Positions 1 to 64,000 of a DNA stretch of 64,000 nt are shown here, in pieces. Origin of the DNA: Mobula hypostoma. Taxonomy: Eukaryota. Under the pieces are notes generated by a model. The model saw nothing but the letters and a program-made list of their open reading frames with translations, was not told the DNA's origin and did no database searches. The stretch spans positions 5,518,001-5,582,000 of the forward strand of contig NC_086108.1 in the NCBI RefSeq assembly GCF_963921235.1, in the 5' to 3' direction. How positions within the stretch are numbered: the stretch's first letter is position 1; each line of letters starts with the position of its first letter. Position numbers and translations under genes: made by a program.

Positions 1-11
1 ATCCCCTTTAT

Positions 12-1253
12 CTAGCAACACACATAAAAGTTGCTGGTGAACGCAGCAGGCCAGGCAGCATCTCTAGGAAGAGGTACAGTCGACATTTCGGGCCGAGACC
101 CTTCGTCAGGACTAACTGAAAGAAGAGCTAGTAAGAGATTTGAAAGTGGGAGGGGGAGGGGGAGATCCGAAATAATAGAAGACAGGAGGGGGAGGGATGG
201 AGCCAAGAGCTGGACAGTTGATTGGCAAAAGGGATATGAGAGGATCATGGTGCAGGAGGCCTAGGGAGAAAGAAAAGGGGGTGGGGGGGACCCAGAGGAT
301 GGGCAAGGGGTATAGTGAGGGGGACAGAGGGCGAAAAAGGAGAGAGAGAAAAAGAATGTGTGTATATAAATAAATAACAGATGGGGTACGAGGGGGAGGT
401 GGGGCAATAGCGGAAGTTTGAGAAGTCAATGTTCATGCCATCAGGTTGGAGGCTACCCAGATGGAATACAAGGTATTGTTCCTCCAACCTGAATGTGGCT
501 TCATCTTTACAGTAGAGGAGGCCGTGGATAGACACATCAGAATGGGAATGGGACGTGGATTTAAAATGTGTGGCCACTGGGAGATCCTGTTTTCTCTGGC
601 GGACAGAGGGTAAGTGGACGTAGAATTAAAATGTGTGGCCACTGGGAGATCCTGCTCCCAATGGCCACACATTTTAATTCCATACCCCATTCCCATTCTG
701 ACATGTCTATCCACGGCCTCCTCTCCTGTAAAGATGAAGCCACACTCAGGTTGCAGGAACAACACCTTATATTCCGTCTGGGTAGCCTCCAACCTGATGG
801 CATGAACATTGATTTCTCAAACTTCCGCTAATGCCCCACCTCCCCCTCGTACCCCATCCGGTATTTATTTATATACAAACATTCTTTTTCTCTCTCTCCT
901 TTTTCTCCCTCTGTCCCCCTCACTATACCCCTTGCCCATCCTCTGGGTTCCCACCCTCCCCCTTTTCTTTCTCCCTAGGCCTCCTGTCCCATGATCCTCT
1001 CATATCCCTTTTGCCAATCAACTGTCCATCTCTTGGTTCCATCCCTCCTCCTCCTGTCTTCTCCTATCATTTTGGATCTCACCCTCCCCCTCTCAAATCT
1101 CTTACTAACTCTTCCTTCAGTTAGTCCTGACGAAGGGTCTTGGCCCAAAACGTCGACTGTACCTCTTCCTAGAGATGCTGCCTAGCCTGCTGCGTTCACC
1201 AGCAACTTTGATGTGTGTTGCTTGAAATTCCAGCATCTGCAGATTTCCTCGTG
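12..1253. mobile_element. Penelope-like fold-back insertion (two inverted ~570-bp arms)
   Basis: About 14-590 is the reverse complement of about 655-1220. GIY-YIG C-terminal remnant (EQHLIFRLGSLQPDGMNIDFSNFR). Direct repeat atcccctttat at 1-11 and 1254-1264. Confidence 0.85.
78..113 (-). ncRNA. Minimal type-I hammerhead ribozyme motif (Penelope-associated)
   Basis: Minus strand reads agtc CTGACGA a ggg-tctcgg-ccc GAAA tg TC gact, containing stem I, the catalytic core and stem II. Confidence 0.65.
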
Positions 1254-1545
1254 ATCCCCTTTATTGATTCTACTTGTAATCTCCTCAAAGAATTCCAGGC
1301 TCATCAGGCAGGATCTTCCTTGAAGGAATCCATGCCGACTTTGAACTATCTTGTCCTGTGTCACCAACTACTCCTTTACCTCATCCTTAACAATTGACTC
1401 CAACATCTTCCCAACCGCTGAGGTCAGGCTAACTGCTCCATAACTTCCTTTCTGCTGTCCTCCTTTCTTAAAGAGTGGAGTGACATTTGCAATTTTCCAG
1501 TTCTCTAGCACCATGCTAGAGTCCAATGATTTCTGAAAGATCTCA
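1254..1545 (-). mobile_element. CR1 LINE fragment
   Basis: SRHGFLQGRSCL..LEFFEEIT motif of the CR1 reverse transcriptase. Confidence 0.75.
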
Positions 1546-1803
1546 TCTTGAGTGCAGCATCAGAGTACAGCTCACAGAGCTCTTCCTCTTCTCTCAAAGT
1601 CAAGTTCTCAGGCTGAACAGAAGATTCAGAGAAAGGGTTCCTCACCCAGTCATACACTTGTGTTGAAAGGGAGGAAAAATACTGTTCAATTTTGTTCGGC
1701 ATTTCTTCTAGGTGGTTTTCAATAAGACTTGAGACTTTCTGATATCCTTCCTCAATCTCAAGGCCAAGCAGCAAAGGAAACATTTCAAGATTTCCTGATA
1801 CAT

Positions 1804-2024
1804 AGGCTGGTTGGTGGCGTAGTGGCATTAGCGCCAGACTTTGGAGCAAAGGCTTCCGAGTTCAAACCCAGCCGGCTCCCTGGAACGCTTTCCATCCGTG
1901 CTGGGTTGACCGTCAAGCTAGCAACTCGACCTCGTAAAAAAGAAATTCCCTGTTACAGAAACATCAACAGCAAAAAAAGTTGATGGCCTATGCTCTCTCG
2001 TGAGTTTAAAAGGCAATTTCCTTT
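1804..2024 (+). mobile_element. tRNA-derived SINE
   Basis: A-box TGGCGTAGTGG and B-box GAGTTCAAACC. 13-bp target duplication tttcct(g/a)atacat at 1791-1803 and 2025-2037. Confidence 0.8.
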
Positions 2025-2375
2025 TTTCCTAATACATGATTTTCCAAAGATTCAGTTTCCTTTTAAATCCAAGAATCATGTCACTTAAAGTCAAAATATT
2101 TTCTCCAGGGCCTTGCAGAGACTTGTTCAACTGGTTCATATGATGTCAAATGTCGGTTAAGTAGGCTAGTTTCTGCAGCCATTCTTCACCTTCAAAGCAC
2201 TTAGAAAAATCTGGCCTATTTTCTTGAAAGTACTCCTGCAATTCACCTTTCAGCTCAAACACCCTGTTGAGAACTGTTCCTCTGCTAAGCCACCGGATTT
2301 CTGTCTGTAGCAGGAGATTGGTGTGCTCTTTTTCCAGGCTTTCATACAATTTTTAAGCATTCCTGAGTGAACTTA

Positions 2376-3795
2376 TAGTCAGACTTTATTGATCCTGAGG
2401 GAAATTGGTCTTCGTTACAGTTGCACCATAAATAATTAAATAGTAATATGTAAATTATCCCAGGAAATAAGTCCAGGACCAGCCTATTGGCTCAGGGTGT
2501 CTGACCCTCCAAGGGAGGAGTTGTAAAGTTTGATGGCCACAGGCAGGAATGACTTCCTATGACGCTCAGTGTTGCATCTCGGTGGAATGAGTCTCTGGCT
2601 GAATGTACTCCTGTGCCCACCCAGTACATTTTGTAGTGGATGGGAGACATTGACCAAGATGGCATGCAACTTAGACAGCATCCTCTTTTCAGACACCACC
2701 GTCAGAGAGTCCAGTTCAATCCCCACAACATCACTGGCCTTACGAATGAGTTTGTTGATTCTGTTGATGTCTGCTACCCTCAGCCTGCTGCCCCAGCACA
2801 CAACAGCAAACATGATCACACTGGCAACCACAGACTCGTAGAACATCCTCAGCATCGTCCGGCAGATGTTAAAGGACCTCAGTTTCCTCAGGAAATAGAG
2901 ACGGCTCTGACCCTTCTTGTAGACAGCCTTAGTGTTCTTTGACCAGTCCAGTTTATTGTCAATTCGTATCCCCAGGTATTTGTAATCCTCCACCATGCCC
3001 ACACTGATCCCCTGGATGGAAACAGAGGTCACCGGTGCCTTAGCCTTCTTCAGGTCTACCACCAGCTCCTTAGTCTTTTTCACATTAAGCTGCAGTTAAT
3101 TCTGCTCACACCATGTGACAAAGTTTCCTACCGTAGCCTTGTACTCAGCCTCATCTCCCTTGCTGATGCATCCAACTATGGCAGAGTCATCAGAAAACTT
3201 CTGAAGATGACAAGACTCTGTGCAGTAGTTGAAGTCCGAGGTGTAAATGGTGAAGAGAAAGGGAGACAAGACCGTCCCCTGTGGAGCCCCAGTGCTGCTG
3301 ATCACTCTGTCGGACACACAGTGTTGCAAGCACACGTACTGTGGTCTGCCAGTCAGGTAATCAAGAATCTATGACACCAGGAAAGCATCCACCTGCATCG
3401 CTGTCACCTTCTCCTCCAGCAGAACAGGGCGGATGGTGTTGAACGCACTGGAGAAGTCAAAAAACATGACCCTCACAGTGCTCGCTGGCTTGTCCAGGTG
3501 GGCATAGACATGGTTCAGCAGGTAGACGATGGCATCCTCAACTCCTAGTCGGGGCTGGTAGGCGAACTGGAAGGGATCTAAGTGTGGCCTAATCATAGGC
3601 CGGAACAGTTCCAGATCAAGTCTCTCCAGGGTCTTCATGATGTGGGAGGTCGATGGCACCGGTCTGTAGTCATTGAGGCCGCTGGGGCGCGGCGTCTTCG
3701 GCACAGGGACGAGGCAGGATGTCTTCCACAGCACAGGAACCCTCCGGAGCCTCAGGCTCAGGTTGAAGACATGGCGAAGTACTCCACATAGCTGA
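2376..3795 (-). mobile_element. Rex1/Babar-type LINE, 5'-truncated
   Basis: RT motifs MFFDFSSAFNTI, GAPQGTVLSPFLF, KFSDD and YFLRKLRSF; near-identical to the copy at 16037-16868. Confidence 0.85.
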
Positions 3796-4229
3796 ACTAG
3801 TCTTAAAGCTACTAAATAACTTGCTTCCTGAACTCCTTTACTGACTGTGACTTTATTTTCAAAAGTTTTAATCTGTTTTGTTTTGAGATTCCAATAGTCA
3901 TTTAAAATAATTAGCACTTTTCTATATCATACGGCTGTGATTTGTAGTTAAGTGTCTTTTCAATTTTGCTGGAGCTATTGCTACATTTGTAGGTTGTTTC
4001 CCACTGACCAGATACAATGGAATAGGCCAACTTGGATCACCAGTCCATGAAAACCCAATGATAAATAGCTTTCATTGTAAAGATGGACATTTTTCTGACT
4101 GTTGTTTCACTAGAGCAGTGAAATGGCTCAGAAGATTGTAATTCTTCGTCATTAACCTTATCAGAATTGTCCATAGGCCTAGGGCTAGAATCCTCCTCTT
4201 CAAAAATTACCACACTAGACCATCTTTGG

Positions 4230-4500
4230 ATATCAGCCTGCCATCCTCCCCTCCGTTCAAAACACCGCTCGCCAATTATCAGCCTCCATCCTCCCCTCCG
4301 TTCAATACACCGCTCACTAATATCAACCTCCATCCTCCCCTCCGTGCAATACAGCACTCACCAATTATCAGCCTACCATCCTCCCCTCTGTGCAATTCAG
4401 CGCTCACCAATCATCAGCCTACCATCCTCCCCTCTGTGCAATATACCGCTCACCAATTATCAGCCTACTGTCCTCCCCTCCGAGCAATACAGCGTTCACA
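4230..4500. repeat. 45-46-bp tandem minisatellite, about 6 copies, subterminal in the hAT element
   Basis: Unit approximately tatcagcctaccatcctcccctccgtgcaatacagcgctcaccaat. Confidence 0.85.
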
Positions 4501-5002
4501 AATGATCAAATTCCTCCATCTTGCGTCAAAAACTGAGAATGGACTCAACCATGGTCTGACTGCGCACTGCCGAACTGAGCTGAGAGACCTCTGTTAATGG
4601 GGCTGCTCGGTCACTGCCCACCACTGCGAGCACTAACTAACATCGCACATTGCATGAAGTTCAAAAAAATGATTATTTTTTTAAAATCACGATCTCTCAC
4701 GGAACCTCTAACCACCTCCCACAGAACCCTAGGTTTCAGTGGAAGCCCGGTCGAGAAACCCTGTATTAGAGGGACTCATTTATCAAGATATCTGGACTTT
4801 AGATCTAAATTATTTATGTTATGAAAGCAAAGGTCTGCAATAACAAAACCCTGTGGAAACACTGCCTACAGTATTCCATTCACAGCATAGTCACAAACTA
4901 TTAACCTTTGCTATCTACAAACTGCCTCAAATTCAAGGTCTCACTTGCTGTTCTAACTTAATAGTTTATGCTCCTGACTGGGTGGTAATATAACGTTGAA
5001 GT

Positions 5003-5508
5003 ACACACTCAATGGCATTGTGAGGTACACCTGCTCATTAATGCAAGTATTTAATCAGCCAATCACGCAGCAGCAACTCAATGCGTAAAAGCATGCAGAC
5101 ATTGGCAAGAGGTTCAGTTGTTGTTCAGACCAAACATCACAATGGCAAAGAAATGTGATCTAAGTGATTTTGACTGTGGAATGATTGTTGGTGCCAAGCA
5201 GGGTGTTTGAGTATCTCAAAAACCGATCTCCTGGGGTTTTCACATACAACAGTCTCTAGAGGTTACAGAGAGGGGTGCAAAAAGCAAACACCATCCAGTG
5301 AGCAGCAGTTCAGTTCTGTTAATGAGAGGTCAGAGGAGAATGGGCAGACTGGTTCAAGCTGACAGGAAGGTGACAGTAACTCAAATAGCCATGTGTTGCG
5401 ACAGTGGGGTGCCAAAGAACATCTCTGAACAAACAGCAGGTCGAACCTTGAAGATGGGCTAAAACAGCAGAAGACCACGAACGTACAGTCAGTGGCCACT
5501 TTATTATG
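5003..5508 (+). mobile_element. Tc1/mariner-like non-autonomous element
   Basis: Same family as 48800-49967 in the opposite orientation; contains the cagtggccactttatta end motif. Confidence 0.6.
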
Positions 5509-5734
5509 TCAAAACGACCTGCTGTACCACAAACTGCATATATGAATTTTTTTAACAATCCCTCATAACACACTTCGCACTTATCCTCAGGTCTTATATT
5601 ATGCAATCTCATCATCCTGCCCATTGTAAACCAGACACACAATTCTATCACATCTCTTTTTCTCTGGAGAGGAGAACTTGAGAGAAGTGTACTAAATTGC
5701 ACTAGATCCAATTAGACACTATTAAGAACAAAAG

Positions 5735-6072
5735 GTTTCTTGAGGTTGTCATAGCTAGGGGAGGAGGTGGAGATAGGCTCCCACTAACTATTAAATCTCC
5801 AATGGCATACATTTCAAATAGCCTTTGGCAACCAAGCCCAGCTCCTGGCCACATGTGACTCAGCTACTAAGCCCAGCGGAGCCATTTCTCCTGCAATACC
5901 GCTGGTAGCAAACTGCATCAGTCTCTGCCTTGGGTTCATTAACTGTGGTGGGGGGGGGGGGGGGAGTCTGTTGCATGGGCAACAGCCTGCTCACCGTATC
6001 ATATTGCCCTGGTTTCTGTACAACAGCTAGGATGCAACATGCATGGTCGATCCTGACCGATGGAGTGCCTCA
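5735..6072 (+). mobile_element. Probable Vingi/Ingi-related non-autonomous retroelement
   Basis: ctcccacta...caaatagcct...caaccaag(c)ccagctcctggcc...gctactaagccc resembles Vingi 5' ends as I recall them; not verified. Confidence 0.4.
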
Positions 6073-6467
6073 AAAACGAACGACACAGGCACAGGAGCTC
6101 TGAATGCACGGACCTCCGCTCTCTCGATCCCAAACCTACCATCAAACAAATGGGCACTGTTGTAGTGTGGCCGACTGACTACTACCTAGCTGAGGCCAGG
6201 CGACAATTCTCAGACACATCCTCTTACCTCCCCATTGAAAAGGACTCCACTCTAGACCATCAGTAAACTGTCTCCAACACCATCATTAACCTCATAAACT
6301 CTGGAAGACGTCCATCAACTTCCACCATAGTTCCCTTAGCCCGCACTGCTCACTTCTACCTCCTACCCAATATCCACAGACCTGACTGTCCAGGTAGGCC
6401 CACTGTTTCCTCCTGCTCCTGCCCCACTTGTGTCTTCATACCTCGACTCCATTCTATCCCTCTTCTT

Positions 6468-9400
6468 TCATAAGAAGATAAGAAATAGGAGCAGGAGTAG
6501 GTCATCTAGCCCATCGACCCTGCCCCGTCATTCAATAAAATCATGGCTGATCTGTCCGTAAACTCAGCTCCATCTGCCTGCCTCTTCCCCATAACCCTTA
6601 ATTCCCTTACTATGTAAAAACCTATATAACTGTTTCTTAAATATATTTAGTGAGGAAGCCTCAACTGCTTCCTTGGGCAGAGAATTCCACAGATTTACCA
6701 CTCTCTGGGAAAAACAGTTTCTCCTCATCTCCGTCCTAAATCTTCTCCCCTTAATCTTGAGGCAAAGCCCCCTAGTTCTAGTCTCACCTACCAAGGGAAA
6801 CAACTTTCCTACTTCGATCTTATCCATCCCTTTCAAAATTTTGTATCTTTCTATAAGGTCCCCTCTCATTCTTCTGAACTCCAGAGAGTATAGTCCCAGG
6901 CGACTCAATGTCTCCTCATAGGTTAACCCCTTCATCCCTGGAATCAACCTGGTGAACCTCCTCTGCACTGCCTCCAAAACCAGTATATCCTTCCTCAAGT
7001 ATGGAGACCAGAACTGCACACAGTACTCCAGGTGCGGCCTCACCAGTACCCTGTATAGTTGCAGCATGACCTCCCTGCTCTTGAATTCAATCCCTCTAGC
7101 AATGAAGGCCAACATTCTGTTTGCCTTAATAACCTATTGTACCTGCAAGCCAACTTCTTGCGATTCATGAACAAGCACTCCTAAGTCCCTCTGCACAACA
7201 GCATGCTGCAATCTTTCACCATTTAAATATTAATCTGCTCTTCTATTATTCCTTCCAAAGTGGATGATCTCGCATTTGCCAGCATTGTATTCCATCTGCC
7301 AGACCTTGGCCCACTCACATAACCTATCTATATCCCTCTGCAGACTCTCCACATCCTCTGTGGAACTTGTTCTTCCACTCAGTTTAGTGTCATCAGCAAA
7401 TTCTGCTACGCTACACTCACTCCTCTCTTCCAAATCATCAATGTAAATGATAAACAGCTGCAGCACCCCACTCACCCCTGACTGCCAACCGGAGAAACAC
7501 TCATTTATACCAACTCTCTGCCTTCTATTGGTTAACCAATCCACTATCCATGCCAATACACTTCCTCTGACTCCATGCATCTTTATCTTCTTTATAAGTC
7601 TCTTGTGCGGCACCTTACCGAACGCCTTCTGGAAATCCAAGTACACGACATCCACCTGTTCACCTCTATCCACTGCACTCATTATGTCTTCAAAGAACTT
7701 CAGTAAGCTTGTCAAACAGGACCTGCCCTTTCTGAATCCATGCTGCATCTGTCTAATGGAACCACTCCTTTCCAAATGTTTCGCTATTTCTTCCTTAATT
7801 TGTTAATTTGTTGGAATTTGTTGCCACAGGCAGCAGTGGAGGCCAGTTCATTGGGCGTATTTAAGGCAGAGATTGATAGGTATCTGAGTAGCCAGGGCAT
7901 CAAAGGTTATAGTGAGAAGGCAGGGCAGTGGGACTAAATAGGATAAAATGGATCAGCTCATGATAAAATGGCGGAGCAGACTCGATGGGCCGAATGGCCT
8001 ACTTCTGCTCCTTTGTCTTATGGTCTTAATGACAGCTTCAAGCATTTTCCCGACTACAGATGTTAAGCTAACTGGCCTAAAGTTGCCTGTCTTTTGCCTA
8101 CATCCTTTTTTAAAAAGTGGCGTGACATTTGCTGTCTTTCAATCTGCCTGGACCTGCCCAGAGTCCAGAGTGTTTTAATAAATGATTACCAACGTGTTTA
8201 CCATAACCTCCGCCAATTCCTTCAGCACCCTGGGATGCATCCCATCAGGTCCAGGGGACTTATCTACCTTCAGGCCCTCTAGTTAGCTCATCACTATCTC
8301 TTTAGTGACAGTGATTTTATTGAGGTCCTCACCTCCCATTACGTTCAAAACATCATTCTTTGGCATATTAGATGTGTCCTCCACTGTGAAACATAGAAAC
8401 ATAGAAAATAGGTGCAGGAGTAGGCCATTCGGCCCTTCGAGCCTGCACCGCCATTTATTATGATCATGGCTGATCATCCAACTCAGAACCCCGCCCCAGC
8501 TTTCCCTCCATACCCCCTGATCCCCGTAGCCACAAGGGCCATATCTAACTCCCTCTTAAATATAGCCAATGAACTGGCCTCAACTGTTTCCTGTGGCAGA
8601 GAATTCCACAGATTCACCACTCTCTGTGTGAAGAAGTTTTTCCTAATCTCGGTCCTAAAAGGCTTCCCCTCTATCCTCAAACTGCGACCCCTCGTTCTGG
8701 ACTTCCCCAACATCGGGAACAATCTTCCTGCATCTAGCCTGTCCAATCCCTTTAGGATCTTATACGTTTCAATCAGATCCCCCCTCAATCTTCTAAATTC
8801 CAACGAGTACAAGCCCAGTTCATCCAGTCTTTCTTCATATGAAAGTCCTGCCATCCCAGGAATCAATCTGGTGAACCTTCTTTGTACTCCCTCTATGGCA
8901 AAGATGTCTTTCCTCAGATTAGGGGACCAAAACTGCACACAATACTCCAGGTGTGGTCTCACCAAGGCCTTGTACAACTGCAGTAGTACCTCCCTGCTCC
9001 TGTACTCAAATCCTCTCGCTATAAATGCCAGCATACCATTCGCCTTTTTCACCGCCTGCTGTACCTGCATGCCCACTTTCAATGACTGGTGTATAATGAC
9101 ACCCAGGTCTCGTTGCACCTCCCCTTTTCCTAATCGGCCACCATTCAGATAATAATCTGTTTTCCTATTTTTGCCACCAAAGTGGATAACTTCACATTTA
9201 TCCACATTAAATTGCATCTGCCATGAATTTGCCCACTCACCCAACCTATCCAAGTCACCCTGCATCCTCTTAGCATCCTCCTCACAGCTAACACTGCCAC
9301 CCAGCTTCGTGTCATCCGCAAACTTGGAGATGCTGCATTTAATTCCCTCATCCAAGTCATTAATATATATTGTAAACAACTGGGGTCCCAGCACTGAGCC

Positions 9401-10569
9401 TTGCGGTACCCCACTAGTCACCGCCTGCCATTCTGAAAGACTAACACAAAATAGTTGTTCAATGTCTCAGCCATTTCCTTATCACCCAATATCAATTTCC
9501 CCTTCTGGTCTTCCACTTTAGTGACCCTCTTCCACTTTATATATTTATAAAAACTTTTGCTATCTGTTTTGATATTTTGTGCTAATTTACTTTCATACTC
9601 TATCTTTCCTTTCCTTATTTCTTGTTTAGTTGTTCTCTGTTACTTTTTAAAGTTTTCCAAATCCTCCAGTCTCCCATTACTCTTTGTGACTTGGTACATG
9701 AGCTTTTAATTTGATACTATCTTTTATTTCCTTAGTTATCCAAGGCTGGCTCTCCCCACATTTACTGTCCTTACTTTTGACTGGAATATACTTTTGATGA
9801 GCACTGTGAAAAATCTCTTTGAAAGTATTCCACTGTTCCCCAACTGTCCCACCAAATAGCCTGTGCTCCCAACTCCTCCCATTGTAGTCTCCCTTGTTCA
9901 AGCATAATACGCTAGTCTTAGATCTAACTATTTCATCCACCATCTGAATGAGAAATTCAATATACTATGACCACTCTTTCCAAGAGGATCCCTGACTACA
10001 AATTCATTAATCTTACCTGTCTCATTGCATAGGACTAGATCTAAGGTAGTATTTTCCCTTGTAAGTTCACTAACATGCTGCTCTAGAAAGTCATCACGGA
10101 TGCATTCTATGAAGTCCTCCTCAAGACTTCCTTGACCAACCTGATTCACCCAATCTATGTAGAAGTTAAAATCCACCATGACAACTGCCGTTCCTTTCTT
10201 ACAAGTCGCAGTTATTTCTTGGTCAATCACCTCTGCTACTGCAATATTTTTATTAGGTGGCCTATAGACAACACCCACCAGTGATCTTTTCCCAGATGGA
10301 CTCAACATTCTGCTCCGCAGATCTTATATCAGCTCTCACAATCGCCCTGATCTCATCCCTAATAAAGAGTGTCACCCCACTTCCTCTGCCTTCCTGCCCA
10401 TCTTTCCGTATTACCTGATACCCTTGGATATTTAATTCCCAGTCACTCCACCTTGCAACCAGGTTTCTGTAAAGGCCACTAAATCATACGCCTTGATACT
10501 GATCTGTGCCACAAGTTCACTAACCTTGTTTCTAATACTACGGGCATTTAGATAAAGTGCCCTTCTACT
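6468..10569 (-). mobile_element. CR1 LINE with two further CR1 inserts
   Basis: ORF2 pieces: VGVVYRPP (endonuclease), QHGFRKGRSCLT, FADDTKL, LVRPHLEYCVQFWSP. Confidence 0.88.
8390..9438 (-). mobile_element. Young 5'-truncated CR1 LINE with an uninterrupted 312-aa RT C-terminus
   Basis: ORF 8483-9421 (SGVPQGSVLGP, FADDTKL); (acatagaa)2 tail at about 8390-8408. Confidence 0.9.
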
Positions 10570-12494
10570 CAGTCCCTTCACACCTACATCCGCAACACTT
10601 CACAATCTCACAATCTCAACAACTTTCAATTCCCTGACTACCTCAATTTCACCATGGATGTCCAGTCGCTATGCACTTCTATCCTCCATCAAGGCCTTAA
10701 AGCTCTCTACTTCTTTCTCAACAAAACAGCCAACCAGTTCCCTTCCACCACCACCTTCTTCTGTCTAGCAGAACTGATTCTCACCCTCAAGGATTTCTCC
10801 TTCTGCTCCTCATACTTTCTCCAGACTCAAGGGGTAGCCATGGCAACATAGAACAGTCCATGTTCCAAGCCTTCCCCAGTCATGCGCCCCAAATCTTCCT
10901 CCACTACATTGATGACTGCACTGGTGCTGCTTCATGCGCCCATGCTGAGCTCATCAATTACATCAACCTTGCCTCCAACTTCCACCCTGCCCTTAAATTC
11001 ACTGACACCTCTCTCCTCTTTCTTGATCTCTCTCTATCTCCATCTCTGGAGACAGGCTGTCTACTGACATCTTTTATAAACCTACCAATACCCATGGCTA
11101 TCTTGACTACAGGTCTTCCCACCCTTTCTCCTGTAAAAAAAAAAAATCCCATTTCCTTTTCTCAGTTCCTTCATCTCCACATTTGTTCCAAGGATGAGGC
11201 TTCCCTTTCCAGAACATCAGAGATGTTCTCCTTCTTCAAAGCCTTCACCACCATTAATGCTGCCCTCACATACATCTTCTCCATTTCCTGGATATTCACA
11301 CTCACCCCACCTTCCTGCCACCTTAACAGGGACAGAGTTCCTCTTGTCCTCACCTACCAGCCATGAGCCTTCACTTCCCACACATCATCTTCTGCAACTT
11401 CTATCATCTCAACAGGATCCTACCACCAAACACATCTTTATTCCCCACCCCCCACTCTCTGCTTTCCACAGGGATTGCTCCCTCGGTGATTCCATTGTCC
11501 ATTCATCCCTCCCTACTAATCTCCCCCCGGCACATATCACTGCTAAGGACAGAAATGCTGTACCTGTCCATTTACCTCCTCCCTCAGCTCCATTCAGGAT
11601 CCCAAACATTCCTTAAAGGTGAGGCAACACTTCATTTGTAAATCTGTTGGAGATGTCTATCAAATCTGGTGCTCCTGATGCAGCTGCCTCTACATTGGTA
11701 AGACATGATGTAAATTAGGGGAGTACTTCATAAAGCAGCTCTGCTCCATCCACTACAAGCAGAATTTCCTGGTGGCCTATCATTTTAATTCCCATCCCCA
11801 TTCCCATTCCAATGTGTCAGTCCACGGCCTCCTCTTTTGTCATGATGAGGCCACTCTCAGGGTGGAGGAGCAACACCTCCTATTCTGTCTAGGTAGCCAA
11901 CCTAATGGCATGAACATTGATTTCTTCTTCCAGTAAATTATTTTTACCCTACCACTTCCCTCTTCCTCCATTGCCCACTCTGGCCTCTTACCTCTTCTCC
12001 TCACCTACCGATCATCTCCTCTGGTGACCCTCCTACTTCCCTTTCTCTTATCATCCACCGTCCTTGCCTATCAGCTTCCTTCCTTGTCAGCCCTCGACCT
12101 TTCCCACCCATCTGGCTTCACCTATCACCTTTTGGGGTAGTCCTCCCCACCACCTTTTTATTCTGCCGCCTTCCCCCTTCCTTTCCAGTCCCGAAGAAGA
12201 GTCTCAGCCCAAAACGTTGATCACTTATTCATTCCCATAGATGCTGCCGGACCTGCCAAGTTCCTCCGGTATTACATGTGTGTTGTTCTGGAACAGGAGT
12301 TGACAATATGGTCCTTGAGGCTTTGTTCTAACATCAAATAAAGTTGCCTTTGAAGGTTCACCATTTTTGAATTGTGGACTTAGTTCCTAGATACTAGTTT
12401 TGCTTTCTCCTGCTGCTATCTATATCCACTTTTGTAAATACATATTCCCCATTCCTCTATTGCTGGCCTGTAACACCTGGAGACATCCTTACTT

Positions 12495-12585
12495 CCAGTT
12501 CGGTCGCTGTGGAGTTTGCACATTCCCTCTGTGACTACGTGGGTTTCCTCCAGGTGCTTTGGTTTCCTCCCATATTCCAAAGGTT
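12495..12585 (+). mobile_element. V-SINE/HE1-like fragment
   Basis: Core gtggagtttgca...gtgggtttcctcc.ggtgct..ggtttcctccca. Confidence 0.6.
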
Positions 12586-12639
12586 TGTTGCTTGCAGGGA
12601 AGAATAATATTACAGGGAGAATTAATGAGGGATTGGATT

Positions 12640-13393
12640 GCTCATCCTGACAGAAATCCAGGATACCACTCCCGACTCAGTCATCCAATTAGCAGGACTA
12701 ATCTGCCTTCAGGTGGACTGAAATGCTGCAACCTCCAGGAAGAACCGTGGAGTTGGTCTGTGTGTTTACGTCAATAAGAACTGGCGTGTAGATGTCTTGG
12801 TGGTAACGGTCCACTGCTCACCGCAGATAGAGTTTTTAAATGGTGAAGTGCAACCCCTTCTGCGTACTGAGGGAGTTCACTGTCACTGTGATTATTGGTG
12901 TTTACGTTCCCCACTCCACACCTGCCGTGCTGGTGCTGGGGAAGCGCTACAGGAGCTCTATGCACAATCTGTAACCTCGTCATTGCTGCTGGTGACTTCA
13001 ATCATACCAACTTAAAAACAGTCCTGCCAAAAGCTCTACCAGCATGTCAACTTCACAACCAGAGGAGAGGATATATTAGACCTGGTTTACACCAAAGCTC
13101 ATAGAGCCTACAAGTCTGATCCCCGTCCCCACCTCGGATAGTCAGACCACATATCCATTTTGCTAATCCCTGAACGTACACCACTGGTTAAGAGAGTCAA
13201 ACCAGTTCACAGGGAAATCAGGAGCCACCTCAGGACTGCTTCAAAAGCATGGACTGGAGCACACTTAGGGAGATGACTACCTATATCACCACATCAACAT
13301 TGATGAATATGCAAGATGCAATGGCTACATAGAAAAATGTACTGAGAACGTTATCGTGATTAAGCACTACATTGCCAGGGCAAACCAGAAACC
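12640..13393 (+). mobile_element. Rex1/Babar-like APE endonuclease fragment
   Basis: AGDFNHTNLKTVLPK motif, frameshifted. Confidence 0.65.
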
Positions 13394-13886
13394 ATGATGG
13401 CCAAACATTTTAATTCCAATGCCCATTCCTGTCCTGACACATCGCTTCAAAGCCTCAGGGTGGAGGAGCTACACCTTATATTCTGTCTAGGTAGCCTCCA
13501 ACCTGATGGCATGCATATCAATTTCTCCTTTCAGTTAAAAAAAATTATTTTCCCCTTCCCCCTTCTTCTATTCTTCGCTCTGCCCTCTTACCTCTTCTCA
13601 CCTGACCACCACCTCCCTCTGGATTTCTTCCTCCTTCCCTTTCTCCTATGGGAGACTCTCCTCTCCTATCAGACTCCTTCCTCTCCAGCCTTTTGTCTTT
13701 CCTCCCCAACTAGTTTCACCAATAACCTTCCAGCTAGCCTCCTCCCCCTCTCCCCACCTTTTTATTCTGAGGTCTTCTCCCTTCCTTTTCAGTCCTGAAG
13801 AAGGGTCTCAGCACGAAAAGTCGACTGTTTATTCCCCTCCATAGATGCTGCCTGACCTGCTGAGTTCCTCCAGCATTTTGTGTGTA
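13394..13886 (+). mobile_element. Penelope-like 3' fragment
   Basis: HLIFCLGSLQPDGM, pyrimidine tract and a degenerate hammerhead at about 13791-13826. Confidence 0.75.
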
Positions 13887-14585
13887 GTCACATAGATGTT
13901 CTCACAGAGAGGAGTTAGAGTTATAGTGCTACAGCACAGAAGCAGGCCCTTCGGCCCATCTTGTGCATGCCGAATTGTTACTCGGCCTAGTCTCATCAAT
14001 CTGCACCTGCAGCATAGCTCTCTATACTCCTCCCATCCATGTACTTACCCAAACTTCGCTTAAATGTCTGTTAATTCTCCCTTAATCTACGTCAAACTCC
14101 CAAATGAGTCCTGGTGTTGATGCTGAAGACCAAAGCCCAGACATCAGGGCCCAATGGCTGGAACACTGTATCTGCCCCAACACTTGCGAATACGGATGCT
14201 GGAAATGGGGTTGGTGGACTGTGTGTATGTCTGGGTGGGAGAGTGGGAGGAAAGGAGCTTGTTTTGCTGTTGTTTTGTTGCTTGTTGCATTCTGTGTTGC
14301 TCTGCCGAGCATTGTGGGCATGCTATGTTGGCACTGGAATGTATGGCAACACTTGTGGGGTACCCCCAGCACATCCCCAGGGTGTGTTAACACCAACCCA
14401 CATTTCACTGTATCTTTCAGGTACTTGTGATAAAAAAAAATCTAAATCTGAAATGTTCACATCATGGATAGAAACACCAGGTTTGACCATTCTCGGTTTA
14501 CAGTACATAAGAGAAATTCTTCACTATACAGGGAAGTTATTTTCAAACTAGTGAAAACAAAAAACTTGTAGAATCACAGGCCTAC

Positions 14586-14673
14586 CTGTTATCCACAAAA
14601 CTGACAGCATAGTTGACAGCTGGTCCCGCTGGAATCCCGGCATCTTTGAAAAACTGAATCCACTCTGATGTGG
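14586..14673 (-). CDS. C19orf47: C19orf47 orthologue, exon 2
   Basis: Acceptor ttttctgcag|CC, donor AACAG|gtagg; 88 bp. Encodes ATSEWIQFFKDAGIPAGPAVNYAVSFVDNR, nearly identical to the human C19orf47 N-terminus as I recall it (MVSVTMATSEWIQFFKEAGIPPGPAVNYAVMFVDNR). Confidence 0.9.
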
Positions 14674-14704
14674 CTGCAGAAAAGGAAAAAGGTTTTCATT
14701 TTTG

Positions 14705-14740
14705 AGTCCTGATGAAGGGTCTCGGCCTGAAACGTCGACT
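14705..14740 (+). ncRNA. Minimal type-I hammerhead ribozyme motif (Penelope-associated)
   Basis: agtc CTGATGA a ggg-tctcgg-cct GAAA cg TC gact; intact core and palindromic ACGT at stem III. Confidence 0.72.
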
Positions 14741-14834
14741 GCACCTCTTCTTAGAGATGCTGCCTGGCCTGCTGCGTTCACCAGCAACTTTGATGTGTGT
14801 TGCTTGAATTTCCAGCATCTGCAGAATTCCTGTT
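14706..14834 (+). mobile_element. Short Penelope-like 3' end with 14-bp TSD
   Basis: gttttcatttttga duplicated at 14692-14705 and 14835-14848. Confidence 0.85.
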
Positions 14835-14949
14835 GTTTTCATTTTTGAAGTTTGTCAACTTACAGGTAGGGCACCTATCCTAAACAAAACCACACAGAAG
14901 TGTACTTCAGACTGGAAATATTGACCAAGATTGGACTCTGTAGTTCATG

Positions 14950-15146
14950 CAACACACACAAAATGCTGGAGGAACTCAGCAGGCCAGGCAGCATCTATGG
15001 AAAAGACTACAGTCGACTGTCCTGCTGAAGCGTCTCGGCCCAAAATGTCGACTGTACTCTTTTCCACAGATGCTGCCTGGCCTGCTGAGCTCCTCCAGCA
15101 TTTTGTGCGTGTTGCTTGGATTTCCAGCATCTGCAGATTTTCGCTT
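14950..15146. mobile_element. Penelope-like fold-back mini-insertion
   Basis: About 70-bp inverted arms around a degenerate hammerhead; TSD ctct(g/a)tagttcatg at 14936-14949 and 15147-15160. Confidence 0.82.
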
Positions 15147-16036
15147 CTCTATAGTTCATGTTATGATGTGTTTCCGGTTTCTGGATGCTGCTTTTTATTT
15201 GTTGCTATTTTAGGTGATTTTGAATCAGAGCAGTCTGCAGATAATGAACACTGAACTAAACTGAAAATGTCTGGACTCTTTCGATTTTGTATTTTATATT
15301 GTGTCTTTCGCTTTTTTTGGTTGTCGTTTGCACAGTTTGATTTTTTTGCGCATGATGGAGGGTGGGGGATTGATGTTTTTCGTTGAACTAGTTCCACTGT
15401 TTTCTTTGTTTCGTGGCTGTCTGTGGGAAGATGAATCTCAGGGTTGTATACAGCATACATACTTCGATAATAAATGTACTTTGAATTTTTGAGCTCCATT
15501 AGGGTGAAATCTTATGGCTGAATAGAAAAAAATAACTAAATTTAAACTGTAAACAGACTATCTGCCTGGAGTAAAATGGGAAGGGGCTCCCCAGTCTATT
15601 GAGGGCACCATTCTCTGTGTAAACACAAGAGATTCCGCAGATGCTGAGCAACACAGGATGATGGAGGAACTCAGCAGGTCAGGCAGTATCTACAGAGCGG
15701 AATAACAGTCAACAATTTGGACCAAGACTCTTCATCGGGTCCTAATGAAGGGGCTTGAGTCTGAAACATTGGCTGCTTATTCCTCTCAGCAGATGGTACC
15801 TGACCTGCTGAGATCCTCCAGCAATTTGCGTGTGTTCTTCACCATTATATTTGTATTCATTTTTTGGGACCTTAAGAGTCACTGACGAGACTTCAAGAAG
15901 GCGGTGGTGAACGGCTTTACTGACAACCATGCCACTCCTTCTGATGAAGGTACTCCCAATCCCTCCCCCACAGTGGCGTTAGGCAGGGGGTGTCAGAATT
16001 GAGACTCAGTGAAAAGGGTGGCGGGGTTGAGATAAG

Positions 16037-16868
16037 TCATAGTCATACTTTATTGATCCCGGGGGAAATTGGTTTTCGTTACAGTTGCACCATAAATAAT
16101 AAATAGTAATAAAACCATAAATAGTTAAATAGTAACATGTAAATTATGCCAGGAAATAAGTCCAGGACCAGCCTATTGGCTCAGGGTGTCTGACCCTCCA
16201 AGGGAGGAGTTGTAAAGTTTGATGGCCACAGGCAGGAATGACTTCCTATGACGCTCTGTGCTGCATCTCGGTGGAATGAGTCTCTGGCTGAATGTACTCC
16301 TGTGCCCAACCAGTACATTATGTAGTGGATGGGAGACATTGTCCAAGATGGCATGCAACTTGGACAGCATCCTCTTTTCAGACACCACCGTGAGAGAGTC
16401 CAGTTCCATCCCCACAACATCACTGGCCTTATGAATGAGTTTGTTGATTCTGTTGGTGTCTGCTACCCTCAGCCTGCTGCCCCAGCACACAACAGCAAAC
16501 ATGATCACACTGGCAACCACAGACTCGTAGAACATCCTCAGCATCGTCTGGCAGATGTTAAAGGACCTCAGTCTCCTCAGGAAATAGAGACGGCTCTGAC
16601 CCTTCTTGTAGACAGCCTCAGTGTTCTTTGACTAGTCCAGTTTATTGTCAATTCGTATCCCCAGGTATTTATAATCCTCCACCATGCCCACACTGACCCC
16701 CTGGATGGAAACAAGGGTTACCAGTACCTTAGCTCTCCTCAGGTCTATCACCAGCTCCTTAGTCTTTTTCACATTAAGCTGCAGATAATCTGCTCACACC
16801 ATGTGACAAAGTTTCCTACCATAGCCCTGTACTCAGCCTCATCTCCCTTGTTGATGCATCCAACTATG
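16037..16868 (-). mobile_element. Rex1/Babar-type LINE 3' fragment
   Basis: Near-identical to 2376-3180; ends SSLGGSDTLSQ*; (catagt)n tail on the plus strand. Confidence 0.85.
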
Positions 16869-17222
16869 TCTCTACCAAAGGAGGTGTAAAGCGCTCTTTT
16901 CCTCCACTAGCCTGCAGGTCACCCTTGGGCAAAGTACAGCACCTACTTACCCCCAATACCCACACCCCCTCCCCCCTCCCTCCCCCACGGGAGCATGTGC
17001 TGGACATCAGAAGTCCTGGTTATGTGATCACTGACACCAGGCAGACAATCGCTGAGGAGTATTGATAATGGCTGGAGTCACCTGTTTTGTAAAGACTCTG
17101 CCCAGAAGGTGGCAATAGCAAATCATTTCTGTAGAAAAATTTGCCAAGAACAATCATGGTCATGGAAAGACTGTGATCGCCCACATCAAACAACACGGCG
17201 CAGAATGAACAACAGTGAACGA
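16869..17222 (+). mobile_element. RTE-related non-autonomous element (other copies about 40830-41170 +, 51735-52165 -, 59000-59395 -)
   Basis: Four similar ~350-bp copies in the window, carrying a gaaggcaatggcaaaccacttc motif like RTE/Bov-A elements. Confidence 0.55.
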
Positions 17223-18164
17223 ACCTTGAGACATTTCCAACTCGGGATGTTCCATGACATGGAGAGGAACTGATGGCAATGTTTAAAAATTCAAAGTGAA
17301 TTTATTATCAAAGTACATATATGTCACCATATACAACAATGAGATTCAATTTCCTTTGGGCATTCACAGTAAACACAAACACAATAATGCTACACAACAA
17401 AGAGGGACAAACAACCAACATGCAAAAGACAACAAACTGTGCAAATAAAGAGAAACAAAACAACACTAATAAATAATAAGCAATAAATATTGAGAACATG
17501 AATTGTAGAGTCCTTGAAAATGAGTCTATAGGTTGTGCAATCATTTTAATGTTAGTGTGAGTGAAGTTATCCTCTCTGGTTCAAGAGCCTGTTGGCTGAT
17601 GGATAATAATTGTTCTGAACCTGCTGGTGTGGGGCTTGAGGTTCCTGTACCTCCTTCCTGATGCCAGTAGTGAGAAGAGAGCACAGTGCCTCTATGCAGC
17701 CACTGTCCAAGTCCTTCTTGGTGGTAGAGGTCATGGGTTTGGAAGCTGGTGTCAGAGCAGCGCAGTTGAATAACTGCACCGTATCTGCAAATGGTATACA
17801 CTGTGGCTACGCTGCACTGCTGGTGGCTGGAATGAATTGTGCAGGTTAATCCAGAAATTTTAAGTACTCTTTTTCCCCTGCCTTGAAGTGTAGTGGACTG
17901 CGGGGTGATCTTATCAAGATGTACAAAATCATGAGGGGCATGGAGAGTCGGGAAGCAAGTGCTACAGGGCATAAGATTCAGGTGCAGCCAAAAGATTTAA
18001 TAAGAACCTGAGAGGCAAATATTATCTCCATGTGAAGATTTAACATATGTGGAACAAGCTGCCAGAGGAAGGCACACCAATAACATTTTAGGATCAGCTT
18101 CTTCCCCTCCACCATTAGATTTCTGAACAGTAGAGCTACTAGGACTTGATGTTTCAATCCCCAT

Positions 18165-18572
18165 GGTAAGTTGGCACTCTCGATGTTGGCAGTGGGTTTG
18201 GAGTGGTGACAAGGAGGGAGGGTAAGTACGGCATTGGGGTCATCAGGTGGGCACCCTCCTTCTTTGACGTTTCGTTGATAAGCCCATGACGTCTCCAGAG
18301 GGCTCGAAGGTGCTACCTGGTGTCCCAGATACACCCCCTCAGTTCCATACCCTCCTGTCTTCATCTTGCAGCCCAGTTGTTGTCTTTCCTTTTAATCCAA
18401 ATCCAATTGCTGCTTTCTTCTGCTGCATTTGACAAGGACCTGGCTGCTTGTTGGAGGGAGTGACGCCTCACCCCCATCTTCTTCAACAGACTGGTTGTAG
18501 ATGTAGCAACGAATCCCCTGCATCCCACTTCTACAGGGAAAATCTTGGTCTTCCAGCCATTCTGGGCAGCAG
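18165..18572 (-). mobile_element. HERO-like (RLE-clade) non-LTR retrotransposon 3' fragment
   Basis: GWKTKIFPVEVGCRGFVATS...AAEESSNWIWIKRKD* resembles the C-terminal restriction-like endonuclease region of HERO elements. Confidence 0.7.
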
Positions 18573-18682
18573 AACATGAACCCATGAAAACTTAACTCAC
18601 TGCTGGCTCTCTTTTTGCACCACTTATTTATGGTAACTTACAGGATTTTTTATGTATTGCACTGTAACGCTCCTACAAAGGG

Positions 18683-19362
18683 ACCCAGGAATACAAGTCC
18701 ATAATTCATTGAAGTGGGTGTCACAAGCAGATAGGGTTGTAAATAAAGCTTTTGGCATATTGGCCTTTGTAAATCAAAGTATTAGTACAGGAGATGGGAT
18801 GTCAGTTGAAGTTGTGTAAGACATTGGTGAGCCTAATTAGGAATACTGTGTGTAGTTTTGGTCACCTACCTACAGGACAGATGTAAAGGTTGAAAAGAGT
18901 ACAGATAAAATTTACAAGTATGTTGCTAGGTTGGGAGGATCCACGTTACATGGAAAGATTAAATAGGTTAGGATGCTATTCCTTGGAACGTAGAAGATTG
19001 AGAGGCAATGTGATAGAGGTATAGACAATTATGAGGGGGATAGATAGAGTAAATGCAAGCAGGCTTTTTCCACTGAGGTTGGGTACGACTACAACCACAG
19101 GTCATGGGTTAAGGGTGAATGGTGAAATTAAGGGGAACGTGGGGGGAATTTTCTTCACTCAACGGGTCATGACAGTGTGGAATGAGCTGCCAGTGCAAGT
19201 GGTACATGCAAGCTCAATTTCAACACTTAAGAGAAGTTCAATAGGTACGTAGATGGCAGGGGTATGGAGGGCTATGGTCTAGGTGCAAGTTACTGTAAGT
19301 AGACAGCTTAAATAGTTTTGGCATGGACTAGATGGCCCGATGGGCCTGTTTCTGCGCTGACT
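18683..19362 (+). mobile_element. CR1 3' fragment (same family at about 46020-46680 +, 53470-54000 -, 60090-60500 -, 61920-62570 +)
   Basis: MRGIDRVNASRLFPLR...FFTQRV..WNELP. Confidence 0.8.
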
Positions 19363-20517
19363 CTGGGTAAAATGAAAACTTGTCTGCAGCACCGAAGGCT
19401 CACAAGTACAAACAACAAACAGAAAGTAATCAAAACAGTGAATTGAGAAAACAAAACCTGCCAAAACAAAGCAAAAAAGACACAATCAGAAACAAGCCCG
19501 TGGTAGTTTAAGAGGTGGTCCACAGTGTTCCATAGGGTTAGGGTTGTGTGGGTTCAAGAATTGGCCAGCATGGTAGTGTAGTGGTGAGCTCAATGCTTCA
19601 CAGTACTGGCAATCTGGGTTCAATTCCTGGTGCGGCCTGTAAGAACTTTGTACATTCTCCCCGTGATCTCACTCCTTTATTATCGGCTCATTTATTTACG
19701 TACTTATTTATTGAGTTACAACGTAGAATAGGCTCTTCCGGCCCTTCGAGCTCCCCCGATTTAATCCTAGCCTAATCATGCGCCAACTTACAATGACCAA
19801 TTAACCTACCAACCGGTAGGTCTTTGGACTGTGGGAGGAGACCCACATGGTCACAGGAACAGCGTACAGGCAGCGTCAGGAATTGAACCCAGGCCACCCG
19901 TTCTGTAAAGTGTTGTGCTAACCTCTACACTACTCTGTCCCCCGGGTGCTCCAGCTTCCTCCCACAGTCTTAAGTGTGCCTGTTGGTCATTGTAAATTGG
20001 GGGGATTGCTGGGCAGTGTAGCTCCAGGGGCAGGAGGGGCCTATTCCATGCTGTACCTCAATAAACAAGATAAAATAAAAATAGACTTTGATGTTTGTAG
20101 GAAAGCAGTTGTTCCTGTACCTGGTTGTGTGGGTCTTCAGACTTGTGTGCCCCCAGCCATAAGAAGCGGGCATGACACAAGCAGTGGGATCTTTGACAAC
20201 AGATGTTGCCTTTCAAATGCAGCACCTCCTGTAGCTGGTGTTAATTAATGAAAGGGTGTGCGCATGATGTATCCATCATTTAGAATGGGAGGGGGTACTC
20301 TCAGCACAGCACATCACTCACTTAAAACCAAGACAAGGAAGGAGAACTTCTCTCAGAGGATGATGAATCTTTGGAATTCTTTACCGCTGAAGGCAGGGGA
20401 ACCAGACCGATTAAATAATTAAATGCATTCAGGGGTGAAAAGAGCTCTAGACTTTTGGGGAATGAAAGATATGGGAATCAGAAAGTTAAAATCAATCAGT
20501 TAAGACAATGTGACATA

Positions 20518-21615
20518 CAGTTGCAAGCAAATTTGTGAACCCTTTGCAATAATCTGGTTTTCTGCATTAATTACACATAATTTGTAGAATGATCTTCATC
20601 TAAGCCATGAAAATAGGCAAATGCAATCTGCCTAAAATAATGACACACAAATAATTGTGCTTCTTCTCATCAATACCGAGTATACCATTTAAATAAACAC
20701 GGTCTGGGTTCAAAAAGGTATGCAAACCTCCGGGGTACTGCCTCCTACAAAAGCTATTCGGAGCCCGGTGTTTCCATCAATGAGGTGAGACTGAAGGTGT
20801 GGGTTGTAGAGGTGCCCTGCCCTTTAAGAAAGACACACGAAGTCAGAGCCTGACAGAGCCTGCTCTCTTCTCAAGAAAGATCCCTTTATGTGCACCATAA
20901 GGAAAAAGGGCAGTACACATCAACAGCAAAACCTCATCCCAACTGTGAAGCATGGAGGAAGGAGCATCATGGTTTGGAGCTGCTTTGCTGCCTTAGGGTC
21001 TAGACAGCTTGGGGACAATGAATTTAAAATCGGATCAAGATATTTTACAGGAGAATGTCAGGGTAGCAGTCCATCATCTGAAGCTAAATAGAAGTTGGAT
21101 GATGCAACAAAACAATGATCCGAAACACAAAAGTAAATCAGCAATAATGGTTTAAAAAGAAGAAAATTCGTGTTTGGAATGGCCAAGTCAGTGTCCAGAC
21201 CTTAACCCAATTGAGATGCTGTGGCATGACCTGAAGAGGGCTGTTTTTGCAAGGTATCCCAGAAATATTGATGCACTGAAACAGTTCATGTGGAGGAATG
21301 ATCTAAAATTCTTTCTCGCCATTGTGAAAGTCTGATCAGTAGCTACAGGCACCGTTTGGTGGAGGTTACTGCTGCCAAAGAAAGTTCTACCAGTTATTAA
21401 ATACAAGTGTTCACATACTTCTTCCACACTAGACTGTGAATGATTAAACAATGTGTTCAATAAAGACATGAAGAGTACAATATCTGTATGTTATTAGTTT
21501 AGGCAGATTGTGTTTGTCTATTATTGTGACTTAGATTAAGATCAGGCAATTTATGAGTAATCAATGCAGACAACCAGGTAATTACAAAGGGTTCACAAAC
21601 TTTTTCTTGCAATTG
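20518..21615 (+). mobile_element. Internally deleted Tc1-like DNA transposon
   Basis: Long imperfect TIRs (cagttgcaag...tttgtgaaccctttg / caaagggttcacaaac...cttgcaattg) flanked by TA. Transposase remnants PTVKHGGRSIMVW, QQNNDPKH and WPSQCPDLNPIEMLW. Confidence 0.88.
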
Positions 21616-21664
21616 TAGCTAGTTCAAGAGGGCATAAAATGTATCCCTAGCTGCAAATGCTGAT

Positions 21665-22505
21665 CTTAGATGTGATCATTGATGACCATTGTTGGTACAG
21701 AACCTCAGATGATGACGAGAGGGCACACAGGAGCGAGATATACCAGCTGGTTGAGTGGTGTCACAGCAACAACCTTGCCCTCAACGTCAGTAAGATGAAA
21801 GAGCTGATTGTGGACTTCAGAAAGGGTAAGACAAGGGAACACACACCAGTCCTCAGAGGGATCTTAATGAAGGGAGTGAAGTTTCTGGGTGTCAACATCT
21901 CTGAGGACCTAACCTGCACACAACATATTGACGCAGCTATAAAGTCAGCAAGACAGTGGCTATATTTCATTAGGAGTTTGAGGAGATGTCACCAAAATCA
22001 CTCACAAATTTCTACATATGTAGCATGGAGAGCATTTGAACTAGCTGCATCACTTTCCAGTATGGGGGTGGGGGGGGGGGGATGAACTGCACAGCATCAA
22101 AGTAAACTGCAGAGAGTTGTAAACACTATCAGCTTCACCATGAGCATTAGCCTCCAAGACACCTTCAAGGAACGGTGCCTCAAAAAATTGGTGTCCATCA
22201 TTAAGGACCTCCATTTCCCAGAACATGCCTTGTTCTCATTGCTACCTTCAGGAAGAGGGTACAGAAGCCTGAAGGCAAACACTCAACGATTCAGGAACAG
22301 CACCTTCCCCTCTGCTGTCTGATTTCTGAATGGACATTGAACCCATGAACACTACCTCACTACTTTTTTTATTTCCTATTTTTTGTACTTTTTTTGTTAT
22401 TCACAAGTTTTTTCTCTCACGATTATTATGTATTGCATTGTACTGCCACCGCGTAACAACAATTTTCATGACATATGCTGGTGATATTAAACCCGATTCT
22501 GATTA
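21665..22505 (+). mobile_element. Rex1/Babar-type LINE 3' fragment (related copies about 39480-40005, 48365-48790, 57335-57800, 57970-58610)
   Basis: [23 protein letters not shown] and LLPSGRGYRSLK. Confidence 0.78.
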
Positions 22506-22532
22506 AGTTACAACTTAACAATGGATCTAATC

Positions 22533-22612
22533 CAGGAGTTCACAACCTTTATTATGCCATAGAACCCTACCATTAACTGAGGGGTCCATGGACCCCAGGT
22601 TGGGAACCCCTG
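22533..22612. mobile_element. 80-bp hAT MITE (related copies about 42390-42467, 45590-45660, 45900-45962, 55670-55741)
   Basis: TIR caggagttcacaacc / ggttgggaacccctg and perfect 8-bp TSD atcTAatc at 22525-22532 and 22613-22620. Confidence 0.85.
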
Positions 22613-25600
22613 ATCTAATCCTCCTTTGGTCTCGACCCAGAAGCTTGACCGCTTGTTCATTCCCGACCTGCTGAGTTCCTCCAGTATTCCGGATTTCCGC
22701 ATCTGCAGAATCTCCTGTGCTAAGATCTAATCCTTTGCTTTTCATGGGCTGTTTGAAATCTCGTCTTTCAATTTCTGCCACTGTTGGAATTCTACTGTGA
22801 CCTGCAGCTCAGATGTTCACTCACTGAAGGTCAAGCGGTCACAGGGCCCCAGAGACAAATGCTGGGATGAAAATAGCACCACATGAGTAACAGAGAACGT
22901 GGACTACTAAATAAAACCGTTTGCAGGCACGGGGCATAGATTGGTCTGTGATATGAATAACGTATTACCACACATCTGTAGATTAATGTAAGATTAGTCG
23001 CACAGAAGCGAAGCCAGAACAACTATGCACAGGAGATGGTAGAAATTTGGAATAATCATCCACAAACAAGTGAAGTCAATATTAAACCCGAGACCAATGG
23101 TTCAATGGCTCCATTTAGTATCAGAGAATGTACACAATTTCCAACCTGAAATGCTTACCTTCGTAAACATCCATGAGACAGATGAAAACCCCACAGAATG
23201 AGTGACAGAAAAATGTTAGAACTCCAAAGACCACTCCCCTTCCAACACACAAGCATCAACTCTCCCTCCACGCCACACCTCTTGCTCCAACGTCAGCCTC
23301 CCACTACACACCATGCAAGCTACAGCAAAGCCTCCAATGAGACCATGATCTAAAGTTCATCAAAAAGTACCTATCCCAACACTTCGATATGCCAGTGATA
23401 TTAAATCTGATTCTGATCTCTCTCTCTCCATCACTCCTGTCACAGCAAGAGGAAGACCAAACACATCAAGGGAAATGAGTCAAATAAAAATAAATAAGAG
23501 CAGTTCACAAGTCATCCTCTGAAACTCAGAACAGGCTTGAGAGCTGTATGGTCTCATCCTGTTCCAATGAATTAAACAAATAAGACCATCTATTCCCCAG
23601 CAAAGCCAAAGTACATTTATTTATACAACCTTGAGGCTCATCTCCCAACAGGCAGCCTCAAAACAAAGAAACCCATCAGAACAAAAGAAGACTGTCAAAA
23701 GCCCAATGTGCAGAGAGAAAAAAACAAATTGTGCTAACAATAAACATCAGCTAATAGCATTTAGAATTGATGTTTGCAAAGCCAGGGATGACTGCAGCGA
23801 TCCAGAAGCCTGTCAGTTGCAGGTCACAGCCTCAGTTCAGCACAGAGACAAGCAAATCATGGAGCAACGAGCTGAACTAGCCCGTCCCTCGCCTCCAGCC
23901 CTGACACCCCGGCCTGGGTTGTTCCCTACTCTCAGACCTGAGCCCTACCACCTCGATTTGGCCCGTACTCAACCTTTCCAATTCAGCTCGGCACTTAAAT
24001 CGATCAGACCTCGGGTCTTTCCTCACTCACAGACCCGGGCTCTGCCCCACCTCAGTTCTGCCGCATCAAATTGCCTCCAAGTCGGCTCGAGCAATGGCAT
24101 ACATCGGCTCGTTCCCAGACACGGCATGCTGCAACTTGCCTGCTCCTCCGACACTTCCGTTTACACTGCAAAAGTGCCAGGTTGTACAGGCAGTTGAAAA
24201 GCTCAACTTTTGCATGCACCATTTGCACTGGCAACTCATCCACGCTCTCACTACCCTCTCAGTGAAGAGGTTTCCCCTCATGTTCTGATTAAACTTTCCA
24301 CCTTTCAGTTATAATTTATCTGAAATTAGTGCTGGAATCTAAAGGAATTTATTTTTTTTTTACAACTATTGAGTCAGCTGCAGTCACCCATGAAATTTAC
24401 TCCTCACTATCCAGTGACTGCTTATCTGCTTTATTTTGAGATACAGCGCGCAAAAGGCTTTTCCAGCCCTTTGATCTGTGCCGCCCAGCAATTCACCGAT
24501 GTAATCCCCGCCTAATCACAGGGCAATTCACAATGACCAATTAACCTCCCAACCGGTACGTCTTTGAACGGTGGGAGGAAACTGGAGCATCTGGAGAAAA
24601 CCTACGTGGCCATGGGGAGAACGAGCAAACTCCTTACAGGTGGTGGTGGGGCCGCTACTGTAAAGTGTTGTGCTAACCACTACATTACTGTGCTGCCCCA
24701 TTAAAAACTGCACCTCAGATCAACAAACACCGTGTAAAAGTCACGTTGGGAACATTTTTGATCTCTGGAGTGGGAAGGTCACAATCTAAAGCACACCCAT
24801 AATCCATATGGATTCTTATATGGTCCAACTAGGTACCAAAATACAGAGCAAGTACCTGGATAACAGAGGGAGGGGAATAAGTCAGGATAATATTATGTTC
24901 TTATTACAAAGACAAGCTCCATAATGAATTTAATGGTTATTTTGGAGTCAACGATAAGACAAAACTAAAAATGGCTTGCTAATTCATATTGACCTTTCAC
25001 CAAGAATGATGAATGGTTTCAAGAGAGTGAATGTGGACAGGATGTCTCCTACAGTGTGGAGTCCAGGACCAGAGGACACAGCCTCAGACGTTGCTTGAAA
25101 ACAGAGATGGAGAGGAATTTCAAAGGCGAATAGAGGGGGCTGGGGGCTAACGAGAATGGTTGATCAATTAACTGCCTGGGTGGGGGCAGAAGAAACTTTT
25201 AAGATGACGACAGCACACAAAATGCTGGAGGAACTCAGCAGGCCAGGCAGTGTTCATGGAAAAGAGTACAGTCAATGTTTTGGGCTGAGACCCTCCAGCA
25301 GGTCAAGGCCATTCAGCCCACTGAGTCTACTCCACCATTCCATCACAGCTGATTTGTTATCCCTCTCAAACCCTATCCTCCTGACTTCTCCCCATATCCC
25401 TGCTTTAGCCAGAGTGTGGTGAATCTGGGGAATTTGTTGCCACAGGTGGCTCTGGAAGCCAAGTTATTGGGTATGGTTAAGGCAGAGATTCTTGATTGGT
25501 CAAGAGCATGAAGGGACACAGAGAAAACAGGAAAATGTGGCTGAGAGGGAAATAGATCACCATCTACAGTATTTTTTTTAATTCCAGAGTTATTTAATTA

Positions 25601-25939
25601 CCGTAAGTGGATTTGAATAGAGCAGCTGGCATGGTGGAATTTGTACTTAAATCTCTGGATCATATCCAGGGCCTCTGGGTTGTTGGTCCACTAATTTCAA
25701 AGTTCAAAGTAAAATTATTTTGTGTCCAAAGCGGTTATGAATACCTTTCAATACAAGAAAGTAGCTTCTTCTGTGTATAATGTACAAGTAACTGCAGCTT
25801 TGAGCTTCAAATTACAAGCTTAAAAACAAAACGACATCGCTATAGGGTGTGAATTGTTTTAAAGTCAAAGGTTATAAACAATTGACTGAAACCAGTTCCG
25901 TTCTTTCACATTCTTTTCAAGAGCTGGGACCACACCTTA

Positions 25940-26365
25940 TGGCATGAGGCCACTCTCAGGGTGGTGGAACAACATCTTATATTCCATCTGGGTAGCCTCC
26001 AACCTCATGGCACGAATATCAGATTCTCCTCTCAGTAAAAAAAAATTCCTTCCCCTCCTCATCTATTCCCCACTTCGGCCTCTAACCTCTTCTCACCTAC
26101 CTATCACCTCCCCCTGATGCCCTTCCTCTTATAGTCCACTCTCCCCTTCACCTTTCCACCAACCTGGCTTCACCTATCACCTTCTAGCTCTCGTCCTTCT
26201 TCTCTCTCCACCTTTTTATTCTGGCATCTTTCCCCTTCCTTTCCAGTCATGAAGAAGGGTCTAGGCCTGAAACGTTGGCTTTTCATAGACGCTGCCTGAC
26301 CTGCTGAGTTCCTCCAGCATTTTGAGAGAGCTGCTCTGGATTTCCAGCATCTGCAGACTTTCTCC
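25940..26365 (+). mobile_element. Penelope-like 3' fragment (others about 34535-34910, 36135-36945, 37230-37855, 54455-55080)
   Basis: ggtagcctccaacc motif, pyrimidine tract, degenerate hammerhead and gatgctgcctgacctgctgagttcctccagc tail. Confidence 0.75.
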
Positions 26366-27779
26366 AGTGTATTATCACTACAGAACCCCTTTTGCTTCCA
26401 GGCCATATGACATGAGGTGCAGCAGCTGTCACAAACCCTCATAAAGCAAATGATCAGCATAGCCAGTCACAACCTTTTCCGGAACATTCACCAGTTATAC
26501 AAGTACAAGTTCATTCAGCCCTTCCAATCCATCTGTGGTTGCAAATTAATCAAAAGTTGAATTTGCCTAAAAAGAAATTCATTACTATACACTTGCTTCA
26601 ATGCTTTAATGTTAACACAGTGTATAATATGATGAGAGGCTTTGATTGTGTGGATATAGCCAGAGGCTTTTTCCCAGGGCTAACACGAGGGGGTACAGTT
26701 TTAAGGTGCTTGGAAATAGGTACCGAGAGGATGTCAGGGGTAGGTTTTTCCACACAGAGTGCTGTGTGCATGGAATGCACTGCTCGTGGCAGTGGTGGAA
26801 GCGGATACAAAAGGGTCTTTTAAGATACTCTTAGATAAGTACATGGAGCTTAGAAAAATAGAGGGCTATGCGCTGGGGAAATTCTAGGCAGTTTCTAGAG
26901 TAGGTTACATGGTCGGCACAACATTGTGGGCCGAAGGGCCTGTAATGGGTTGTAAATTTCTATGTTCTAATATTTGTCCCATTGCCTGTGTCTGAATTCT
27001 GTATCTCAGATAATCCAAGCAAGCTGTCACCCAACTGGCCACAGGATTCCACTGAAAATTCAAAGTACACCAAGAAACACAGGAGATCAGGCAGCAACTA
27101 TGGACAACGAATGAGAGTTGACATTTTGGGCCAAGTTACTTCAGGACGGGAGGTAGATGGGCCTTGGCTCGGCCTCCCCCAGGCTGCACCAAAGGGGTTT
27201 TTGAGTGATAACTTGCTTGAAGTGGAAGTAATGGAAGGAGTATTAATGTTGAAACGAGTATATAGTAATGAATTTTAGGGGTTTTTTTGAGCTTTCATAT
27301 TTTCTTAGTGCAATGGTATTAATTTTGGTTTAAAAATGCCCGGCCTTTTTAAGGGCTGAATGATCTTATAAGATTTTTGAAAGTGATTGTCCTGTTCCAG
27401 AAAATGTAACCAGCCAGCCACGTCAAAAATAGACGAGCTGGTCATTGCCTCGAGGGGTTTGTGACATCTTGCTGCCTACAAAAAAACAGCTGCTGCTCTT
27501 CCTGTCGAATTAGATTGGAAGCAAAAGGAGTTCTTTCGAGACGAGAGGGTCTGCAGATGCTGTAAATGCAAAGCAACTCACACACGTAATGCTGGAGGAA
27601 CTTGGCAGGTCAGGCAGCACCAATCGAAAGGAATAAAAAGACAACGTTCGTGGCCGAGACCCTTTAACAGGACTGGAAAGGAAGGGGGAAGACGCCAGAA
27701 TAAAAAAGGTGGGGAGGGGTAGGGGTTAGGATTGGAGCCGAGCACAGCTTCAGCCAGTCGGCAGGCACTCTCCCTGGGT

Positions 27780-28290
27780 TCTGTGCTCCAGTCCCTGCGT
27801 TATGGGAGACGGAAGGCCGCTGGTCCGGGCCGGGCTGGGAGCGGGACAGGGATCGGCTGGACTTCGCCGCCACCGAGCTCTGGGGCTGCTCGTCCCTCCC
27901 CAGGCCCTGGAGCCCATTTCTCAATCAAGGAGACGTATCTGGATTCGCCGCCGAGTTCCGAGGCCTCTCCCCCCTCCCCAGGACCAAGATCGGTCTTCTC
28001 GCCCCAACCCGAGATCCGCATCTCAATCTGCCGCCGACACCATGAGCGGGTTCACCCGGCACTTACCGAGAGTCACAGACACCATGTTGGCTCCGCGGCG
28101 CGCCCAACGTCATCTCCGGGCGCCCGACGGGAAGACGACCTACAACCAGTTACTAGGGAGACGAGATAACGAGACAGTGACAGATCAGAAACAGCCAATC
28201 AGAGGGCCGCGCCTGGAGATGGGCGGGGTGGGCTAACCAGAGGCAACGTCGGCAGATGGCGGGTATCTGTGAATATCGCCCAGACTAGAG
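27780..28290 (-). promoter_or_regulatory. CpG island and housekeeping-type promoter of C19orf47
   Basis: The most strongly CpG-rich stretch in the window. CRE-like TGACGT (28107-28112, minus), RFX X-box-like GTTACTAGGGAGAC (28149-28162), CCAAT (28195-28199) and GC box GGGCGGGG (28221-28228). Confidence 0.8.
28067..28085 (-). CDS. C19orf47: C19orf47 orthologue, coding part of exon 1 (MVSVTL + phase 1)
   Basis: gccaacATGGTGTCTGTGACTCTCG|gtaagt: strong Kozak context and consensus donor inside a CpG island. Joins in frame to the exon at 14586-14673. Confidence 0.88.
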
Positions 28291-28577
28291 TCAGGCAATG
28301 AAAGTCTCTACATACCCATTCCATTTCTTTGGAATGGGCGACGCATAGACCTGGGGTACGGTCAGAATTGGGATCGTCATCATCATCGTGATGTGCCGTG
28401 TCCAATTGGAGTAACTATGGACACTATCTGGGCAAGGGGTAGTTGTGGACAGTAGATATTGTCCATAATTACCCCATGTCTAGGTACTCTCCATAGTTAT
28501 CCCATGTCTAGGCATTACCATTGTTACCCCATGTGTAGATATTGTCCACAATTACCTCATGTCTAGATATTACCATA

Positions 28578-28786
28578 AACACAAAATAATCTGCAGATGC
28601 TGTTGTCAAAGGAACACTCACAATGTGCTAGAGGAACTCAGCAGGTCAGTCAGCATCAGTTGAAAAGATTAGTCAACGCTTTGGGCGGAAACCCTTCGTC
28701 AGGACAAAGGGTTTCGGTCCGAAACATCGACTAATCTTTTCAACTGATGCTGACTGAGCTGCTGAGTTCCTCCACCGCATTGTGAG
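28578..28786. mobile_element. Penelope-like fold-back insertion inside the satellite
   Basis: Inverted arms with a hammerhead-like centre (minus gtcCTGACGAagggtttccgccc; plus ggtccGAAAcaTCgact). Confidence 0.78.
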
Positions 28787-30054
28787 TAGACATTACCATA
28801 GTTACCCCATGTCTAGGTATTTTCAATAGTTACCCCATGTCTAGACATCACCATAGTTACCCCATGTCCAGGCATAACCAAAAGTTACCCCATGTGTACA
28901 TATTGTTCACAATTACCCCATGTCTAGATAATGTCCATCGTTACCCCATGTCTATGTATTGTTCAAAGTTACCCCATGTTGAGATATTGTCCATAGTTAC
29001 CCCATGTCTAGATATTGTCTGTAGTTACCCCATGTTTAGATATTGTCCAGAGTTACCCCATGACTAGATATTGTCCATAGTTACCCCATGTCTAGGTATT
29101 GTCCGTAGTTACCCCATGTTTAGATATTGTCCAGAGTTACCCCATGTTGAGATATTGTCCATAGTTACCCCATGTCTAGATATTGTCTGTAGTTACCCCA
29201 TGTTTAGATATTGTCCAAAGTTACCCCATGTTGAGATATTGTCCATAGTTACCCCATGTCTAGATATTGTCTGTAGTTATCCCATGTCTAGGTATTGTCC
29301 ATAGGATGAAATGAAATATCTTTATTGTCATTGCATAGTACAATTTGTCATGCACTAATACAGCGAAAATGAGTTTGCAACTCTCGTACTCAATGCTATA
29401 AAACAACAAATAAAATAAATAAACAATAAATAAAATCAAGTAACCAGCCAGTACAAGCAATGTCCAGCAGTACAAAAGCACAACTCAGATGTGTGACAGC
29501 CATAAAACCAGTATTAAAAGTAGATATGTAACAAATTTATGGATGATGCTTGAGCAATTATAGCTCTGGGGAAAAAGCTATTTTTCAGTCTGGAAGTGCG
29601 GGCATAGAAAATCTTATAACGTCTGCCAGACGGAAGAAGTTCAAACAGATGATTGTCCATCCATAGTTAGTAACTATGGGTTACCTAGACATGGGGGGAA
29701 CTGTACACAATACCTGGACACTGGGTAATATTGGACAATATCTAGATAAACGGTATCTATAGACAATACATATACATAGGGTTACTACTGACAATAGCCT
29801 GACATGAGTTCAGTGTGGACAATACCAATAAAATGGGGTAACCATGGACAATATCTAGACGTGGGTAACTACAGACAATATCTAGACATGGGGTAATTCT
29901 GGACAATATCTAGACATGGGGTAACTACAGACAATATTTAGACATGGGGTAACTATAGACAATATCTAGACATAGGGTAACTATAGACATTAGCTAGACA
30001 TGGGGTAACTATGGACAATACATAGACATGGGGTAACTCTGGTCAATATCTAGG

Positions 30055-30702
30055 TACTGTTCACCACGGTCAGAGGTGGAGACCTGCGCAAGGAAGATTT
30101 TAAAGTGCCACAGGGGGTGCGCCATCCCCAGCAGCACTATCTTCACCATGATGAGGTAAATCCTGGTGGCAAGGGTGGTCCCAAGACAACTGGTCCCACA
30201 TCTTGGCTGCCAGGTCCTTGGTCTGTTAAGGCCCACCTATTGCACGCCGCCAGCACATTGCTTTTCTGTCAGGGTGTGCAGCCTTAGCCTTGTTTCAACA
30301 GACCTACCACAAGGCAGTGGGGCTATTTGTCCACAGCCAGGACAGTGGTTGGCGGGTGCCAGGGCGTGTCCACACAGTGGTGGGCCTGCACGCCACGTCT
30401 CTGGGGCCCACTGCTGCTCCAAGATCCCCTGTAGTTTGGCCTGGGACTGTAAGATACCCAGTTCCCGTGTGTGGCTCCGAGGAGGAGTCATGGTGGTGGA
30501 GAGGCTCTGTACTGGCAGGAGGAGGCTTACACATTCGGCTCCTCTTTTCACCCTCTATTAAGAAGGCCAGCCAGCGGCAATAGCTGTAAGCAGAGAGCAC
30601 TGTGCGGCTTACAGCATGCAGCATGCACTAATTACAAGCACTACTACACTACTGCGCTAGACACTTCACACGCACCCTGTGAGCAAATACTCCCACACAC
30701 AG
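30055..30702 (-). mobile_element. ~650-bp GC-richer insert in the satellite, possibly the 5' region of an RTE-type LINE
   Basis: Unique sequence cleanly interrupting the 28-bp array. The HFKIFLAQVSTSDRG segment resembles pre-endonuclease regions of RTE elements (from memory only). Confidence 0.35.
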
Positions 30703-31010
30703 GGACAATATCTAGACATGGGGTAACTACAGACAATATCTAGACATGGGGTAACTATGAACAATATCCAGACATGGGGTAACTATAGAGAGTACATAGA
30801 TGTGGGGTAATTATGGACATTGTCTACACATAGGGTAACTTTGGTCATGCCTAGACATGGAATAACTATGGACAATACAAGAAATGGGGGTATATCTAGA
30901 CATGGTTTAAATATGCACAATATCTCAACATGGGGTAACTATGGACATTATCCAGATATTGGATAACTATGGACAATGCACGGAAATGGGGTAACAATGG
31001 ACAATACCCA

Positions 31011-32198
31011 GAATCAGAAACAGGTTTATTATCACCGGCATGTGATGTGAAATTTGTTAACTTAGCAGCAGTTCAATGCAATACATAATCTACCAGAGAG
31101 AGAGAAAAATATAGTAATAATAAATAAAATAAAACAAAATAATAAATAAACAAGTAAATCAATTACGTATACCGAATAGATTATTTAAAAATTTGCAAAA
31201 ACAGAAAAACTGTATATTTTAAAAAGTGAGGTAGTGTCCAAAGCTTCAATGTCCATTTAGCAATTGGATGGCAGAGGGGAAGAAGCTGTTCCTGAAATGC
31301 TGAGTGTGTGCCTTCAGGCTTCTGTACCTCCTACCTGATGGTAACAGTGAGAAAAGGGCATGTCCTGGGTGCTGGAGGTCCTTAATAATGGACGCTGCCT
31401 TTCTGAGACACCACTCTCTAAAGATGTCCTGGGTACTTTTTAGGTTAGTACTGAAGATGGAACTGACTAGATTTACAACCCTCTGCAGCTTCCTTTCGGT
31501 CCTGTGCAGTAGCCCCTCCATACCAGACAGTGATGCAGCCTGTCAGAATGCTCTCCACAGTACAACTATAGAAGTTTTTGAGTGTATTTGTTGACATGCC
31601 AAATCGCTTCAAACTCCTAATAAAGTATAGCAGCTGTCTTGCTTTCTTTATGACTACATCAATATACTAGGACCAGGTTAGATCCTCAGAGATCAGGAAC
31701 TTGAAGCTGCTCACTCTCCACATCCGATCCCTCTATGAGGATTGGTATGTTTTCCTTCGTCTTGCCCTTCCTGAAGTCCACAATCAGCTCCTTCGTCTTT
31801 CTGACGTTGAGTGCCAGGTTGTTGCTGTGACAGCATTCCACTAGTTGGCATATCTCACTCCTGTACGCCCTCTCATCACCACCTGAGATTCTGCTGACAA
31901 TGGTTGTATCGTCAGCTGATTTGTAGATGGTGTTTGAGCTATGCCTCGCCACACAGTCATGTGTAGACAGAGAGTAGAGCAGTGGGCTAAGCACACACCC
32001 CTGAGGTGCACCAGTGTTGATCGGCAGTGAAGGGGATATGTTATCACCAATCCGCACAGATTGTGGTCTTCTGGTTAGGAAGTCGAGGATCCAATTACAG
32101 AGGGGGGTACAGAGGCCCAGGTTCTGCAACTTCTCAATCAAGATTGTGGGAATGATGGTATTAAATGTTGAACTATAGTCGATGAACAGCATCCTAAC
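31011..32198 (-). mobile_element. Rex1/Babar-type LINE fragment
   Basis: [33 protein letters not shown]. Confidence 0.85.
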
Positions 32199-32287
32199 GA
32201 AGGATGCGTTACTATTGTGTAACTATGGTACTACCCGTACATAGGGTAAATATGGATTATTACCTAGACATGGGTAATTATGGTAAT

Positions 32288-33452
32288 CGTCCCCATGCCA
32301 AAGCCTTCAGTGTCCTGCCTCAACGACTACTGTCCCATTGCACTCACATCCATCATCATGAAGTGTTTCGAGAGGCTCGCCATGAGTATCAAGACCCTGC
32401 TGCCCCCCTCACTGGACCCCCTGCAGTTCATGTACCGTCCCAACTGTTCAACAGACGACGTCATTGCCATCACCCTCCATCTGGCCCTAACCCACCTGGA
32501 CAAAAAAGACATGTACGTTCGGAGGCTGTTCATAGACTTCAGTTCAACATTCAACACAATCATTCCTCAGAAACTGATTGGAAAGCTGAGCCTACTGGGC
32601 CTGAACACCTCCCTCTGCAACTGGATCCTAGACTTCCTGACTGGGAGACCTCAGTCAGTCCAGATTGGAAGCAGCATCTCCAACACCATCACACTGAGCA
32701 CGGGGGCCCCCCAGGGTTGAGTGCTCAGTCCACTGCTGTTCACTCTGCTGACCCACGACTGTTCTGCAACACACAGCTTGAACCACATCATCAAGTTCGC
32801 CGATGACACGACCGTGATGGGTCTCATCAGCAAGAACGATGAGTCAGCATACAGAGAGGAGGTGCAGCGGCTAACGGACTGGTGCAGAGCCAACAACCTG
32901 TCTCTGAATGTGAACAAAACAAAAGAGGTGGTTGTTGACTTCAGGAGGACATGGAGCGACCACTCTCTGCTGAACATCGACGACTCCTCCGTAGAGATCG
33001 TTAAGAGCACCAAATTTCTTGGTGTTCACCTGGCGGAGAATCTCACCTGGTCCCTCAACACCAGCTCCATAGCAAAGAAAGCCCAGCAGCATCTCTACTT
33101 TCTGCGAAGGCTGAGAAAAGTCCATCTCCCACCCACCATCCTCACCACATTCTACAGAGGTTGTATTGAGAGCATCCTGAGCATCTGCATCACTGCCTGG
33201 TTCGGAAATTGTACCATCTTGGATTGCAAGACCCTGCAGTGGATAGTGAGGTCAGCCGAGAAGATCATTGGGGTCTCTCTTCCTGCCATTACAAACATTT
33301 ATACCACACACTGCATCCATAAAACAATCAGCATTATGAAGGAGCCCACGCACCCCTCATACAAACTCTTCTCCCTCCTGCCATCTGGCAAAAGGCACCG
33401 AAACATTCGGGCTCTCGTGACCAGACTGGGCAGCAGTTTCTTCCCCCAAGCC
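32288..33452 (+). mobile_element. Rex1/Babar-type LINE RT fragment
   Basis: [31 protein letters not shown]; one internal stop. Confidence 0.85.
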
Positions 33453-34184
33453 AGGGTGTTGGGACCGGAACAGAGGTGGGGGTTGGTTCTGTTCACTGCT
33501 TCGCGATGTTTACTCCACACAATGCTAAACTGATGCTGATGCTGTGGCCTGCTCCAGGCTTCGTGTCTGAGGACTCATGTTCATTCTAAATGCTACTTGC
33601 TTTCTTTTATTGTCTGCACAGTTCTTTCCCTCTCTCTGCACATTAAGGGTTTGACGGTCTTTTGGGTTTCTTTGCTTAGTGGCTGCCTGTAAGGAGAAGA
33701 ATCTCAAGGTTGTGTAATGTATACATATTTTTATAATAAATGTACTTTGAACATTGAAAATGAATCTCCAGGTAGTATATGGTGGCATATACTGTACGTA
33801 CTTAGAGAATAAATTTACTTTGAATTTTGAACTTTGGATGGCATACCAAATGTCTTGTCAGATATAAGGCCTTATTATTAATTATGGAAAAAGATGCTGA
33901 AATTATACACCATTTTGATCTTTAAATATGATGTTAATCCCCAATGGCCAAATATGGTGGTTTATTGTGTAACTTGAAGTCTTACAGGAAACCTACGTGA
34001 GTACGGGAGTTCTTGAGACAATGTCATACAATGTGTCTGCATTAGTATCCAAACTTGGAGAACAACAGTAACACATTAACTCCAATGCAAAGATCATCCC
34101 CAGATACAAGATTTCAATTTCAATTTACAATATTTACATTTTGTTTCCATTAGGATCATCTATGTATCTCCATTTATGTGTGTA

Positions 34185-36130
34185 GGCCAGTTAGCCCTAC
34201 TTCAGTGGTTGGGAGAATGTTGGAGTCCGTTATTAAGAATGAGGTTTTGGGGTACTTGGAGGCACAGGATAAAATAGGCTGAAGTCAACATAGCAGCACA
34301 CACAAAATACTGGAGGAACTCGGCAGGCCAGGCAGCATCTATGGAGAAGTGTCCTGTTGAAGGATCTCAGCCTAAAACGTCGACTGCATGCGCCTCCACA
34401 AATGCCGCCTGGCCTGCTGAGTTCCTCCAGCATTTTGTGTGTGTTGCTCTGGATTTCCAGCATCTGCAGTTGTCTTCATGTTTGTGAAGTCAGATGATTT
34501 CTTTAATGGAAAATCTTGTTTGAAATGTTGTTCCCCCAACCCTTTTCTTCTATTCCCTACCTTGACTTCTTACCTCTTCTTATCTGTCTATTGCCTCCCA
34601 CTGGGTTCCTTCCACTTTCCCTTTCTGTTATGGTCCATTCTCCTCTCCCATCAGATTTCTTCCTCTCCAATCTTTCACCTTTCTCATCCACCTGGCTTCA
34701 GCTATCACCTTCTCGCTATCCTCCTTCCCCTTTCCCCCCACCATCTTTTTATTCTGGCAGCTTCTCCCTTCCTTTCCAGTCCTGAAGAAGGGTCTCAGCC
34801 CGAAACTTGGACTGTTTATTCATTTCCACAGATGCTGCCTGACCTGCTGAGTTCTTCAGCATTTTGTCTGTGTTGCTTTGGAATTCCAGCATCTGTAGAC
34901 TTTCTCGTGTTTAAGATATGCAGGAATTATTTGAAGAGATAATAGACAGGATAGACAGAGGAGAGTCAGTGGATTTTGTTTAGTTGTACTTTCAAAAGGT
35001 CTTTGACATGGTGCCATACATGAGGCTGCTAAACAAGATAAAAGCCCATGGTATTACAAAGATACTAGCATAGGTAGAGCATTGGCTGCTGACAGGAGGC
35101 AAAGATTGGGAATGAAGAGGGGCTTTTCTGGTTGGCTAGTGGTGACTTGTGATGTTTTGTAGGGGTTGTATTGGGACAGTTTCTTTTTACAATATACAGT
35201 ATGTCAATGATCTGTTTGACAGAATTGATGGTTTTGTGGCCATGTTGATGGGTAATACAAAGATAATATGGGGGCAGGTGGCATTGAGGAAGCAGGGAGT
35301 CTGCAGAAGGACTTGGACAGGTTGGGAGACTGGTCAAAGAAGTGGCAGATGGAATTTAGTGTAGGGAAGTTTATGGTCTTAGAATAAAGGTGTAGACTAT
35401 TTTCTAAACAGGGAGCAAATTCAGAAATTGTTGGTGCAAAGGGACTTGGGAGTCCTAGTGTAGGATTTCCTGAAGGTTGAGTCAGTGGTGAGGAAGGCAA
35501 ATGCAATGTTAGCACTCATTTCAAGAGGACTAGGATATAAGAGCAAGGATGTAATGCTGAGGCTTTATAAGGCATTAGTCAGATCACATTTGGTGTATTG
35601 TGAGCAGTTTTGTGCCCATGTCTTAAAAAAATGTGCTGGGTTTGGAGAGGGTCCTGAGAAGGTTTACAAAAATGATCTCAGGAATGAAAGAGTTAACATA
35701 TGAGGAACTTTGATGGCTCTGGGCCTGTACTCACTGGAGTTTAGAAGAATGAGAATGAGGGTGACCTCGTTAAATCCTTTCAAATATTGAAAGACCTAAA
35801 CATGGAAAGAATGTTTCCTGTAGAGGGGGAGTTTAGGATCAGAGCAAGATGCCTCAAAATACAAGAATCTCTATTTAGAACAGAGTTGAGGAGGGATTTC
35901 TTTAGCTGGAGGGTGGTGAATCTGTGGAATTCATTGCAATTGATGGCTGTAGAGGCCAGGTCATAGGGTATTCGTATTTAAAATGGAGGTTGATAGGTTC
36001 TTGATTAGTAATGGTTTCAAAGCTTACTGAGCGAAGGCTGGAGAATGGGATTGACAGGGATAATAAATCAGCCATGCTGGAATGGCAGAGCAGACTCGAT
36101 GGGCCGAATGGCCCAATTCAGCTCCAATAA
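34185..36130 (+). mobile_element. Old CR1 LINE interrupted by two Penelope-like inserts
   Basis: FQKVFDMVP and VRKANAMLALISRG; fold-back insert at 34290-34483. Confidence 0.75.
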
Positions 36131-36873
36131 CCATGGAAGAAAGGGAAGGGAAGTTCGAGAAATTGATGTTCATTCTATCAGGTTGGAGGCTACCCAGATA
36201 GAATATAAGGTGTTGCTCCTCCAACTTGAGTGTGGACTCATCACAGCAGTCAAGGAGGCCAAGGAGTGACATGTCGAAATGAGACTGGGAAGTAGAATTG
36301 AAATGGGTGGCCACCTGGCAAATTCTGCTTTTTGTAGCCATCATCAGAAATCCACACTACCCAGGTCATGCTTTCTTCCTGGGAGACTGCTTTGTTGAAC
36401 ACCTTCTCTCTGTCCGCCACAAAAAGTGGGATCTCCCAGTGGCCTTATATTGTCTGGGTAGCCTCCTACGTGATAGTACCAACATCAATTTCTTGGAACT
36501 CCTAGTAATTGCCCCCACCATTCCCCCATTCCCATTTCCCTCTCTTACCTTGTCTCCTTACCTGCTCATAACCTCCCTCTGGTGCTCCTCCCTTCCCTTT
36601 CTTCCATGGTCTTCTGTCCTCTCCTCTCAGATTCCCCCTTCTCCAGCCCATTATCTTTTTTACCAATCAACTTCCAAGCTCTTTTCTTCACCTCTCCTCT
36701 CTCCCGGTTTCACCTATTGCCTACCACCTTGTACTCCTTTCTCCCTCCTTCCCCACCTTCCTGCTCTGACTTCTCATCCCTTTTTCCGGTCTTGATGAAG
36801 AGTCTCGGTCTGAAATGTTGACTCTTAATACAGTTCCATAGATGCTGCCTGACCTGCTGAGTCAGCAGGTCAG

Positions 36874-36874
<1 letters not shown>

Positions 36875-36902
<28 letters not shown>
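36875..36902. repeat. (TG)n microsatellite
   Basis: About 14 TG units, expanded from the gtgtgtgt tract of a Penelope-like tail. Confidence 0.9.
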
Positions 36903-36904
<2 letters not shown>

Positions 36905-39900
36905 GTTCTGGATTTCCAGCATCTGCAGATTTTTTCATGTTCGTGAAGTCAGATACAACACTATGTAACAGTTTCATCTTACACATTACATTATAACCAA
37001 TGATTCTGCTTATAAAGTATATTCAAATGTTTCAGCTGGATTATTGCAGTTGCAATGACAGCTAAGTGGCTGGTGTTTGCTGTCATTACATGGTAAAAGT
37101 GATTGCAGACTTCTCTGACACAATCTTGGGAAAACTGTGAATCAAGAAAAATTATAGTATTTACAAATTAAACTAGTAACTCAGAATGACCTCTGAGGTA
37201 AGATTGGGGAATGAATAAGATAAATATCTTTTGTGTCTGGTGCTCCTGATGCAGCCTCCTCAACATTGGTGAGACCCGTTATAAATTGTGGGACTGCTTC
37301 ATTGAGCACCTCTGCACCATCCGACACAAGCAGGACTGCCCGATTACCACAGTTTAATTCCCATTCCCATTCCCGTTCCGACATGTCGATCCATGGCCTC
37401 TTGTACTAAGATGAGGCCACCATCGGAATGGAGGAGCAACACCTAAAATGCCTCCAACCAGATGGCATGAATATCAGTTTCTCCTTTTGGTAAACAAATT
37501 CCCTCCACCTTCCTCTATCCCCCACTCTAACCTTTTACTTCTTCTCACCTGCCTATTATTTCCCCTGAGTCTCCTTCTCCTACGGTCCACTCTCCTCCCC
37601 TACCAGATTCCCTCCTCTCCAATCCTTGACCTTTCACACCCACCTGACTTCACCTATCACCTTCCAGCTAGCCTCTTTCCCCTCTCCCCTTTCTATTCTG
37701 GCATCTACCCCCTTCTTTCTCAGTCCTGAAGAAGGAAATCGGGCCAAAACGTAGACTATTTATTAATTTTCATTGATGCTACCTAACCTGCTGAGTTCAA
37801 TGAGCATTTTGTGTGTGTTGCTTCAGATTTCCAGTATCTACAGAATTTCTCCTGTCTATTACTGAGGTCCCCTGGAGACATTGGAATGGTTGAAGGACTT
37901 CTGCATATCAGATGATAGAAAATGCACTCATCTGAAGCAAACACAAGAGTGTAAATAGGAAGACCAAGATGCTGCCATTTTTGAAAAGCCTTTTATTTTA
38001 ATCTGTGTAACTTGGTACATGTAAAATTATATCCCAGATTTATACAAAATGAGAAGATTTTTTTTTACATTTTGTGGAACTTCAGTATTTGGATTAATGT
38101 ACCTACATTTAAAAAAAATCAGGAGACTAACTGCAGCTCAGAGATTCCTGTTAAAATGTCTTCCAGAAAAATCGGGAATCTTTTCCTCTTCTGGAGGTGC
38201 TGGACTACAGCTCCTCAGGTCCTGGCTTAACTCACCTACTTGTGTAAGGCCAGTCAGCAGAGAGACATTATGGGTAGGTCCAAGTCCAGCCACATCCTGG
38301 CTTCTCGTGCTCTCTAACTGCTCACCGGGAAGTGAATGGCTAATAGTTAATGGGAAGCCAAGACAATTCCCCTTCCTCAGCAACATTTATTTATATATTT
38401 ATAGAGATACAGCACAGAACTGGTCCTTTCAGCCCAACGAGACGCACTGCCCAGCAACCCACCTATTTAACACTAGTCAAATCACGGGGCAGTTTACAAT
38501 GGCCAATTAATCTATGCCTTTGGACTGTCAGGGAAACTGGAGTACCCGGAGGAAACCCACGCAGTCACTGGGAGAACATACAAACTCCTTGCAGATGACA
38601 TTGGAATTGGACTCCAAGCTCTGGAATATCTTGAGCTGTAATAAGAGTTCCTCTTGCTGTGGTAGGAGTGATACCTCTCTCTCCTTTGTCAGTGAGAGAG
38701 AGAGACTGTGGCATGTCAAACTTTTGAGATGGACAGTAGTTTTTGATGGACTCTAGATCATGGTCTCTGAGGGCTTTGCTATTGCTTGCATGGTGGCAGG
38801 TGGGGGAAAAGGTGATGCTTTGCTGCGGCTTGTGTGTGGGAGGGGCTGTGGGGTTCTAACATTTTTCCTGTCATTCATTCTGTTTTTGTGGATGTCTGTG
38901 AAGAGTAAGAATTTCAGGTTGTATACTGGAAACATTCCCCGATATTAAATGGAACCATTGAACCATTAACTGCTACGCTATCGTGTCACCTAGTAGTAGA
39001 GGACAAAATTAGTTTTGATGTGGAGAATTATTTCATCCACGTTAATATTTTAAAAAAAGCACAGTTCCCTCACTGTGACATTTATTTCTTTGATGCCAAG
39101 CACATCTCCACATCAGCTCAATCAGCACTGGTGCACCTCACTTTTTGCCTTGGATCTTCCAAACCCTGTGCTATGAACATTACAAAACTGGTCTTTCTTC
39201 GTTGAACCCCACAACATTGATTTAATTTAGACTTACCTCTTTTGTACCATACTTCAACCAGTCTCCATGAATACAACATCCTCCTCCACTACTTTGCTTC
39301 ATTTTAAGGGTGAATGAAACAAATTTAAAATTACTTTGGAATTCAGATTAAATGTTTAAAGTGACACACTGTGCAAAATAGCAAAGGGTGGTGTGTCAGC
39401 ATACGTCCTACACCAAAAATCCCTGAGGCAAAGAATTAAACCTTTCATTTTAAAGAACTATTTAAAAAAAAAAGTAGTTCAGGACATGGGCAAGATTCTA
39501 CAAAACGTAGTGAATATGGCCCAGGCCATCACAGGTAAATCCCTCCAACCATTGAGCATATCAACACAGGGCATTTATGCAGGAAAGCAGCCTCCTTCAT
39601 CAGGGACCCCCACTAGCCTGGCCATAATCTTTTCTCGCTGTTGCCATCAGGTAAAAGGTCCAGGAGCCCAGGACTCACATCACCAGGTTCAGGAACAGTT
39701 ACAAAAAGGGATAACTTCACTTGCCCCATCACTGAAATATTCCCTCAACAATTGGGCTCACTTTCAGGACTCTTTATCTCATTTTCTCAATATTTATTGC
39801 TTATTGAATTATTATTTCTTCTATTTTCTATTTGCAATTTATTATCTTCTGCACTCTGAGTAAACGTCCAAGTTGGACAGTCTTTCATTGATTCTGTTTG

Positions 39901-41544
39901 AGTTCTTATTCTATAAGTTTATTGAGTTTGTCCACAACAAAATGAATCTGGGGGTTGTATACAGTGATATATAAGTACTTTGACAATAAATTTACTTTCA
40001 ATTTTGAGGCTAGTTTCCTGTCCATCCCTGATGTGACATTCTCAGTGCGACTGAGAAGGTGGAAAATCGATACAACACAGGAGGGTTATAGGTTGCTTCG
40101 GGAGGGCAGATAAATGTCTGACATCTGGGTATAAGATGGAAATCACATGTAGAACTACATCAGGTTAGGATCATGTGTAGGACGAGGAGTTAAACCTTTC
40201 CTTAAGGGTATTAGTAAACCAGTTGGGTTTCTCCAAAAGTATCACAGCAGTTTTTAAACTTTTTAAAAATTCAAGATAACAAATTGTTGTGGCAACTCTT
40301 TTCTGAATTACCAGTTGAGTAACCAATATCCACTACGCTAGGCCTGAATAGAGTGGACGTGGAGGGGACATTTCCATTAGTGAAAAAGTCTCGGATCCCA
40401 GGGACAGTCTCGGGGTAAAGCGATACCACTTTAAAACTGAGATCAGGAGGAATTTCTTGAGCCAGGGGTTGAATCTTTGGGACTGATTGCTGCATAGGGT
40501 TGTGAAGGCCAAGTCCACGCTTGTACTTAAGACGGCAATTCATAGTCCTTGATTGGTATGGGGTTAACAGGAGAAGGCAGGAGGATAGGGTTAAATATAA
40601 CAATAATCCTCCAGAAAAGGTACAGGTCCCCGAAGACACACATTTAGAAATAGTTTCTTCTGCTCCGCCATCATATCTTGCCTTGTTTTTCCTTTTCTCT
40701 CTACTCTATTTATTTATAGTAAATGTTATGTAAAACAAATAAATTCATGTTATATACAGTACATCAGTATAATAAATGTGATTCGGCCATGGCCAAATTC
40801 TGCTCTTGTGTCTTTGTCTGGTGGGCTGGAGGTACATCCCTACCAAAGGAGGTGTAAGGCCCTCATTCTCTCCACTGGCCTGCAGGTCACCCTTGGGCAA
40901 GGTGTAGCTCCTGTCTACCCCCCCCCCACCCCCAGGGATCAGGGTCATGTGAAGCCATGGGAACAGGTTGTGGATGGTCGTATGAGCAGTCGGTAAATAT
41001 CACCAGTCCTGGTTACGTGGCCATTGATGCCAGGCAGACAATAAGAGTATCGATGATGGCTGGGGTCATCTGTCCTATAAAGCCCGGAAGAAGGAAATGG
41101 CAAACCACTTCTATAGAAGACTTTGCTAAGGACAATCAAGGTCAATCATACAACATAGTAAATGATGATGTTTTATGGTCGTGTTCATCAGCCAGCCCTG
41201 GATAACAAGAAACTCCCTAGTTAGTAACTTGGATGACAAAACCAGTATTTGAGCATCCAACTCAGATCTTTTATTTCACTGCCTGCTACATCTTCAGTGC
41301 CTATAGGTGTAGGAAACATTCATGTCCTTCCCCCTCAATGTTTATGATAGGCCGCTTGAAGCTGAATTTCAGACTACTTGTATCACGTAGGAATTTGGAG
41401 AAGTTTGGACACGTGGATGGTAGGGGTACGGAGGGCTATGGTCCCAGTGCAGGTTGATGGGAGTAAGCAGATTAAATACATTTGGCATGGACTAAATGGG
41501 CCGAAGGGCCAGTTTCTCTGCTGAACTTCTCTCTGACTATGACT

Positions 41545-42180
41545 TTATTGAATATAATGTGTTTAATTGCGTAACGGTGCTGATGCTTTGCAACAGTTCA
41601 ACTAAGCTAACAATGTTTTGTTGATGATTTTCATTTGTGCTCAGTGTCTGAGGCTTCTCACTTAAGTGTCCAACAATAATCAGCCAGCATTGATGATTCC
41701 AGTCACCCTGATACCGTTTCTCCATGACCACAATGTCCTGGTGAAACCTTTCACCATGTTTGTTGCTGACAGCACCAAGATTTGCAGGGAAGGAGTCTAA
41801 ATGGGAATGCGAAAAATGAATCTTTAGTGACATGTTGCACTTCATGGTTTTGTATGCCTGAAGCTTGCTGTCAACCAGCTGCATGTAGTCTGGTGCTCTG
41901 TAGTTGCCAAGAAAACTTTCAACAATATCCCTGAATGCCTTCCATGTGGTTTTCTCCGGTCCCACTAGAAATTCTTCAAACTGCCTGTCATTGATGACCT
42001 GTTTGATTTGTGGACCAACAAAAATGCATTTCTTAATCGTGGTATCAGTTATTCTGACTTGAATTATGAATTGAAATGACAAATACAGGTGATTTTAAAA
42101 CAAATGTTGGATAAGGAAATCTCATGGTGTTTTTTGTGATCAGCAGCCCAAAATCCATAGGCTACATCCCAAAATATCCA
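41545..42180 (-). mobile_element. Chapaev3-like (CMC superfamily) transposase C-terminal fragment
   Basis: IFVGPQIK...FLGNYR...MSLKIHFSHSHLDSFPANLGAVSNKHGERFHQDI..MEKRYQG. Confidence 0.72.
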
Positions 42181-44116
42181 GGCTTAGTTGTTCAGAGAAA
42201 TCGTTTAATAACACATCCAAAACCCTACATGACTCTAAAATTATTGAATGTTAATTCCCTTCAGCACATTGGAATGAAAAGCTAAATATACAACAGCTGA
42301 AAATAAAATTAAAGTCCTTTGATAAACCCAGCGTAATAAATGTGTGTTTTAAACTGTGCCAGTGACCAGTGTCTCGGTTTTGCTCCTGACAGGGGTTCCC
42401 CACTTGTGGTCCATGGACCCCCTGCTTAATGGCATGGTCCATGGCATTAAAAAGGTTGGAAACCCTAATTGTGCGGGATGAACCGGGTGCTACCCGCACC
42501 CTGTACTTTGCAGTTTTGCAGCTATTTGTGAGCATCCAAGCTCCTCTTCATCAGGTTGGGAAACTCTTTGGCATCTTGCTCCACCTAAGATCAGACCATG
42601 CCTACACAATTGCTTCACCTAAAGGCGGCAGTTTACAGTACAATGCCTCGTGACACTTGACTGGGGATTTCAGTTTCCTTTTTCAGGAGTACTCACAAGC
42701 TCTAGTGTGTCGACTGAAGATTCCAATGGGCTGGGGAGATGTCTGGGCCATATACATGTATATTTGTGTGGTCATATTTTAAAATACATTCTATATGGGC
42801 CTATTGTTTTTATGTGCGACAGCTGGGCCTCAAGCCATGTTGCCGCCCAAGTGTGGGGAGGGGCATTGGGTCTGATGCGCTCCACTAGGGCCAGGTGTGG
42901 TGCTGCACCCCCCCACCCCCCGCCGTGTTTGCTCGGTGGGAGATGGCTCTATTGCGGTCAACTGTGGATTGACCGCGCAAGTTTTTGCCTCTTTTATTGT
43001 GCGATTGTGATACCATTTGTGCTTGCCATCTTATGTGTGCTGTATGTGACTGTTGGTGTTGTGTTTTGCACCTTGACCCCGGGGTAATGCTGTCTCATTT
43101 GGGTATTCATATATGGTTGAATGAGAATTAAACTTGACTTGAACCAAAATGAACTGAAATTGAATTGAGTAACTGGTGCTCAGACCAAAAGGGTTGCCGG
43201 CTTTAGTCTGGGGCTGGTAAATTTAACGCAATTGCTGCAATGCTGTAATATCATGGAAACAAAACAAAAACTCATAATAATTTTAGGGCAGAAATTTATA
43301 GTAGGGGGTGCCTGAAGGCAATCTGGTGTACACTACCTGAGGGACTGGTGAAAGCACTTATGTATTTTACAACACTCACGTATCTGGATAGTTCTTAGAC
43401 CATCACAGAGTAGAAGGATGAGAACCAAACGCACTTGGTCTGGATGGGACCCTGGTGGCCAGCATGGGCACGGTGTTCTGAAGGGCCTGTATCTGTGCTG
43501 CACTACTCTGAGCCGAAGAGTCACATCGCACAGAGATTCCCAGCTGGAAACTGCTGGTGTACATTCCAGGTCAACGCAATCCCTAGTCAACAGCTTCATC
43601 ACCAAAGATAAAATGGCAAAAGAGTGCCTAAGAGAACCAACACTGCCAGGACATTATTCTCCCAATTTTATGCCTCTTGAACAGATATGAGATATTCAAC
43701 TGTGGAGATGCCATATCCTAGTTTGACATATAAAACAGGAAACGGTAAGCTGACCAGCAATTAGAAAAGCTCTTGATGCCCGTGAGGTATTATAGGCTAG
43801 AACAGGTCATTCCTGCAGCTAACTCCATGCAAATCACAAAATGCGAGGATACCGGCGATATAATACCCAGAGGGTTCCACTCCTGTTCAAACAATGGAAG
43901 GTGAGTCCAAAGCACCAGTGTAATTGGCCAATTAAATCAATCTTTTGAAGTGAAATAGAAGTGGCGAGACCTGTTTCATGGTTGGGGCATACTGTGTACA
44001 CAAAACCACAACATCTTCTCTTAACAGTCCTCAACAAATGTGGAGTGAACTCAGACATACTGAGAAATCTGAAACTTAGTAAAAGAGAGATTTAATAGAA
44101 ATGCATTCAAATCCTG

Positions 44117-44243
44117 TCATTCCCTGTCCAACTCCGTTTCCATATCCTCAATTTCCACCGGCTCCTCCTCATCGAAGTATCGCTCCTCTTCGTCACGATT
44201 CACAATGTCAAGGTTGTCAAAATCTGGGTTGTCGTCAACAGCA
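44117..44243 (-). CDS. CCDC97: CCDC97 last coding exon
   Basis: Acceptor cctttcag|T; 127 bp. Encodes [41 protein letters not shown] then TGA, matching the conserved CCDC97 C-terminus. Confidence 0.94.
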
Positions 44244-44344
44244 CTGAAAGGGGAAGGGGAGGGATCTTAAAATAACAACTTCTATGGAGGTTTTCTAAAC
44301 AGTATTTATTAAAATGAGTGTTATCTGCCGAGTGCTTTATTTAT

Positions 44345-45530
44345 TTAATGCGATGCAGCATGGAATAGGCCCTTTGAGCCGAGCTACTCAGCTAGCCACC
44401 GATTTAGCCCGAGCCTAATCAGGGGATACTTTGCAATGACCAATTAACCTACAAGCAGAGAACATACAAACTCCTTATAGACAGTGGAGGGATTTGAACA
44501 CCAGTCTTTTTATTTATTAAGGGAACAGGCCTTTCCAGTCCAACTAGCTGTACCGCCCAGCAACCCACCAATTTAATCTCAGCCTAATCATAGGACAATT
44601 TACAATGACTAATTAATCTACCAACTGGTACATCTTTGGACTGTGGGAGGAAACCGTAGCACCCAGAGGAAACTCACACAGTCACAGGGAGAACATACAA
44701 ACTCCTTACAGGCAGTGGCGGGAATCGAACTTGAAACCTTTTCAATTTATTTAGAGATACAGTGTGGAACAGGCCTTTCCGGCCGACTGAGTCACACCCC
44801 CCAGTAACTCCCAATTTTACCCTAGCCTAATCACAGGACAATTTACAATGACCAATTAACGTACCAACTGGTACATCTTTGGACAGAGAGAGGAAACTGG
44901 AGCACCTGGTGGAAACCCACATGCACACTGGGAGATCCTACAAACTCCTTATGCGTAACATTGGGATTTGAATCTGGGCCGCTGGTACAGTGAAACGTTG
45001 TGCTAATTTTATTCCTGTGTGAACCCAGATCACAAATCACTTCCATTTATTCTGCAGCTCTCAGAGCTACAGGATTTTGCAAAGTGCTTTACCACCACCG
45101 ACGACTATCTGAAATGCAGTCACGTTGTGGCACGGAGTGGTGAATGCAGCAAGCTTCCGGAGCAATACAACAAGCATTGGTTATTGGTCAAGAGGTTTTT
45201 TTATTTAGAGATACAGCACAGGTCCTGCCAACCCAACAAGCCCGTGGCACCCAAATACACCCATGTAACTGATTGACTTTCCAGCCCATACATCTTTGGA
45301 CTGTGGGAGGAAACGAGAGCACCTAGAGGATACCCACACGGTCGGATGGAAAAGGTACAAACTCCTTGCAGACAGTGCCGGGAACTGAACTCCAGTCTTT
45401 TTATTTATTTAGAGATAAGAGTGTGGAACAGGCCTTCAGGTCCAATGAGCTGAACTGAACCCTGATCTTCCAGCTGATACAGTAACAGTGGGTATTACGC
45501 TAACCACTTTACAAACGTGCTACTCTACAA
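44345..45530 (-). mobile_element. Cluster of about 4 V-SINE-like elements and associated tails (others about 19560-19990, 24440-24700, 38400-38640, 53200-53465)
   Basis: Recurrent tttggactgtgggaggaaac...agcacc..gaggaaacccac...acaaactcctt core. Confidence 0.6.
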
Positions 45531-48500
45531 CTTCCCCTGCTTCCAATTGTCATGAAGCTGGAAGTTGCATGAATCTTTACAACCTTTTTTTAAAAATATA
45601 AATGTTATGGACCAATACCATTAAAGCAAAGGGTCTGTGGACCTGAGGTTGGGAACCCGGCTTCACAGCTTGCTTGACGTTGTTTTTTCAACCTAGTCCC
45701 TACGGGTAACTTACTGACTGCATGAGCGTGGTATTGCACATGGCACGTTAAGGGTACTGACGGCGGTGATCAGTTGGATGGCACTGAGGGACTGACAGTT
45801 GAAGGTGGATTTGCTGCAGCTCTGAAGTCGGGTCACTGGTTCTGTAGTAGCATTACGCTACCATGCCACCTCTAATAATGCACTGGTGCTACACTAGACC
45901 GTTCAGGGATCCTCTCGGTTAATGGTCGGGGGTCAATGGCATAGAAAAGGCTGGGAACCCTGGTTTATTGTTAATTTCTTTCCAGCTTGACAATTAATTA
46001 CCTGCTTGTATTTTTTATAATGATAGGTTGATAGAGTCGTAAGGAAGGCTTTTGGCATGTTGGCTTTCATAATTCAAAGTACTGAGTACAGGAGATGGGA
46101 TGTTATGTTCAAGTTGTACAAGACATTGCTGAGGCCTAATTTTAAATATTGCGTGCAGTTCTGGTCACAGGACAGATGTAAATAGGTTTGGGTTGAAAGA
46201 TTACAGACAAAATCTACAAGGATGTTGCCAGACTGAAAGACCTGAGTCATAAGGAAAGATTGAATAGGTTAGGACTTTATTCCTTAGAAGGTAGAAGATT
46301 GAGAAGAGATTTGATAGTGGTATAAAAATGTGAGGGAAGTATAGATAGGATAAATGCAAGCAGGCTTTTTCCACTGAGGTTGGGTGGAACTACGACCAGA
46401 GGTCATGTGTTACGAGTGAAAAGTGAAAGGTTTAAGGGAACATGAGGGGAAACTTCTTCGTTCAGAGGGTGGTGAGTGTGTGGAATGAGCTGCCAGCACA
46501 AGTGGTGCATGCAAGCCTGATTTCAATGTTCAAGAGAAGGTTGGATAGGTACAAGGATGGTAGGGATATGGAGGGCTAAGGTCACATGCAGGTTGATGGG
46601 AGTAGGCAGTTAATAATGCTTGGCATGGACCAGATGGGCCAAAGTACCTGCTTCTGTATTGTACTTTTCCAATGCTCTACTTACATACATGTAACTGTTT
46701 CGTATGTTTCCTAGTGGCCACAGTATGTATATGCAATTTTTTCAGTGTGTTCCCTTGTGGTTACATTTTTATGATTCTGGAAGTTTCTCTTGGTACTGCA
46801 TTATACGAAACGTGGCTATCTGATTGGTTAACTCTTATCCACAAATTTAAACGGAATGTTTCTCATCTACATGCATGTTATATGAGAAGGATTGACCACA
46901 AAGCTCTGTCCTCCTTTGCTTCTCTCTCCCTTCATTTGTTGGACTTCTATCACTGTCCGTTTTTCAAATTTCTTTGTTCTAACAGTGCTTAATAAAATTA
47001 TTGTGAAGAAACAAGCTTGCGGCTCTCTTCTGACTTCTGAAAGAACCTTGGATTAAAAAACATCAGAATCCAATGACACTCTACAACTCTCAACAGTGAT
47101 CATGAGAAAGATGCAGACATGATTTAACCTCTCATCTGACAGATGAGATTTCTGAGAAAGCAGCATTGTACTGGGGTGTCAGCCTTTTAACCACAAGTTT
47201 CTGACTCAGAACCATTAGTCTGCGACTGACTGAGCCACAGCTGAGAGAGCCTCACGTCTCCGAAATGCTACAAGTTACAAATTTGCATTGGAAGTGAAAC
47301 GATATGTTGTTTCTTTTCGGTTAATCTAATAGATTACTTTCAAGGATGTGAACAAGAGCCAAGAAATCTGGCAAGCATTTATTTTCACATGTATCAAAAT
47401 ACACAGAGATAATGGACTACAGTGTTTTTTTTTGTTTTAAATAAAAGTTAGGGGCAAACCTCCAGAGCAGGATATCATTTCATAGGATAGCAGACAAAAT
47501 GAAGACAATGACGACGATTTTTCCCAGGGGAAGTGGCAAGACGTCACATAGCCAGTTGTTGGACTCCAAAGTTTATAATCCAAGGTTCTTTTTGGAAGTC
47601 AGGAAAGAAGCACAAAATTTGTTGCTTCCCTGTCATTTTATTAGGTGTTAATAGAACAAATAAAATTGAAAGATGGACAGTGATAGAGGAGTCACAATCA
47701 TGAGGAAATCTGCAGATGTTAGAAATCCAAGCAAAACACACAGAAAATGCTGGAGGAACTCAGCAGGCCAGGCAGCATCTATGGAAAAGGGTAAACATTT
47801 GATGTTTTGGGCCGAGACCCTTCATCAGGACTGATGGAGGTCTAGTAAGTGAAGGCAGTGAGAAACAAAGAATGACAGAGCCTCGTAGTCAACCCTTCTT
47901 ACGTGACATACATGTAGATAAAAAACATTCAATTTAAATTTGTAGATGAGAGTTAACCAATCAATTAATTTCTTCCTGAAATGCATCCACTGTTGCAACT
48001 GAGGAAATACTGTGGCCAATTTATAAGCAGCAAGCTTGCAAAAACAGTGCAATAACGGCTGCAACATAGTTTAGTTTAGTAATCATCAAAACAATGAGAT
48101 GGTAACTTTTATCCAACTGTTGCTGGATGGCACTTTACTATCTTATGCTTTTCTAACAAAGCAGCACTCGCTCATGTCAGAGATATTGATGCATTTGCAA
48201 AGAGGGCACGCCAGTGGCTCGATTTCTTTCAAGATGCTAGAAGAACTCAGCAGGTCAGGCGGCGTCTATGGAGAGGAATAAAGAGTCGAAGGTTTGGACT
48301 GAGACCAGTCATCTGGTCCTGTGCGTATTGCTCTGGATTTCTAACATCTGCAGATTCTCTTGAGGCTATATTGCATTAAGGGTTTGAGGAAATTTGCTTT
48401 GGCACCAAAGACTCTAGTAAATCTCTACCGATGCACCGTGGAGAGCATTGCTCTGCTTGCATCGCTGGTATGGAGGCTCCAATGCACAGGATTGGAAAAA

Positions 48501-48799
48501 GCTGCACTGGGTTGTAACTCACCCGGCTACATCATGGGCACCAGCCTCCCCACCACTGAGTACATCTTCAAAAGGTGATGCCTCAAAAAGGTGGCATCCA
48601 TAATTATGGGCCCCCACCACTCAGGACATGCCCTCTTCTTATCACTACCATCAGGAAGGAGGTACAGGAGCCTGAAGACACACTCAATATTTAAGGAAAA
48701 GTTCCTTCCCCACTGCCATCCGATTTCTGAGCAGACAATAAACCACAAACATGACCTGGCTATCTTTGCTCTCTTTTGCGCTACTTATTTATTGTTCAT

Positions 48800-49967
48800 A
48801 CACACTCTGTGGCCACTTTATTAGGTACAGGAGAGGGGCCTGGTGTGGTCTTTTGCTGCTTCAGCCTACCCACTTCAAGGTTCGACATGTTGTATGTTCA
48901 GAGATGCTCTTCTGCACACCACTGTTATAATGTGTGGTTATTTGAGTTACTGTTGCCTTCCTGTCAGCTTGAAGAAGGCGAATGCAATGTTGGCATTCAT
49001 TTCTAGAGGAATAGAGTATAGGAGCAGGGATGTGATGTTGAGGCTCTATAAGGCGCTGGTGAGACCTCACTTGGAGTACTGTGGGCAGTTTTGGTCTCCT
49101 TATTTAAGAAAGGATGTGCTGACGTTGGAGAGGGTACAGAGAAGGTTCACTAGAATGATTCCGGGAATGAGAGGGTTAACATATGAGGAACGTTTGTCTG
49201 CTCTTGGACTGTATTCCTTGGAGTTTAGAAGAATGAGGGGAGACCTCATAGTAACATTTCGAATGTTGAAAGGCATGGACAGAGTAGATGTGGCAAAGTT
49301 GTTTCCCATGATGGGGGAGTCTAGTACGAGAGGACATGACTTAAGGATTGAAGGGCGCCCATTCAGAACAGAGATGCGAAGAAATTTTTTAGTTAGAGCG
49401 TGGTGAATCTATGGAATTTTTTTGCACGGGCGGCAGTGGAGGCCAAGTCATTGGGTGTATTTAAGGCAGAGATTGATAGGTATCTGAGTAGCCAGGGCAT
49501 CAAAGGTTATGGTGAGAAGGCAGAGGAGTGGGACTAAATGGGAGAATGGATCAGCTCATGATAAAATGGCGGAGCAGACTCAATGGGCCGAATGGCTGAC
49601 CTCTGCTCCTTTGTCTTATGGTCTTATGAACCAGTCTGGCCATTCTCCTCTGACCTCTCTCATTAACAGAACGGCCACCCACTGGATGCTTTTTGCTTCT
49701 TGCACCATTCCCTGTAAACTCTAGCGCTTGTTGTGTGTGAAAATCCCAGTTCAGCAGTTTGACATACTCAGACCACCCCATCTGGCACCAACAATCATTC
49801 AATGGTCAAAGTCACTTAGATTATATTTCTTCCCTATTCTGATGTTTGGTCTGGACAACAACTGAACCTCTTGACAGTGTCTGCATGCTTTTATGTACTT
49901 AGTTGCTGCCACATGATTGACTGATAAATATTTGCAAGTGTACCTAACAAAGTGGCCACTGAGTGCA
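48800..49967. mobile_element. Tc1/mariner-like MITE containing a young CR1 insert (about 48972-49627, +)
   Basis: TIR cactctgtggccactttattaggtaca / tgtacctaacaaagtggccactgagtg. CR1 ORF KKANAMLAFISRG...; removing the CR1 restores gtcagcttgaaccagtctg. Confidence 0.8.
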
Positions 49968-50224
49968 CTTTTCTGCTGCTGCAAACAACAAATTTCACGT
50001 GTAATTGATAATAAACCTGGTGCTGATGCCACAGATGAAAGAGACAGAAGCCCTCAGCAGAAAAGGTATTCAAGGGAAGATAATGATTTGAAATCCATGG
50101 AATGAACAGTGATGCAAAGTGGTGAACTGTCTTGTTGCACAGGAAGCAACCTAACAGGTGGTTCTTAGGACCCAGAGGGAGAATGATCAGAGAAGATTGA
50201 TCATTAAGATGTCAACAGAAAGTG

Positions 50225-50980
50225 GCCATAAGATATAGGAGCAAAATTAGGCTATTTGGCCCATCGAATCTGCTCCGCAATTTCATCAGGGGTGATCCAA
50301 TTTTCCTCTCAGCCCCTGTTACCTGCCTTCTTCCCGTATCCCTTCATGCCTTGGCCAATGAAGAATCTATCAACCTCTGCCTTAAATATACACAAAGGCA
50401 GACTCCAGGGCTGCTGGTGGCAAAGAATTCCACATATTCACCACCCTCTGGCTAAAGCAATTCCTCATCTCTGTACGAAAAGGCTGCCCCTCTATCCTGA
50501 GGCTGTGTCCTCTGGTTCTAGACTCTCCCACCAGAGGAAACATCCTCCACATCCACTCTATCAAGACCTTTCAACATTTTAAATGTTTCAATGAGGTTAC
50601 CCTCTCATTCTTCTGAATTCTGGTGAATACAGGCATGAGGTATCAAATGCTCTTCATACGACCTGCCGTTCAATCTTGGAATCATTTTTGTGAACCACCT
50701 TTGAACTCTCTCAAAGTTCTTTGAAAGCACAACCTATCTCAGGAGCCCAAAACCGCTCACAATTCTCTGTGAGGCCTCAACATTACATCCTTGTTTTTAT
50801 ATTTGAGTGCTCTTGAAATGAATTCTAACATCATATTTGCCTTCCTCACCACTGGCTCAACCTGCAAATTAACCTTTGGGGAATCCTGCATGAGGATTCC
50901 CATGTCCCTTTGCAACTCAGATTTTTTAATTATCTCTTCATTTAGAAAATAGTCTACGCTATTATTTCTTTTACCAAACA
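50225..50980 (-). mobile_element. CR1 3' fragment (also about 55083-55470 -, 55790-56765 +, 63855-64000 -)
   Basis: FPLVGESRTRGHSLRIEG..FRTEMRNCFSQRVVN.WNSLP. Confidence 0.8.
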
Positions 50981-51168
50981 GACACAAATTATTATGCAAG
51001 ATATAAGCTGGAGAGCTTGAACGAAAACTCTCTAGATGGAGAATAGGCATTTAGATTAACAACAGGGAAGTTACACTAACCAGTTCAGATTTCCCAATAG
51101 CACAGATAGTCATAATGGGCCGAGCAGCTTCCCTCTGTGCTGAATGCATGAAGTTAAATGAAAATTAC

Positions 51169-51298
51169 CTGTAATCAAAGTCTCCATCTTCTCCGTCTAG
51201 GAAGCGCTGATGCATACGGCTCACGAATTCGTCCCTCAGCATGATCCTCTCATCGTCACTGGGCACCCACTCCGCAGCTTTGGACATGGGTCTGTCCT
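51169..51298 (-). CDS. CCDC97: CCDC97 coding exon (probably exon 4)
   Basis: Acceptor tgtacag|AG, donor TACAG|gtaatt; 130 bp. Encodes [44 protein letters not shown]. Confidence 0.94.
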
Positions 51299-51324
51299 CT
51301 GTACAGAGACAGGAGTGTTGGCAC

Positions 51325-51578
51325 AAGATAAGACAACATGAAAATCAGCCTGAAGAAATTCAACATGACATCTAGAAACTGGGAGGACATTGCACTGAAT
51401 AGATACACCTGGAGGAAATCTGTTCAAGAGGGGGCTGTGCCACATGAGAATGACTTTGGCTCTACCACAGACAGTAAGCAACAGCTGTGAAAGGAGAGAC
51501 TGAATAACCAAAGGACCCAACTGCTAACCACAGCCGCCACTTACTCTTGCCCACACCGCACTACAATATGTGATTCAA
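51325..51578 (+). mobile_element. RTE-clade LINE 3' fragment
   Basis: [32 protein letters not shown]...YSCPH. Confidence 0.65.
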
Positions 51579-52354
51579 GGTTCAACGTTGCTTAATATCA
51601 CTTGCAGTACTTAAGTGTAAAGGAAAACTAAACAGTTGTTGCTCCAGATCTGATACAGCACTAAAAAAGCACAAGATAAAGAACACAATTAAAAAATGCT
51701 ATAAATACAGAAGACAGTTTGTATACATGGATTGTTCATTCAGCATATGCCGTGTTGTATGACGTGAGTTCTTTCAAAGACCATGATTGTTCTTGGCAAA
51801 TTTTTCTACAGAAGTGGTTTGCCATCGCCTTCCTCCGGGCAGTGCCTTTACAAGATGGGTAACCCCAGCCATTACACTGGACAACAAAGATTTTGCTTCC
51901 TGAAAACTTTCGGGTGTGTCTTACGGATTTAGGGTGACCCCAGGCATTATCAATACTCTTCAGAGATTGTCAGTGGTCACATCACCAGGACATGTGATAT
52001 GCATCATCCACCACCTGGTCCCATGGCTTCACATGACCCTGCTCTGTGGGGTGGAGGGGCACTAAGCAGGAGCTACACCTTGCTCAAGGGCGACCTGCGG
52101 GCTAGCGGAGGGAAGGAGCATCTTACACTTCCTTGGGCAGAGACACATCTCCAACCCATCACCCAACATCCACCTGGAACAAGAAGCCAAATGGTCATTG
52201 GGCCATACATGGTACTGTAGGTGGAGAGAAAATTCAAAAATCTGATGTGCAAGAAGTCCTCGTGCAAGATTCCCGAAAGGTTAATTTGCAAATGGGGGAC
52301 CAATATCCTGGCGGGGAGGTTTGCTAAGGCTACTGGGGAGAGTTTAATGTTGGG

Positions 52355-52812
52355 GGGGGTGGGAAAGCCCTCCATTTCTTTCTAGACACCAGATCAAACC
52401 AGTTCCACTCCACTACCACTCTCCTCTGTCTAGCAGGACTTGTCTTCACTCTTAATAATGGTTTTCCTTTGGCTCCTCCCACTTCTTTCAAACAAAAGGT
52501 GTAGCCATCGGCACTCATATGGGTCCTAGCTATGCCTGCCTTTCTGTCCGCTACATGGAACAGTCCATACTCCAAGACTACACTGGTGTCCACCCTCCAC
52601 ATTTCCTACGCAACATCGACGACTGCATTGGTGCTGCTTCCTGCACCCATACTGAGCTCGTCAACTTCATCGACTTTGCCCCCAACTTCCACCCTGCCCT
52701 CGAATTTACCTGGTCCATTTCCGACACCTCCCTCCCCTTTCTCAATCTCACTGTCTCTATCTCTGGAGACAGCTTATCTACTGATGTCTATTATAAACCA
52801 CAGACTCTCACA
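52355..52812 (+). mobile_element. Penelope-like RT fragment
   Basis: KGVAIGTHMGPSYACL...FLRNIDDCIG...NFHPALEFT...LPFLNL...TDVYYKP. Confidence 0.82.
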
Positions 52813-54111
52813 GTTATCCAGATATCCATGAAACAAAGAAAACCACCGAGTTGTTCAAAGAGAAACATTAAGCCCCCCTCCACACACAAAATACTTGCAA
52901 ATGGCAACACGCTTATCAACCCATGTGAAAAAAATCACGCAAATAGAAACATGAACATCAAACTCCAAACCCCTAAGCCCTTGCCCCACACAAAAAAATG
53001 CTAACAAATCATGCCATATGGCAACAAGAATGGGCAAAAACACAGAATATAAAAGCATAGAACTCAAAATATAAAATATGTCCACTGTTCTTTAATTTCA
53101 GCTTTTCAGCTTCTGAGGTGTTCTGTATCCCAGCATCCCATCATCACTATTCCCTCCCCTGTTCCCATGCATCACCTAGTGTTTAAATCTCCTACAGATA
53201 GTGCGGGGTATTGTAGCAGTAAGCCGTCGCTATTGCAGCTTGGAGCATTGGATCTGAGTTCAATTCCAGAGCCTCTGTAAGAAAGTTTGTACGTCCCTTT
53301 TCCATGTGCATGTGGGTTTCCTCCGGATGCTCCAGCTTCCTTCCACAGTCCGGTGATGTACCGGTCAGTGGGTTAATCGGTCATTGTAAATTCAGCTGGG
53401 ATTAAATAGGTGGGTGGCTGTGCAGTGTGCTTACTGGGCCAGAAGGGCCTGTTCCATGCCCTATCTCGAGGAGTCACTGTCACAGAAAAGTACAGCACAG
53501 AAACAGGCCTTTCAGCCCATCTAGTCCATGCCAAACAATTTAAAGTGTCTACTCCCCTTGACCTGCACCAGGACCATGGCCTCCATACCCCCAATATCCA
53601 AACTTCTCTTAAATGTTGAAATCGAGCTCACATGCACCACTTGCCCTGGCAGCTCGCTCCACACTCTCACCACCCTCTGAGTGAAGACATTTCCCTTTAT
53701 GTTCCCCTTAAACTTCTCACCTATCACCCTTAACCCATGACCTCTGGTTGTAGTCCCACCCAACCTCAGTGGAAAAAGCCTGCTTGCATTTACCCTATCT
53801 ATACCCCTCAATTGTGTATACCTCTATCAAATTTCCTCTCAATCTTCTAGGTGCCGAAGAATAAAGTTAGGACTTTAGGACCCATTTAATCTTCCCTTAC
53901 AACTCTGGTCCTTCAGTCTGGCAACATGCCTGTATATTTTGTCTGTAATCTTTCAACCTTATTTACACATTTCCTGTAGGTAGGGTGACCAAAACTGCAC
54001 GCAAACATATATCATATCTCTGAATAAATAAATAGGAGATAACATTTAGGGTTGTTTTGAATCATTTCCCTCAAGCAAATTTAAGCCCCGAAAATTTAAA
54101 AAAAAAGGCAC

Positions 54112-54366
54112 CTTCCTCCTCGTCTTCCTCTTCCTCCTCCTCCTCCTCTTCACAGGCATCCTCCCTTTCCTGCTGCCACTGTAACCTCTCCTGCACGATC
54201 TTTTCCTGATATGTGTTCATCAGCAGATCTGACAGACTCATCGAGCCGCCCAGGTTCCTGCTGTTTTGTGCCAACAGCTCTTCCTCTGTCATGTATTGCC
54301 TGATGTACTGCTCGTAGAGCAGTGGGTCTCGAGTTCGCATCTGCTCATCGCTGAAGTACTCCCCAT
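54112..54366 (-). CDS. CCDC97: CCDC97 coding exon (probably exon 3)
   Basis: Acceptor cctgcag|AT, donor GAAG|gtgcct; 255 bp. Encodes [22 protein letters not shown]...poly-Glu and splices in frame with both neighbouring exons. Confidence 0.92.
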
Positions 54367-57300
54367 CTGCAGGGTAAAGACAGACAGATGTTGTTACAGG
54401 TACCTCAGAAAAATCCCAGCCGACACTTCTAATGCAGTGCAGAGCAAGATTCCTTTCCTTGTGTGAAGCACCTCTCCTGCATCCACAAAAGGTGGAATTT
54501 CCCAGAGGCCAAACATTTTAATATCCATCCCCCTTCCCATTTTGACATGTCAGTCCACGGCCTCCTCTTCTGCCACGATGAGGCCAACCTCAGGGTGGAG
54601 GAGCAACAACTCATATTCTGTCTGGGTAGCCTCCAACCTGACGGCATGAATATTGATTTCTCCTTCTGGTACTTTTCCCCCCCTCTTCTTCTATCCCTCA
54701 CTCTGGCCTCTTAGCTCTTCTCCTCACCTGCCTATCACCCCTCCCTGGTTCGTCTCCTCATATCCTTTCTTCCATGGTCCACTCTCTCTCATCAGGTTCC
54801 TTCAAATCTAGCCCTTTGCCTTTTCCACCCATCACCTCCCAGCTTCTTACTTCATTCCCCTCCCCCATCCACCTGACTTCACCCAGCAGCTTCTAGCTTG
54901 TCCTCCTCCTCTTCTCACCCACCTTTTTATTCTGGCATTTCCCCCCTTTCTCTTCCAGTCCTGAAGAAAGCTCTCAGCCCAAAGTATCAACTGTTTATTC
55001 ATTTCCATAGATGCTGCCTGCCCTGCAGAGTTCCTCCAGCATTTTGTGTGTGTTGTTCCGGATTTCCAACATCTGCAGCATCCATAAGACCATAAGATAA
55101 AGAGCAGAATTAGGCCATTTGGCCCATCTCCGCCCATCAAGGCTGATCCATTTTCCCTCTCAACCCAAACTCCTGCCTTCTTACCATATCCCTTTCTGCC
55201 CTGACCAATCAAGAACCTATCAACCTCTGCCTTAAACATACCAATGATTTGGCCTCCACAGCTGCCTGTGGCAACGAGTTCCACAGATTCACCACCCTCT
55301 GGCTAAAGAAGTTCCTCACCTCCGTTCTAAATGGACGTCCCTCAATTCTGAGGCTGTGTCCCCTGGTCTCAGACTCCCTCACCATCGGAAAGATCCTTTC
55401 CACATCCACTCTATCGAGGCCTAGCAACATTCGGTGAGTCTCAGTGAGGTCACCCCTATTCTCCTCAAGTCCCTCGTGAAGAACTTCGTAGAAAGATTAG
55501 GGAAATAATCTTTATCCTGATTGGTGGGATATAGGGGCAAGATTCTATAAGTCATAATAGTGGGAGAGGAAATCTGTGCAGAACACTGAGAAGTTTTGCA
55601 GTAAAGGTTAATTGAGAGCTAATTTTAATACACAAATAAAGGGTTAAAAGGGAGGAAAAACATGGCTCTAGAGGGGGGGGTTCCCATTTTTTTTTATGCC
55701 ATTAAGCAAGGGGCCTGTGCACCCCAGGTTGGGAACTCCTGCTCAAGACAGAAAGCAGGATGGGTATTCAGATTTATTTCTCAGGTGTGGTCTGATTGTG
55801 ATGTATATAAATGACCTGGATGAGAATGTGGATGGGTGGGCTAGTAAGTTTGCAAATGATACAAAGATTGGTGGTGTTGTGGATAGCACAGAAGACTGGC
55901 AAATAATACAAGCAGGATATAGATCAGTTGCAGATATGGGCGGAGAAATGGCAGATAGAGTTTAACCCAAACAAATGTGAAGTGTTGCTTCTTGGTAGAT
56001 CAAATGTGAAGAGACAGTACACCGTCAAGTCAAAAGCTTAACGGTGTTGACGAACAGAGGGATCTTGGGGTCCAAGTTCCTAGATCCTGTAAGTGGCTAC
56101 ATGGTGCTTAAGGCGACATTTGGCAAGCTTGCGTTTATTCACCGAGGCATTGCATTTTAACAGTCAGGAAGTTATGTTGCAGCTTTATAAAACCAGTTAG
56201 GCCGCATCTAGAGTATTGCATACAGTTCTGGTCACCCCACCATAGGAAGGATGGCGAGGGCTTGGAGAGGGTGCAGGAGAGGTTTATCAGGATGCTGCCT
56301 GGTTTAGAGGGCATGTGCTATAATGAGAGGTTGGACAAACTTGGGTTGTTTTCTCTGGAGCGGCAGAGGCTGAGAGGGCAATCTGATAGAGGCATATAAG
56401 ATTATGAGAGCCACAGACAGAGTAGACTGGGAGTATTGTTTCCCAGGGTTGAAATATCTAATTCCAGAGGGCATGCTTTGAAGGTAAGGAAGGGCAGTTT
56501 CAAACGACGTGTGAGGGGCAAGTTGTTGTGTTTTTTTTAAAAACACAGCGTGGCTGGAATGCACTGTCTAAGGTGGTGGTAGAGGCAGATACATTAGAGA
56601 TTTTCACTAGATGTTCAGATAGGCACATGAATGTGAGGAAAACGGAAGGATATGGACATTGTGTAGGCAGAAGGGATTAGTTGGCCATTTGATTACTTAT
56701 TTAATTGCTTCAACACAACATTGTGAGCCAAAGGGGCAGTTCCTGTGCTGGACTGATACATGTTTAATGAACATCGAAACATGCAACAAAATGCGCTATT
56801 TAAGATAACAACCAACACACCCAAGGATGTAATGGAGGCAACCCCCAATTATCACCACATCTTCCAGGGCCAACATACTCGGCAGAACAACACAGAAACA
56901 GAGATGTGACACAAAATGGGCTGGATACTATAATTCATTAAAATTCAGGCATATAACGGGGACATCACTGGGAAGGTCAACATTTACAGCCCATTCCCAT
57001 TGAGATGCCGGTAGCAGAGTTTTGTAAAGCACCGTAAATTTTCTGATGAAAGGCACCTGCAATATATTAGGATGGGAATTTTTGGATTCAGACTTGGCAA
57101 GACGAAGGAACACCGAGATTGAGGAGATTAAAGATTAACCTGGTCACACAGACATTGAAACATGCAGTACAGTGACATGTGTTATTTGTGTCAATGACCA
57201 ACAGAGTCTGGGGAAGTGCTGGGTCAGCTCTCCAGTGCCAATATAGCACACCCACAACATACCATCCCTAGTATGTATGCCTCCCCCCACTACCCCCGAA

Positions 57301-60300
57301 TATGGGAGGAAGGAGAGGGCAATTTCTGGTTCCTAGGTGTCAATGAATCTGAGGATCTATCTATCCTGGCCCCAACATATCAAAGCAGCTACAAAGAAGG
57401 CACGACAGCAGATACATTTCATTAGCAGTTTGAGGAGATTTGGTATGTTACCAAAGACACTTGCAAATTTCCTTAGAGGTACTGTGGAGAGCATCCTAAC
57501 GAGCTACATCACCGTCTGGCATGGGTGGGGGTTGGGCTACTGCTCAGGATCGAAGCAAGCTGCAGAGAGTTGTAAACTTAGTCAGCTCCATCATGGGCAC
57601 TAACCTCCGTAGTATCCAGGACATTTCCAAGGAGCGATGCCTCAAAAAGGTGGCATTCATCATTAAGGACCCCCATCACCCAGGTCATGCTTTGTTTTCA
57701 TCAGGAATAAGGTACAGGAGCCTGAGACACTCTCCCAACAATTCAGGAACAGCTTCTTCCTCTCTGCCATCAAATTCCTGAATGGACACTGAATCCATGA
57801 GTGCTACCTCACTACTTTTTAAAAAAATATATACATATAAACCAGTTTTAAAAAAATATATATGATACTTATGATTCATCACAAAGCAAGCTGGCAGTCT
57901 CAAAAGTTAACACCATATACTACCCTGAGATACATTTCCTTGCAGGCATTCACAGTAAAACACGAAGAAAGCACAGCAACGCCTCTACTTAGGAACTTGC
58001 AAAGATTGAGCATGACATCTAAAGGTTTGGCAAACTTCTATAGATATGTGGTGAAGAGTATATAGACTGGCTGCATCATAGCCTAAATGGAAACACCAAT
58101 GCTCTTCAACAGAGAATCCTACAAAAAACGAGTGGATACGGCCCAGTACATCACAGGTAAAGCCCTCCCAGTCACGAAACAGTCGCTTGAAAGCAGCATC
58201 ATTAGAGACTCCCCACCACCCAGTACATGCTCTCTTCTCACTGCTGCCAGGGAAGTGTTACAGGAGATTCAGGATTCACACCATCAGGGTCAGGAAAAGT
58301 TATTACCCTCCAGCCATTAGGCTCCTGAACCAAAGGGGATAACTTCACTTGCCCCATCTCTGAATTGTTCGCACAACCAATGGACTCATTTTCAAGGTCT
58401 CTTCATCTCATGTTCTCAATATTTATTGCTTATTTATTTATTATTACTACTTTCTTTTTGTAATTGCACAGTTTGTTGTCTTCTGCACTCTGGTTCAACG
58501 TCCTAGTTGGGTGGTCTTTCATTGATTCTGTTATAGTTATTATTCTATACATTTACTGAGTATGCCCACAAGAAAATGAATCTCAGGGTTGTAAATGGTG
58601 ACGTATATATAGAATCAATGAAAAACTATATACAAAGACTGATAAACAACCAATCTTCAAAAGGCAAATTGTGCAAACACAAAGAAATAATAATAATAAT
58701 AAATAAGTAATATTGAGAACATGAGTGGCAGAGTCCTTGAAAGGGAGTCCATAGGTTGTAGAATCAGATCATAGTTGAGGTGAGTGAAGTTACCCACACT
58801 GGTTCAGGAGCCTGATGGTTGTGGGGTAATAACTGTTCCTGAACCTGGTGGTGTGGGACCCGAGGCTCCTGTACCTCCTGCCCAATGAAAGCAGCAAGAA
58901 GAGAGCGTGTCCTGGTGATCACTGATATCATTCTAGATTGCTTGACATCCTTACATTGTTCTCTCCGAGTGTTGGACCTCGTATTTCATGGTGGGATCAT
59001 GTCATCATCATCATATACCTTGTTGTAGCACATGGGTGATGGCTTTCATCTGTCTTTTCATCTTTTCTCTATCCATGACAATGATTGTTCTTGGCAAATT
59101 TTTCTACAGAAGTGGTTTGTCATTGTCTTCTGAGCAGTGTGTGACTCAAGTCATTATCAATACTCTTCAATGATCGTCTGCCTGGTGTGAGTGGTCGCAC
59201 AACCAGGACTTGTGATCTGCACCGGCTGCTCATACGACCATCCACCACCTGCTCCCATGGCTTCACGTGTCCCTGATCTTGGGGGTGGTGGGGTGGGGGG
59301 AGCCTAATCAGGTGTTTCGTTTCAGGGTGACCTGTAGGCTAGCGGAGGGAAGGAGCGCCTTACACCTCACTTGGTAGAGACGTATCCTTCCCCCACCCAT
59401 TGCTATTGTGTATCAGAATGTAAAGAATAGAGAAGACAGAACATAGGACAGTATCACAAAGGAACAGGCCCTTCAGCCCATAATGTCTGTACTGAACACA
59501 ATGCTGAATTATCTTCTGCATGCATATGATGCATTTCCATTCATGTGCCTTTCTAAAAGCCTCTTAAACACCACTGTTGTATCTGCAGACAGTGCCACCC
59601 CGTCACCCATTCCAGGGATCTAACATGCTCTGGGTAAAAAGAACACTTTAGGAAAGTACAGCACAGAAACAGGCCCTTCAGTCCATCTAGTCTGTGCTGA
59701 AGCATTTAAACAGCCTACTCCCATAGCCCGCCATAAACCTACCATCCATGTAAAAGTAACTACACTGGCTTGACCTATCATTAAAATGTTCCTACAACAA
59801 ATGACTCTTTATCTCATTATCTCGTGTTCTGGTTATTTATTGCTATTTATTTATAATTGTACTTGCACAGTTTGTCGTCTTCTGCACTCTGGTAGATCAT
59901 CCATTGATCCTGTTACAGTTACTATTCTATCGATTTGCTGATTTTCCACAAGAAAATGAATCTCAGGGCTTTATGTGGTGACAAACATGTACTCTGATAA
60001 TAAAATTTACTTTGAACTTTGTATTGAGTCTTAAGTATGAAAGATTTTATAAGATTGCTTTTATTAAGTAGACTTTTTCCATTTTACTTTGAGCTTGAGC
60101 TCACGTCCACCACTTGCACTGGCAGCTCCTTTCACGCTGTCAGCATCCTCTGAGTGAAGAAGTTTCCCCTCATGCTCCCCTTAAATTTTTCATCCTTAAC
60201 CCATGACCTCTAGTTGTATTCCCACCCAAACTCAGTGGAAAAAAGTCTGCTTGCATTGACCCTATCTATATCCCTCATAATTTTGAATGCCTCCATCAAA

Positions 60301-61159
60301 TCTCCCGTCAATCTTCTACATCCCAGGAATAAAGTCCCAACCTATTCAATCTTTCCCCATAACTCAGATCCTCCAGACCCGGCAACATCCTTGTAAATTT
60401 TCTCTGCGCTCTTTCAACCTTATTTACATCTTTCCAGTAGGTAGATGACCAAACTACACATAATACTCCAAATTAGGCCTCACCAACTTCTTACAGAACT
60501 TAAAAGTAGCATCACAAACTTGCTCCTCAAATCTTCTTTAAACTTTCTCCATCTCATCTTAAATGGGTGTCCAACTTCCCTTTAGGTTTGGAGGCAATTC
60601 GATGTGACAGAACTGAGACAAGGCAGTGGGCTCATCGCAGACGGCCAGGAAGACCTGAAGTTCAAACAGTCCAAGCGCCGAATCTCAGAAAGGGTGGATC
60701 AAGGCAGCGGGGTCCAGATCCCTGAGTGCATCGAAGCAACAGAACCTGATGCTTGGATGACAATTTAAGCACCGGGCTGAACTGGAAGAGTCAAGTTCGG
60801 GCTCCAACGTATATCAGAGCGACTGAATCCAATGTTTGGACGATGTTTTAGGCGCCAGGTCAGATTGGAAAGGTCAGGGTGTTGGGGCCCGACTGGTTCA
60901 GCTCGATGCTCTGTGCTGAACTAAGGGTCCCTGGAAGGACTCTCTTTGTGAACTTCAGAATGCTATTTGCTTGTTTACTGTTCACATGATTTGTTTTTCT
61001 TTTCCTCTGCACACTGGGTGTTCGGCACTCTTCTTTTCTTTCCCCCACTGGGTTCTTTGTTTCGTGGCTGCCTTTTGGGAGACAAATCTCAAGGTTGTGT
61101 AATATACAGTAAACATACTTTGATAATAAATGTACTTTGTACTGTCTAATAATTAACAT

Positions 61160-61327
61160 CACAAACAGATCTGCAGATGCTGGAAATCCAAGCAACACAC
61201 ACAAAATGCTGGAGGTACTCAGCAGGCCAGGCAGCATCTATGGAAAAGAGTACAGCTTGAAGTGTTATCTGCACTTTTTTCCATAGATGCTGCCTGGCTT
61301 GCTGAGTTCTGCCAGCATTTTGTGTGT
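61160..61327. mobile_element. Penelope-like fold-back mini-insertion
   Basis: Inverted ~55-bp arms flanked by taataatt(aacat/tatat) direct repeats. Confidence 0.75.
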
Positions 61328-62652
61328 TAATAATTTATATTTCTGCTCTGAGGGAAAAAAAAGAATCTGACTGTCTGGGTGAGCAAATAAACAAATTTGA
61401 TACAGAGACAAAAGCAAAACACTGCAGATGCTAGAAATCGGCGATTAAATAAAAACAAAGTCGCTGGAATTAGTAGGTTACGCAGAAAGAGGAATAAAGA
61501 GTTAACATTTCAAATCGCTGACTTTTACGCCAGAACTGGATAAAATTGGTGATACAATAAATGTTAAATTACAAAGGAAAGGAGGGGAAGGGGCAAAGAG
61601 ATCAGTTGGAAGATAAAAGGTGATTAAATCACAGCCAAAAATAAACCAGTGCAGTAACTCAGTGGACGAGCAGATCTGTGGAGGCAAAGAGATGGTCAAT
61701 GATTCAGAACAAGACCTTGATTCAGTTTGTGTGATGCGCACTACAGCTGAATCATTCTCTGAATCTCGTCACCCACAATTAATGTACAAAATATACAAAA
61801 TTTCATGGCTTCAATGTTTCTATCGCTAATCTTATGGAGATGCTTGTTTCATAGATGTCCGTGAAGAGTATGAATTTCAGGTTGTATACGTTCTCTGATA
61901 TTAACGTGAACCTTTGAACTATGAGGGGTAGACAGGGTAAATGCAAGTAGGCTTTACTCATGGTGGGTAGGTGAGACTAAATCTAAAGGTTAAGGGTGAA
62001 AGGGGAGGCTTCTTCACTCAGAGGGTGGTGCGAGTTGCCAGAGGAAGTGGAGGATGCAGATTCCATTTCAATATTTAAGATAATTTTGTACACAGTACAC
62101 AGACGCAAGGGTCAAAGGGATTAGACAGAGTAACAATTCAGCATGAAATAGATGGGCCAAAGGGCCTGTGGCACTCTATCAGTCCATTGATGTAGTACAA
62201 GGGAAAACCATATCAAAATGAATAACATATTACAGAGAAATATACAAAATTATGAGGTTTATAGATGGTAAATGCAAGCAGGTTTTTTCCACTGAGGTTG
62301 GGTGGGACTACAACCGGAGTTCATGGGTTAAGGGTGAAAGGTGAAAAGTTTAAGGGAAACATGAGGGGAAACTTCTTCACTCAGAGGGTGGTGTGAGTGT
62401 GGAACGAGCTGCCAGCGGAAGTGGTGGATACAATTTGGATAGGTACATGGATTGGAGGGGTACGGAGGTCTGTGGTCCTGGTGCAGGTCAATGAGACCAA
62501 GTAGAACAACAGTTTGACATGGACTAGACAGGCTGAAGGGTCTGCCTCTGTGCTGTAATGCTCCATGACCCACGCTGGGGAAGACATTGAAGAGGTTGTC
62601 ATCAGCAGTCTAAAGGACAGACAGGGAAACGATTTTGTGTTCTGCACATTAC

Positions 62653-63165
62653 CTTTGATCAGCTGCTGCAGGGCCGCGTATCTCTTGTTGCGAACGTTTG
62701 TTCGAGCACTTTTCTTCTTTGATGACTTCCGCACCTCGTTGCAGTAGAAAGTTACTTCGTAGTTATCAGACAAGTGACTGAAGCAGACCAGGTGCTCCTC
62801 TCTGATGATCTTGTGAAACCGTTCGAGGAAAACCACTGGCTTGCAGTAGAAAAGTTCCTTGACGATGGACAGCTTCTGGTCATAGCGCAGGTCAGGCTCG
62901 TCCTTTTGTTGACTTTTGATCACAGCCTTGCTGCTAGAGATTGCATGGAACATACTGTTCAGTGAAGCGTCCATGGCGGCTTCCTCCTGAAGATCGGTCT
63001 GCTCCTCGATTGCTGCTGCAGAGGCAGGGGAACCAGGCTGATTCTGTGCTCCTTCATCTTTCGGGGTGTCTCGACCCTCATTAGGAATTACCAGCATCTC
63101 TTCAACCTGAGTATTTACTTCCTGAGTGACAGCATCTGGTGAAGAATCATCTTGCATTTGAAAAC
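62653..63165 (-). CDS. CCDC97: CCDC97 coding exon (probably exon 2)
   Basis: Acceptor catag|GTTTTCAAATG and donor AAAG|gtaatg; 513 bp, phase 1 to 1. Encodes ...SQQKDEPDL...KPVVFLERF...NKRYAALQQLIK, which matches vertebrate CCDC97 from memory. In-frame ATG at 63157, but an upstream coding exon outside the window is likely. Confidence 0.93.
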
Positions 63166-63450
63166 CTATGGGTAATTTAATTTTCCTATTAATTAACCAG
63201 CTTATAAACATTTAGTTTTTAAGAAAATAAAGCCCAAAAGAGGTAGAAAGAATTCCGTCGGTACTGGAAATGCACTGAAAGCCAGTCACCATTTTGTGGA
63301 GTAAAGGCATTCGAAAGACTGGAATGGTCAAAACTAATCTCACTTTGGAACAGAACTCTATGGAAATTTAGTATTTGTTTTAATTTCCCTTCTAATTTTA
63401 ACCTGCCTTTCTGTATTAAATTGTCTAAATCTAGTATTTCCAATATAGAT

Positions 63451-63613
63451 AAAGCAACATACATCAAAGTTGCTGGTGAACGCAGCAGGCCAGGCAGCAT
63501 CTATAGGAAACGTCGACTGCGCCTCTTCCTATAGATGCTGCCTGGCCTGCTGCGTTCACCAGCAACTTTGATGTATGTTGCTTGAATTTCCAGCATCTGC
63601 AGAATTCCTGTTG
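63451..63613. mobile_element. Young Penelope-like fold-back mini-insertion with perfect 14-bp TSD
   Basis: Arms of about 58 bp that appear perfectly complementary; tttccaatatagat at 63437-63450 and 63614-63627. Confidence 0.88.
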
Positions 63614-63627
63614 TTTCCAATATAGAT

Positions 63628-63848
63628 GGTTGGTTTGTTACTGCCTATTATGCCACTGGTGTTTAGGGCAGCCATGAAGGTCCTCCATCTCTGTCCTTGG
63701 CTATCTTCTCTATTGTGCCCCAGGTGTAGTTCAAGGGTCCTTATTTCTGCCTCTACATTATGGCGCCAAAATGGCATTGGTCTCCTGCATTTCCTCCGCC
63801 CTTCAGGGGTCCAATGAAATGCTGTTTCGATGATGGAGATGGCATTTC
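63628..63848 (-). mobile_element. RTE-clade LINE 3' fragment
   Basis: ETAFHWTPEGRRKCRRP..FWRHNVEAE...RWRTFMAAL. Confidence 0.7.
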
Positions 63849-64000
63849 CAATCTAGATAAGACATAGGAGCAGTATTGCACCACTTGGCCCATCTAGTCT
63901 GCTTCGCCATTCCATCATGGCTAATTTGTTATCCCTCTCAAACCCATTCTCCTGGCTTCTCCATGTAACATTTGATGCTCTTACATACCAAGAATCTATC

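Follow-up and report, generated by a model that had tools for sequence, protein, structure and literature searches.

How does a retroelement come to lie in a genome as a hairpin, with its 3' end joined head to head to an inverted copy of itself that lacks the terminal tail? The question is raised by a 64-kb stretch of ray DNA (in the following the window, analysed at its full length), in which such inserts recur. For Penelope-like elements (PLEs), the part of PMC8557442 considered here treats the formation of inverted structures as an open question, and the later steps are unvalidated in the corresponding part of PMC11167929. As elements, the fold-back copies are dead debris; as shortened copies, they have breakpoints that are useful hints on how the element is copied.

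Fold-back inserts and their parent element

An earlier note had listed six inserts of this design, and all of them are confirmed in place and architecture by sequence alignment and a profile scan of the window (H1 to H6, Table 1). The scan for the element end gave 30 matches within the 64 kb and added two more head-to-head inserts (H7 and H8), which brings the total to eight, each composed of one tail-bearing and one tail-less arm. Judged from their sequence, the inserts derive from the 3' end of a Penelope-like element; they are 5'-truncated to its last 130-600 nt and have arms of 55-570 bp. Four sequence subfamilies were distinguished (A-D, labels of the present analysis). The proposed check for diagnostic differences common to the two arms of a copy was positive, as the subfamily marks agree in all seven testable inserts; arm-arm identity exceeds that to every other copy in only four of these seven, and for the older H4, H5 and H7 two to five other copies are as close as the partner arm. 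The arms of H1 differ at 46 of 574 columns, the tail-bearing one beginning within the GIY-YIG C-terminus and the tail-less one extending about 40 nt farther upstream. A combination of the matches at 25214 and 26372 into a single insert was rejected, since their subfamily marks differ and a target-site duplication (TSD) is absent.

Table 1. Element-derived features of the window in order of position, with the TSDs enclosing them.
Feature	Position	Strand	Description	TSD copies	TSD match
H1	12..1253		long fold-back, subfamily A; tail-less antisense arm ~12-612, tail-bearing sense arm 655-1253	1-11 / 1254-1264	11/11; left copy clipped by window edge
H1 extra piece	~613-654		antisense repeat adjoining the tail-less arm		
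Predicted minimal hammerhead motif	1124..1159	+	helix I, CUGANGA core, helix II, GAAA, palindromic helix III		
Decayed long copy	10561..12293	+	links RT, thumb, GIY-YIG end, 3' UTR and pLTR end		
Solo copy	14706..14834	+	short, non-inverted; spans predicted hammerhead 5' edge to tail	14692-14705 / 14835-14848	exact, 14 bp
H2	14950..15146		fold-back, subfamily B; tail-less arm 14950-15017, one extra base, tail arm 15019-15146	14936-14949 / 15147-15160	13/14
H7	15621..15839		old fold-back, subfamily C; tail at left	15606-15620 / 15840-15854	12/15, decayed
H3	28578..28786		fold-back, subfamily D; tail at left; target is a 28-bp satellite	28564-28577 / 28787-28800	13/14
H4	34293..34484		fold-back, subfamily B; within a LINE fragment	34280-34292 / 34485-34497	8-bp exact core; ~12-13 bp by paralog
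H8	48230..48361		head-to-head, abutting non-overlapping arms; profile 53-141 antisense, 140 to tail sense; CCDC97 intron	48214-48229 / 48362-48377	11/16, decayed
H5	61160..61327		fold-back, subfamily B; tail at left; ~13-nt filler; CCDC97 intron	61147-61159 / 61328-61340	11/13
H6	63451..63613		fold-back, subfamily A; arms identical in 54/54 columns; 3-nt microhomology at turn	63437-63450 / 63614-63627	14/14, exact

The Penelope-like identity suggested before is borne out by the decayed long copy, which shows RT and GIY-YIG homology and runs into the same pLTR end. Against the RT and GIY-YIG proteins P0013 and P0020 it gave tblastn E values of about 5e-39 to 5e-41, with alignment to residues 417-903 and 409-887, respectively. 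Both homologues carry RVT_1, the GIY-YIG match in P0020 being weak, while the window ORFs by themselves matched no Pfam family. The predicted hammerhead motif was read by eye from sequence and alignment against the description in PMC4209133; in Rfam, no hammerhead family matched, and the three weak matches all stayed under their gathering scores. Features of EN+ PLE membership are hence present in the form of RT plus GIY-YIG, the predicted hammerhead, and a tail with an inverted truncated copy within one TSD pair. The element probably belongs to the Neptune clade, for which the relevant passage of PMC8557442 describes a Cys motif; this motif is visible in P0013 and P0020, the window copy being frameshifted at that place. 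A non-LTR retrozyme was rejected as an alternative identity because tandem arrays of hammerhead monomers are absent, the window copies are dispersed or head to head, and head-to-tail joints in contigs are few. Exact-motif scans returned 0 loci each in metagenome and viral contigs.

As to the host, the earlier note had suggested that the inserts would seed intronic dsRNA hairpins. Of the original six, only those at 61160 and 63451 lie within CCDC97, and the other four fall outside this sole host gene mapped; H6 lies 5' of the first CCDC97 exon mapped. An ORF scan (145/194 unmasked ORFs) matched only CCDC97 and one DDE fragment, and Rfam miRNA matches remained far under the gathering scores.

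Outer ends and target sites

In all eight inserts, only one arm has the tail, while its partner lacks about the last 30-45 nt, as had been claimed for the first six; were the arms to choose their ends independently, the chance of this would be 0.0003-0.004. The 3' ends of the 30 profile matches are bimodal, falling at profile positions 141-159 (11/30), 164 (1/30) and 178-191 (18/30). The proximal, tail-less end is a range rather than one base, at about 146 in two inserts, 151-155 in five and 141 in one, and the same site also forms the end of three to four of the 14 solo copies. A consensus fold of 11 element ends showed compensatory change in 1 of 25 pairs, and the start sites are without supported structure.

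Public DNA contigs, none of which covered the whole stretch and whose depth was not taken as copy number, have loose ends at the distal end (window position 1253) in 515, 428 and 465 contigs from three of four runs. The proximal end was absent among the best 24 of the 2449 loose-end rows listed and is confirmed in the window only. At 1123 there are 507 loose ends, a number confounded by the differing upstream sequence of other subfamilies. Head-to-tail joints returning to 1123 occurred in 5, 3 and 1 contigs; a strand switch resembling that of H8 (1123/1211) was present in 2 and 1.

The TSDs are variable in length, about 11-16 bp overall. Five of the pairs reported earlier stand, whereas the one at 34280 is probably a decayed duplication of about 12-13 bp instead of 8. 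Solo copies share the TSD length of the fold-backs (14/14 and 11/11 matches). An automated search recovered the pairs of H1, H2 and H6 whole and, of those of H4 and H5, a core of 8 bp; scores as high were seen in 1.3-4.3% of 300 random pairs and, among 56 mismatched edge pairs, in one. For H3 the search gave a satellite unit, and it did not recover the pair of H8; the TSDs of H3, H7 and H8 were assigned by eye and with in-window paralogs. Nor was a significant TSD obtained for nine of the 11 solo copies, the edges of which are uncertain. The targets of H3, H4 and H8 restore cleanly from in-window paralogs: deletion of H3 and one TSD restores the 28-bp satellite phase, and the H8 target is present once in two LINE paralogs. 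The in-window search for empty sites was blank for H2, H5, H6, H7 and both solo copies.

Inner breakpoints and the origin of the inverted arms

The inner breakpoints had been thought to vary freely. Indeed, the eight inserts that make up the sample have eight different junctions, but the breakpoints are not scattered, since most of the longer arms share a start. This fixed site serves in five of the eight fold-backs, and the longest arm of six of the nine short insertions starts at the 5' edge of the predicted hammerhead, among them the tail arm of H2. A common 5'-most base in six of nine has a probability of about 2e-6 under a uniform null, calculated post hoc. At the hammerhead-edge bases, long copies have YAG in 9 of 10 cases and an initiator-like match in 8 of 10; for a spliced template, an upstream exon common to the junctions was not seen beyond 1-2 nt. 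A turn at the ribozyme cut site was rejected as a general rule, as only H5, both arms of which start close to the predicted site, and one arm of H2 come near it.

These ends, TSDs and breakpoints, as observed here, may be explained by two primings per insert, a reading that as a whole we consider about 70% probable. The element protein would nick both target strands about 11-16 nt apart, and each nick would prime one cDNA on element RNA. One cDNA would begin at the distal RT start site and include the tail; the other would omit it by beginning some 30-45 nt upstream, at the proximal site. Both would extend toward each other, halt, and be joined head to head via microhomology or a few filler bases, before repair leaves an inverted repeat flanked by TSDs. 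On this reading, one integration event of an EN+ PLE would have left each insert as a dead, 5'-truncated product. Cutting and extension of both strands, the two start sites and a predicted dimer are taken from the literature; two primings per insert, a single RNA and the position of its 5' end are what we infer. The strict occurrence of one end of each kind suggests that both primings take place in one RNP, probably on one RNA, and the frequent end of the longer cDNA at the hammerhead 5' edge is most simply explained by a template RNA that begins there.

Alternatively, a cDNA from the distal site could fold back at its 3' end on a short palindrome and copy itself, the copy being cut or stopping at the proximal site before it is joined to the other target end. 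We regard such snap-back self-priming as unlikely, although several observations speak for it. The turn of H2 is a perfect 10-bp palindrome and that of H1 a small hairpin, both counting against two primings, and H6 has microhomology there; the arms of any insert are always of one subfamily, and the tail-bearing arm is the longer one in four of eight. Moreover, the Discussion of PMC3846280 interprets junction palindromes as self-priming, and a passage of PMC8557442 ascribes the tail to endonuclease resolution. However, the tail-less arm is longer in H1, H8 and marginally H7, and the arms of H8 do not overlap. Since self-copying of a tail-bearing strand can yield neither abutting arms as in H8 nor a longer tail-less arm as in H1, both inserts favour two primings. 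Likewise, the proximal site ends solo copies too, and both ends map to RT start sites in the part of PMC11167929 considered.

Amplification of a preformed hairpin master, either as a DNA MITE or as a hairpin RNA retrotransposed whole, appears very improbable. Such a master could account for the fixed start of the longer arm, and the few fixed breakpoint classes that the earlier note had named as a sign of a MITE are found in part (five of eight longer arms); the 2-8-bp TSDs named with them are not. DNA MITEs have short, superfamily-specific TSDs of 2-9 bp. Several subfamilies and eight different junctions or centres make a MITE master unlikely, as had been inferred before, and the long TSDs, the varying arm length, the asymmetric terminal repeats in all eight inserts, the identical ends of solo copies and the rarity of strand switches (1 of 15 contig joints listed, of 157) likewise stand against a master. 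That the inverted arms are of post-insertion origin, owing to local rearrangement or to the arrival of a second copy beside the first, is scarcely credible: the family is very dense and the identical arms of H6 could be produced by later conversion, yet a single TSD pair surrounds both arms, these are invariably head to head, of one subfamily and with one end of each kind, and three targets restore cleanly.

Taken together, formation de novo with a fixed internal start, as the earlier note had proposed, is supported by the one-sided tails, the differing junctions, the several subfamilies, the TSD lengths and the non-overlapping insert, but it is largely published: the inverted copy, the tail on one side only, the pair of RT start sites and both-strand cutting are all described in the parts of PMC8557442, PMC3846280, PMC2377424 and PMC11167929 considered. 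What might be undescribed is a step in vivo that we propose tentatively and rate as possible but doubtful. A single RNA would be copied twice within one RNP, an RT being obligatorily engaged at each of the two start sites. The template would often be a short RNA from the hammerhead 5' edge, this edge being a start site or else a splice acceptor, and a unit of about 130 nt would then move in a SINE-like manner. Under this one-RNP reading, the abutting arms of H8 would mark a stall of the distal RT at the beginning of the proximal cDNA. A genome rich in short fold-back copies offers an inexpensive test of two primings versus snap-back and of a fixed RNA 5' end at the hammerhead.

Comparison with known systems

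In LINE-1 twin priming, another cDNA is started internally from the second nick in the target, which leads to an inversion within one TSD pair; the second site is variable and the arms are without duplication. H8 has this form, whereas the second site of the ray element is a fixed range and its arms usually overlap. A literature search that covered few subscription papers found none in which twin priming is applied to Penelope or elasmobranch fold-backs are described.

In metazoan PLEs, minimal hammerheads occur as opposite-strand pairs 100-700 bp apart, and the intron of D. virilis extends up to the 5' end of helix I, according to the passages of PMC4209133 considered. The ray element has the same predicted pLTR motif; breakpoints and TSDs of the pairs, analysed here, are not analysed in those passages.

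For Poseidon PAc from Anolis, both strands are cut and extended in vitro, the tail lying between two RT start sites (PMC11167929, in part). Like PAc, the ray element has start sites about 90-130 nt downstream of the hammerhead core and AT-rich targets. It differs in clade (probably Neptune) and in its GU-rich start region, which is AC-rich in PAc, a further point counted against two primings. Inverted products are not modelled in the passages on PAc. As the start site showed no strand bias in vitro, they give no reason to expect strict asymmetry, likewise a point against two primings.

The closest likeness is to the complex insertions of EN+ PLEs, for which the relevant parts of PMC8557442, PMC3846280 and PMC2377424 describe an inverted 5'-truncated copy and a one-sided tail of 30-40 bp. 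The hammerhead-edge inner start and the non-overlapping variant are not stated in these passages; the ray units, unlike the insertions described there, consist only of the last 130-600 nt, and their TSDs, at about 11-16 bp, exceed the 8-10 bp of the Adineta examples. In both, however, the inverted copy adjoins the 5' end head to head, the tail is one-sided, arm length is variable, one TSD pair encloses the unit, and palindromes or microhomology mark the turn.

Head-to-head inserts and their ends

All six head-to-head Penelope-like inserts claimed in the earlier note were found, with the design described there, and two more (H7 and H8) were revealed by a profile of the element end that was built from 15 window copies and then searched across the window. 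The profile gave 30 element-end matches, 16 of which are accounted for by the eight inserts. Their 3' ends are bimodal, lying at profile positions 141-159 in 11 matches and 178-191 in 18, with one at 164. Every insert (8/8) joins one tail-bearing arm, which forms the distal end, to one that stops short; if each arm chose its end independently, the chance of this would be 0.0003-0.004. The short-arm end is spread over about 10 nt (profile 146-155), with H8 at 141. In the antisense arm of H1, about 42 nt at 613-654 are duplicated immediately before the turn in a template-slip-like manner. A ninth fold-back, also a long one, may exist at 36149-36946, where an antisense endonuclease-end piece faces a long sense copy head to head; its tail-less arm would have been cut short by a LINE end.

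Head-to-head inserts and host gene exons in the window
Feature	Position	Strand	Remark
H1	12-1253		in earlier note
H2	14950-15146		in earlier note
H3	28578-28786		in earlier note
H4	34293-34484		in earlier note
H5	61160-61327		in earlier note
H6	63451-63613		in earlier note
H7	15621-15839		newly found by profile search
H8	48230-48361		newly found by profile search
CCDC97 coding exons	63160-62654, 54367-54170, 51293-51171, 44248-44120	(-)	Mobula protein, 95-100% match

Element identity and genomic surroundings

In the long arms, the GIY-YIG C-terminus is followed by a pyrimidine-rich 3' UTR, a minimal hammerhead motif and the tail, in this order. A decayed copy (10561-12293) connects this end to the RT and aligns with two RT and GIY-YIG homologues (P0013, P0020). 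A second RT fragment has its nearest named relatives in rays and sharks. Placement in Neptune would rest on the linker Cys motif of the homologues. More isolated pieces of the same RT lie at 6099-6428 and 52358-52800, and a DDE_3 transposase fragment at 21156-21332.

Four coding exons of CCDC97 occupy 44120-63160 on the minus strand, its first exon being outside the window. Their 95-100% match to a Mobula protein identifies the host as a ray. H5 and H8 reside within its introns, H6 upstream of the first mapped exon, and H1-H4 and H7 past the last coding exon. No second host gene was found among the 145 of 194 window ORFs scanned. At 27700-28240 lies a GC-rich island, possibly a promoter or a repeat, whose long open frames match no Pfam family.

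Target-site duplications

An automated search recovered complete TSDs for H1, H2 and H6, whereas for H4 and H5 it gave cores of 8 bp. Of 300 random position pairs, 1.3-4.3% reached such scores, as did one of 56 mismatched edge pairs. For H3 the search returned a satellite unit, and for H8 no TSD. H3, H4 and H8 sit within other repeats, and removal of the insert plus one duplicate regained the match to an in-window paralog, giving TSDs of 14 bp, about 12-13 bp and about 16 bp, respectively. The H3 host sequence is an internally inverted 28-bp tandem satellite (28450-31060). For H7, a TSD with 12/15 matching positions was assigned by eye. Two solo copies carry exact TSDs of 14 and 11 bp; the automated search gave none for 9 of the 11 solo copies examined. 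Overall, TSDs range from about 11 to 16 bp. Past the tail, H4 has 11 nt in common with a solo copy that ends at about 36946 (34485-34495 and 36944-36954), although the two belong to different subfamilies.

Origin of the fold-back

Amplification of a single master element is unlikely: the inserts split into four subfamilies (labels of this analysis) and the eight turn junctions all differ. Both arms bear the same subfamily marks in 7/7 testable inserts. Arm-arm identity exceeds identity to any other copy in 4/7 inserts; for H4, H5 and H7, two to five other copies are as close to an arm as its partner.

A stronger rival is snap-back, in which the tail-bearing cDNA folds back and copies itself, and the tail-bearing arm must therefore extend upstream at least as far as its copy. 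It is the longer arm in H2, H3, H4 and H6, and the arms of H5 are about equal. In H7, however, the tail-bearing arm is marginally shorter, and it is clearly shorter in H1 (by about 40 nt) and in H8, whose arms (53-141 and 140-tail) do not overlap. H8 takes the form of twin priming, as in LINE-1. Palindromes at the turns of H1 and H2 favor snap-back, which is also preferred in PMC3846280. The preferred reading is nonetheless that of two primings at integration, with one cDNA from each RT start site.

The claim that inner breakpoints vary holds for the partner arm, which starts at profile positions of about 56, 58-62, 81, 96 and 140, but not for the 5'-most base, which is fixed in 6/9 short insertions. 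In H2, H3, H4, H7, H8 and solo copy 14706, this base coincides with the point where helix I of the hammerhead begins on its 5' side; a uniform null, picked post hoc, gives such clustering a probability of about 2e-6. A single extra base, A on the cDNA strand, occurs at this edge in H2, H4 and possibly H3. Long copies continue through it, with a YAG match there in 9/10 and an initiator-like pattern in 8/10. In D. virilis, an intron terminates at the helix I 5' end, according to PMC4209133. The preference may reflect a start site, an acceptor or an RT stop; no common upstream exon is visible at the insert junctions.

Contigs of four public DNA runs (X1, X5, X15, X17), of which X1 may come from the source sample, were aligned to window 940-1540. 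Loose ends heap at 1253 in three of them (at least 515, at least 428 and at least 465 contigs; flanks T-rich, with low agreement), supporting a fixed distal end. Among the 15 of 157 joints listed, head-to-tail joints from 1246 to 1123 were seen in 5, 3, 0 and 1 contigs of the four runs, respectively, so that the 5' edge recurs at other loci. The H8 form recurs there too, as a strand switch between 1123 and 1211 (2, 1, 0 and 0 contigs). Among the 24 of 2449 loose-end rows listed, the proximal end is absent and 507 ends at 1123 take in other subfamilies. Run X5 also holds a head-to-tail joint from 1233 to 1123 with one extra G (depth 310), which could be a trace of cap copying.

Comparison with known Penelope-like elements

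The outline reading of the earlier note was correct, and the inserts are real. Neither these ray copies nor twin priming in Penelope turned up as the subject of a paper in the literature search. In published examples, an inverted 5'-truncated copy adjoins the 5' end, with a 30-40-bp tail mostly at one end (PMC8557442); in one case the inverted pLTR is 37 bp shorter, the tail measures 31 bp and the TSD 9 bp (PMC3846280); variable-size inverted repeats are common, likewise in transformed D. melanogaster (PMC2377424); and opposite-strand hammerhead pairs lie 100-700 bp apart (PMC4209133). PMC11167929 describes both strands as cut and extended, with two RT start sites flanking the tail, a predicted dimer and a start site without strand bias, and passages of PMC8969392 and bioRxiv 10.64898/2026.07.22.740005 say nothing contrary to this account. 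Strict asymmetry, an insert with abutting arms and a preferred hammerhead-edge start are modest additions, whose genome-wide tabulation could serve as a test of mechanism. The insert architecture itself is already known, and the ray copies are a further example of it.
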